This document shows positions 1 through 64,000 of a stretch of 64,000 nucleotides of DNA, piece by piece. The position numbers and the translations under genes were made by a program. The stretch's first letter is position 1, and each line of letters opens with the position of its first letter. The stretch is from Leucoraja erinacea (Eukaryota): contig NC_073391.1 of NCBI RefSeq assembly GCF_028641065.1, positions 42,408,001 through 42,472,000 on the forward strand, in the 5' to 3' direction. The notes under the pieces are model-generated. The model was not told the origin of the DNA and did no database searches. It was given only the letters and a program-made list of their open reading frames with translations.

Positions 1-51
1 TGCAAATATCTTTTCTCTGCAAGATATTCCTTCATTGCAGCTGGAATTCAA

Positions 52-370
52 GTTTAGTTTACGTTTAGAGATGCAGCGCAGAATCGAGCCATTCGGCCCA
101 CCGGGTCCGCGCTGACCAGCGATCCCCACGTATTAACACTACCCTACACACACTGGGAATAATTTTCACATTTATCAAGCCAATTTATTTGCATACCTAT
201 ACGTCTTTAGAGTGTGGGAGGAAGCTGAAGATCTCTGATGAAACTCACACAGTCACGGGGAGAACGTACAAACTCCACACAGACAGCACTTGTAGTCAGG
301 GTCAAACCCATGTTTCCTGTGCTGCCAACACTGTTAGGCAGCAACTCGACTGCTGTGCCACTGTGCCGGC
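52..370 (-). mobile_element. tRNA-derived V-SINE (HE1-like)
   Basis: On the minus strand: tRNA-like head, V-core (gtttgtacgttctccccgtg...ttcctcccacactc), CR1-like tail and (taaac)n end. Confidence 0.8.
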
Positions 371-824
371 CTTGAATTTATTGAAAACTTTGCTTTAAAT
401 ACTTTTGTTCATAATCCAATATGAAATACCGTTTGATATTTGGTATTTCAAATGACGAGTACACCCATACAAAATGTTACACCATACAAAATGGTACAAG
501 TTTTGGATTTAAGGATGCTCCACGTGCTAGTGGTAAAATATAGCTTGCTCTTTTGGTGGGTAGGAGGTTGATGGTGGATAAAAATATTAGGATGCAATAT
601 AAATTATTTCTTGTCTGAACATCATTGTCTGGTGCTGTCAGATCATCAAATAAAAAATGTTTGTTTTTAATACTTTGTTACAAGTTGAATTGGAACAAAA
701 CTTTCACCATCATTCTCTCGGGTTAGATCGGAGAGTTTGTCTAGGATTTTCAATATCCAGCTGTACCCCAGTTCAAAATGTTATGTTATTGATAGCCCAA
801 GTATTGGAAAGTCCAACTGTTGGA

Positions 825-980
825 GGAACGTGGGCAGCATCTGCAGAGGGAAGCAGACAGACTGATGAAGGGTCTCAGCCTGGAATGTCATCTGTCCATT
901 TTCCTCCACAGATGCTACCGGACCTGCTGAGTTTCTCTCAGTTTTACAACTCGTGATTTCAGCATCTGCAGTCTCTTGCA
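825..980. mobile_element. Penelope-like terminal repeat, inverted (hairpin) form, older subfamily
   Basis: gcagcatctg...cagatgcta arms; degenerate CTGATGA-AGGGTCTCAGCCT-GGAATGTC core at 862. Confidence 0.6.
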
Positions 981-1099
981 TCTTTATTGGAAAGTCAATG
1001 TGATCAACACTCAAGAATTTACCTTCGTGCATTGTGATGTGTGGACCTGATTGATTATTATACAATGATGACTATTTATTGTTTGACTATTTACTATTG

Positions 1100-1260
1100 C
1101 AAGTTTTTAAAAACATTTAGACAGGTACATGGATAGGCCAGGTTTAGAGGGATATGGACCATAATGCAAGTAGGTGGGGCTAGTGTAGATGGGACATGTT
1201 GGTCAGTGTGGGCAGGTTGGGCTGAAGGGCCTGTTTCCATGCAGTGACTCTATGACTATG
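1100..1260 (+). mobile_element. CR1 LINE 3' end
   Basis: ttagacaggtacatggatagg...gggctgaagggcctgtttcc followed by a (ctatga)n tail. Confidence 0.75.
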
Positions 1261-3620
1261 AAAGCCGCTTTGTTCTTGAAATTTAACCTGGAATAAGTAA
1301 AATACTGTGTAATATTTGGAGGAGTCACTATGGTGGATGTTTATGTTAAAATGTATTTTGTGTGTTCCATTGCTTTTTATTTGTGTGACTGACTTGGCAA
1401 ATGAAATCAATGAATTAAGTAAAACTTGTCACTAAAAAAAAGTATGCCATGGCAAGCATGAAAATACCATGTAGCTATTTAAAAAAAAAAACCCATCTGC
1501 TTCATGGTTCCTTTTTCAGGAAGGAAATATATTGTCCTCTAGTAACTCCAGGCTTCTGGTACCTGTAGTTCACTGCTAACTTTCCACTCTGCAGAGGCGC
1601 AGTAAATGGTAGGACTAATTTAGATGATTACAAGCCATAGAATGACACAGTGTGGAAACTGGTTATTTGACCCAACTCATCCATGCCAGCCAAGTGCCCA
1701 ACATGAATGAACAAAAGAAAACAGTTGTATTACCTTCGCTTGGGAATGAATGTTGACTTTGTGCTCTCCTAACTAAAAGCGTTGATACTTTTTGTATGCC
1801 AGTTTGCACTATACCTGCAAATAGTTCCTCTTGAGTTTGTGCCCATACATATAGAGCAGCCAACTATCTTCCAGTGCAGTAAAAAAAACGAATAAAGCAA
1901 GGGACTGGAGTATTACATTGTAATAAAATACATAAAGTGCTTGAGTAACTCAGCGGGTCCAGTGGCATCTCTGGAGAACATGGATAGGTGACGTAATGTT
2001 TATTTCCGTGTAGAATTTAAGTTCTCTCAGCTAAGCAGTTTTTACTCACCAAGGACTAAATGAGCAGAATGCTTTTCAAATCTGCATGTTTTCAGTCGTT
2101 GGTAAAAATTAACAATCAAGTAATATAGCATGACTTTGACTGGATAATTGGTCAGTCTCTGCAATTCGTGGCACTGAGGGATAAACTTAGGTCTGTTTTA
2201 TTTAGGGCAAATTGAGATGTTCTAAATGCAGAGAAAGATTTGTTCAAAACAGGGGTCAACACGTTCATTTCATCTGGCTAGACCATGCATGACATTGCCA
2301 AATGTTCACTGGTACTAGTCCAAGCAGAGAAACTGCAAATTTGTTCTTGTGCTGAGGATTTGTCAACCGAGCATCCTATGAGCTGAAGGCAAACACAAAG
2401 GGTTCAGCTTCATTTCTACTTTGCAAACTGTTTGAGTTACCTGGGGAGGACGTGTATCGCTTTTGGAGGTTTCAAGGGGATTAATTTCTAAGAATTTTGA
2501 TCAACCAAACCCTTTTCTGGGTGGTGTGTAGTGCATGTCTTCAAATGAAGCATCAAAAACTATAAAGTCTGAAGAAAGGTCTCGATCTGAAACGTCCGCA
2601 TGGTAGGCTGCTCTGGAAGGTTAAATGTGATAATTCGTGTGCTCTGACAGTGGAGAAGGCCCAGGTCAGAAAGGGGACACTCAGTGGTGGATCTCTATTT
2701 TATGTTTCACTCTGAGAAGCTTGTGTAAATGAATCGGTTCTGCAGATTTGTCAATCAGGCCTACAGTAAGTGAGTTGAATGCATATCATGGATTGAATTT
2801 ACTGTTAATAGTTCTCTATTCCCACTGCTGTATTGACTTCTATCATCTGTCTCTGTATCAAATAATAACCATTGTGATCAATTGTCATGCTCATTCTACA
2901 GCTGCCATTTACACCAAGATTTTATTTTGTCCTTTGTCCACTCTTAACTTGCTGCAGCTCCTTCACCATTTTAATCCATCTTGGTCATCAGAAATGTTTC
3001 AGTTTTGTTCTTCCTGTCCCTCCACTTGTTTAAATATTATCACATTCGTAACACTTTCTATTTCGGATTTAAGATTATTGAAATATCAATTTTGTTTCTC
3101 TTCATGGATGCAGCCTGACCTGGTGAATATTTATGGCTGTTTTTTTTATTCAAGATTTCTAGCATCTGCAGTAATTAATTTTCCTTGCCATTGTGTTGTT
3201 CTGACTTGAATCCAACTCGTATAGTTTTAGTGCATTCATAGTCTATGTGATTTTGCCAATATATTTCATCATTGTAATACCTTCTTTCTACAAATGGCGA
3301 TTAATGGAATTGTTTTATATTTGTGTTTTATATATTTTTTTTGCAACATTAAAGAGCCATCAATCCTGGTAGTTGTCCTTTCTTGCTGTTTTCTAATCGC
3401 ATATCTGTTTGAATAAATCTTTGAAAAGAAAGGTTGGCTTAAACTTGAGCAAGCGAAGACTAACTAAATTACCTAAATTGGTTAACGTGTTGTTTGTTGA
3501 GAAATGCAAAAAAGATTAAAGTTAATCCTCCAATTTGAAGTGAAATTCTGAAGAATTCAATTGTGTATTGAAAATATCATTTTGTCAAGCCTAAAAAAAA
3601 TGTTTTTTGTCTTAATCCAG

Positions 3621-3665
3621 GTTTCTCGATGCAAAACATAAAAACCATTACAAAATATACAACCT
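3621..3665 (+). CDS. PTEN: PTEN exon 3 (phosphatase domain; (R)FLDAKHKNHYKIYNL)
   Basis: ttaatccAG acceptor and GTaagt donor; 45 bp, as in human exon 3; peptide matches PTEN FLDSKHKNHYKIYNL. Confidence 0.96.
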
Positions 3666-4069
3666 GTAAGTATGCTTTTACTTATACCTTTTATGAGTGT
3701 TAAATGTAGAAGTCAAATTAAGGACAGTGTTTCGAGACCAAACTCTGCTTTGGAAAAATATGACGTGTTTCAACTTTTTTAATCTGTGCCTGTCTTTCAA
3801 ATCTTCATTCACTGGATGTGGGCATCACTATCAAGGCCACCATTGTCTCCCTAATTGCTGTCAAAACTCACGAGAATGACTTTCTCTTTCTAGGATAATT
3901 AAATGCTATTTTTTGAAGTGCTATTGTTCGTGTGGTGAATTTTAATTCCCAGAGAATTTGAGTGTTTTGACTTTCTGCAAAGGAAAGACGGTGTTCCATT
4001 TGAAATCATGGTACATGATTTGGACTGACACTTGGTGGTAGTACCATGTGCCTGGTGACTTTGTCAAAG

Positions 4070-5060
4070 CCCTGTAGACAGTACAGAAACACGACTTTGA
4101 GGACCACTTCATCCATGCTGACTATCATGCTTATTTACACTAACCCTATGTGTCGACATTAACAATACTCCTTTCCTTTCTAAGTACCTGTCCAAATACC
4201 TTGTATCTGCCTCCACTATGCCGCCTCCTCTGCATGGGGAAAAATTACCCCCATGATCTAAACTCCCTTCTCACCTTACCCTCCAGCTCTGAACCTCCTT
4301 GCCCTGGGAAAAATATGTTGTCTATTTATCCTATGTGTGTCCCTCATTTTTTTTTTTTAAATTGGAGTAAAAAAATTAATTTCTCTCCCCCCCTCCTAAG
4401 TTCCATTTAGAATAAATTCAGCCGATTCACTCTTGCCATAAAACTACAGCTCTCCATTGCAGGCAACATCCAAATACCTCTCTTGTGTACTCGTTGTACA
4501 GTATTCTGTAGTTGTACAAAATGTTGGTACAGAAGTAATGTCCCAACTGTTATACTCAGTGCCTTGGCCGATGAAGGTGAGCGTACCAAACGCAATTTTT
4601 ACTATTCTATACTGTGTCGTAACTGTCAAAGACCGATGGACTTGCGCCCTAAGGATTGTCTTCATAGCAATGCTCCCAAGGTCCCTGCTATACATCCTAA
4701 CAGAATTGCCCTCCCATAGTGCATTACCTCACATTTGTTTGAATTCCACATGCCACCAGTTCAGCTAATCTATGTCTAATTGTAATTTTAAATAGTCACC
4801 TTTATCTACAACTCCACTCATTTTGGTTATCAGGACTTAATCATACCCACTGCATACGCTTGGTCCCAGCACCAAACCTTGCAATACACCTTTCCTTACA
4901 GATATCAGTCAGAAAAACACTGATCCACCATTACCCTCTGCTTCCAGCCGCCCAAACAATTTTGGATCTGGTTTACTGACAAGCAGCTGATCCCTTGTGT
5001 CAGACCCACCTGCTGGGTAGTACCTCGTTAAAAGCCTTGCTAAAGTCTGTATGAGTAGAA
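4070..5060 (-). mobile_element. Old, degenerate CR1 fragments
   Basis: Minus-strand ORF remnants (VKIAFGTLTFIGQGTEYNSWD..., VQRVHKRGIWMLP) resemble the CR1 ORF2 C-terminus. Confidence 0.6.
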
Positions 5061-5220
5061 GTTGCAAGTTTAGGAAGTCTTATTGAAGAAACTTTAACAC
5101 CGATCTTTTAGATAAACGCTTTGCAGCAAGGTTCAATTGATGCACAAGGAATTAGTTTATAAGGTGATGAATGGGGTGAAGTTAACTATTTTCTCTTCGT
5201 ATTGGGCATCTTGAGTAAGA

Positions 5221-5426
5221 AGATGCTGGTTTACACTGAAGATAGACACAGAATGCTGGCTTAACGCAACAGGGTCAGGCAGCATCTCTGGAGAAAAGGA
5301 ATTGGTGACATTTCGGGTCAAGACCCTTCATCAGACTGATCTCAACCCAAAACATCACCTATTCCTTTTCTCCAGAGATGCTCCCCGACCCGCTGAGTTA
5401 CTCCCAACATTTTGTTTCTATCTTCT
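5221..5426. mobile_element. Penelope-derived inverted-repeat (hairpin) element
   Basis: Left arm gaagatagacacagaatgctgg...agcatctctggagaaaaggaa is the reverse complement of right arm ttccttttctccagagatgct...cattttgtttctatcttc. Confidence 0.75.
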
Positions 5427-6318
5427 GGAGCATAATAAATGCTGTTGAAGTTGCACTCACCTGGACATGTGGAGAGTATTCTATCAGTCTTGGTGTGTGT
5501 GCACCTTGCAAATGACATTGCTTGCTGCAGAATGCACAGCCGCAGGTTTGCAGTTGTTACCTGAGGTTGGTTGATCCAAATAAGCCACAGGCCAAAGCCA
5601 CAGTGATTCCCAGAATGTTGAATTTCAACAAACACGCAATATGAAATTATTTGCCTAGGGAGACAGTAATCGAGTTATTGTCTCAAGTAAATGAGTCCTG
5701 ATCAGAACAGCTGATTTTTTTTTTTTTTTTTTTTTTCCCCAGCTGACTTGCTGATGAGCTTTTCCAGTATTTTCCATGTCAAATGTTTGTGTTTTGGTTA
5801 GCTTAGCATACAATGATTTCGAATTTGGATTGTTTCTTCATTCTAAGTGAATTATTATAAATTGTGCTCTAAATACCCTGTGAAGAGAGATTATGTCTGA
5901 TCACCAATGCAGTTCTCGCTCTGCACGATTCACAGTTGTCATAGGAATATTATCACACCCAGCAATTATCCGGAATTTTACAGTAGACTTTAAAAATCTA
6001 GTTTTCCGAAGAATCAGCTGGACAGCACATAAATCTGGTGAAACCATCAAGGGCAGACTATTGGCAAATTCTGAGCTCGTTTAAGGAGAAGCTAAGATGA
6101 CACTGGATTCTAGGGAATGTTGTAAAGCGACCTTCATATTTTGTATTTGGATGGTGTTTGTGATTATTCCATTGATTGTGCAAGCCTGCTCTTGAAAGTA
6201 GTACCCCTGGGTGTCTGGAAGATACCGTAAAGATCTGCCGATGTGAGAATTGGCAACAGCAGAGAAGTTGAGGTTTTTTTTAAAACAAGGTGACAGCCAA
6301 ACTGAAGGTTCGGTGAAG

Positions 6319-6502
6319 AAGGAACTGCAGATGCTGGAAAATCGAAGTTTGACAAAAATGCTGGAGAAACTCAGCGGGTGAGGCAGCATCTATGGAGCGA
6401 AGGATCTCAGTCTGAAGAAGGGTTTCGACCCAAAACGATGCCTATTTCCTTCGCTCCATAAATGCTGCCTCGCCTGCTGAGTTTCTCCAGCATTTCTGTC
6501 CA
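6319..6502. mobile_element. Penelope-derived inverted-repeat element
   Basis: atgctggagaaactcagcgggtgaggcagcatctatggagcgaagg pairs with ccttcgctccataaatgctgcctcgcctgctgagtttctccagcat. Confidence 0.75.
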
Positions 6503-6634
6503 CGTTTGGTGAACAATGTAAGCTAACATGAGGGTGAGGAAGGGAGATTGACTAGTCAACTGCTCAGTAGAAATGTTACCATGGGTTCTTTAGGGGAAAT
6601 CAAGCTTAAAAGACATGAAAGAAAATTATAAATT

Positions 6635-7215
6635 GATGTCAAGAGTGTTTTATTGTCATGTGTCCCATAACGGAACAATGAAATTCTTACTTGCAGCAGT
6701 ACAAGAAATATGTGAACATTGTGCGCTGTAAACACCATAATAATAAAGAAAGTTTGGTACGGTAATAGTGCAAAGACAAAATCATTGTCCCCAAGTCGAT
6801 GTAGTTTGGAACTTATATGGAGGTTGTGGTGTTTAACAGCTGATGGTTGTCGGGAAGAAGCTGCTCCTGAATTTGGATGTTAGTTTTCAAGCTCCTATCC
6901 AACCTTCCTGATGGCAAGAGTGAAACGAGAGTGACTAGTGTAGTGAACAGTGTAGGCTGCCTATTTGTGGCAGCGTCCTGTAGATCTCTTTGATGGTGCG
7001 GAGGACTATACTCGTGATGGACTGGGCAGTGTTCACCTCTTTGTGCAAATCATATTCATTCCTGGGTGTTTGAGTGGCTGAACCAGGCCAAAATCCATCC
7101 AATCAATATGCACCTGTATAACTTCAAGAGAGTATTCGTTGACGTACTAAATCTTCTCAATCCCCTGAGGAAGTGATGGGCTTTCTTTATGATTGCTGGG
7201 TCCTAGACAGATCTT
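6635..7215 (-). mobile_element. Rex1/Babar-like LINE 3' fragment
   Basis: Tail tgacaataaaacactc on the minus strand; gggaagaagctg...cctg and cttcctgatggc motifs shared with the Rex copy at 50166. Confidence 0.6.
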
Positions 7216-7899
7216 CACTTGAGAGTTCAGGAAGGGATAAATCTGTAGACTGGTCTGGTGACGTGGAGGAAAGAAGCAGATTGTCATAAATTAGCTGTTT
7301 GGTCTCAATCCTAGCCCAGTCGTTGGAGGCGAGAGTGATGGATTGGGAGGATGACAAAATTAGTTTCAGTGGAGCAAATTAGGCAAATTTATTTTTGCAA
7401 TCCAAGACAAACCTGAAATTGGCGAGAGTTTTGTCGGCAAATGCTCAGCTGTTTATCATGGCCCAGTGAAATGTTTAAATAAACTACCTGCAAATCCATT
7501 CAACTTGGTAATTTGGACTGAAGGAAATGAGATCATGGCCGAATAAGGAGAGTGGTCAGAGTGATAACTTTATTGTTAATCAAAGATCAAAGATAACATC
7601 CCCTGACAGGGTACCTTTAGTCACATTCTTTACTTAAAACTGTATGTTCTCTCTGGCAAGTAATAGATTATTTTAGTTGCTGTAGAGATTTAATCAACGT
7701 AATTGGGGTTGATGGTATGAATATTATGCGTTGTTTCATAGATTATTTTCCAGTGGAGTCGTTTATTTCTTGGAAGATTAAATAACTTGGAAGATGATTC
7801 CAATTAGGCCTTATTTTTCAGCTAAAAATAACTGTTCTTAAATGAGTGGTATTTGATTGTTGTTAAAGATTGACTGGAGTGCCACAATTTAATAACTGG

Positions 7900-8700
7900 G
7901 CCAGAGAGCAGAGAAACAGGCTCTCTGGCCACTATGTCTGTGACCAAGTATGTATCTATACTAAGCCAATTTACTAGCATTTAGTCCACCACATGTGTCT
8001 TGCTGATGAAATTGCGCATCCAGCTGTTTTTTAAATGTTCTGAAGTATCTGCCTCCACTGTTCCAGATTTCCCCTACCTTCTGGGTGAAAAACAACTTTC
8101 CTCAGATTCCCACTAAACCTACTATTCCTGGTGTTAAACATGCACTGTGGTCTTGGACACCTGCCATAAGGAAAGGTTTGTTCTTATTCACCCTAGCAAC
8201 GACTCACTTTTACCTTTCAGGCCCCTCCTCAGGCTCCTGTACTCCAAGGAAAACTAACGTAGCCCGTTCAGTGTCTCCCAAAAATCTCTTCTCGTCCTCT
8301 CCCGTGAAACCTCGTCTTTCCTATAGTGCAGGAACCAGAACTGCACACACTATTCAAGCTTTAGATTAATAAATGTTTTGAAAGCCATACCGAGTCTTGC
8401 TTTTATATTCTGTACTCGGGCTATTGGAGGCAAGCTGAATGCTGCCTTCACCTTATCTACCTGCGCTGTCACCTTTGCTAATCTTTGGACTTGTACACCA
8501 AGGTCTTCGCCAAATTCCGTAGCAACCCCAATGTATCTCATCGAGTCCTGGTCCAAGACCTCGTTTTTAATCTTAATTTTTTCCAGAATTTCATTATTCC
8601 AAATAAAATTCCTCACTGCAATATCTACAGATAGAACATTTTCATTAAAGGCATGCTTCTGCACACATATAGATTAGCCCTTTGGTCCCTAGTCTTACCC
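7900..8700 (-). mobile_element. Old CR1 fragment
   Basis: Remnant EDLGVQVQRLAKVTAQVDKVKAAF in ORF 8350-8664, with a CR1-like 3' end near 7910. Confidence 0.55.
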
Positions 8701-9179
8701 TGGTTACCCACTTGATTCCAATATATCCTTAGCCACTTTTGGTCCTCCATTCTTCTTTTTTAATCTAACACACATGAGGTGCATGTACAAGTTGGATGCT
8801 CTTTATTCCTGATGGGCCTCTCCTGTTTTCAATGTTCTACACTTATCGTATCCTTTTTTTTAATCAAACCTTTGATATCCACAGATTCTCAGAACTTGCA
8901 GTCTTGCAAATTGGCCCTGAATTCTATCTATTTGTCTATCAATAGGCACTCAATTCCCCAATGTAGATTCACCTGTAAGTAGAAACAAAGAACTGCAGAT
9001 GCTGAAGATAGCAAAGACTGGCACAGTACTGGAGTAACTCAGTGGGCCAGGCAGCATATTTGGAGATAAAGGATGGGTGACATTTTGGGCATGACTCTTC
9101 AGACTGAAAGGACTGAATTAATCGGAATGAATTTAATCCTGTGTGAACAAACACACAACCAAAAGTACACAGCACCTAA

Positions 9180-9930
9180 ATTGGTGCTCTGACTGTGACC
9201 ATAATCTTTTTAAGGCTTGAACAGAACAGTTGCCATACAAAGCTTTGCATCCGAACAAGATGCTTTCTATGGTGTTTTTGTGGACATTTATGTCATTGGA
9301 GACATGTCAAACTTCCTTTATTCTCTGAGGAAGTACTGGGATTGGTGTGCTTTCTTGGCCAGAGCTTCAATGTGGTTGAGCGAGGTCAAATTGTTTGTGC
9401 CATTTACACCTCAGAACTTAACTTCTCGTCTGTCTCCACTTCAGCATTGTTTCGGACTAAGGAGTGTACTCCGTCCCGTTTGTTGAAATTGATGACCAGC
9501 TCCTTGGTTTTGCTAACATTGTGAGAGATGTTGACTTGACAACATGGTACTAAGCTCTCTGTTTCCTTCCTGTAGTCTGTCTCGTCATTATTTGAGATCC
9601 ACCACTACTTTGGCGTCATCTGCAAACTTGTAAATGGAGTAGAATTTGGCTGCACAATTGTGAGTGCATAGAGGGCTGAGGACACAGCGTTTCAGGTCAC
9701 CGGTGTTGAGAATTATCCTGGAGGACGTTGTGCGCCATTCTTACTGACTGCAGTCTATGGGTCAAAAAGTCGAGGATCCATTTGCAGAGAGTGGTTCTAA
9801 GTCCAGGAGTTTTGAGATGACTATGTTTGGAAATTTGATGCTGAAGGCGGAGTTATTTTCAATAAATAAGAATCTGATGGAGGTGTCTTAGTTAACCGGA
9901 TGTTTCAGGGGTAAGTGTAGGGCCAGAGAC
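9180..9930 (-). mobile_element. Rex1/Babar-like RT fragment
   Basis: tcatctgcaaacttg = K-F-A-D-D on the minus strand (9616-9630); gagggctgaggacacag = CVLSPL motif. Confidence 0.7.
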
Positions 9931-10189
9931 ATGTCTGCAGTTGCTGTTGTGGGGGCGTAAGTTGATATGCACTCTGAACAGATTTTTGAAGCACCAAATT
10001 AGTCATTATTGTCTGAAGAAGGACCTGACGTGAAATGACTCCCATCCATATTCTCCAGAGCTGCCGCCTGGCCTGCTGAGTTACTCCAGCACTGTCGTTT
10101 TTAGTCATTGAGACATACTACTTTGTTTCTCTTTGGCCGGAATGATAGTAGTCTAAATACAAGCGGAAACCACAACCAGTTTGATTTTT

Positions 10190-10680
10190 GACAAAGGTCA
10201 GTGGGGTTAGTAAGTGGGTTTTACCAGTGTTTTTAATAAGCTCACATTAGTGGTGTAGCTAGAAAACTTGGTTGTTGGAATCTAAAGAAAGTAACACATT
10301 TGGCTCAGTAGTGGGAAAGGTTGTTTTTAAGCTTTTTTTTTTGCAAGGCTCAAAATAAGGTTCTTAGCTTTTACATATTGTGTATCGTGATTTGGCCTAA
10401 AATTCAAGGACCTTGAGATATCCAGGAGGTACAAAAATTGTTGTTGATGCCAAAGAAGGATGCAGGCAATGGGAAGATGTCGATGAACAAGTCAAGTGGT
10501 CAGAATGTTGGCAAATGCAATTCTATCCAAAGTGTGAGCTAATGTGCAGGGTGGACGAGAGAGGTGAATACATAATAAATGATTTATTATTGAAGTGTAG
10601 AGGAGCAGAAGGAACTTGAAGTGTATGGTGACAGATCCCTAAAGGTAGCAGAGCTAGAAGGTGGCAGTTATTCAGACAGA
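10190..10680 (+). mobile_element. Old CR1 RT fragment
   Basis: ORF 10413 contains VKWSECWQMQFYPKCELM (CR1 W..WQM.FN..KC motif). Confidence 0.6.
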
Positions 10681-11617
10681 TGGGTGAGTTTCGTTATTGT
10701 CTGAGACTTTGATCTAATCTGGCACAGTGGTTTGAGCTGATTCCCCACATGAAGTGTGTAGGGAGGAACTGCAGATGTTGGTTTCAACCAAAGACAGGTA
10801 CATAAAGCTGAAGTATCCCAGTGTGTCAGGCAGCATCTCTGGAAGAGAGTAATAGTTGACGTTTCGGGTTGAGACCATTCTTCAAATTGAGAGTCGGGGG
10901 GAAAGGGGAACAAGAGATATAGCCAGGTATATTTCTTATTCCCCTTTCTCCTGACTCTGAAGTGATGGGTTATCTCACGGTTGCATTTTCTTGCTGTACC
11001 AGATGAGGTTTCCAATGTAGGAACACAACTGAAGTAATGCTGACACAGCTGTTAAGCGAGGACTTTAGGTTTGCTCATGTGCGTGGATGTTCTGAACTTT
11101 TTGGCATTGAAGTAGGGAAATGCCAGTGCTTCCTGACAATGTCTGGGCCATTAGTTCTGTTGCTCTCCAAGCCTGGTCTGATGACACTTCCAGCATTTCT
11201 TATTTGAATCTTGGCATTGTTTCAATGTTTTAATTTTGTTATGTAAAAGTTCTCTTTGTGATTGAAGCCTGTTACTTCTATGGTCTATTTGATTTAGTAT
11301 TCTAGTTTAAACTCTTACCAGTGTGTAATAAAAAAAGAACTGTAGATGCTGGTTTACTCCGAAGATAGACACAAAGGCTGTAGTAACTCAGCAGGTCAGG
11401 CAGCAGCATCTCTGGAGAAAATGATAGATGACATTTTGCGTTTAGACCCTTCTTCAGACTGATTGTTGTAGGCGCGTGGAGGGGAGAGCGACTGGAAGTA
11501 AGAAACAAACCAAATTGTGGCCGGCAACAGATGACCTCAAGCAAGGAGGTTCCCTAATAGGCCTATTGTTGGCGAGAGACAGGTATCCAAGAGGGATAAA
11601 TTGTTGCGAACTATGGA

Positions 11618-11800
11618 ACTCAAAGATCCTATAGCGGAGCAAGATAGTCCACTCCTTCTAAATGCAATGGGCTGACGTGTAGTACGCAACGGAGCAGAAC
11701 GTGGGTCTTTTTTTTCATCCATTTCAGTAACCCGACTCGCAGTGTAATCAACATTGCGGGGGAACAGTTTATGTTAATAAATTATCATTCTGAAAACGAG
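11618..11800. repeat. Unclassified CpG-rich interspersed segment between a Penelope fragment (11335-11615) and a SINE
   Basis: Abrupt change in composition, CpG-retaining; no partner TIR found in the window. Confidence 0.3.
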
Positions 11801-11804
11801 GACA

Positions 11805-12035
11805 CTAACTGTCCTCCACACACACCAAGGACAATTTGCACCAAAGCCAATTAACCTACAAAACTGTACATCCTTGGGGAGTGGGAGTAAACCGGAGCAC
11901 CCCGGAAAAATCCACGTGGGCAGGTGAAGATCGTACAAACTCCATACAGACAGTACCCGTGGTCAGAATCAAACCCGGTTCTCTGGTGCTGTAGCGCAGC
12001 AGCTCTACCAATGTGCTGCAGTAACTGCCCCACCA
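11805..12035 (-). mobile_element. HE1-like V-SINE
   Basis: V-core and tRNA head in reverse orientation. Confidence 0.75.
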
Positions 12036-12557
12036 TGTCTTGATTTTGTGAAAACACTCAGTAAATCCAAATATATTTTCACTTGTCTTGGTGTAGATAG
12101 ACATCAGAATGTACCATGATTGCTAAATCGCTGAACTATATATTTTCCATTTCACCACTGCATTATTATATATTTTACTTGAATGGCGTGTATAACGTCG
12201 GTTTGCCTTGCATTTAATTTTCTATTGTTCGGACCAGTCACATATCTTAACGCACTTGCTCTATAATTCATTGTTTGCCTCTCGTATTTCTGGACTTCTG
12301 TGTTGAAACAAGCTGCTTTTTGGGTCCATCTCAGCCTCTCTAGTTCCTCATTCCCACAGGTCCTTTGGGGCATTATTTTCTTGTGCATATTGTCAAGCAG
12401 TTGTATCCAGGCCATACTCAAATTTTATCAAGCTTTAATTGCCAAGCAGAAATTGTTCTTGCGCAGCTGATAGTGGCGATATAAATATCATTGCATGAAA
12501 AGTTGTTAGCTGGTGTGTATGGCAATTCAGTAAAGTTGGGCTATTATCTATCTATCT

Positions 12558-12653
12558 TCTATATATTACTGACACTCTCATCTTGTTTGTTTTTATGTGT
12601 GCGTGTTTGCCCTCTCTGATTCGGTGATGTCACCAAATTACGCCAAAACGGTG
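12558..12653 (+). mobile_element. 5' fragment of the Helitron family seen at 34479-35406, truncated by a Penelope element
   Basis: TCTATATATTACTGACACTCTC...GTGTGCGTG...CGCCAAAACGGT matches the reverse complement of 35337-35406. Confidence 0.6.
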
Positions 12654-12810
12654 GGTCAGGCAGCATCACTGGAGAAAATGGATAGGTGATGTTTCAAATC
12701 AGGGCCCTTCTGCAGACTATCTCCAGAGATGGTGCCCAACCCGTTGAGTTACTCCAGCACTTTTTTTTTGTCCTTTTTTGTAAACCAGCATCTGCTATTT
12801 CTTTTTTCTA
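12652..12810. mobile_element. Penelope-derived inverted-repeat element
   Basis: gggtcaggcagcatcactggaga pairs with tctccagagatggtgcccaaccc. Confidence 0.7.
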
Positions 12811-13259
12811 TTCTCCCCTCTAGTCTGCCACGATTCATTCTTGGAATCATTATCTTACATAAACAAATGGCAATTCCTGATTTATTTTGTTAGTCGCGTA
12901 CTGTGCAGTTGTTCACCAAATAGATAAAGTGGCTAATGGGGTCAAATAAATTGTTTGCTTCTTGTAGTTCCAGAGGTCTGCGAAAACAATCTAAATTATT
13001 GAATGCTCAATGACGGGACCATAATTTAGCCTGTACACTGGTTGCATTTATTGAACAGTTATGTACCGAGTGTCTACAGTTGAGTATAACGGATAGCATT
13101 AGTCATCTGGAAGCCTGATGCAGCTTGTGTACCTTTACTAAACTTTAATCTAGATCATTTTGACTTTGAAACTGACTTGTTTAAAATGATAGCATCTATC
13201 TTCAGCCTTTGCCTGCCTAATTAGATTGCAGTAATGTTAAAGGATATATTGCGACAAAC

Positions 13260-13475
13260 TAGTCTGAAGAAAGGTCCCGACTTGAAACGTCGCCTGTCCA
13301 TGTACTTCTCAGATGCTGCCTCATCCGTTGGATTAATCCACTCTGAAAAAAGGGTCTTGACCTGAAACTGCACCTATTCCTTTTCTCCAGAGATGCTGCC
13401 TGACCCACTGAGTTACTCCAGCTTTTTGTGACTATCTTCAGTTTAAACCAGCATCTGCAATTCCTTCTTACACAT
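13260..13475 (+). mobile_element. Two tandem Penelope terminal repeats
   Basis: ctgaagaaaggtcccgacttgaaacgtc at 13264 and ctgaaaaaagggtcttgacctgaaac at 13343, each followed by the agatgctgcc tail. Confidence 0.75.
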
Positions 13476-14539
13476 CGTGAAGTTTCAAATTTCAGTTCAG
13501 TGTTACACAGCCTATCTTAAAATGAGCAGAGGCTCAATGGACAGATTTAGAGCAGAGTAATTTGGTGGGATTTCTGAGGAATCAAATTGGGCTACCTCTT
13601 GTGTAATGCAGTCATTCAGAGACATAAAGAGCCTCAGTTATACTTTTCACAGCAGGCTGCCCCACAAATAGGTCACTGGGAAAGAATGTTTGACTGGAAA
13701 CCTATGCCCAGACATTAGTGCCATTGGAACTAAAATTTAAGGCAGAGTCCATCATGCTGCTGCTCCCGGTTTCATGCCTTGTATTGCTACTAATATCTTA
13801 CCAGAAAAATGAATTTGCAAAGAAAATCATCTGACTTTTCCCAAGACAAAATAAACATTGGCAGGTGTACTAAGGAACTGCAGTTGGGGTGGGATTTAGA
13901 CGTAGTCTGAGGCGTGTTTGCGGCTGGGATTCTCGCGCAAGAAGAATGTGGGTGTGGGCATAGCTTTCGACCATGCACGAGCATGACCACGAGTATGATT
14001 AATATGTACTTGTACAAGAAGTTTGGATGAATTATCTTACTGTTTTTACCACTACAATAAAGAAACTATTAATCAAGTGACTGTGTTTGGACGATTCATC
14101 TTTCGACGGCTTTGAATGTCTCAGTGAGAGCTCATGGGTGCATATCGATTATCTTCTGATCCCCTGTCTTCAATTAAAGTGACTAAAGGACTAAATCCTT
14201 GAAACAATATAAAAATCTGTCACCACACCAAGTTTGCATCAAGTATTCAAGAAAATATTCATGTGATAAAACCCTGTGAACCAAAATCATCGGCTTGAGA
14301 CTTTGGCTACAGCCAAGTCATTGGATGGGCGTGCATGTATGACTGTGTATGCTTGGGAGCACTAAAGTTAACGACCATCATACAATGAAGACCGCTTCAC
14401 CAAGATTTGGAAGGAAGCCCTCATTGTCTACAGAGGAATTGCATCTTTGTAAATCCATTGCACCAAATTCACGGCAGAATGGAAGCCATGTCACGGTTTA
14501 CAGCCTTAATTCAAGGAAACAGTAGTGAGAGATTAATGT

Positions 14540-15013
14540 TATTTAGTTTGTTGTTGTCACGTGTACGGTTGCAGTGAAAAGAGCTCCTGTGTGCTATCTA
14601 GTCAGAGAAAAGACTATACATGATTACATCAAGATATCCACAGTGTACAGTTACACAAGGAATAACATTTAGTGAAAGATGAAGTCCAGTAAAAACTGAA
14701 GTCCAGTGATAACAAATAGTCCATGGGCTTGCGATGAGGTAGGTGGTAGATCAGGAGCACTCTCCATTTGGTGATAGGATGGTTCAGTTGCCTCAAATTG
14801 TCCCTCAATCTGGAGGTATGCTTTTTGTACCTCTTGCCTGTTGGGAGAGAGAAGAGGGAATGTCCGCGGTGAGATTGGTCCGTGATTATGCTGGTGGCCT
14901 TGTCGAGGCAGCGTGAAGCGTAGATGGAGTCAATGGAAGAGGGGTTGGTTTGAGTGATGGTTTGGGCTATGTCCACAGCTCTCTGCAATTTCTTGTGATC
15001 TTGGGTGGAGCTC
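14540..15013 (-). mobile_element. Rex1/Babar LINE 3' fragment
   Basis: ORF 14629-15015: SSTQDHKKLQRAVDIAQTITQTNPSSIDSIYASRCLDKATSIITDQSHRGHSLFSLPTGKRY. Confidence 0.8.
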
Positions 15014-15454
15014 ATCAGTGATGGTTAATAACAAGTCTCAGTGGAACAACAGCAGCCTGAACAAAGACCTCATCACGACTGGTGGAACCATACACAAGAT
15101 GGCAAGCTCTAAACTTGATATGAACCAGACAAGGAAGATCATGGCCATTCTTACTGTCAATGTAAATGCCTCGCATTGTCCAGTTCAAAAATCTCCAGCC
15201 GTGGAATACGCCATCAAAAGACTGCAATCATTTTCAGGGAGCAGTGCAAACCTTCATGCATGCACACTGTATGCCGTAATTATGGGAATAAAAATGGCAT
15301 GAGTCAGAATTGCCATTGAACTTAAGACTCGGGAAACCAGTAAAGGTTTTGATATTTTGAGACGCATCAAGCCAACTGAAGTAAAAATGTTTCAGGCAAG
15401 GAGAGATATATCATCCTGCTATTGATATTATTCATGCCGTGTGATGCCATTTAA

Positions 15455-15582
15455 NNNNNNNNNNNNNNNNNNNNNNNNNNNNNNNNNNNNNNNNNNNNNN
15501 NNNNNNNNNNNNNNNNNNNNNNNNNNNNNNNNNNNNNNNNNNNNNNNNNNNNNNNNNNNNNNNNNNNNNNNNNNNNNNNNNN
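15455..15582. other. Assembly gap (N run)
   Basis: Run of N. Confidence 0.99.
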
Positions 15583-15824
15583 ATTGGAACGAAGAGATGT
15601 GCTGGAAATTGCAAATCCATTGCACCAAATTCACAGTACATTGCAGTCTCAGCTCAAGGAAACAATCATGTGAGAAGCTAAAAGGAATCAATGGTGGTTA
15701 ATGATAGGTCTCAGTGGAACAGCAGTGACCTGAACAAAGACCTCATCACACTCTCATGGAAGCAGCAGTGAAATAAGCAGCAGCACAAAGTATGGCAAGC
15801 CCTTGACTGAATGGTGATCTTGGT

Positions 15825-16243
15825 CAACACAAAAAGCTGGAGAACTCAGCAGGTCAGACAGCATCTCTGAAGAATAGGAATAGGTGCCTTTTCTGGTCTG
15901 AAGAAAGGTCTTGACCCGAAACGTCATCCATTCCTTTACTCCAGAGATGCTGCCTTACCCGCTGAGTTATGCCCCTGTCCCACTTAGGAAACCGGAACGG
16001 AAACCTCTGGAGACTTTGCGCCCCACCAAAAGTTTCTGTGCGGTTCCCGGAGAGGTTTTTGTCAGTCTCCCTACCTGCTTCAACTACCTGCAACCTCCAG
16101 CAACCACCTGCAACCTCCGGGAACCGCACAGAAACCTTGGGTGGGGCGCAAAGTCTCCAGAGGTTTCCGTTCAGGTTTCCTAAGTGGGACAGGAGCATTA
16201 CTATCTTTGGTTTAAAACCGCATCTGCAGTTCCTTCCTGCACA
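15825..16243. mobile_element. Penelope-derived inverted-repeat element, interrupted by a MITE
   Basis: Arms cagcatctctgaagaataggaa and ttcctttactccagagatgctg; the host sequence resumes after 16200. Confidence 0.7.
15970..16197. mobile_element. PIF/Harbinger-like MITE (near-palindromic; TTA target-site duplication)
   Basis: ~85-bp TIRs (tgcccctgtcccacttaggaaacc... / ...ggtttcctaagtgggacaggagca); TTA at 15967-69 and 16198-200. Confidence 0.8.
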
Positions 16244-17917
16244 TTGTGATCATGGTAATTGAGCCTGTAGTCAATTAAAGCTTTCTCTAGCAAAATTCAT
16301 CCTTGTGGTGATAACTGCCAAAATGAAATTCACATGTTCTGTTTTATTTTGTGATTGCTGTTGGTAGTGAAAGAGTTTACACTTTGCAAACCGCAGGTGT
16401 GGCTTTCAAAGTGTGAAATTCCTCATTACACCAGTGTTGAATGTAGTTGTTCATGTTTCACTTATTGCTTTTATCAGCCAGGTTAAACGATCTCTTCTAG
16501 TTTGAAAAATAAAAGGTATGCGGAAAATAAAATTAAGGAAAGAATGAAAATAACAATTACTTTCTTTTGAAGTCACTTGAACATCTTTATGAAACTGATC
16601 TTAATTAATCTTTTGCCAAGCAGAAAGTAGGGGGCTCTCTGTTCACAGTTCAATGTTGGTGTGTTTATACGGTCAAGGACACTTGCAGTACAGGTAGTTC
16701 TTCTGTAACGCAATAATTGCACTCCTAAAAAGCATTGCAGTATAGAAAATCACATTATTTAAACAATGGTGTCAATGGGGAAAGGGGGCCTGAGAGGCAA
16801 GAGTGCTTAAGACTTGCAATAACAACGTTTGTATTTCCTGCAGAATTTTCAAAAGAGCTTTAAAAGCTATAAGTTTACTTCTGCTTCAAGCTAAAAATAC
16901 TAAAGGCTGTATGTTACCTTGTGTAATGGAGTGTAGTTGTTCATGTGTCAATGGAAGGGAATGCTTGTCAATTTCAATGGCCACCTAGGGTGAAACTGGC
17001 AGACTCTTTGTTCTTGAGTGGTAAATGATTACTGTGGAGAGATATTATAGAGACCATAAACTGAAATATTTCCCCCCAAGGCAGCTATCTTTCTGTTTGT
17101 CAATTTCCAAAGTTCTTTTCACGGGCTCTCTAGTTCCCAATCAAAATCGCGTTATAACTAGTTTGCCCCATATAATGCAAATAGTGTTCCCTAATTCAAT
17201 GATTGATTGCATTATATCCATTAGCAATATGCAAACTTCAGTTGTACCAGAACGACCTGTAAATGGGTGTCTTGTTCACATTGTCAAGTGTCGACAGCTC
17301 TTCACATTTCATTCCCTCTTCTTCTCCACTTCATTGATATACAAGGTATTAGAGAATTAGGTGCCGCAGAATTGCTATTGCAATTTCTACGTAGCAGTGA
17401 GAAGGAGCATTCTGAATGTTTGAAAACCTGACCAACATATAGAAAATATTCTGTGTACTTCAAGTACAAAAACAAGCCATTTAACCCAGCTTATTTGCCT
17501 GTGTTTGTGCTGCATGTTAATTTTCCTTATCTCGCTATTTCGCATACTCTCCTACCAATTTTGTCTTTGTAGTGTGGTACTTTGTACTGGGGAATCTTAC
17601 CATTCCCTTGAATTCCTCCATGTCATTTGATTTACCTTGTCCAAGATGTAGTCAGTACCATCTTCCAACCATTTCAAGTCCCTCTTGAATTCCCTACGAG
17701 GCTTATTGGGTACTGTTTAGTATTTATACCCATTGTTTGAAATGCATATGGGAAATTTTAAGCATTTTGGATAGGTTATCTGTACTCTTCTCATTTCTAA
17801 TGATAAAATATTGACTGTGTCATTAAACATTCATTAATGCTTAAATAAGCCTTGAACATCTTTGGCATGTTTGGAAAGTGTCTTCTAAGTAATCAACCAT
17901 GCCAAACCAAGTATTTC

Positions 17918-18180
17918 AATAGACAATAGGTCCAGGAGTAGGCCATTCGGCCCTTCAAGCCAGCACCGCCATTCAATGTGATCATGGCTGATCATCCCTA
18001 ATCAGTATCCCGTTCCTGCCTTCTCCCCATATCCCCTGACTCCACTGTCTTTAAGAGCCCTATCTAGCTCTCACTTAAAAGTATTCCGAGAACCGGCCTC
18101 CACCGAGGCAGAGAATTCCACCCTCACAAGTGTGTGAAAAGGTGTTTCCTCATCTCTGTTCTAAATGGCTTACCCCTTAT
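17918..18180 (-). mobile_element. CR1 3' end
   Basis: (caatagac)n tail, ggccattcggccc and gatcatggctgatcatcc. Confidence 0.8.
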
Positions 18181-18545
18181 TTCAATGTTCAGGTCCTCAA
18201 AGTCCTTGGTTATCATGGTTTCTCAAGGAACAAGGCGGTTTGGACAGCAACAGTGTAATTTCCATGTTAAGTTATAAGTATCCTGCCCAGAGAAGTTGCT
18301 GAGGTTCTCACTAATACTTCTATAAAACATGTGTCAAAATATGCAAACAGTATAGTTTATAAAAATCACTTCATTTCAATGGTGCTTGTTATGTTTGGCC
18401 ATTTTTTTGCTATGAGGGCAAAATAATTAATATTTATCATATTACTCAAAGTTATTAGATCAAGTGGTGTTTACTTACTGCCGACAGTGCAAATGCAGAA
18501 GTGATACGCTGCTCAATGCATTTGAATAAAAATCATTTGGCAAGG

Positions 18546-18770
18546 TGTTTAGTTTAGAGATACAGCTTCAGCCCACACGAGTCTGCACCGACCAGCAATC
18601 CCTGCCCAGTAACACTATCCTACACACAAGGGATAATTTACCAAGCCAATTAGCCTACAAACCTGTGGAGGAATGCCTAGGCAGGTCAAGGGGAGAATAT
18701 ACAAACTCCTTACAGACAGCACCCGGAGTCAGGTTCGAACCCCTGTCTCTGGCGCTGTAACTCTACTGTT
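18546..18770 (-). mobile_element. HE1-like V-SINE with internal deletions
   Basis: gtttagtttagagatacagc tail; acaaactcc..acagacagcaccc. Confidence 0.7.
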
Positions 18771-19052
18771 GCCTGTGTTGGTTTTTCCCCAAAGCCAATA
18801 AGAGTGGTTCATTTCCAGCAATGACTAATGATACATCTGCCTTTGCCTTATGCTTTTGTGATATTTGGTGCCTAATTGGTTATGCTGGTGTCAGCAAATA
18901 TTGAGTAATATGTAGGAAGATGATCTTTGGTATGGAACATTATTACTAACCAAATACTGAAAGTATGTTTAATAAGATAAATGCATTGTTAACACAATTT
19001 TATATTCTATTTCAGATGTAATGATTAACATGTTTTTAAATTTCCCTTGCAG

Positions 19053-19096
19053 ATGTGCAGAAAGACATTATGATGCTACTAAATTTAATTGCAGAG
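19053..19096 (+). CDS. PTEN: PTEN exon 4 (CAERHYDATKFNCR; contains C71)
   Basis: cccttgcAG acceptor and GTgagt donor; 44 bp; phase continues from exon 3. Confidence 0.96.
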
Positions 19097-19672
19097 GTGA
19101 GTGAACTATTACTAAAAAACTTCCATTGCAGATTATTATAATGGGTAAAACCTCGTGTTTATCTTACCTTTTACCAGAGTAGAAATATGTGAAAGCGTGC
19201 ATAAAAGAGTTTAAAAATTGTTGTCATTTAGCATAGATAACTGATGGTAGAAACCACAATATGTTGTACAGATTGATTTTATAGCAAGTAAAGTAGCAAT
19301 AATAATGCTCCCCTTACATTATAATGATTCTAAATCTTAGTGATAGAAGATACAAGTGCAGATAGCAAAATTATCAAATATATGCATTGGATTCATCTTT
19401 CAATACTGAATACCTGTGATCCTAATTTTATTAGAGCAGTTAAATAATGGTTTTGGTACATATAAATAAAGTATGTCCTAAATTTCTGTGCAGTATTCTT
19501 GTATATTTGCATTAATGGCCATTTGTGTTATGTTGTAAATTTTTTGAAAAGATCCCAAAGTCTCTACAAAGTTGAATATTTAATTTGCGATCAAGTCGTC
19601 AATTTTTTGCTGTGAGCTCCGTGCGCATTATTTGCACAATATCATTGTTCATGCGTTAGCTTATTTTTGTAA

Positions 19673-20270
<598 letters not shown>

Positions 20271-21735
20271 TTAGTTGTACAAATACGCAACTGTAGTACA
20301 TGATTGAATAGCAAATTAATATAGAGCTAATATTTGTTCTTAGCATTGGAATATTGGAAAGGTGTATGAAAATACCGATGTAGCTGATTAATGTGAAATG
20401 TCTTCAGTTTAATGAGAAATATCAATATATTTAATTGTCTTTTGCATCGCGCATGATAAACGATATAATTGTATGAGCATTTGACTGAACTTTATTGTAG
20501 GAAAATTGGGAATGTGGTGGCGTTACTAAAAAGCGGGCACATTCTGTTCTGGAGCAAAACATGGAAGTAAACAGTAATATTTATATGATTTGAGTTTCCT
20601 AACACTGAAGAATGGTGGTCTTAAACGCTTTTATGGTTCCAAAATAAGTTGTTTAGCAAAGTAATAAACAAGTGCGATGCAATTCTTTACTCCCAACAAT
20701 TTACAAACCACATTCTGGTCAATTTAAGGAGCTGCATATTTTTGTTTTAACATTTTTAATATTTAATGCTTAATTAATTTTTTTAATTGTTAATATTCTA
20801 CCTGGATGTTTTTTCAACTTTATTGCAGCTTTTGGTATGTTATTCCTTTATTTATGGAAATAAGCAAGTGTTTTAAATAGTGGCCTCAGCTAGATTGGTC
20901 ACCTCCGGGACTTGCATAAATAGACTCCTAGATCATGGCACACCAGCCAAGTTTATTTAGTTTGTCTCCTGTCACTTTCCAAACCAATTGCATCTCTCTT
21001 GCATCTATACATTTAAATTTTATCTGCCATCTGTCTCCCACTTTTATCAGCCTCAGCATCTTCCCTTTTTCCCATTTATTAAATTTGTGAGTTTAGTTTC
21101 TATCGTTCGTTAGTTTCTTAACCATTGTCTTATCCACATAGTTACAGTATTTTAATCTGATGGAGTTAGTACATTTTTGGCACAATTTGACAGACTATTA
21201 TCAACTACTTTTATAAACCATGACATCAAATTTCCCTTCTTGAACTCTCTCTCGTTTGTTAATGAACAAAAGTTAGCTAAAAATAATTTGCTTTAAGCCG
21301 GCTTAGACTAGATGTTAGTTAGCACTTTAAAGTGCAGGTTTTTTTCCTTCCCCACTGAAAAACTTCCCACTGCTGTTTTTGGCATGCAAGCTTGAAGTTC
21401 TCCCTCCTCTTGTGAAAAAGAATCGTCAATAGCTGTCATTTTCATATCAAGGGTGTCTTGGAAAATTTTGGCCAGAGACTGCAGTTTCTACCTATGCTTC
21501 CTTTAGTAATCTAGGATGCTTCAGATGACATTCTACCTTTTAACTGACTGAGGTGTCGTGGGCCGAACTCAACAAAACACCAGTGAAGGGAGGTGCCCAC
21601 TTGATAACCCCAATGATATACTAGCATCTACAAGATTAGTTTGTATGTGTTTGTTAATATGTAGTCAGATTATAATTGAATATGGAGTTAGTTATTGTCC
21701 TATAGCATAAGTGGGTATAGGAAGTTTACACACTC

Positions 21736-21936
21736 TGTGTAGAAAGGAACTGTAGATGCTGGTTTAAACTGAAGATAGACAAAAAAAATGCTGGAGTAAC
21801 TCAGCGGGGCAGGCAGCATCTCTGGAGAGAAGGAATGGTTGGTTTGAAGAAGGGTCTCGAAAGGTCACCCATTCTCTCCAGAGAAGCTGTCTGTCCCGTT
21901 GAGTTACTCCATCATTTTGTGTCTATCTTCAGTTTA
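21736..21936. mobile_element. Penelope-derived inverted-repeat element
   Basis: taaactgaagatagac...ggagtaactca pairs with tgagttactcc...gtctatcttcagttta. Confidence 0.75.
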
Positions 21937-23156
21937 GATGCTACTTTGGCTTTGGGCTTGGTTTTCTTCGTTGAGTGCTTATCCTGGTGTTATAGCACAC
22001 ATACTTTGTGTTTTAAAAGTAATTTAATATGCTGCAAACCCTTGTAGAGACAGTTCATTATCCACTTTCATACTTCTGATTGGAGTATCATTAGCGGTGT
22101 CCTCTGTGCTGAGGCCAATGCAACTGCCTTCCATATGATTTATTTTATCACTAATTTCCCCATTCTTTACAAGTGTTGCCTTTTTAATCCATTTATTATT
22201 GCTAAGGTTATCATGATTATCCATGATATTAATGTTCCTTTTTTTACATTTTGGATAAGTCTCATTACCCTTTATTTTCCTTTCAATTTTTCTGTACTTC
22301 CTATATTTGGGTTGGTTCACCATGTGACCAATCATTCATTAAAATACCTTTAATCGTCAGGGATGTTTTAGTTTTGGAAACTCTTCCTTTCCTCTTCATT
22401 GTACTCAAACTATTACGCTTTGCCTATTTATTATTTGTAATTATTTAGAGCCGCACAGAATCATGGCTGGTAGTGGTGTCACCTCACCTTACTGCTCCTC
22501 GTGTGTAGGTAGTGGATTGGGATAACACAGAACTAGTGTGAACGGGTGACCCCTGGTCAGCGTGAACTCAGTGTGCCGAAGGGCCTGTTTCCATGCTGTA
22601 CCTCTATACCAATCTAAACTTTCTTTCTAATCCACCTGGACTAGAACCCTAATCAAACCACTGAAGGTACCTTCTGATGAATATGTTCACATTTGAATGC
22701 TCCTTGATTTTTTTCAATATCAATTACTCCCACAATATCTGGTATTCATTTTCGTTTTGTAGTGTTTACCAATGTTGTTTGTTCTTGGTCTTTGTATTTA
22801 GTTTGGGAACTCGAGAAGCTAAATATGCTTTAGAAGTAAACTTTAGATATATACTCCAGAAGCAAAATAGATAATAGTTTAATTACAATAATGTTAATTT
22901 CGTCCTGGTTTAATAATTTTAGAGCATTTATCAGCAAGTTCCCACCCATTTAGTTAAGATTAACTTAGGCTGTTGATAGACACACAATGCTGGAGTAACT
23001 CAGTGGGTCAGGCAGATTTCTGGAGAAAAATAATACGTGGCATTTCGGGTTGAGACCCATCTGTCTCAACCCAAAATGTCACCTGTTCCTTTTTAATTTA
23101 GACCACGCATTACAAGATAGTGCCAATATATTTCCAAAAAAATCATCTGATATATC

Positions 23157-23466
23157 ACGGCGGCACAGTGGCGTAGCGGTAAAGCTACTGCCTTACAGCG
23201 CCAGAGACCTGGAATCAATCCTGACTATGGGTGCTTGTCTGTATGAAGTTTTACGTTCTCCCTGTGGCCCGCGTGGGTTTTCTCCTAGATCTTCGATTTT
23301 CTCTCGCACTCTATAGACGTGAAGGTTTGTAGCTTAATTGACTTGGTATAAAAATGTAAATTGTCCCGAGTGTGTGTAGGATAGTGTTAGCGTTCGGGTA
23401 TCGCTGGTCGGTGCTCGACTCGGTGAGCCGATTTCCGTGCTGTATCTCTGAACTAAAACTAAACTT
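23157..23466 (+). mobile_element. HE1-like V-SINE, near full length
   Basis: A-box-like gtggcgtagcggta, B-box-like ggaatcaatcc, V-core and (aaact)n tail. Confidence 0.8.
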
Positions 23467-23761
23467 AAAAAATCACTTCACTAGAGGTGGAAGTGCTTTC
23501 CATGCACTTGCTGCCCTCTCCTTTGCAGGTAGTATTTGTTGTGTCTTGGGAGATGCTGCAAAGCACTTAGTAGACAATACATGCTGCGGGCATCGTTTCA
23601 CAGCATGAAAAGCATAAATGTTTAAAATAATGGATGAAATATCCCTACGCTGCTTAGCCGGAGTGCTATTGAAGCTGCACGTGTTCCATCAATTTCTTGA
23701 CACACTTGCTCTAGATTGTGAAAGGTTTTTGTGTTATTAATAAAGACAACAGCCTCTTAAT

Positions 23762-23968
23762 GTGTAAGAAGGAAGGAACTGCAGATGCTGGTTTAAACCG
23801 AAAAGCTGGAGGAACCCAGCGGGTCAGGCAGCATCTCCGGAGAAAATGGATTGGTGACCTTTCGGGTCGGGACCCTTCACCATTTTCGTCAGCGATGCTG
23901 CCTGACCCGTTAAGTTAATCCAGCATTTTGTGTCTATCTTTAAATATAAACTAGTATCTGCAGTTCAT
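23762..23968. mobile_element. Penelope-derived inverted-repeat element
   Basis: gaactgcagatgct...cgggtcaggcagcatc pairs with gatgctgcctgacccg...tatctgcagttc. Confidence 0.75.
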
Positions 23969-23999
23969 TTTTATTTTAGCCTCTTCTTTAATGTCAGCA

Positions 24000-24200
24000 A
24001 GACAAAGCAGCTTCACCGAAGCCACGGCTAAAACACGATACCAATCCCCTTTATTCCTTCAGAGATTAGGGAAGTTCAGCATCTCCCAAGACTCTTGCCA
24101 GCTTTTACAGATGCATCGTAGAAAGCGTACTATTGGGTTGCATTACACAGCTTGGTTTGTGAACAGCTCTGCCCAAGACGGCAAAGAATTACAGGGAGCG
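24000..24200 (+). mobile_element. Rex1/Babar fragment
   Basis: ORF remnant LFLQRLGKFSIS...TAWFVNSSAQDGKELQ. Confidence 0.6.
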
Positions 24201-24448
24201 CTGTCCGTCAAGCCTTCTGTACCTTGGCATTTCAAGTGCTCATCTAAGTTATGCTTCGCGTAACCTCTGCATTCCTCTGTGAGGTCGCCATTCGTTTTCT
24301 AGATCAAAATAAACTAACCCAGCCTATCCAGTCAGTCCTTGTAACTCAAATGCTTCATCCCAGGAGCACATTCTGGTGAATTTCCTCTGCACTGCACCTT
24401 CTCTGGTGCAACAACATTCGTAAATCACTAACTTTACGCAAGAATATT

Positions 24449-24680
24449 TCATAAGATCATGAGTGATAGGAGCAGAATTAGGCCATTTGGCCCATCAAGT
24501 TTCCTTTGCCGTTCAATCGTGGCTGTTCTATCTCTCCCTCCTAACCCGATTCTCCTGCCTTCTCCCCATAACCTCTGACATCTGTACTAATCAAGAATCT
24601 ATCTAACTCTGCCTGTAAAATATCCACTGACGGCCTCCACAATCTTCCGTGGTAAAGAATTCCACAGATTCACCACCATT
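24449..24680 (-). mobile_element. CR1 3' end
   Basis: gataggagcagaattaggccatt.ggcccatcaagt 3' signature. Confidence 0.75.
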
Positions 24681-24874
24681 TGATATTATTGTTTGTCTTG
24701 CTTTTAGTGCACTGGTCGTACACTGTCTGTCGTCTCAAATATGTTATATTACTGAGCGGAGAATTTGGTCCATGCTAATTGATGCGGTGAAACTATAGAG
24801 CATGGCGTCATCTTTTTTGCTCCTGTTGCCAGATGTAAACTCGCTGCCATTTTACTCGGGGGTCTAGACTTTGA

Positions 24875-25084
<210 letters not shown>

Positions 25085-25377
25085 TAATTCCTTTTCAGAG
25101 ATCAGAGATAATGCGAAAGGTAATATTATTACATTGCTGCTTCAGGTTTATGGTGGTCAGATTTGTTGATCAGTCAGAATTGAAATGCAGAAAATTATCG
25201 AAGCAAAGCTCTCGCATATTCTCAACAACATTTAAACTATAAGCATTTTAAACTGACCATTCCAATGCTAGTTAGCATTGTTTGCCCAATAACACATTAG
25301 ACTGCTCAACTGAGAAAAATCTGAACAAAAATTATTGAATAGTCATTTATGAGGCTAAGTGGAATATACCCAGATTA

Positions 25378-25845
25378 TAAGGTCATGAATCATAAGGTTA
25401 TAAGTGATAGGAGCAGAATTAGGCCATTCGGCCCATCAAGTCTACTCCGCTGTTCTGATCTATCTCCTTCCTAACCCCTTTATCCTGCCTTCTTCCCATA
25501 ACCCCTGACACCAGTACTAATCAAGAATCTATCCATCTCTGCCTTAAACATATCCATAGATTTGGCCTCCACAGCCTTCAGTGGCAAAGAATTGCACAGA
25601 TTCGCCACCCTCTGACGAAAGATATTCCTCCTCATCCCCTTCCTAAAGGAATGTCCTTTAATTCTGAGGCTATGACCTCTAGTCCTAGACTCTCCCTCCA
25701 GTAGAAATATCCTCTCCACTCTATCCAAGCCTTTCACATTTTGGTACGTTTCAATGAGGTCCCCCTCATTTTTCTAACCTCCAGCGAGTACAGGCCCAGT
25801 GCCGTCAAACACTCATCATATGTTAACCCACTCAATCCTGGGATA
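25378..25845 (-). mobile_element. CR1 LINE 3' fragment
   Basis: ORF 25480-25737: KGLDRVERIFLLEGESRTRGHSLRIKGHSFRKGMRRNIFRQRVANLCNSLP. Confidence 0.85.
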
Positions 25846-26137
25846 GTTTGGGAGGGACTAAAACTAAAGTTTGAGCAGATTGCTGCTCCACATTTTACCC
25901 ACAGAGCTATTGATTAATACATAAAACTTAATTCAGGTGGTCAATACCGCGTGGGGTGATGGTGGAGTGCTAACAGTTGACTGCTCCTTAAGATTGATAT
26001 GTGCGTATCAAACTAAGTCCTATTAGCCGTGGTGATCTATTAACTGTATGTGCAGGATGTAAATTGGCTGGAAATTATTTGGCAATTTCATTTCCTGCTG
26101 CTCCTAAAATTTCGATTCGCAACTTGAATATTTTGGA

Positions 26138-26375
26138 GATAGACATAAACTGTTGGAGTAACTCAGCGGGGCAGGCAGCATCTCTGGAAAGAAGGAAAGG
26201 GTGACGTGTCGGGTCGAGACCCTTCTTCAGATTGAGTCGGGGGGGAGGGAGATATGGAGGGGTATGGTGCGAAAACGAAAGATTAAAGCAGACAATGATA
26301 AGAAATGTAGAATGGTTCTTTGTTAGCTTTGGGGAAGGTGACAAGGATGCATACGATCAGTAAAATTAATCCAAA
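26138..26375 (-). mobile_element. Penelope 3' terminal region
   Basis: Reverse complement resembles 47720-47965. Confidence 0.7.
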
Positions 26376-27114
26376 ATTAATATTTTGGAACCCCATTGCA
26401 GCTTGAATATGTCTATTTACAAACCAATTTACAAACTGGGCTTCTCTGAAACGCCAAATTATGTAAATATTTCACAATAGTATAACCTTGTGATACGAGT
26501 GATGTTGCCCTGACTTCATGTAGGATCCATTGCAAGAAAGGTTTTTATTCTCCGGACAGAGTAGATTTACACCAATATCCCACAATTACAAGGCCATGTG
26601 CTAACTCGCTCTACTATTGTTATTCTTCCTTTCCCACTCAAAATATATCTTTTAAAAAGACGATTCGCATTTAACTGGACTTTCACAAGTTTCTGACAAA
26701 TGCTCAAATTGATTTGTTTCAAATCCTTTGACACAGTTGAGAAATGTTAGTTTCTATAGTTGTGAACAGTTTGACACATCCCACTCCCGTTTCACTAAAA
26801 AAGATGTGCTTTAGAACAATTCTAATGCAACAAATGAACAGAGAATGCAATAATGGAGCGATGAAGCAAAATTTCCTTTCGTTTTTCAAGATCACGCAAT
26901 GCTAAGATTCCCATAATTTTTGCTTAATTGCATGCCTTTATATATAAAAGTGAAACTAAAAATTACACCACGTGAATTTCTGAATTATGAATTCACTTTT
27001 TATAGCATGCCCTTTTATATACGAGGAGCCCATGATCAACCATTATAGAGATGGTTTATTATTTGCAGCTGAGTTACTGGAAGATAAATGCTATGGCAGA
27101 TTATATCTATGATA

Positions 27115-27345
27115 TTGATTGACTTTATTGTCACATGTGACAAGTCACCGTGAAATTCTTTGCATGCACACGCAAGGTAGTTGCCGTGTAAAGGGCACTT
27201 AGAAAGTTACATAGTATCCCGCTCCGTCCTCTTCTTCTCCCTCCATCACAGCTGTCCCCCCCCCCCCCCCCCCCCCCCCCCCCGTCCCCCACCCACGCGG
27301 GGTCCTCCTTTGTTCTTCCCCCTCCCACCCCCACGCCAATCCTCA
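27115..27345 (-). mobile_element. Short retroelement-like insertion with Rex-type tail and poly-C tract, ~60 nt upstream of exon 7
   Basis: Minus-strand tail gaatttcac...tgtgacaataaagtcaatc; C run at 27256-27283. Confidence 0.5.
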
Positions 27346-27360
27346 AACAAACACCTTTAA

Positions 27361-27765
<405 letters not shown>

Positions 27766-27777
27766 TAATTTAATCAT

Positions 27778-28512
27778 CATTTGAATTTGATTCCTTTATT
27801 GTCATTCAGACCTTTTAGTCTGAATGAAATTACGTTGCCTGCAGTCATACACAATAATAATAAATAACAAAACATACAATAAACACAAATTAATATCCAC
27901 CACAGTGAGTTCACCAAGCACCTCCTCACTGTGATGGAGGCAAAAGTCTTAGTCTCTATCTCTTCCCTCCTTGTTCTCCCTCTGTGCTGAGGCGACCCAG
28001 GCCGAAGATGCCGCCATCCAGTCCAGCGGATCTCCGTGGTGATGTCGCCGATGCCGAAAGCCGGAACGCCGTCTCCGCTCCGAGTCGGCCCGCCACAGCC
28101 TCTCAGCTCCGAGTCCAGCTGCCTCAGTGAGTTGGGCCACCACTGCATCAGCTCCAAGTCCCGCTGCCTCAGCTCCGAGTCCCACTGCATCAGCTCCGAG
28201 TCCCGCTGCCTCAGTGAGTCGGGCCACCGCTGCATCAGCTCCGAGCCCCGGTGCATCAGCTCCGAGTCCCGCTGCATCAGCTCCAAGTCCCGCTGCATCA
28301 GCTCCGGGCCCCGCTGCCTCAGCTCCGGGCCCCGCTGCCTCAGCTCCGAGCCCCGCTGCCTCAGCTCCGGGCCCCGCTGCCTCAGCTCCGGGCCCCGCTG
28401 CCTCAGCTCCGAGCCCCGCTGCCTCAGCTCCGGGCCCCGCTGCCTCAGCTCCGGGCCGCTGCCGAAAGCTGGAACGCCGCATCAGCGAGCCGGGCCGCTG
28501 CCGCTACAGCCC
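27778..28512 (-). mobile_element. GC-rich SINE-like element (core hairpin plus Rex-type tail) containing a 21-bp minisatellite
   Basis: 27778-27975 is similar to the reverse complement of 30530-30728. Confidence 0.7.
28099..28457. repeat. 21-bp minisatellite (cgctgc[c/a]tcagctccg[g/a]g[c/t]cc), ~17 units
   Basis: Read directly from the sequence; two units are 24-bp variants. Confidence 0.95.
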
Positions 28513-28702
28513 TTCAAAATAATTCAAAATAAAATAGCACTTTACAAATTGAAATGTAATTTATTTGGCAATAAAAAACAAGCACAATACTAACCATTGC
28601 CAGACAACAATATAACTGTGAGGCATTGTAAAGATCCAGGGGCTTTAAACAGGAACTGTGGAAAATGTAAACAATGTCCTCTGGTCTGAGCCGTTGCAGC
28701 TC

Positions 28703-28995
28703 AGTTTAGTTTAGAGATATAGCACGGAAACAGGCTCTTTGCTACCGATTAGGCGGTCCCTACACATTAACACTATCCTACTCACGCACTAGGGACATTT
28801 TTTACATTATTTTACACCAAGCCAATGAACCTGCAAACCTGTACGCATTTGGAGTGTGGGAGGAAACCAAAGATCTCGGAGAAAACCCACGCAGGTCACT
28901 GGGAGAACACACAAACTCTGTACATACAGCACCCAGGATCAAATCTGGGTCTCTGGCGCTGTAAGGCGATAACTCTACCGCTGTGCCACCATGCC
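28703..28995 (-). mobile_element. HE1-like V-SINE
   Basis: Tail, V-core and tRNA head in reverse orientation. Confidence 0.8.
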
Positions 28996-29979
28996 TCCCG
29001 CTTGGACAAGCAAGGCTAAAAATCCACTTGTGTTATCTAATCTGTCTTGATATCATCTAGTTTTACAATAGAAATTTTATTTCCATTTGTGATGCTGGAC
29101 ATTTAAGGAAAATTCTCTTGCTTGTAATTTTCTCCCACTCATAATAAAATCACCATTTTGAGGCAATTATTACTTGGAAATATGTTCTTTGTTTGAAATG
29201 CGAAAATACCACAACAGTGGCTGAATTTCAAGTTACCTGAGGCAAAGAACTGAAAAATTCATGTTCCCTCAAAGACAGCGTGGTCAATTTTTGGCAACAT
29301 ATCAGAGGAACTCTCTCTTATTGTCTTCAATTTATGTGCATTATCAGATACAGTGAACAAACAATAATCCAACAATGCATTTTAACTAGTTTTATTTAAT
29401 TCCGAATATCTTTTATTGCTGTTGTTGCAACTGACACATTTTGCCATTTTATTTTTGTTTTGCATGACTGGAATTTTTCATAATTAAGGATGTGTTAGCT
29501 CACAATTGCATGTGTAATGAATCTCTGCTAGAGCATAAACTAATGCAGCGAGTCAGGCCCAGAACTCCATTCTTGGTACCTGTGTTCAGATTAATATGAT
29601 TGCAATCTCTTTCAGAATTCTGCAAAAACTGCAGAATTTTATAGCACAAAAGTTATTGTTCAGTTCGTTGTGTTCGCTGACTATATATGCTGCAGAAATG
29701 TTTCCTGCTCTTTGGTAACTTTATATCTTCCTATGCAGTGGATTGCTTACCATTTTTGGTGTTCTCTACTTTAGTGGAAGCAGCTCCAATATCTACCCTG
29801 TATCAGTAAATATCAATTCTGGTGTTCCAATCCAAATCGTTAAAAATATTATGTGAAATATACCCACATTTCCAACTTCTCCTTTAACCATTTGCCTTTA
29901 TGAAATGTGTATCAGTTTACAAGAACTCATTATTTGGTTATGACGCAATTGCCTCAAATTTCTAATTAATTGTTAATCC

Positions 29980-30728
29980 GGTGTGGCGGCGCCTTGTGGC
30001 AGCGGCTCGACTGCAGTCCGTCTGTCTTCTTTTTGTCCTGTTAGGTGTATGTTTTTGGTTTTAGTTTTACTTTATTTTTAGCTGTGTATATGTGGGGGAG
30101 ATGGGGTGGGGAAAATTTTTTAATCTCTTCCCTGAACAGGGACGCGACCTTTTCCCATTGAGTCTCGGTTGTTGGTGTCTAACATCGTGGAGCTGGCTGG
30201 AATCGACCTGGGGCTCCAGTCGCAGAGCCTGCAAGCTCACCATCGCGGAGCTGGCTGACTTCGGAGCGCAGAGCACTTTGGTGGCAAGTGGCTGCTTCGG
30301 AGGCTTCGGCTGCTGGCCCTGAGGACGGTAACATCGGGAGCTCGTGGATCCCCGGTGGTAGACCGCTTTTCGGAGCTCCCGCAGCGGCAACTTCGCCCGC
30401 CCGAATCAAGGGGTTTAAATCGACCCGGAGCGGGGCCTTACATTGCCCAGCACGGCTTAAAAGGCCGTGGGACTTACCATTGCCTGCCGGGGGGCTCGAT
30501 GCAGCAGTTTGACTGCTTGACTGCGGGAGAAGAATACAGAACAGGGAAGAGATAAGACTTTTGCCTTTCATCACAGTGAGGAGGTGTTTGGAGATTCACT
30601 GTGATGGATGTTTGTGTGAAATTGTGTTAATTGTGTGTTTTGGTTTTTTGCTGTTATGACTGCAGGAACGAAATTTTGTTTGAGCCTTGTTGTTTAAATG
30701 ACAATAAATGGCATTCTATTCTATTCTA
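29980..30728 (+). mobile_element. GC-rich SINE-like / non-autonomous retroelement, longest copy
   Basis: CpG-rich body, core hairpin CATCACAGTGA..TCACTGTGATG, then tgacaataaa and (attct)n tail. Confidence 0.7.
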
Positions 30729-31079
30729 ATCACGGAGGCAATTGGACAGCTGATTCTGGGAGAGAAAAAAGTTGGAAGGTATTCTGAGTGTGGAACTAAG
30801 ATCTGTTGTTTGGATTGTGATTTAGTCTGTATTTGATTATAGATTAGGAGCCGAGTGCTTAACTAGTCTTGTGACTTCAGTGTTAACATTGATGATCTAA
30901 ACTCACACATTTAAACATGCATGCAATCATATGTACAATTTTTTTGTAAGTAGATAAGTACAGATAGACAATGAACGTTACAGTACAAATTGTCATGTGT
31001 AACTGGGCTCTCTTTTTAAAAATTGGCCCGTTAGAGATTACTCGTGACTGTTGTTCTTCAACTACAGCTTGGCATTCAA

Positions 31080-32700
31080 CGCCATTGTCTCTTCCATGCT
31101 CCGTGTAAAATCAGGGAACTGGGCCTCTGCTCCTCCCAATGCAACTGGATCCTCAACTTCCTTATTAGCAGACCTCAATCTCAGTGCCGATTGACAACGT
31201 CTAGTTGAGCATCAGGACAGGGCCACCTTGATCAGCCCCCTGACCTACTTTCTACACCCTTTACTGTAGCTAGACCTGGCTCCAAATCCACCTTTAACTT
31301 TGCCGAAGATAGACACAAAAAGCTGGAGTAATTCAGCGCGTCAGACAGCATCTCTAGAGAAAAAGAATAGGTGACGTTTCGGATTGAGTCCCTTCTTCAG
31401 TCCATCTCCAGAGATGCTGTCTGACCCGCTGAGCTTTTTGTGTCTATCTTCGGTTTAAACCAGCATCTGCAGTTCTTTCCTACACTTTAAATTTATCAAT
31501 GATACCAACGTTGTTGTATGTAGAACAGATAATGCCAAGTCAGAATACTGGAAGGAGATACATAACATAGTTCAGTGATACCAGAATAACAATCTTGCCC
31601 TGAACATTCAGAAGACCCAAGAAGGTCATTTTGACTACAGATAGGATATACTGAGGGAACTGCCCCAATCCTCATCGGCCGAATGGCAGTGACAAGGATC
31701 AATAGCTTCATGTTTTTTGGGCGTTCACATCTCTGACCTGCTCTGGGCCCAGCACATTGTTGCATTCACTAAGAAAGCTCGCCAATGCCTCTCTTCTCAG
31801 AAGTTTAAGAAGATCTTCTTTAGTCAAAGGGTGGTGAATCTGTGGAAATCTTTGCCACAGAAGGCTGTGGAGGCCATCAGTGGATATTTTTAAGGCAAAG
31901 ATAGATTTTTGATTACTAGTCACTTGACCTTATGAGATTCAGCATGTCACCGAATATGCAGGATTCATTGCCACAGACAACTGTGGAAGCCAAGTCAATG
32001 GATATTTTTAAGGCGGAGATTGACAGATTCTTGATCAGTAAGTGTATCATGGGTTATGGGAGAAGGCAGCAGAATGGAGAGGAGATGGAAAGATAGATCA
32101 GCCATGATTGTGTAGCGGAGTATTGTGTAGCGGAGTAGAGGCCTAATTTTGCTCCTAGAATTTATGAATACTCTTGAACTTCTACAAGTATACGGTAGAG
32201 AGAATACTGACTGGTTGCCACAAAACCTGGTTCGTAACTCGAGCGCTCAGCCAAGAGGAAATCGATAGAAAGTGGTGTAATTGCCAAGTCCATTCTAACC
32301 TCCCCAACATAGAGATCTACAGGAAGTGCTGCTTTAAAAAAGTAGCAAATATCATCAAAGGCTATTTGCACCACTCTATGCAAGGTTCTCTTCCTGTTGC
32401 TGCCATTGGGAAGAAGTGCAGGAGCATGGGAACTGTTAATCTCTCGTTCAAGAACAGCTTCTCCCCATCAACCACAAAGTTACTAAATCACCCTGCACAA
32501 CCCTAACCACAATCCAAACTTGGCAGGGAACCACTGCAGACATTGCACAACTTTGGTTGCACTATGTGCTTTCCTGGTCTAATTTACAATGAATTCAGTT
32601 ATTCAAAGTATATTTATTGTTGTTATGTTGCATTTAATGTGTCTGTAAAACAGCGCTGTAAGAATTTCATTGTTCCGGTTCATGGCAATTAAACACTTTA
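31080..32700 (+). mobile_element. Degenerate Rex1/Babar LINE interrupted by a Penelope hairpin (31305-31485) and CR1 pieces (31812-31920, 31960-32165)
   Basis: tgcaactggatcctcaacttc (CNWILNF), tttgccga (FA-D); ORF 32174 NFYKYTVERILTGCHKTWF...SFKNSFSPSTTKLLN. Confidence 0.7.
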
Positions 32701-32912
32701 GATCAAAAGCACAAATTTATTGAAATCTTGCTACAATGAAAATGGCTGAGAAGGCCATAATTAGTTGGTACATTTTAAAGAAGTTTACTTTCGCTTTGTG
32801 TAATGAAATTGCAGTCCATATTTATGCCATTTAACCATGTGAAAGTAGTTTCAGTATGAAAGGTCTTTTTTTGGCATAAGACATTGCAGGTATTTTCAAC
32901 AATCTGCAGGTA

Positions 32913-33528
32913 ACATAGAAAATAGGTGCAGGAGTAGGCCATTCGGCCCTACGAGCCTGCACCGCCATTTAATATGATCATGGCTGATCATCCAACTCAG
33001 TATCCTGTACCTGCCTTCTCTCCATACCCCCTTATCCCTTTAGCCACAAGGGCCACATCTAACTCCCTCTTAAACATAGCCAATGAACTGGCCTCAACTA
33101 CCTTCTGTGGCCGAGTTCCAGAGATTCACCACTCTCTGTGTGAAGAAAGTTTTTCTCATCGCGGTCCTAAAGGATTTCCCCCTTATCCTTAAGCTGTGAC
33201 CCCTTGTCCTGGACTTCCCCAACATCGGGAACAATCTTCCTGCATCCAGCCTGTCCAACCCCTTAAGAATTTTGTAAGTTTCTATAAGATCCCCCCTTAA
33301 TCTCTTAAATTCTAACGAGTACAATCCGAGTCTATCCAGTCTTTCTTCATATGAAAGTCCTGACATCCCAGGAATCAGTCTGGTGAACCTTCTCTGCACT
33401 CCCTCTTTGGCAATAATGTCCTTCCTCAGATTTGGAGACCAAAACTGTACGCAATACTCCAGGTGTGGTCTCACCAAGACCCTGTACAACTGCAGTAGAA
33501 CCTCCCTGCTCCTATACTCAAATCCTTT
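32913..33528 (-). mobile_element. Young CR1 LINE 3' fragment (ORF2 C-terminus)
   Basis: ORF 33094-33489: LYRVLVRPHLEYCVQFWSPNLRKDI...RTRGHSLRIRG; near-identical to 57545-58170. Confidence 0.9.
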
Positions 33529-34478
33529 TAGCTGTTTTACCAGCCATTAGCTGTTCCTCCAGCACTGGTGTTTGAGAGAGTTTACCCCTAGCTATTATCT
33601 ACCTGCACTTGTGTACTTTGTGTGGCAGCAGTGTCAATTAAATGTGAGGTGTAATGGCAATTTCTTAACTTTCCAATGTCCAACTTTGATAGCCATTACT
33701 ACTCGGGGATGTAGAAGAGATATAGCTTGCGCACTCGCAGATTGTAAAAACTAATCTTCCAGTCGTTGTTACTTGATTAATTAATCTTTTATTGGAGTGA
33801 TTCATATCAAGTATTTCTTATTCCAATACAAATTGTATCTTTTCAATCTTACTAACTGTTTCATCCATGTCGTTTGAGAGTAGTAGTAAAACAACTCTCG
33901 TCTCAACCATCCCTCGAGGCTAAACTAAATCCTAATCTTTGGTTACGCCAGCCTCCTCAGATGTAGACACACCCTACTACGTATTAAATCCCACCCACAA
34001 ACATACAAAAAAGATAAAACTAGCTATAGTATACTAACTTAAGCATAAATGGCTCCTACATGAGGTGTTCACTCTTGAGTAGAATCTTTTCTCCACTACT
34101 CTCAATGTCACATTCTCATGCTCGTGTGTATTTAGTTGGCAGTGCTACTTCCAAGGATCTAGTTTTTCTTCTCCAAGGATCTCCTCCAAGGATCTAGGTT
34201 CTCGTCCCCCAACCTAGATCCATGAGGGCACGAGCACATTTTGGCTGAAATCGGTAAGCTTGGCAAAAGGAAAAAAAGGAAAATGTAGTCAGGAAGTGGG
34301 AACATATTTGGATAGTTTCCTTATTTCACCCATGCTCATAAACCCCAAATTCACTAGTTAAAGTGCTGGAGAAGATGGTTGCATCGCCTCTTCTCTTGAT
34401 TTTTCTCTCCTTTAGGACATGCAGAACAAAAGCCAATCTTCTACCAGGTCTGTATGAGCACCTTGTATTTATAAGTTA

Positions 34479-35406
34479 TTAGACCAAGTGGGACCCGTTG
34501 GGTCCCGTTCCCCCAACGCAATATTCCCCCAGTAGCACTTGCCTAACTGCGCAGGTGTGGCTGGCAAGTGGTGGTGCGACTGTGACGTTTTTAAAGTTTA
34601 AAATGGCAATAACATAAAATGTAAGATCAATGTGACTGCATCTCACTCTCCCTCTTCAGTACCCTATTCCCCTCCTCCATTATTCTCCCTCTCCCCACCC
34701 TCCACAAACCCTCCTCTGCTTCCTCCCCTCACCCCCTCCCTCCCCTCCTCCATTACCTTGCCATCCCACTTCCTACCTCTATCCTCCTCCATTCCCCCTT
34801 TCCACAACACTCCCTCCCCCTCCTCTTCACCCTCCCTCTTTCCCCCCTCCTCCCCTCCCCCTCTCCCTCCCTCCCTCTCGCCCCTACTTCCCCCCCCCCC
34901 CCTCCTTTCCCCTAGCCTCGGTCACTCCCTCCCTCCATAACCCATCTACCCTCCTCTCCCTCTATCCCTCTGCTCCCCCACTCCTCATCTCCCCCCTATC
35001 TCACCCCCCCCCCCCCCCACAATGACAATCGCAATGGTTTTAAAATTGAATTCTCAATGAAAATGTTAATGAAAACGGAAGAATTTGATTAAAACGAAGT
35101 TTAAAAAAAATTAAAAAATTAAAAAAACAATTTCTGTAAATGAGATTTGGGATCCCATTATGAAGTCATTGTAACGCGGATGATAGGCAGGGCAAATGGA
35201 AAAGTGTTAAAGTGGTTTTTGTAAAGTAAAATGTCAATAACTTGTAAAATATAACATCAATCCGAACGAAACTTGTCTCTTTTACATCCCAGGACAATGG
35301 TGAGTAAGGTGGGCCAGAAATTGTAGCACTATCGTGTACCGTTTTGGCGGAGTTTTGAAAAGTCACGCACTCACACGTATAAAACAGAGAGTTTTAGTAA
35401 TATAGA
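34479..35406 (-). mobile_element. Non-autonomous Helitron
   Basis: Minus strand: host A | 5'-TCTATATTAC... GGGACCC-AAC-GGGTCCC hairpin, ACTTGGT, CTAA-3' | host T; no TSD. Confidence 0.75.
34640..35018. repeat. C/T-rich low-complexity polypyrimidine tract inside the Helitron
   Basis: (CCCT/CCT)n-like sequence with long C runs. Confidence 0.85.
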
Positions 35407-35842
35407 TTTATTGCAATTTAAAAAATATATAAACAATTTAGAAACTTGCTAGTTTGTCAGATTTTAATTGTAGTATTCCTAATGGCCATATGCATTTCCC
35501 TTTGGTCTCTTTCCCAGTATAATTAGACAGATATTCAGACATCGAAAAGAGGGTAAGACTGGGTAAATTATAATGAATTAATCTTCATTTTCCTCATCTC
35601 CAGAAGCTGAAAATACTGTTGAAAACGTCATTTAATACTTTCCTAAAATGTGCTCTACAATAGATGCTTGCAGCTTATGCCGGAAAAGTTCTAAATTACT
35701 GGATACTCTCATGTTGTAACTTCAAACGTGGCTTTGCTCTCAAACCCTGGCTTCCAACTATCCAGAGGATTTGGTAGTTTGCCGAGCTGTTTCTCTATCA
35801 GCAAAGGTTTATTTTTTAATGTGAATATTGGTATCGAATTAG

Positions 35843-36130
<288 letters not shown>

Positions 36131-36877
36131 TGATATAAAATGAACAAGATGTGCTGTTGAATTGTACTTGTTGCATTTTCCCAGTTGGTGCGAAATGTAT
36201 TTTGTACTTAATCTTCAAAACTTGAACCCTGTTTTGTTTAGTGCCTTGATTGATGAATTAATTGATTCATCAAAATCCTGTTTTATTTTAAATCTGCAGA
36301 GCCATGTTGGATGTTGGTAAATAGATATAATAGGTACTGATGTAAAACAAATTGACAATCAAATCGCTCAAACTATGTTTTAGCCTGCCTTGATTCAGCT
36401 GCGGGCATCCCAGGAGGATCCCAGTTTTTCAGCAGCAAGTTCCTTGAATAGAATCCTTGGAGGCTCATTGTGACTTTGAAAAATTAAATACATTTTCCTG
36501 ACACTTTACCTAGATTTGAAGTTGCAAGTTCATTGAACTGAAGGGTAGAATTTTATCCTCGTTAGCTTTCATAATGTCCTGCTTGCAAAATGTTATTGCA
36601 AGGAATCTAGCAAGGACAGGTTTCTCCAACCAAGTATATTGGAGCACAAAGGAAGCCCAAAAACCTATATATTGATCCTCTCTTCTGCCCCCATTCATTA
36701 CTCTCTTCCTTTGCCTATTGCATTAAAATTATTGCCAGTTTTGGTATTCCAATTATTCTGAGTTTAAGTTTATCAAACGCACTGAGAGCATGTGCAAAAC
36801 TCTGCAATTCAGTAAAATTATAGGAGCAGCCAGCACTGCAAGCATTACTCCAAATGCGGCCTAAGCAAAGACCTATT

Positions 36878-37015
36878 CAGACTGAAGAAGGGTCCCAGCC
36901 CGAATCGTCACCTATCCATTTTCACCAGAGACGCTGCATGACTCGCTGAGTTACTCCAGCATTTTGTATCTTTCCTTGGTAAACCAGTATCTGCAGTTAC
37001 AAGTTCCTGTTTCTA
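36878..37015 (+). mobile_element. Penelope terminal repeat
   Basis: ctgaagaagggtcccagcccgaatcgtcacc...gctgagttactccagcattttg. Confidence 0.7.
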
Positions 37016-37954
37016 CTAATGCAATGGGTTACAACATTTAATAAGGATTGACTACTGTCAGTTATAGAATGTATATAATATTGCATAAGGCATTTAATAA
37101 AGTAATTCAAACAGAGTAATTTTTAGAAAAATTAAGGCACATGGTTTCGAGCACATGTATCAGCAGTTTTAAAGTTGGAACACCTTGAAATTTTTTAAGG
37201 TAAATGAATGTTCGTTCCCTTAATTGGTGTCTCATGGATAAACTTCTGACACGTGTAGATATAGATAATTTGGATGCAAGTATGTGGAGCACAATCTAGA
37301 CATTTTGATGACACAACAATAGTAATCTTGTCAAAATCTTGGAAAGGTCTAAAATGCTTCCAGAAGAAAGTTTAGCAGAATGTAGGAGATTGGTCTGTGT
37401 TGTGTGACTTAAAACACTTTGAGGAAATAAAAAAACAAAAGACTGCAGATGTTAAAATAAAACATAAAAGCCTTGTAAACACCTCGGCAGATCAGTCAAT
37501 ATCTGGATAGAAAAGCAGTTAATGCTTAAAGTCGAAGATCAAGAGATGTTTCTTAATGGTTTTGCTTTACACAGAGGCTGTCTGATGCCACCCCTCCCCC
37601 AATGTCTCCAAATGTTATTTTTAAAGCAGAGTATTTGAGCATACAAACCAGCAAGACCAACTACTTCAACTTGTGTAATATTGCCTGACTCCAGCTTATT
37701 CATTTGCTGCTGAAATATCATTTGGTTTACTGCTACATCACTTCTTAGTAAATCACAAGAGTCACGGCTTGGACTCAAATGCATTGCTTGCGTTTAAATG
37801 ATAATTACGTATAATTCTCTCTGCTGGCAGAAAAGTCTTCTCTGAGCTTCTGGTCCCTCCTTGCAATAATTATTCCGGTGTGTCTAGACCCTCCCTTTTG
37901 AATTTCTGAATTTTAAAAACTCATTAAAAGTAAAAATGTATGTCATGTAACTAA

Positions 37955-38170
<216 letters not shown>

Positions 38171-38219
38171 AATATTTTTATGGGAAAATTAAAACTGCAA
38201 GAAAAAGGAAACACACTTG

Positions 38220-38225
38220 AATAAA
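38220..38225 (+). terminator. Candidate proximal poly(A) signal AATAAA
   Basis: AATAAA 50 nt after the stop codon, in the context ACTTGAATAAACTGAAA. Confidence 0.45.
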
Positions 38226-41200
38226 CTGAAAGCAAGTACCTTTTTTAATGGCAATAGGACAATGTGTCAAGTAAAATGCTACACCAGTTATAGGAACAAT
38301 GATCTTTTCCTGACCAATGTTGTTTAGCCCCATACACATACATCCACGAGGTTTTGACACTGTTGTCCAATGAAAAATGATTGCGTAGTTATATATCTAT
38401 ATACATTTTTTGTGTGAAATGACGCACAAAAGCGCAATCAGGATAAAAGAGGCACTTTCCCGTTTAATTCCAGTTTTATAAAAAGTGGAGACAGATCTGG
38501 TGTGTACGTAGGAAATCTTTTCCTTTTATGTTATGTTGCCAACAGTAGGTGCTCATTTACCTGTACAAAGGTTTAAGCCCTGCCCCCTTTAAATCTATAT
38601 AACAGTAGATCAGTCTGTTATCAGCCAGGAGGATCTTTGAGAAGGTTTGCATAAAATGCATGTTTTTTGGTGGGGAAAAGGGATTTGAGAGAATGCACAG
38701 AAAGGAAGGAAAAAAAAAATCCATAGTCTGGTTCCAGTACCACCGGCGGCCTTTTGCACCTTTTTGCGAGCCGTTTGGCCCGGCAGGTTGTGCAATTGGC
38801 CGGTACTGCTGCTTGCTTTTTGTGCTTTCAAAGCACACTGGTGCTAGAAGAGGCAGCTGGATTGAGAAAAAAAAAATCTTTCTGGGAGGAGGCTTGAACC
38901 CTGGACAAAAAGACCCAAAATCTGCTGGTCCACAGATGGTCAGATTGTGGAGTCTGTGTAGGGCAAATTTTCAAGCTTTTTCCTTCCTTTCCTAAGGGAT
39001 GTTGCAAGATGGTGTCCCTTGGTAAAAAAAAAAGGCTCAATTTTATAAATGTGGCAGCATGCCAGCTCAAAATATGACAGTTAATGTAAAAAGGAGAATT
39101 TTACGATGATTTAATAAGTTAGCTAGAATTATTTTAATTGGTGCTGCTCCACATGTCCTTTGTAACCAAGGCCAGTGCTTGAAGTTGATCACTCTTTTGT
39201 TAGTACTGTTTTGGACTATAAGTCAGTATCTATATAACTTATCTTCATTATGTTTGTGTAGTTCTAGCTGTTTTATTTCTATTGGCAAGATGCCTTCTTT
39301 CTCCACATCTCATATTGGCATTTGATACTTGGTAAGGGCGAATTTTGGATTGGGAGTATGCAGCATGTTTAGGTGGCATGTGTCAGGGACATAAATGTGT
39401 GTTGTATGGAAGTAAACAGAAGTCACAGCCAATGTTTCAACAGGGTAAACTGATTTTAGCAAGGTCGTAGTATGCACAGAATTTTAACATGAAAATTAAG
39501 AGGTTTTGTATTCATATTCTAGGAAGCTGTTTGTACCTTCCTCATCTGTAACAGCATGAAATGAAGTCTCTTGTGTTCTGTTGGTTTATGTGTTAAGCCA
39601 GTAGTTGTCGTCATTTCCTGTGTTTGTCAGAAAATAGAACTGCATACTCCCACGGGGCCTAACCAAATGAAGTGACGTAGCCATGGTGAAAGTCTGTGAG
39701 AAATCTTTCATATTCTCTTGTAAGGGACAGAATCAAGGCTGTGTTTTAGCTATGGAAACCTGTATTTTACTGGAGGGTTAACGCATTAAATTGTACCTAT
39801 TATTTTCATTACTTCAGCACGAGATTTATTCTGCTTGGCCATTTGGTGATGGACAACTACAATTACAAAATTGCGTCTGGCTTGGGCTGGAAGTAACTTC
39901 CCAAAAAAACATTTAGTGTTGGTTAGTGTCTAGATGTTTCAGTTCTGGTGTCTGTTCTTGCTATAAACCACAAATCTTTTTTAAAAATCTTTCTTTGTAG
40001 TGGTGCTTTAAAACTGTCTAAAGGCTAATGTGAAGAGCATGAGTTGTGCAGTGAAAGAGAGATGGACAAATGTAGCTCAAGAGGGAAGGAATGCAGGTTT
40101 ATAGATCAAATTACAAGCTTCTGTTGACAGTTTTCTTTTATTGATGGAACTTTCCTTTTAACTTTTTTTATTGATTTCCCCCACCCCACCCCCCTTCAAA
40201 ATCCGTTCATTTCTGTTGCTAAATAACTGAACATTTGAGACATGCCACTTTTGAAGAGTTTCCTTATGTATATCATCTTTCATAAAGACGTTTACCACTA
40301 AATCTTATTTTTATATTGATAATAAAAAGGAAATTTTGACAACCAGGAGCAGGCAATAAACGCCCGTTTGTAAAAGGTGCACACGAAACAAGTGAAGGAA
40401 AACTTTCCTGCCTTACATGCCTTGGAAATACTTAGCTTGGCTTCAGGCAAAGTATTTATACAGCTTTATTTTCCCTTCAACATTAGGGGGCAAAGTGGCA
40501 GCCCTTTCATCTTCAAAACACTGACAATTAGATTCAGTGTCACTTGGAACGCTAAGGAGCTGGGGGTAAGAGCAGCTAATATTGTACTGGGCTTTTGCAC
40601 TGTAAGAGTTTTTTTTTTTCATTTTCTGTTGAAAATCGAGGGTGTATTGGGGTCCATAAACAACTTTTCCAAACCTTCCAAAGGTTTGCATGCTGAAGCT
40701 GGAATAGGTGGCAATAGTATGTTTTCATATTCTTGTATTGATACCATCCTTGTAGAGTCAGACATACGTTACTTTGACTGAAAGTTGTCCAGTCTCTTTT
40801 TTTTATTTATGACAGTATTCATAACTGGTCTGGTAAAGACTTTCTGTAGATTATCTCTCTTGAGTTTCCAGACTATATGCTTAATAAAAAACAAATTCTT
40901 TGGATGTGCAGCAGCTTAATGTCTGAAATTGTTTGTTGACAGCATCACTGTAAAGGAATTTATTTTGGCCATCTTTAGTCATCTGTAGCCCCACTGAATT
41001 ATATTTGCCACGGTAAAAACACAAAGGGCAGTTGCATGGGTAGCTTCAGGGGTCGTGCGCTGTGGCACAAGTTATGGACCGAGTGGATTTCACAGGCAAC
41101 ATCAAATATCCAAGTTTCAGCTTTAAACCATTCATAAGGTGCCAGTGTTGAGAGTCCATTTCATTAGTAATACCAGATTTGTGCAATATGTTTAACAAAG

Positions 41201-41625
41201 CCTGTGGTTGCCACGAAGTGCCTCTTGTTTACTTAAAATACTGTTCAAAAATTTGTCATCATGCATGCAGATGGAGAAAGGTGGAACTGTGCACTATAAA
41301 GGGGCTTCACTGCAGTGTAGGACAATGCTGCCTGCTGCTCTACCTGTTCAGATTTGGATTTTGTTTCATATAAAAGATGTATACAGAAATATATTTTCAG
41401 CCTGTAAAACAGCCTTTTCCATTTCAGCCTGTTAAAGATACTATTGTGCTGTGCAGCTATTTGCTCTCTGTGTAATGCCATGCACTGAGAATACACAAAA
41501 AGTAAACCAACAAATGTAAATTGTACAGGTTATCGATGCTCATAAAATCCAATGTCCATTTGTTATTGTATGTGTTGTTTGTTAACAACCCTTTATCTTA
41601 CTGTTATAAACTCCACTTAAAACCA

Positions 41626-41653
41626 ATTAAAGATTAAAGACTCATTCTTGTCA
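41626..41653 (+). terminator. Distal polyadenylation signal: tandem ATTAAA (41626-41631 and 41633-41638), predicted cleavage near 41653
   Basis: Doubled ATTAAAG heptamer, a CA 15 nt downstream, then U-rich sequence; corresponds to the recalled end of the long mammalian UTR. Confidence 0.7.
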
Positions 41654-41769
41654 TTGTGCAATAGTTATAGTATTTAACCTTAACCATTCTGTCTTCATTT
41701 TCTTTTCATTTGCTTAAGTAATGTACCATTTGTATAGGGGAAAGAATGTAAAAGATCACCTCCAGTTTT

Positions 41770-42192
41770 TGAAGCAGGGTTCCGACCCGAACCGTCGCCT
41801 ATTCGTGCCCACCAGAAATGATGGGTGACCTGCTAAGTAACTGGAGCACTTTGTATTTGTATTATTTTTTTTTTTAAACTAGCATCTGCAATTCCTTATG
41901 TCTCCAATTTTTAAGACTGGTGCCATGTCTTCTGTGAGATGTGAGGAAACTGTTGGCACAAATACTTCAGTGATAGTCAAAGGGCTGAAAGAACTCGGCA
42001 AGTCAGGCAGCATCTGAAGAGAGAACGGACAGGTGATGTTTCGGGTTGGTACCCTTCATCAGTCTGAAGAAGGGTCTTGGCCCGAAACGTCGGCTGTCCA
42101 TTCTCTCCTAAGATGCCGCCTGTCCCATTGAGTTCCTCCAGCACCCTGTGTCCTGCCCAGGATTCCAGCATCTGCAGTTCCTTTTGTCTCTA
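41770..42192. mobile_element. Two Penelope-derived elements directly downstream of the PTEN poly(A) site; the second (41978-42192) is a hairpin
   Basis: gaagcagggttccgacccgaaccgtc at 41771; intact core ctgaagaagggtcttggcccgaaacgtc at 42064. Confidence 0.7.
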
Positions 42193-42969
42193 CTTCAATA
42201 ATATGACGGATGCAAGTAAAAATGCTACTGTCCTATTTCCACCTATTTAATGTTTTATCTTCGCCTTTCATGTCCGATCCACTCTGTTCCATTTTACATT
42301 TTTCCTATGCTCTAGTAAAACATGACTGTTTATCCACCAGCAAGGAAATGTTTTGCTCTTGAATAATTCCAGGCATTTTAGAATTATTTTCCTCCCCAGA
42401 GGTTATTTACTGTACTCATTGTTTATTAATACAAAAAGGGGCTTTCTGTTACTCCACAACCAATCTCATCTATGCCAATTTGAATTTTGTATTGTTTTTA
42501 ACTTGGTACGTTCAAGTTCGTCCTGGACTAAAACTTTGAGCTTGCCTTATCTCGTCTATCTAATACTTCCATATTTGAATGTTTCTCCAGATTGCTGTTC
42601 TTCAGAGCTGAAACATCTAGGTGTTTTGGCTCTTTCCGGTAGCTCTTTGGTTCTCACACTTGACACCAGCGTCATTTCCAGAATTTGAAGCTGGACCCAA
42701 GCTCAAAACAATAATTGAGTTGGATTTTGACCACAGCATTGTAAAGTCTCAGCAAGTCATCCTCTGTCTGAAGAAGGGTCTCGACCCAAAACATCACCTG
42801 TTCCTATTACTTTTCTCCAGAGATGCTGCCTAACCCGCGGAGTTACTCCAGCATGTGTGACTAACATCCTCTGACTTGATCTGTTTCAACTAATATAGGG
42901 AATGTGAATGAACCATTTTCAGACTGGCATGCTGTAATTAGTTGTGTACAACAAGGATCAGTGTTGGAG

Positions 42970-43373
42970 CTTCCATTGACTCCCTTTATACCTCAGGCTG
43001 CGTTGGCAAGCCCAGGAGCATAATCAAGGTCGAGTCGTACCCTGGCCACTCCCTCTTCTCCCCTCTCCCATCAGGCAGAAGTGTGAAATCGCACACCTCC
43101 AGATTCAGGGACAGTTTCTTCCCAGCTGTTATCAGGCAACTGAATCACCCTACCACAACCAGAGAGCAGTGCCGAACTACTATCTACCTCATTGGTGAGC
43201 CTCGGACTATCCTTGATCGGACTTTGCTGGCTTTACCTTGCACTAAATGTCATTCCCTTATGTATCTATACACTGTAAATGACTTGATTGTAATCATGTA
43301 TTGTCTTTCTGCTGACTGGTTGGCATGCAACCAAAGCTTTTCACTGTTACACCTGACAATAAACTAAACTGAA
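42970..43373 (+). mobile_element. Rex1/Babar LINE 3' fragment
   Basis: ORF 42942 contains SIDSLYTSGCVGKPRSIIKVESYPGHSLFSPLPSGRSVKSHTSRFRDSFFPAVIRQLN; tail tgacaataaactaaact. Confidence 0.8.
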
Positions 43374-43489
43374 ACGGGTAGCGTTGCGGGTCGGGGGGGG
43401 GGCTTCTTCAGAACCGACTCTGAAGTGTCCCGACCCAAAGTGTTGCCTGTTGATTCCCCTCTCAGATGCTTAGCGACCTAGATGAAGGA

Positions 43490-44150
43490 ACACCATTGTT
43501 AGTCAAATTTGCTGATCATGCAAAGAAAGGCGGGAAAGTTAAGTTGTGTGAAGACTACAAAATCTGCAAAGAAATATATAATATGTAAGGTGAGTGAACT
43601 CAAAATTGTTAATGGAAAAAGTGAGGTTTGAAACTATCCCCTTGAGTCGGGGAAATGTAACAACGCAGCATATTTAAATGGCAAGACCACAAAATGATAC
43701 TCCATGAGTGCATCCAGTTATGTGTATAGTACAGGCCTCAAGAGACTGAGCTTTAGGGAGAGGCTGAGCAGGCTAGGACTCTATTGCTTGGAGCGCAGTA
43801 GGATGAGGAATGTTCTTATAGAAGTGTACAAAATCATGAGAGGAATAGATCATGTAAATATGGTCTTTTGTCCAGAGTAGGTGAATCGAGAACCAGAGGA
43901 CATAGGTGTAAGCTGAGGGGGGGGGAAGATTTATTGGGAACCCGAGGGGTAACTTTTTTTTATGCAAAGAGTGGTAGATATATGGAATGAGGTAGTTGAG
44001 GCAGGGACTATTGCAATGTTTAAGAAATAGACGGGTGCATGGATAGGATAGGTATAGAGGGCCTAATGCAGGCAAATGGGATGAGCTTAATTGGGGCATC
44101 TTGGCAAGTTAGGCCGAATGGCCTGTTTACATGCTGTATGACTCCGACTC
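43490..44150 (+). mobile_element. CR1 fragments
   Basis: aaatttgctgatcatgcaaag (KFAD remnant); aggctaggactctattgcttggag...gaaccagaggacatagg; CR1-type 3' end. Confidence 0.7.
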
Positions 44151-44329
44151 TACTGGAAGTAATTTAAAGAGCAATATAACGTTAGCCTTGATTGCCTGAA
44201 GAATGCCCAATAGAAATAGACAACATCTTGTGTACAAAGAGCTGGCGAAACCACAATTGAAAGATGGTTTTGGTTCTTCTAAGGAAATGCCGCTGGATTG
44301 AGGCGGAGTTATTTCCAAGCCAGCGTTGT

Positions 44330-44775
44330 GGGTGCCGAGGTGGCGATGAGGTCAAGGTTGGAAATGCAGACTCTTCCATGGGTGGGGCAGGTTGTGGTCA
44401 ATGGGGTGGTCGGGAACATCATTTGTGATGTGGAGCGATGATTCTGTCAGCCTCATAGGCTCAAAGTGTTCTGGTATGTGTTTTTGAGGTTCTTGGTATC
44501 ATCCAGAATGCCCACTCCACTTTGAGTGACTGTGGGGGCCGACATTCTCGGCAGATGAAGTGGATGTGGCAACTTCTCAAGATGGTTCTATGCACATTCT
44601 TGAATCTTTCCATCTGGTGGCCTCAGGGTGGCATCTAATTCACGGGGCTGGAATGCAATGGTCTGCCCAATGTAACTGAGTACAACTAGTGCCTCTGTAC
44701 TGGGTATATTGGTGCAATAGACAATGCTAACATTGGTTCCCTTGTATTTGCAGTCAATTTGTGGAAAGGACACTA
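44330..44775 (-). mobile_element. Old RTE-clade LINE C-terminal fragment
   Basis: Minus-strand QIDCKYKGTNVSIV..TNIPSTEALVVLS, frameshifting into LHWADHCI, resembles RTE (IxWxDxxTNVSVL..ANIPSIEALI..QLRWAGH). Confidence 0.5.
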
Positions 44776-44776
44776 A

Positions 44777-45430
44777 CTTCGCAAGCCCTTTTGTTTCGGT
44801 ACTGCTATTCATTCTTTTTGTATCTATAACCATATAACAATTACAGCACGGAAACAGGCCATCTCGGCCCTACAAGTCCGTGCCGAACAACTTTTTTTCC
44901 CTTAGTCCCACCTGCCTGCACTCATACCATAACCCTCCATTCCCTTCTCATCCATATGCCTATCCAATTTATTTTTAAATGATACCAACGAACCTGCCTC
45001 CACCACTTCCACTGGATTATAGATCTACTATAGATCCAACTTCTACTTATAGATCCAACTTCATCTTTCCACAAAATAAATCCCTTCCGACTAGAAATGG
45101 GCTGAAAAGACTTAAAATGAAAGTCCGGGTGGTCTGATATCCTCGCTCATTCCAAAGACGTGTGGGTTTGCAGGTTAATTGGCTTCTGTAAATTGTCCCT
45201 AGTGTGTAGAATAGAACTCGTGTGCCTTTGGTCGGTGTGGGCCGAAAGGCCTGTTTCCATGCTGTATCTCTAAACTAAAACTAAACTAAACCTATCCATG
45301 TTCTCCAGAGATGCTGCCTGACCCATTTCTAGTCGGGAAGGGATTTTTTTGTGGAAAGATGGTTAGATCTATAAGTAGATATAAAAAGAATGAATAGTAC
45401 TGAAGTACTGAAACAAAAGGGCTTGCGAAG
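44777..45430. repeat. ~110-bp inverted repeat (left arm split by CR1 3' end 44828-45016) enclosing SINE and Penelope fragments
   Basis: 44777-44827 plus 45047-45101 match the reverse complement of 45322-45430. Confidence 0.85.
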
Positions 45431-46089
45431 ATGGATATTTTTCCTTGGTTTTGTGATGGTGGAGGGGGTGGTTGAATCTAGAATCAGTGGATGTAGTTCA
45501 GAATAAGGGATTGCTCATTTAAGAAGGTAAGGTCATGATGAAGAATTTGGACGTAAGTATGGAATTCTCTTAACCCGGAAAGCGTGCAGGTTATTGACTA
45601 TATTAAAGACTGAGATGGACATATTTGTACAGAAAATTGGCCAACAGTTATGGAACGAAGGGATGAAGTAGAATGAAGGCCAAGGTCAAGTTAACCTTGA
45701 TCATTTTCAATACTGGGTCCACATGGGCTATTCCTGCGCTAAAAATGTCCTTCAGGGTTCAAGTTGTTGCATTTACTACAACTTCAATCTATAAATATCT
45801 TAAATGTTGAGTCCAACAACACTGTCCACCGTTTTGCAGCTTTAGCCTTGGATTGTAATTCAAAATCCATATGTGGTCTGGTTTTATTTAACGTGCGATA
45901 CTTGAATATACCTTTTTTAATTTATAGGTAGCCAAAAATGCTGGAGAAACTCAGCGGGTGAAACAGCATCTATGGAGCGAAGGAAATAGGCAATGTTTCG
46001 GGTTGAGATAACTTTCTGCTGGTCTCCCAGTTTGTCATCTGTGTTTCACTTGGCTTCTTGGAAATTCTTTGCTCATTTACATTAGAAGG

Positions 46090-46380
46090 GCAGCACACTA
46101 GTGCTGTTAGTAGAACTGCTGCCACACAGCGCCCGAGACCCGTGTTTGATCCTGACCTTGGATACTGTCTGTGTGGAATTTGCACGTTCTCCCTCTGACC
46201 GCATGGGTTTTCTCCAGTTACTTCCACACTCCAAAGATGTGCAGCATTTCAGGTTAATTGGTTTCAGTAAATTATAAAACTTTCCTTGGTGTGTAGGATA
46301 GTGCTAATCTATGGGGTTATAGCAAGCCAGCGTAGACTCAGTGGGCCAAAGGACCTGTTTCCTCACTGTATCTCTGTATA
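46090..46380 (+). mobile_element. HE1-like V-SINE (older)
   Basis: tRNA head and V-core ggaatttgcacgttctccc. Confidence 0.7.
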
Positions 46381-47606
46381 GAAAAAAAAATTACTTTGCA
46401 AGTTATTGCCTGACCAACAGTAGTTGCTTTGGTATTAACCATTTTGAATTTGGGATATTTCTTTTGACACCAAGGCATTTGTCTTGCTGCTCGCTAATAT
46501 TTCATGAAATTCAGCCCGGAATAAACAGGATAAATGCAGTGGGAATAGTTTTCTGGGATTTTCATCTCAATCAGAGTAAAGCTATGACAAACTTGGATTG
46601 CCTCTTGGAATGCATGTCCTCCCATATGAATAAGCCAAGAATATAAAGGCAAAAGTGGAAAAAAAACATTTTTACATGTTGGTTCCAGTTAACAATCGGC
46701 TCAATACCTTTAAAGGTTGTGCTGGATCTTTAAATCAATTAACTTTCATAACTTTAATGAAAGTTATCACATTAAGTATATTACATTCATTTATAGGTGA
46801 TGTTATGGGTCGAGACTGAGGAAGGGTCAGACCCGATGAGTATGGCTGACTGACTCCAGCATTTTGTCTACAAGGTCATAAGTGATAGGAGTAGAATTAG
46901 GCCATTCAGCCCATCAAGTCTACTCAGCCATTCAATCACGGCTCATCTATCTCTCCCTCCTAACCCAATTCTCCCGCCTTCTACCCATGACCTTTGACAC
47001 CTTTACATCTTAACCAGAATCTGCAGCATCTTCATATCCATTACATTCTTTTATGATCTTTTGAGGTGTTGCCTCTATTCCCACTCGTGTCACCCATTCT
47101 CCCCATATACTGCTGTATATTCACTGTTTGCTCTATTCATTTTCTGATTCCTCTACACTCCAGGTACCTGTGTACTGAAGGCTCACAATTATCCAACTGC
47201 TATTTCTTTCTGCAGGCATTGAGTATAGTTTGATTTAACTATGGATCCTCAAGTTAGTGTTTAGTGTTGAGCCTGTGAGCAATGGGCGTGCCCTTGCAGA
47301 ATCCTCAACCTCTGAACACTTAAAGGATTACAAACTTATAAGTGTTTTTAACACTCATCCCATCCTATTATTTACTTGACCACAGCCATTTTTTACAAAT
47401 TGTATGTCTAACCTCTGGACCATAATCTCAAAATAACAGTGGTGGTTACAATGTGATCATTCACCTCAGGGTACCATTATTTTCATACTTTGTACATGCT
47501 TTCCATTGTCAAATTAAATGTATCGACTGTTTCAATTGTTTTAAAGTGTACTGTATTACAAGTTTTCATACCTTAACTTTGTGGAGATTAGGACATTCCT
47601 AAGGTC

Positions 47607-47995
47607 TTGGGCACATTTCATCCCAGCGGTATGAACATTGACTTCTCCAACTTCAAGTAACCCTTTTTCTCTCTCTCCCTCCATCCTTCCCCCTTCCCAG
47701 TTCTCCGACCAGTCTTAGTGTCTCCGACTACATTTTATCTCTGTTTGCTTTGTTGTTACCTTCTCCCAGCTAACAATGATCTATACCACATTTTCCTTGA
47801 TCTCCATTACCTTTATCCTATTTTCACACCTTACACTTCCGTATCTATGCTTCTACCCTCTCCCCTGACATCAGTCTGAAGAAGGGTCTTGAACCGAAAC
47901 GTCACCCATTCTCCCCAGAGATGTTGCCTGTCCCGCTGCGTTACTCCAGCATTTTGTGTCTATCTTCAGTTTAAACCAGTGTCTACAATTCCATC
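47607..47995 (+). mobile_element. Penelope-like element 3' end (ORF C-terminus plus terminal repeat)
   Basis: 47607-47660 translates LGTFHPSGMNIDFSNFK*; hammerhead-like core at 47876-47903. Confidence 0.8.
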
Positions 47996-48049
47996 CTAAG
48001 TTAATGTTGGGTTGTTTAAAATATTCCTGATAATCAAACGCAGAACATT

Positions 48050-48475
48050 GTTTCAGACAAAAGCTGGCGTTTGTTTCGCTGAACACCTGAGCTCGGTCCA
48101 CCTTGGGCTACGTGAACTCCCGGTTGCCAAACAATCTAACTACCCTCCCCATTCACACACTGACCTTTCTGTCCTGGGCTGTCTCCATTGTCGGAGCGAG
48201 GCAAAACTCAAATTGGAGGAACCTCTTATTTAATTTGGGTAGCGTACAACCCAGCGGTGTGAACATTGTTTTCACTAACATTAAGAAACCCCAACTCTTG
48301 GTCTTCTATTCGAGGTTTGTTCTGGCCTTTTCCTACCTCCAGTCTCTCTTCCCCCCCCCTCCCCCAACCCACTTTCAGTCTGAAGAAAGGTTGCACCGCG
48401 AAACATCACCCGTCCATTTTCCCCAGAGATGCTGGCTGACCTGCTGAGATACTCCAACACTTTGTGTCTATCTTT
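48050..48475 (+). mobile_element. Penelope-like element GIY-YIG endonuclease remnant plus terminal repeat
   Basis: QTK..FAEHLSSVH..ELPVAK..NYPPHSHTDLSVLG..HCRSEAKLKLEE and FNLGSVQPSGVNIVF are typical of the PLE endonuclease C-terminus. Confidence 0.8.
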
Positions 48476-48867
48476 GAAAAATTCTCAGTTCTATATGCAG
48501 CATTGTGATTGCAAAGGGTTAAGAGCTTTTAAATTCCATTCTTTTCCATCATTCTGTTCTTGCTGGAGGTTGAGTAGTGAGAAATGGGTGGGTGGTGGTG
48601 GAAGTCACGACTGCACAATTATATCAGTTACAAAATCTGAATCTGAATTTTATCTGCGCTTTAACATTGAATATAGAATTAGGCCTCTATCCAAAAGTGA
48701 TGACCATTGCAATATTCCTGCCAATTTTCATTCACAGCTGTATGACCTTCCCTGATGTGCATTATTAGTGAGGAGTCTATCCTTGGGTCTTTTTACCCCT
48801 CTGTCAATACTCTGAGATAGAAAATTATTTGTAGTTGCTCAAAAGCAACTATCCAGCGGTATGAACG

Positions 48868-49150
48868 GGCGGTAGAGTTGCTGCCTTACAGCGCCAGAGA
48901 CCCGGGTTCGATCCCGACTACGGGTGCTTGCCTATTCTCCCCGTGACCATGTGGGTTTTCTCCAGGATCTCCGGTTTCCTCCGACACTCCTAAACTGTAC
49001 AAGTTTGCAGGTTAATTGTCTTGGTATAATTATATATTCTCCCTAATGTGTGCAGATTGGTGCAAGGGTGCAGAGATCTCTGGTCGGCGCGGACTCGGTG
49101 GGCCGAATGGCCTGTTCTGGCACTGTATCTCGAAACTAAATCTCTAAAGC
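48868..49150 (+). mobile_element. HE1-like V-SINE
   Basis: gcggtagagttgctgccttacagcgccagagacccgggttcgatccc (B-box), V-core and tail. Confidence 0.85.
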
Positions 49151-49673
49151 TAAAAAGCTGTTTATCTCATTTCTGGAATTACTATGATTTAATCTTCACC
49201 GCTTTTACATAGTTTGGGCAACTCCAACCCTGAAAGAAAAATTTCAACCGAGCATAGCCATGATCAGTACGTAAGGTCTTGTTGCATACTAGGAGACTGA
49301 TCCTAATCACATTGAGTACTGAGATGCCAGTGGAAAATGACTAACAATATGTTGAATGCAAATACTATTTGGAATTTCATGATAATGGATGTAATCATAC
49401 CTGGTGGCCTAGCTAATTACTTGTTTCCATTACAGTTTCCTGTGTTTAAGTTTAAATTAGATTATAATCACGTTGTGTCTGGAAAGGAAACCCTTGGTAA
49501 GTTAAATGAATGGAACCAGAGACCTGGATTGTTTTAGTGTTTTAAAAACAAAGAAAATAGGCAGAAAGAGGCAAATTTGTACCTTTTGCGTCGCAAATAA
49601 AAATGATGGTACACTTTACGGGATTGTAACCTGAAGAAAATGTTTGCCAGGCTATAGAATTAAATACTTTAAT

Positions 49674-49917
49674 TGCACAGTGGTAGAGTTGCTGCCTTAC
49701 AGCGCTTGCAGCAGCGGAGACCCGGGTTCGATCCCGACCACGGGTGCTGTCTGTATGGAGTTTGTACATTCGCCGCGTGGGTTTTCGCCGAGATCTTCAG
49801 TTTCCTCCCACACTCTGAAATTCGTACAGGTTTGTATGTGAATTGGTTTGGTGTGTGTACATTGTCCCTAGTGTGTGTGTAGGACAGTGTTAATATGTGG
49901 GGATTGCTGGTCGGCGC
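49674..49917 (+). mobile_element. HE1-like V-SINE, 3' end cut by CR1
   Basis: tRNA head with GGTTCGATCCC B-box and V-core. Confidence 0.8.
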
Positions 49918-50165
49918 ATTCGGCCCATCAAGTCTACTCCGCCATTCAATTCTAGCTGATCTATCTCTCCCTCCTAACCCCATTCTCCTGTCCTCCCCAT
50001 AACCCCTGACACCCATCACCCATACTAATCAAGAATCTATCCATCTCTGCCATAAAAATATTTCCATTGACTTAGCTTCCAGATTCAGATTTCACAGATT
50101 CACCACCTTCTGACTAAATAGATTCCTCCTCATCTTCCTATGGTCCCTGCGGTCTGCGGTGCTTC

Positions 50166-50827
50166 TCAGATTCAGATTCAATTTTAATTGTCATTGTCAG
50201 TGTACAGTACAGAGACAACGAAATGCATTTAGCATCTCCATTGAAGAATTAAAAAAATAATAATAATAATAAGTGTCCGGGGGGGGGGGGGGGGGGGTGA
50301 TTGGAAGTCACCGAGGTACGTTGTTGAGTAGAGTGACAGCCGCCGGAAAGAAGCTGTTCCTCGACCTGCTGGTTCAGCAACGGAGAGACCTGTAGCGCCT
50401 CCCGGATGGTAGGAGGGTAAACAGTCCATGGTTGGGGTGAGAGCAGTCCTTGGCGATGCTGAGCGCCCTCCGCAGACAGCGCTTGCTTTGGACAGACTCA
50501 ATGGAGGGGAGCGTGGAACCGGTGATGCGTTGGGCAATTTTCACCACCCTCTGCAATGCCTTCCGGTCGGAGACAGAGCAGTTGCCATACCATACTGTGA
50601 TGCAGTTGGTAAGGATGCTCTCGATGGTGCAGCAGTAGAAGTTCACCAGGATCTGAGGAGACAGATGGACCTTCTTCAGTCTCCTCAGGAAGAAGAGACG
50701 CTGATGAGCCTTCTTGATCAGAGTAGAGGTATTTTGGGTCCAAGAGAGGTCATCGGAGATGTTGACTCCCAGGAACCTGAAGCTAGAAACACGTTCCACC
50801 TCCGTCCCGTTAATGTGGATGGGGGTG
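50166..50827 (-). mobile_element. Young Rex1/Babar LINE 3' fragment
   Basis: ORF 50374-50799 VERVSSFRFLGVNISDDLSWTQNT...AHQRLFFLRRLKK...HPNHGLFTLLPSGRRYRS; (tgaatc)n tail. Confidence 0.9.
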
Positions 50828-51137
50828 ATTCATTTCTGGCTGCGGCGGGGACTTTAAATCTCGACCGCTGGCCTGCGGCCTCCACCAACCTAAAGCCGCG
50901 GTCTCCGGTGAGGAAGAGCCGATCCTGGACTGACTCTGGTCCCGACCACGGGGGGAAATGGAGGAGGACTGGCCAAATTTTGTGCCTTCCACCACAGTGA
51001 TGAATGCTGTGTTGGATGTTTGTGTTAAATTTTTTTATTGTGTATTGTGTATTCTTTATCATTGCACCGCTGCTGACAAATTCATTTCACTTGCACTTTA
51101 TGTGCAATGTGACGAATAAAACCGTATTGTATTGTAT
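50828..51137 (+). mobile_element. GC-rich SINE-like element with core hairpin and (tattg)n tail
   Basis: 50847-51030 resembles the reverse complement of 54555-54755. Confidence 0.7.
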
Positions 51138-52024
51138 AAAGGAACTTCCTTTAATTTTGAGACTATGACCTCTGGTCTGAGACTCTCCCACTAGTGGAAA
51201 CATCCTCTCCACATCCACTCTATCCAAGCCTTTCACTATTCAGTAAGTTTCAATGAGGTGGGCTGAAGCGACCCATTTCCATCCTGAATCTCCGAAGTCT
51301 AACGCAAGAAATGTATATACGTACGTTAAACTTTTCAAATGTAATAATATTAGGGAGTTTGTTCCTATGTACGGGTCCATAAGATGAACACTAGTAATCT
51401 GTGGACAGTCTATATATTTAAACATTGTTTATCTTGTTTCCCAGTGTTGGTGTCAGCTATATGTTTTGTCTTCCTTTCACTTAAGTTAGAACAAGAGTTC
51501 CTGGTATTAAACTCAGCTGTTGATGTACATAGGATGATATGTCAAAGACTTTCAAAATACATATCCTCTGATTTCAAAGTTCAGGAGGAGAAATAGTTTC
51601 GAAATTCAACTACAATTTAAAAAAAAAAAAAAAAAAAACGATCCCCACCTAAATCACAGTCCATTTTATAATCTCCAATTATTGGCTGATTTCAAGATCC
51701 TTACATCAATGCTCTTTGCCTGCAGCCTTTTATCTGCTGATAAATATACCAGCGCACAAGTTGCTGCCTATCTCTGATCTAGGTTTACTGCTGAATGTTC
51801 ACCTCACACCCTTATCTGTTATTGTTCCAGGCTATCAGTCACCTTAATCGAGAACAATTGGCACAAGTTTTTAATCATGTGAAGAAGGGTCTCAATTCGA
51901 AATGTCACCCATTCCTTCTCTCCAGAGATGCTGCCTGAGATACTCCAGCTTTTTGTGTCCATCTTCGGTTTAAGCCAGTGTCTGCAGTTTCTTCCTACAC
52001 CATTTATAAAAAAAAGTGTTAAAT

Positions 52025-52440
52025 AGGTGGCACAGCGGTAAGTTGCAGCCTCGCAGCGCCAGAGACCCGGCTTCGATCCTGACCTCGGGTGGAGTTTGTA
52101 CGTTCAGTTTAGAGATACAGTGCGGAAACAGGCCCTTCGGCCTACGTGTCCATGCCGACCAGCGATCCCTGCAAACACACACAATAGGGACAATTTACAA
52201 TTTTATGGAAACCAATTAACCTACAAACATGCACGTCTTTGGAGTGTGGGAGGAAATCGGGAAACCGGAGAAAACACGCAGGTCACGGGGAGAACGTACA
52301 AACTCTGTACAGACAGCGCCCGTGGTCAGGATCAAACCTGGGCCTCGGGTGCTGTAAGGCAGTAACTCTGCCGCCCCCTGTGCCTGCGTTGGTTTCCTCC
52401 AGAGTAATTGGCTTCTGTAAATCGCCCCTAGTGTGCAGGG
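52025..52440. mobile_element. Nested HE1-like SINEs: a minus-strand copy (52105-52385) inside a plus-strand copy
   Basis: The plus-strand head ends at ggagtttgtacgttc; its remainder resumes after 52385. Confidence 0.75.
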
Positions 52441-52549
52441 AATCAGAGGATCAAAGACTTTCAAAATACATAGCCTGCGGTTTCAAAGTTCAGAAAAGTA
52501 ATGTTGAGGAAGAATAGTTTTCGTTCAACTACAAGAAAAAATAAACCAA

Positions 52550-53810
52550 GTGTGCGGATGACACAAAGCTGGGTGGCGAAAAAATCAAACTGGGATGGTG
52601 GCTCAACCGTGGCTGACTGAAGTCAAGGATAGTGTTAAATCCAAGGAAGAGGCATATGAATTGGACAGAAGAAGTGACAGACCAAACTGGGAAAAATTTA
52701 GAACTCAATAGAGGAGGACAAAGGCATTAATTAGGAGGGGGGAAAAAGAGCAAGAAAGCTGGTGGGGAATATAAAAACTGACTGAAATCTTCTTTAGTTA
52801 TATAAAAAGGAAAAGATTAGTGAAGACAAATGTAGGTCCCTTACAATCAGAGACAGGGGAATTTATAATGGGGAACAAGGAAATGGCAGAACAGTTAGAC
52901 GAGTACTTTGGTTCTGTCTTCACTGAGGAAGACACAAAGAATCTCCCGGAAATACCAGGATCGAGGATCTAGTGGGAGGGAGGAACTGAAGGGAATCCAC
53001 ATTAGTCAGAAAATGGTGTTTGGTAAACATGGGACTGAAGGCAGATAAATCCCAGTTTACAATCTATATAGCTGTGGGGAGGATGCGATGAGGCTGCAGG
53101 GTGACTGGGTGGGTGAGTGGGATGAAGCATGGCAGATGCAGTATAATGTGGATAAATGTGAGGTTATCCACTTTGGTGGCAAGTACAGGAAGGCAGATTG
53201 TTATCTGAATTGTGTCAGATTAGGAGAAAGAGGTGCAATGAGACCTGAGTGTGCTTGTACATTAGTCATTGAGAGTAAGCATGCAGGTACGGCAGGCAGC
53301 GAAGAAAGCTAATGGCGTGTTGCCCTTCATAGCGAGAGGAGTTGAGTTTAAGAGCAAGGAGGTCCTACTGCAGTTGTACTGGGCCCTGGTGAGACTGCAC
53401 CTGGAGTATTGTGTGCAATTTTGGTCTCCAAATTTGAGGAAGGACATTATTGCTATTGAGGGAGTGCAGAGTAGGTTCACCAGGTAGATTCCTGGGAATG
53501 CGGAACTGACGTATGATGAAATAATGGGTCGACTAGGCTTGTAATCGCTGGAATTTAGAAGGATGAGAGGGAATCTTATAGAAACAAATAAAATTCTTAG
53601 AGGATTGGGCAGGGTAGATGCAGAAAAGATGTTCCTGATGTTGGGGGAGTCCAGAACCAGGGGTCACAGTTTAAGAATAAGAGGTCGGCCATTTAGGACT
53701 GAGATGAGGAAAAACCTTTACACCCAGAGAGTTGTGAATGTGTGGAATTCTCTGCCACAGAAGGCAGTGGAGGCCAATTCATTGGATGTTTTCAAGAGAG
53801 AGTTAGATTT
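52550..53810 (+). mobile_element. CR1 LINE ORF2 fragments (internally deleted)
   Basis: gcggatgacacaaagctgggtgg (ADDTKLGG); WQMQYNVDKCEVIHFG; LVRLHLEYCVQFWSP; RTRGHSLRIRG. Confidence 0.9.
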
Positions 53811-54157
53811 TGTATGGTGATCGATGCCCGCATGGACTCGGTGAGTTGAATGGCCTTTTTCCAACACTGCACCTCAAAAGTATTTCTAAAGTTTCATCCA
53901 GTATACAAAGATGAGTAAATCTCCTGACATGGGCTGTTTTAAAATAACGACATAAATCAACTCTGACATTGCTCCCTGCTTTTTAGCAGATAGCGTCCCA
54001 TGAACATTCCAAAGTGGCTGCAAGCTGATGTCATCAGCATCAAAACCGAGATTTGTGTTTGACTCAATCTGGCGGGGATTCCTGGCAGGAAATGCTGACT
54101 TTGAATACTAAAAAAAAAATCAGCATTCTTTGTACATTAGGAGGTGTTTTGGAGCTT

Positions 54158-54392
54158 AAGTTTAGTTTAAAGATACAGCGCGGAAACAGGCTCTTCGGCC
54201 CACCGAGTCCGTGCCGACCAGCGATCCCTGCACATTAACACTACCCTACACTGGGGATAATTTACACTTTATACCAAGCCAATTAACCTACAAACTTGGA
54301 CGTCTGGAGTGTGGGAGGAAACTGAAGATCTTGGAGAAAACCCACGGGTCACGGGGGGAATGTACAAACTCAGTACAGACAGCACCCGTAGT
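54158..54392 (-). mobile_element. HE1-like V-SINE, 5'-truncated
   Basis: Tail and V-core in reverse orientation. Confidence 0.8.
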
Positions 54393-54406
54393 CATGAACT
54401 GTCTGT

Positions 54407-54779
54407 AATAATAATAATAATAAGTTTATTTATATAGCACATTTATAGTCAATTTTCATTGACCCCAAAGTGCTTTACATAATTTAAAAATCAGTTCCAT
54501 ACAAAGCATAAAGATGGGTTAACAAAATAATAAAATGCATAAACAGGACACAACATGTAACATAAACATCCACCACAGCATTCATCACTGTGGTGGAAGG
54601 CACAAAAACTTTTGGCCGTCCTCCTCCCCCCCCCCCCCCCCCCCCCCCCCCGTGGACAAGACCAGAGTCCAGTCCAGGATCGGTCTTTCCTCACTGGAGA
54701 CCGCGGCTTCAAGATTGTATAGGCCGCAGGCCGGTGGTTGAGATTTAAAGTCCCCGGATAGTTGAGATTTAAAGTCCCC
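54407..54779 (-). mobile_element. GC-rich SINE-like element with core hairpin and L2-like (TTA)n tail
   Basis: Body shared with 50828-51030; different tail: gtaaagcactttggg...aaatgtgctatataaataaac(tta)n. Confidence 0.7.
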
Positions 54780-54809
54780 TTATAATCCAGATAGATAATA
54801 AAATAATTT

Positions 54810-57480
54810 ATTAGATGAACAGTGCAGGGACTGGCCCTTCACCCCACATTGTCTGCACCCAACATGATGCCCAGACCATCATTTATGTACATATGCATAA
54901 TCCATATCCCTCCATTCCCTGCATATCCATATGCCTATTTAAAAGATTTAAATGCCGCTATTGTATCTGTTTCAACCACCACCTCAGTCAGCCCATTCCA
55001 GGCACTCACCACCTCTTGTCTTTAAAGAAAAAAGCCCCATACATCTCCTTCAAAAACGTTGACTCCCTTAAAGCTCAGCCTTCTAATTGTAAGATTCCTG
55101 TATTAGCATCGTATAGCATGGAAACAGGCCCTGCGGTCCAACTTGGTCACACTGACCAACATAACCCGTCGACACTAGTCCCATCTGCCCAGCGCTTGGC
55201 CCATAACCTTCTAAACCTGCCCTTTCCATGGACCTGTCCAATTGTTAGATGGAGGAGAGAGTTTGTAGAGGGGAATTGGCTGGTTCTGCATTCTGGGAAG
55301 AAACGTTGGGCTTTAACCTGGTCGTAGAATTACTGGATGTCCATAGTCAAGATGGAGGAACAGGGGCCTGGAAAACTGAAGTAATTGAAGAGACGAAGGG
55401 CGCGTGATGTGTCTTGGACATTAGTCATTAACTTATCTTGGACATAACTGTTAACATCTCAGAGGTAGGGGAAAATGGTGGAGTTATAAGGAAAGATACA
55501 ATGTAAGAACGCTCGGAGAACGAATGGCAGCGTCAAGCAGAGTCGCATGGAGTCATGAATGCAAAACTGTATTCGACTACTGTGGAGTCTTGAAGGGTGG
55601 AGAAACAATTTGACAAGGTTTACAGAAGGCTTTTGTTAAAGAGGTTAGAACGCGTGGACTGGAAGTGATATATTGGCACGGATTGAGTGAGAACTTGTTG
55701 GCGGACATAACGAAATGTGGTGGGGGAGGGGGGGGTAGTAACATTGCAGGTTTGTAGGGTCTGACTGACCGAGTACTGTAGAAATCGTTACTTGGTGCCC
55801 AACTATTAAACATATAACATACAATATGAGCATTTGACTCCACTGGGCCTGTACTCGCAGGAGTTTAAAAGAAAGAGAGGGGACCTCATTGAAACGTACC
55901 GAATAGCGAAAGGCCTGGATAGAGTGGCTGTGGATAGGATGTTTCCACTAGTGGGAGAGTCTCGGACCAAAGGGCGGCACAGCCTCGGAATTAAAGGAAG
56001 CACTTTTGGAAGGGAGATGAGGAGGGCTCACTTTCGTCAGAGGGGGTGAATCTGTGGAATTCATTGCCTCTGACGGCTGTGGAGGCCAAGTCAATGGATA
56101 TTTTTAAGGCGGAGATTGATAGATTCTTGATGAGTGCGGTTGTGGGGAGAAGGCAGGAGAATGGGGTTGGGAGGGAAAGATAGATCAGCCCTGATTGAAT
56201 GACAGAGTAGACTTGATGGGCCGAATGGCCTAATTCTGCTCCTATGACTTGTGATTTATTTGACCGAGGGGAACTAAATACCCAAGTTTGTTGTTGATAC
56301 AAAACCAATCTGGATTCTGAGACTATTAAGATGCTGCAAGGCGTTATAGGCAAGCAAATTCATTGGCCAAGAATACAAAGGGGTTTTGAATGCGGAGGTT
56401 TTGAGGACATCCATTTAAGTGTCCCGAAAAGAAAATGAGTGTCTTTGATGACAAATTTGGAAACGTTGATGTTCAAAAGTACCTAGGTGCAGGTGCCTAG
56501 GCACAGGTATCTAGGTGCAGGTATTTTTGACTTGTCAGCCGCTTTAACAGAGTCGTACAGTGTGGAAACAGGCCCTTCAGTCCAACTTGTCCATGCCTAC
56601 CAACATGCCCCATCTGCACTCATCCCACCTGCCTGCTTTTGGCCCATATCCCTCTAAACCTGTCCTATCCATGTAACTATCTAAATGTTTCTTAAACATT
56701 GTGACAGTACCTGTTCCATACGTCCATCAGCCTTTGTGTAAATAAACATTCCTCCTCCGATTACCATTAAATACCCCCCTCCCCCCCCCCAACCTTAAAC
56801 CTACGTCCTCTGGTTTTCGAATCCCTCATTCTCCAAGGCAAAATTCACCATCTATTCCTCTCATGATTTTGTACACCTCTATGAGATCACCTCCTCATCC
56901 TCCAAGGAATAGATTCCGAGCCTGCTCGACCCCTCCCTTTAGCTCAGCCCCTCAGGTCCTGGCTACATCTTGGTAAATCTTCTCTCATCCCTTTCAAGCT
57001 TGACAACATCTTTCCTATAACTTGGTGGGCAAAACTTCACACAAGTCACCTACACGAAGCGAGCCTACAGTTGCAGCAAACAATTGGGAGGGAATATGGT
57101 ACATTGGACTTTACACTTAAAACGTCTTGTAATTAAACACTGATTGTAATTATTATAGGGCGTTGGTGAGACTGCACCTGTTATATTGCATTGGTCTTCC
57201 TAACTAAATTACAATGTACCTGCTGTATATGGAATACAATAAAGATTCACTAGATTGATTCCGGGGTGGTGGATTTGCCGTATGAAGAGAAATTGAGCGG
57301 ACCAGGATTGAATTCACTGAAGAATGAAGAGCTCTCGGTACAGGAATCAACGGAGTGGATACGGGAATGATATTAGCCACTGGCAGAGGAGTCTAGACTG
57401 TGGCGGTTGCAGTCTCAGAACAGGGTTTAGGGAGATTGAGGAGCAAATGAATTTTCCTCCCTCTGTGTGAAAGTTCTGAT
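54810..57480. mobile_element. Cluster of CR1 fragments (54810-55240 minus, 55817-56255 plus, 56545-57045 minus, 57050-57480 plus) and a Rex-like remnant (55240-55780 minus)
   Basis: ORF 55834 LGLYSQEFKRKRGDLIETYRIAKGLDRV; several CR1 3' signatures. Confidence 0.7.
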
Positions 57481-57487
57481 TTTTTTA

Positions 57488-58170
57488 CAGCATGCAGGTG
57501 CAGCAGGCAGTGAAGAAAGCGAATGGTATGTTAGCATTAATTGCAAAAGGATTTGAGTATAGGAGCAGGGAGGTTCTACTGCAGTTGTACAGGGTGTTGG
57601 TGAGACCACACCTGAAGTATTGCGTACAGTTTTGGTCTCCTAATCTGAGGAAAGACATTCTTGCCATAGAGGGAGTGCAGAGAAGGTTCACCAGACTGAT
57701 TCCTGGGATGTCAGGACTTTCATAAGAAGAAAGACTGGATAGACTCGGCTTGTACTCTCTAGAATTTAGTAGATTGAGGGGGGGTCTTATAGAAACTTAC
57801 ATGATTCTTAGGGGGTTGGACAGGCTAGATGCAGGAAGATTGTTCCCGATGTTGGGGAAGTCCAGAACAAGGGGTCACAGTTTAAGGATAAGGGGGAAAT
57901 CTTTTAGGACCGAGATGAGAAAAACATTTTTCACACAGAGAGTGGTGAATCTCTGGAATTCTCTGCCACAGAAGGTAGTTGAGGCCAGTTCATTGGCTAT
58001 ATTTAAGAGGGAGTTAGATGTGGCCCTTGTGGCTAAAGGGATCAGGGGGTATGGAGAGAGGGCAGGTACGGGATACTGAGTTGGATGATCAGCCATGATC
58101 ATATTGAATGGCGGTGCAGGCTCAAAGGGCCGAATGGCCTACTCCTGCACCTATTTTCTATGTTTCTATG
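57488..58170 (+). mobile_element. Young CR1 LINE 3' fragment
   Basis: ORFs 57492 and 57750 are in frame and separated by one TAA; (tttctatg)n tail. Confidence 0.9.
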
Positions 58171-58269
58171 TTTACACTGCGGGCATGCGGAGCTTAATTT
58201 TCGTGTTCGTTTAAAACGCAAAAACCTGCAGGATATTGCAACAGAATTGTGCCGAGATAGATGGTCGTC

Positions 58270-59080
58270 CATTAACGCAGAACAGTTGGGTACAGCACAA
58301 GATCAGGCCCTTCGGCCCACCATGTCTGTGCCAAACATGATGCCAAGACCATCACTTATCTGCTTGCACATAGCCCACATCCCTCCATGCCCTGCGTATC
58401 CCAAAGTCTTGTAAATGCCATTCATGTTTCTGCTTCAAACACCACCTCTGGCAGTGTATTCCAGGCACTAACCACCCTCTGTGTGAAAAAGACACTTGCC
58501 CCGTGCATCGTTTTAGACCAAAAATAGATTTATTCAAGTATTTACAATACTACTTGCAATACGAACCTATTCAAAACAAACCCCATGCTTCTCGTTTAAA
58601 CTTTGCCCCTTTCACCTTTAAGCTATGCCCTCTAGTATTTCATTGCTCCATCCTGGAAAAAAAAGAATCTGACTGTCCACCCTATCTATGCCTCTCATGA
58701 CACGGAACAAAAGCTTTTCACTGAACCTCGTTTCACATGAGACTAAACTAAACTAAACTAATTTTCTATAAACTTGAACAGATACAAAGAAAATAAAGGG
58801 TACAGCCTCAGAATAAAAGGACGTACCTTTACAATGGAGATGAGGAGGAATTTCGTTAGCCAGAGGATGGTGAAACTGGAATTCATTGCTGCAGACGGCA
58901 GACGGAGGCCAAGTGAATGGGTATCTTTAAAAGTGCAGACTGACAGATTCTCGATTAGTAAGGGCGTTATAGGTTACGGGGAGAAAGCAGGAGAGGGTAA
59001 AATAGATCAGTCATGATCAAATGGCAGGGCAGACCCAATGGGCCGAATGGCCTAATTCTACTCCAAAGTCTTATGATCTC
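58270..59080. mobile_element. CR1 3' fragments (58270-58700 minus, 58795-59080 plus)
   Basis: caggcccttcggcccac signature; ORF 58774 GYSLRIKGRTFTMEMRRNF. Confidence 0.7.
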
Positions 59081-59264
59081 TGAATTTATCTCCATTGTGC
59101 TTTAGGATTTTGAGTTTGCAAAATGTCATGGAATTTTGCAGCTTATTTAAATTGTTAAGGAAAAAAAAATCCTTAAAGCAATTCTCGTTTGTCAGGTTTC
59201 ATTCATTTTTTTATTAGTAATTCCTCAGTCCAACATACTCAGAGTTGTGCAAACCTCTGTAAAA

Positions 59265-59650
59265 GTTTAGTTTAGAGATACAGTGCGTCCACGCCGACCA
59301 GCGANNNNNNNNNNNNNNNNNNNNNNNNNNNNNNNNNNNNNNNNNNNNNNNNNNNNNNNNNNNNNNNNNNNNNNNNNNNNNNNNNNNNNNNNNNNNNNNN
59401 NNNNNNNNNNNNNNNNNNNNNNNNNNNNNNNNNNNNNNNNNNNNNNNNNNNNNNNNNNNNNNNNNNNNNNNNNNNNNNNNNNNNNNNNNTCATCCGATCA
59501 ACCTACAAACCTGGACGTCTCAAGTGTAGGAGGAAAGCTGAACACCCGGAGAACGTACAAACTCCGTACAGACAGCACCTGTGGTCAGGATCGAACCTGG
59601 GTCTCTGGCGCTGTAAGACAGCAACTCTACCGCTGTGCACTATGCTGCCA
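59265..59650 (-). mobile_element. HE1-like V-SINE spanning an assembly gap
   Basis: Tail lies before the gap; core and head lie after it. Confidence 0.7.
59305..59489. other. Assembly gap (N run)
   Basis: Run of N. Confidence 0.99.
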
Positions 59651-60169
59651 TCCCCGGAGGGACTCATTGGCAGCATCGGTGGAGGGGATGGAGAGGTGAC
59701 ATTTTGAGTGTGGTCCCTTCATCAGACACTGAGTGCCGGTGCTATTGTAAAGCTTAAATGTGTGGAAAATAGAACATAAGAGATTAATTTGTCCAATTCC
59801 TATGAGATGTGGAGAGCAGTGAACTTTATGCACCAATATATACTTTCAAGTCAAATGTAAGCTTTGTGAGCATAAATTTGCATTATAATCACTCCCCAGC
59901 AAATGTTAGTTTTACATAAATCATCCTTGTTAAAATCTTTTGAAGGGGTGGTGTGAAGGTTATTTTACCAAATAAAATTGCAAATGTCCATTTCATAAAC
60001 ATTCCAATGGAAAATATGAGGAAATCCTTAATTAGGGAGGAAAAATGGTCTCTCTTGTGGGTTTTATTTTCCAATGTTGGTGGTGGGTAATAATACCACA
60101 AGCTATAGGCATATCTTTTCACCTTAAAAGGGCAAGTCAGGCATTCCAGTGAAATGTGACAGTGTAAAT

Positions 60170-60720
60170 TAGTTTGGTTTAGAGATACAGCGTGGAAACA
60201 GGCCCTTCGGCCCACTGAGACCGCACCATCCAGCGATCCCCGCACATTAACGCCATCACACACACTCACACTCACACTCACACTCACTCTGGAGTCAATT
60301 TACATTGCTACCAAGTGAATGAACCTACAAACCTGTACGTCTTTGGAGTGTGGGAGGACATTGAAAATGTCGGAAAATAATCAGCCCTAATTAACTTACT
60401 CATTTAGGCACGGTGGAGCAACGGCGAAGTGGCTACCTTACAGCGCTCGCAGCGCCTGAGTCCCGGGTTCGATCCTGACTACGGGTGCTGTCCGTACGGA
60501 GTTTGCACGTTCTCCCCGTGACCCGCGTGGGGTTTTCCCCGGCTTTCTCCCACACTCCAATGACGTTCAGGTTTGTGGGTTAATTTGGCTTCTGTACATT
60601 GCAAATTGTCCCTTGATTGCAGGCTGCCGTTAGTGCACGGGCATCGCTGGTCGGCGTAGACTTGGTGGGCCACTGGGCCTGTTTCTGTGCTGCATCTCTA
60701 AACTGTAAACTACTGTAAAC
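60170..60720. mobile_element. Two divergently oriented HE1-like SINEs (60170-60375 minus, 60407-60720 plus)
   Basis: Tails point outward; B-box gggttcgatcc at 60465. Confidence 0.8.
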
Positions 60721-61229
60721 TGAACTATGAAATGCAGCTAAACCTGACTGAATCAAACAACTCAACACTCCGATCATTTGTTTCTCAAAGGTACTGTAAT
60801 CCTTTGATACAAAGGTGAATGATAGGCTCTCAATGAGCCATTAATAGTGTCCTATCCACAATTATAAAATGTTATTATAGCTGCACTTATCAACTGACGT
60901 CACTGAATCCCACATGAGAGAATCTTACTATCTACCTTTGACATTTAACCCCATTGCCATTACTGAGTTCTCCATCATCAACGTCCCCTGGGTTCAGTAT
61001 TGACCAGAAACACAAATGAAGCAACCACTGTGTTTATGTGAGCAGGTTAGAGGCAGAATTCTACACCTTGAGTAATTCACCTCCCTAAAGATTTCCAAAG
61101 TAACATGTCAAGGGTGTGCTGGAATATTTATCCTGTGCCTGCGTGAGTTCAGATTAAACGGTGTTTAATAAACACAATGCCATCGCATTCCATCGAGATG
61201 TTGCCAAGTGTAGAAGTTGGGAGGTCATG

Positions 61230-62775
61230 TTCCTTGAAGGTGGAGTCCGCAGGTAGATAGGGTGGCCAAAAAAGCAGTGAGCATATTGGCCTTCATCAGT
61301 CAGAGCATTGAGTATAGAAGTCGGGAGGTCATGTTGCAGTCGTTTTAAGACATCGGTGAGACCGTATTCGAAGTATTGTGTTCAGTTCTGGGCACCATGT
61401 TACAGGAAACATGTGGCCGGGCTGGAAAGGGTGCAGAGAAAATTTACAAGGATGTTGCCCAGGGCTAGAGGGTCTGAGCTACAGGGAGCTAGTCTGATCG
61501 ACACAATAAAGCTGGAGTAACTCAGCGGCTCAGGCAGCATCTCTGGAAAAAGTTATAGGTGCCATTTTGGGTCGGAGCCCTTCTTCAGATTGAAAGTAGG
61601 AGAGGGAGGGGGGGGTTGAAAAAAAGTGGAAAGGAGAAAGGTATTGACATGTGGAAGATGGGTACTTAAGTGAGTAGTGATCTGGAGATGGTGCATTGGC
61701 GAATAACTGGAATAATGGGATAAATATAAGATTTCAGGCAATGTTCATTTCAGGCAAGAAAGTTGGATTTTTCTCCTTGGAGCAGACTTATTTGGATAGC
61801 ACACAAAACAAATCATGTATAAAATAATGAGGGAATAGGTAGGGTAAATACACCTAGTCCTTTACCCAGGGGAGGAGAATCAAGAACCAGCGGACATAGG
61901 TTTAAGGCGGGAGGGGGAAGGATTTAATAGGAAGCTGAGGGGCAACTTTCTTGCACATAGGGTTATGGATATATATGGAACAGGTGGCCAAAGGAGGCAG
62001 TTGTGGAGGAAACTAGAACAACTTTGAAAGACTTCAGGACAGGTACATGGAGAGGGGTTAAGAGGGATATGGGCTAAACGCTGCCAGGTGGGATCAGTGT
62101 TGATGGGGCATCTAGGCCAGCATGAAAAAGTTGGGTCGAAGGGCCTGTTTCCGTTCTGTATGACTGATTCTCTATGACTGAAGTTTTTCACTGTCCCTTG
62201 GTACACGTGACAGTAATGAGCCTAAACCAAACTGCCAGAACAAGGGGTCACAGATTAAGGATAAGGGGGAAATCTTTTAGGACTGAGATGAGAAAAACAT
62301 TTTTCACACAGAGCGTGGTGAATCTGGCCACAGAATATAGTTGAGGCCAGTTCATTGGCTATATTTAAGAGGGAGTTAGATGTGGCCCTTGTGGCTAAAA
62401 GGATCAGGGGGTATGGAGAGAAGGCAGGTACAGGATACTGAGTTGGATGATCAGCCATGATCATATTGAATGGCGGTGCAGGTTCGAAGGGCCGAATGGC
62501 CTACTCCTCCACCTATTTTCTATGTTTCTATGCACACTTGGATCCATAAACATGTGACACATTGACATGGCAAATATCATGGTGTATTGTTCCAGGAACA
62601 CTATGATCAAATTTACTATAATATTCATGTTCATACGTTCTTTGAGCAGAATTAAGCCATTCAGCCCATCAAGTCTGCTCTGCCATTCGATCATGGCTGC
62701 TCTATCTGTCTCTCTCAACCCCTTCTCCCCATAACCCCTGGCACCCGTACTAATCGCGAATCTGTCAGCCTCCGC
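61230..62775. mobile_element. CR1 fragments (61230-61490, 61770-62180, young 62233-62531 plus; 62645-62775 minus) and a Penelope end (61500-61620 minus)
   Basis: ORF 61308 VRPYSKYCVQFWAPCYRK; 62233-62531 is near-identical to 57860-58170. Confidence 0.75.
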
Positions 62776-62780
62776 CCTTT

Positions 62781-63647
62781 TAGTTTAGTTTAGAGATACA
62801 GCACGGAAGCAGGCCCTTCGGCCCACCGAGTCCGTACCGACCAACGATCCCCGCACACCAACACTATCCCACACACACACACACACACTTGGGACAAAGG
62901 AGAAAGGACATTTATTGTCACATACACCAATCGGTGTGGTGCAATTTGAGTTGCCATTGCTTGGCGTTCCGAAACGGCCGCTTCCTCCCGGAGACCGCTG
63001 CTCCCGAAGTCCACAGGCCGCGCTGGGCGGAGCTCCAACAATGGCGCCCTCAGCGAGGGATCTCGGCCGAGCCGCCGCGGCTGGAAACTCCGCAGACCAC
63101 AGCTCCACGATGTTGAAGTCGGCAGTCTCAGCTCTCCGGAGCTCCAACACGGCAACCCGGGTAAGGCACCGCCCCGCTCCGCCATGGTACCTCAGTGCTG
63201 AAGCTGCAGCTCCAAGCTCTGGCCGGTCTCCGACAGGAAAGGCCGCTCCAATCCAAATGGTAGGCCGTGAGGAGTGGGCGAAGATGTGGCTCGGAGGAAA
63301 GACACATCCTCGCCCAGGCAAGGACTGGACCCCACCCCCCACCCCCCACATAAAAAGAATAAAAGGCCTCCAGAACAAAACTTTTTAACAAACTAAATTA
63401 AAAGAAATCAATTAAATAAATAAATTGATACATTTATCCAATTATACAGTAGCAACCAATTAACCTACAAACCTGTACATCTTTGGACTGTGGGAGGAAA
63501 CCGATGATCTCGGAGAAAACCCACGCAGGGTCACGGGGAGAACGTACAAACCCCGTACGGACAGCACCCGAAGTCAGGATCGAACCCGGGTCTCAGGTGC
63601 TGCAAGCGCTGTAAGGCAGCAACTCTACCGCTGCGCCACCGTGCCTT
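62781..63647 (-). mobile_element. HE1-like SINE split into 62781-62897 and 63455-63647 by a GC-rich insertion
   Basis: Tail half and head half lie on either side; the head carries cacggtggcgcagcggtagag and gggttcgatcc on the minus strand. Confidence 0.8.
62898..63450 (-). mobile_element. GC-rich retroelement-like insertion related to 29980-30728
   Basis: Shares aacatcgtggagctg and the T-rich then G-rich leader layout; tail tgtgacaataaa. Confidence 0.55.
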
Positions 63648-64000
63648 CCCTTGACTTAGCTTCCTCCTTTCCAGTCTAGTGTTCCTATGTTTGATATAAT
63701 TCAGACAATTCAACAATGAAGCCCGTGAATTCATGGCTCATTAAGACTGGAGATTAATCAGGTTCAAAGGTTGCGAATAAATGATTGAACTGCCCGAAGG
63801 AGTGGTCACTGCCTCTCCTTACGAATTCCTATCGATTTTGGTCTTGAAATTTGATCTCCTCAAGGGTTGACTATTACCCAAAGTGATTTCCATTAATGGA
63901 AGTCTATTGACGGACGAATCATCCCAAGGCAATTCACAAATGGACAAAAGAAAAATGAATCTTAGCAGTGACGCATGAGGAGAGGTGTCCTAAAATTCAC

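Follow-up and report, generated by a model that had tools for sequence, protein, structure and literature searches.

The PTEN locus and its repeat copies

The window, by which we mean the whole stretch of 64,000 nucleotides of Leucoraja erinacea DNA that was analyzed, carries PTEN exons on its + strand, numbered here as in the human gene. Exon 3 (3621..3665) was recognized by its AG/GT bounds and in-frame spliced translation, exons 4 (19053..19096), 6 (24935..25076), 7 (27404..27570) and the coding part of exon 9 (37982..38170, with the stop codon ending at 38170) by spliced translation, exon 5 (19698..19936), which holds the phosphatase active site, by similarity to solved PTEN chains (E=3e-47), and exon 8 (35900..36115) by its PTEN_C2 domain (E=7e-13). 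Exons 1-2 were not located within 60 kb upstream by splice-site rules, and the label 'intron 2' thus depends on human numbering. Two ATTAAA hexamers (41626..41638, +) likely mark the end of the PTEN 3' UTR. Matches to the repeat family considered here are absent between 36979 and 41769, and beyond the hexamers read depth is found on repeats only.

A recurrent motif, CTGA(A/T)GA-A-stem II-GAAA-CG-TC, starts on the + strand at 2569, 13264, 15898, 42064 and 47876, where a preliminary description had placed it, and the minus copies listed there were found within a few bases of its low-end coordinates (C3 at 5334, 26230, 31400 and 61588); all nine cores that it named are present. The motif is real. 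The roughly ten copies counted at that stage are an undercount, as 40 profile matches of a ~100-nt repeat lie in the window: 2 are intact, 7 keep all catalytic nucleotides but have a stem defect, 18 are broken and 13 are coreless.

Only 13264 and 47876, of the five + cores previously called intact, passed the full integrity check. The former (13258..13340, +, intron 3) is an old copy, and its tandem partner (13339..13441, +, C3 at 13343) is broken by G8>A and U16.1>G; this is the window's only tandem pair, and because of these two changes the dimer construct proposed for 13255-13385 would be dead at both sites. The latter (47870..47969, +), a core with its tail, has 3/4 stem II pairs and lies beyond the coding part of PTEN, ~216 nt behind an endonuclease stop. 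The solo core at 2569 (2565..2596, +, in the intron before exon 3) keeps its catalytic nucleotides and has neither tail nor stem I, the plus core at 15898, within a fold-back element (15822..15971), has an A10.1/C11.1 mismatch, and 42064, in a head-to-head element whose two strands each hold a core (41972..42183; minus C3 at 42062), has a single stem I pair. Further fold-back pairs lie at 5236..5427 (minus core C3 at 5334, stem III palindrome lost), 6342..6508 (plus core at 6412 broken by G12>A and U16.1>A) and 31303..31453 (minus core C3 at 31400, catalytic nucleotides kept, 2.1-1.1 pair missing). The minus-strand copies at 26135..26235 (A14>C) and 61496..61593 (G12>A, U16.1>G) are broken, and a decayed core closing a Penelope-like element (PLE) fragment (48375..48476, +, C3 at 48380) has lost stem II and the palindrome. 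Nothing convincing was found in the way of target-site duplications at 11 elements. The location of the cores within PTEN introns holds for the + cores at 2569, 13264 and 15898, only the second being intact, and fails for 42064, 47876 and 48380, which lie past the stop codon.

The motif occurs far more often than expected by chance: the 33-nt core has 3968+4004 exact matches in the genome (7,972 in total) versus 0+0 for the reversed control, and a strict descriptor gave 20 matches in 1.2 Mb versus 0 in each of 5 dinucleotide shuffles. This 1.2 Mb comparison sample consists of 120 regions from 48 other genes, 80 of them from 8 ion-channel genes, which should be considered when referring to the results based on it. 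It yielded 567 profile matches of the ~100-nt repeat, the density being about one copy per 2 kb; 228 of the 567 are in head-to-head pairs of opposed neighbours and 37 are same-strand neighbours at most 200 nt apart. As PTEN has 28 matches in 38 kb (15 sense, 13 antisense), compared with 567 in 1.2 Mb of other genes, it is not special, the repeat being about as dense there as in other genes of the genome. Scanned against Rfam, the window matched no hammerhead family and yielded only sub-threshold microRNA matches, which are due to the fold-back hairpins; this outcome is no argument against a minimal hammerhead motif.

The element that carries the motif

The proposed Penelope origin is supported, with reverse transcriptase (RT), linker and GIY-YIG endonuclease preceding the motif. 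In the window, endonuclease C-termini do lie near it, as the last codons and stop at 47600..47660 (+), with the same terminus in longer relatives, and as a frameshifted fragment at 48063..48285 (+). The element encodes RT, CX4CX2C linker and GIY-YIG in this order; a spacer of 90-220 nt then leads to the minimal hammerhead, behind which a tail of 65-100 nt follows, and most insertions retain just the element's final 100-130 nt. A first look gave 111,156 endonuclease candidates. In 20 endonuclease-anchored loci the layout is tandem-free and element-bearing, and the core is readable behind the stop in most of those reaching far enough (7/20 by the strict regex). One locus (L071) has a single 506-aa open frame with RT and C-terminal GIY-YIG, as in EN+ PLEs, and the motif 117 nt behind the stop. 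In Pfam this frame matches RVT_1 (E=2e-4) and GIY-YIG (E=0.043), neither reaching curated cut-offs, and the GIY-YIG matches of 5 element proteins (E=3.6e-4 to 0.045) are likewise all below them. A PDB search with the RT-EN frame gave 0 matches, and no fully intact element ORF was present among the 14 loci examined.

Craig et al. (2021, PMC8557442) define the Neptune and Nematis clades by a CX2-5CxxC linker that separates RT from endonuclease, and CX4CX2C is read at this place in the element ORFs. Also shared with these EN+ PLEs are the C-terminal GIY-YIG, 5' truncation, partial tandems, adjacent inverted copies and a tail, together with a pseudo-LTR (pLTR) whose hammerhead lies behind the ORF. 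The ~100-nt sequence thus represents the terminal repeat of a PLE of either the Neptune or the Nematis type. The Poseidon element PAc of Anolis carolinensis (Frangieh et al. 2024, PMC11167929) similarly carries a hammerhead in its pLTR, directly before the tail at which copies end, but belongs to another clade without the linker finger, and its activity was measured and is protein-assisted.

Cervera and De la Pena (2014, PMC4209133) described minimal type I hammerheads within the pseudo-LTRs of metazoan PLEs, among them the fish elements Xena, Poseidon and Neptune; the results and discussion of that paper name no cartilaginous fish, and its supplementary alignment might. The skate motif shares with them the CUGANGA and GAAA boxes, the extra base between 9 and 10.1, G10.1-C11.1, the palindromic 15.2/16.2 without loop 3, the terminal-repeat location and the prevalence of solo and opposite-strand copies. 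Its helices II (4 bp) and I (2 bp) are shorter than those of the Schistosoma families (7-8 and 4-5 bp), the D. virilis hammerhead also having a 2-bp helix I, and its ~10^6 copies, extrapolated from the intragenic sample, compare with 4,000-9,000 in coelacanth and Xenopus. The ultraconserved intronic hammerheads of amniotes, in RECK and other genes (PMC6155905, PMC6765202), have the same type I boxes on the intron sense strand but are canonical, single-copy and conserved across species, whereas the skate copies are minimal, about a million in number and decaying, and in place of canonical helices with loop 1-loop 2 contacts they have a 2-bp helix I and no loop 3. Non-LTR retrozymes (PMC7229834, bioRxiv 10.64898/2026.07.22.740005) are likewise PLE-related, hammerhead-bearing and non-coding, and are reported from introns as well (~43% of Xenopus copies). 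They are, however, tandem arrays with a full hammerhead per unit, and a tandem scan of the window found no two or more tandem units with complete hammerheads, the second core of 13264/13343 being broken. The skate motif is a further vertebrate case of already known PLE minimal hammerheads, notable mainly for its density. None of the papers listed in literature searches on hammerheads and Penelope, skate, shark and cartilaginous fish describes this skate repeat family, although the supplement of PMC4209133, Lunse et al. 2016 or the 2010 RECK paper may list shark or ray motifs.

Hammerhead anatomy and constraint

The earlier assignment stands, in agreement with PMC4209133: this is a type I hammerhead of the minimal form, whose palindromic stem III has no loop and whose A9 is followed by an additional base. 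The column majorities, and those of all four subfamilies, keep the 11 invariant positions, the UH cleavage triplet, the extra base, G10.1-C11.1 and the palindromic 15.2/16.2 without a loop. The earlier caveat on stem I was right, as the family majority is 2 bp. Conservation of stem II pairing across differing sequences, on the other hand, was not borne out as covariation, since 290 full-core copies show no clear excess of pairing (paired cells observed/expected under independence for the four pairs: 235/232, 236/235, 235/236 and 253/250). An association of A10.1 with U11.1 (11/29 copies versus 50/257 for G10.1, p=0.03; control CpG OR 2.0, p=0.13) was rejected as real covariation, being one nominal p=0.03 among ~10 pairs.

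The subfamilies differ at five positions in the ribozyme, i.e. loop 2 (twice), H17 and two one-sided U-A to U-G wobbles, and at none of the 11 invariant positions, for which the chance probability is 0.12. As these differences avoid the invariant core, they hint, weakly, that the motif is under constraint in active master elements. A competing and less probable reading, to which we give perhaps a minor share of belief, is that the motif is vestigial even there, serving as a promoter or protein-binding signal for which hammerhead chemistry is irrelevant. Stems I and II are at the shortest end of the published range, the subfamilies are not separated by any two-sided compensatory change, and catalytic mutants were without effect on in vitro insertion of the Anolis element (PMC11167929), while the retention of all core features in four subfamilies and the hammerhead-compatible nature of all five changes speak against it. 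As this reading is about the master element, it can stand beside what we propose below for the PTEN copies.

Decay and orientation of the copies

G12 is kept in 121/184 copies, compared with 73-80% at seven other CpG positions. The catalytic G12 thus decays like other CpGs, and the copies are most likely neutral transposon debris. Speaking against this, adenines are kept more often in the core than in the tail (887/925 versus 980/1111, p=2e-10), an excess that is inflated because copies were chosen by core similarity; C, G and T show no significant difference. In other genes, 288 copies are sense and 279 antisense (p=0.74; n=567), and no sense-strand depletion of intact cores was detected in the 1.2 Mb: 18/169 sense and 10/160 antisense cores are intact (p=0.17, extended copies with stricter grading). 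A first grading gave 24/148 versus 12/142 (p=0.051), a lean that is unexplained; strand-asymmetric CpG decay was rejected as an explanation for this small surplus on the sense strand, as G12>A occurs 49 times in each orientation.

We consider it very probable that the motifs in the PTEN area are hammerhead terminal repeats of an abundant PLE, short and truncated or folded back, likely neutral and likely not cutting PTEN RNA. Insertions would be left as short 5'-truncated or fold-back pieces of the element. If the motif behaves like the PLE hammerheads described in the literature, its cleavage would require dimerization via the 4-nt palindrome or the help of the element protein. After insertion the copies would lose CpGs, including that of G12, and the host would not purge them by orientation. 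Owing to this loss and the lack of an orientation purge, pre-mRNA cleavage by the copies is predicted to be negligible.

Folding, RNA reads and possible cleavage of PTEN RNA

The claim that introns 2-3 carry meaningful self-cleaving sites is not supported, with 13264 alone intact, its partner dead and no sense depletion. It is nonetheless imaginable, if improbable, that intact intronic cores are conditional sites, cut as trans-dimers when PLE protein or abundant PLE RNA is available (germline, stress), trimming pre-mRNAs such as that of PTEN at a low rate that splicing mostly tolerates. Of the core-bearing sense copies, roughly a tenth (18/169) are intact, and selection may not see a cut deep within a long intron. 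Poly(A) and single-cell data contain many reads of the repeat, which implies that dimer partners exist. As to published activity, PLE minimal hammerheads in vitro are inactive as monomers and weak as dimers (PMC4209133), and the Anolis ribozyme is protein-assisted, being inactive without protein, with no RNA-seq ends at its site (PMC11167929).

Against such conditional cleavage, the interface is just 4+2+2 bp and is predicted to be unfavourable by at least ~20 kcal/mol: hammerhead-constrained homodimers reach +7.3 (47876) and +2.7 kcal/mol (13264), versus -18.7 and -16.8 for the best dimers, in energy models that omit the tertiary core and proteins. For 15898 and 42064, folding predicts that long fold-back hairpins bury the core. 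The 5' ends of the 567 copies do not peak where cleavage would occur, with 3 of them at column 36, and sense depletion is likewise missing. RNA reads were examined on the downstream region only and without a PTEN positive control. There, almost no poly(A) reads fall on unique parts of the DNA around 42064 and 47876, and no read-end pile-up was seen at 42091 or 47903, a weak test because the reads mostly come from other repeat copies.

Domestication as a PTEN regulatory ribozyme, with 13264 acting on splicing or 42064, which lies ~430 nt past the probable polyadenylation signal, assisting termination, has in its favour that RECK and other genes hold conserved hammerheads in introns (PMC6155905) and that every catalytic base is retained at 33% (13264) and 27% (42064) tail divergence, but is highly improbable, as 28/329 core-bearing control copies are intact and one among the PTEN copies is thus expected, the two were chosen by core appearance, both miss canonical helices I and III, and their predicted stem II probability in context is 0.00.

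A 66-nt tandem repeat of the 3' half

The 3' half of the motif also forms a 66-nt tandem repeat, with 19,171 exact junctions in 66-bp-period arrays; its junction is present in RNA reads, and units are also found behind a B-type tail in one locus (L224). Divergence is 3% in the inner units (53 units), ~20% in the 11 leading cores examined and 8% in solo copies selected in a similar way, so that the units look younger than the copies holding them. The arrays cluster in GC-richer regions, which fits an ordinary minisatellite, and their units, unlike those of retrozymes, lack the CUGANGA box. The 66-nt repeat is not described among the matches listed in our literature searches on Penelope-like tandems, tails, template switching and minisatellites.

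One could speculate that a satellite of the substrate half (GAAA box, palindrome and cleavage triplet) plus tail spreads in older Penelope tails, by reiterative or rolling-circle copying via a telomerase-like RT or by homology-driven conversion, and that the palindrome of the next unit closes stem III in cis after an intact core, which would make a self-sufficient ribozyme releasing 66-nt RNAs. We regard this as improbable, given that the leading cores seen are mostly broken, that the modeled in-cis fold of a core with 66-nt units costs 5-18 kcal/mol, and that the GC clustering is minisatellite-like.

Implications

As found, the motif matters little for PTEN. Intact cores on the transcribed strand of introns, without detectable purging, are a negative result and a useful addition, as the lack of purging gives indirect evidence for the silence, in vivo, of such minimal hammerheads once outside their element, a point that the in vitro papers had not decided. 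Should the 66-nt arrays prove to arise by reiterative copying, they would be relevant to the relation between telomerase-like repeat addition and PLE RTs.

Occurrence of the hammerhead repeat

The hammerhead-core repeat in the window is a genuine feature. A regular-expression scan recovered the five plus-strand cores of the preliminary description at their exact positions (2569, 13264, 15898, 42064 and 47876), as well as minus-strand cores with C3 at 5334 and 31400; those at 26230 and 61588 came from a fuzzy scan. All of these are members of a repeat of about 100 nt, and a profile made from 75 genomic copies finds 38 matches in the window at E ≤ 1e-3 and 40 at E ≤ 1e-2. One 33-nt core has 3968 + 4004 exact matches in the species' own 2.19-Gb genome, with 0 for the reversed control. 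A strict structural descriptor yielded 20 matches in 1.2 Mb, every one from the hammerhead repeat of the Penelope-like element (PLE), and 0 in five shuffles.

The carrier element and its ribozyme

Two PLE endonuclease ends lie in the window, at about 47600–47660 and 48063–48285, and the order of endonuclease stop, 90–220 nt, core and tail is repeated in 20 related loci (the core was found behind the stop in 7 of the 20 by strict regular expression and in more by eye, several loci being truncated). A protein search gave 111,156 first-look endonuclease candidates. One of the 14 long-frame loci examined (L071) encodes RT, a CX4CX2C linker and GIY-YIG in one 506-aa frame, with a core 117 nt past the stop; Pfam matches to the element protein exist, yet under the cut-off. 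The linker is the defining feature of Neptune and Nematis (PMC8557442). In 30 loci chosen by exact core match, the homologous stretch typically runs from a few bases 5' to 95–135 nt 3' of the core. Head-to-head pairs account for 228 of the 567 copies in the 1.2-Mb sample and match the inverted arrangement described for PLEs.

The family majority has every invariant hammerhead nucleotide, an extra A after A9 and C17, with a 4-bp stem II starting with G10.1-C11.1, a loopless palindrome as stem III and a 2-bp stem I. This is the anatomy of the min-HHR of PMC4209133, for which that paper gives no monomer cleavage and weak dimer cleavage. For the Anolis PLE hammerhead, the element's protein is required and RNA-seq ends are absent (PMC11167929). 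Four subfamily groups (57, 28, 38 and 64 copies, with 142 unassigned copies excluded) show five ribozyme differences, two in loop 2 and one each at 11.4, H17 and 1.1. All five are fold-compatible and spare the 11 invariant positions (P=0.12). Constraint on the ribozyme in master elements is thus plausible but weakly shown.

Location relative to PTEN

PTEN lies on the plus strand. Exons 3 (3621–3665), 4 (19053–19096), 5 (19698–19936, E=3e-47 to solved PTEN), 6 (24935–25076), 7 (27404–27570) and 8 (35900–36115) and the coding part of exon 9 up to the stop (37982–38170) have AG/GT bounds and join into a single open frame. From this map, the placement of cores in PTEN introns holds for 2569 (upstream of exon 3) and for 13264 and 15898 (intron 3), but not for 42064 and 47876, which together with 48380 lie 3.9–10.2 kb downstream of the stop. 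Two ATTAAA hexamers are found downstream of the stop, at 41626 and 41633. The roughly 3.5 kb past the stop (38170–41769) are free of the otherwise dense hammerhead repeat, consistent with a constrained PTEN 3' UTR.

RNA reads from two oligo-dT and two single-cell runs (1–5% of each) were compared with 41700–48600. Unique bins, such as 42393–42623 and 44241–44471, had a read depth of 0 in oligo-dT and single-cell runs, a comparison that has no PTEN positive control, and 91% of matched oligo-dT reads continue into unlike sequence, that is, derive from other copies. The copies at 42064, 47876 and 48380 are therefore likely to lie outside the PTEN mRNA, at most in read-through RNA.

Cleavage potential of individual copies

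The copy at 2569 has neither tail nor stem I, 15898 has a mismatch at 10.1/11.1, and 36882, 21844, 10013, 6412 and 862 are broken. The core at 13264 is intact; as its tandem neighbour at 13343 has lost G8 and U16.1, neither site of the dimer proposed in the preliminary description could function. Folding with 60–150 nt of context predicted stem II with a probability of 0.00–0.03 for all five plus-strand cores and drew 15898 and 42064 into long hairpins, while constrained homodimers were predicted to be ~20–26 kcal/mol worse than the best dimer. The read ends listed show no pile-up where 42064 and 47876 would be cleaved, a weak comparison as the reads come mostly from other copies. Of the 567 copies, just 3 begin immediately past the cleavage site, a position without any peak of copy starts, and templates are thus likely to be mostly uncut.

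Decay and strand distribution

At each stem pair, the number of paired cells in the 290 full-core copies of the 1.2-Mb sample equalled expectation. The variant stems of the preliminary description are transitions leaving G-U. G12, which lies in a CpG, was retained in 121/184 copies, slightly below other CpG positions (73–80%). Adenines were better kept in the core (95.9%) than in the tail (88.2%), whereas C, G and T retention did not differ significantly between the two; the refuting condition of a core no more conserved than its flank thus has a mixed outcome, in a comparison where copy ascertainment favours the core.

For the strand distribution, 120 intragenic regions of 10 kb each were sampled, with gene orientation taken from Pfam exon matches; 40 surround mid-domain kinase exons and 80 lie in 8 ion-channel genes. 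These counts are limited in that regions may overrun small genes, while the channel genes, which are pseudo-replicated, may have low germline expression. Copies numbered 288 sense and 279 antisense (p=0.74; 1.2 Mb). Intact cores made up 24/148 sense and 12/142 antisense copies in a first grading (p=0.051), and 18/169 and 10/160 when alignments were extended and both stem I pairs required (p=0.17; odds ratio 1.79, 95% interval about 0.8–4). Every catalytic base was retained in 61/169 sense and 45/160 antisense copies (p=0.13). No sense-strand depletion of intact cores was found in this 1.2-Mb intragenic sample, which excludes a strong depletion. Given 18 intact sense cores in 1.2 Mb, finding one within PTEN's 38 kb is ordinary. 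A significance for this tumour suppressor is unsupported.

A slight, non-significant sense excess of intact cores (odds ratio 1.8–2.1) runs opposite to purging. Asymmetric decay of G12 does not account for it.

66-nt tandem arrays

A 66-nt tandem unit, first seen in RNA-read joints, joins the core 3' half to the subfamily C tail and lacks CUGANGA. Exact matches to its 22-nt junction number 9620 + 9551 (19,171) in the species' own genome, in arrays of 66-bp period, with 0 in the window and 2 in the 1.2-Mb sample. Among the matches listed, arrays are clustered, with dozens in 24–26 Mb of contig C2 and 13 across most of contig C1 (examples at C2:24.2–26.1 Mb and C1:163–170 Mb; loci L211–L236). 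A recognisable core opens 7 of 25 arrays, or 11 under a looser criterion. Divergence is 3% for inner units, 8–9% for first and last units and about 20% for leading cores, figures that exact-junction selection lowers (solo copies chosen alike give 8%); inner units are apparently younger than the copies preceding them. In one array locus (L224:1398–1950, oriented), C-type units stand not only behind a C-type core but also behind an inserted fold-back tail of B type, which suggests that units are joined to tails of more than one subfamily. The likeliest explanation for these arrays is an ordinary recombination-driven minisatellite.

Other features of the window

At 45290–45326 (+), a tail-only copy starts exactly at the first base past the cleavage site. 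The region 44700–45400 has very deep read coverage from a different repeat family, a strongly expressed and polyadenylated one on the minus strand; single-cell reads there show loose poly(T) ends ahead of 44825 and 44892. An 88-nt inverted repeat pair (94%) at 15965–16202, inserted directly in the tail of the 15898 copy, is likely a small DNA-transposon-like element. PTEN intron 7 contains a 21-bp tandem array of ~15 copies with several frames open (28103–28457). Open frames at 33094–33546 (-), 50374–50829 (-) and 57726–58079 (+) resemble C-terminal fragments of LINE elements; the second has an ALKBH8_N match.

Origin of the copies

The data establish the structure, origin, abundance and decay pattern of the hammerhead repeat, as well as its absence of strand bias. 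Reverse transcription would begin in the tail and halt early, often near the core front or with an inversion, and such copying would have left about 10^6 stubs (extrapolated from 567 per 1.2 Mb). We consider it highly probable that these stubs arose by such tail-started, early-stopped PLE copying, and that any ribozyme action would be confined to the element's own RNP.
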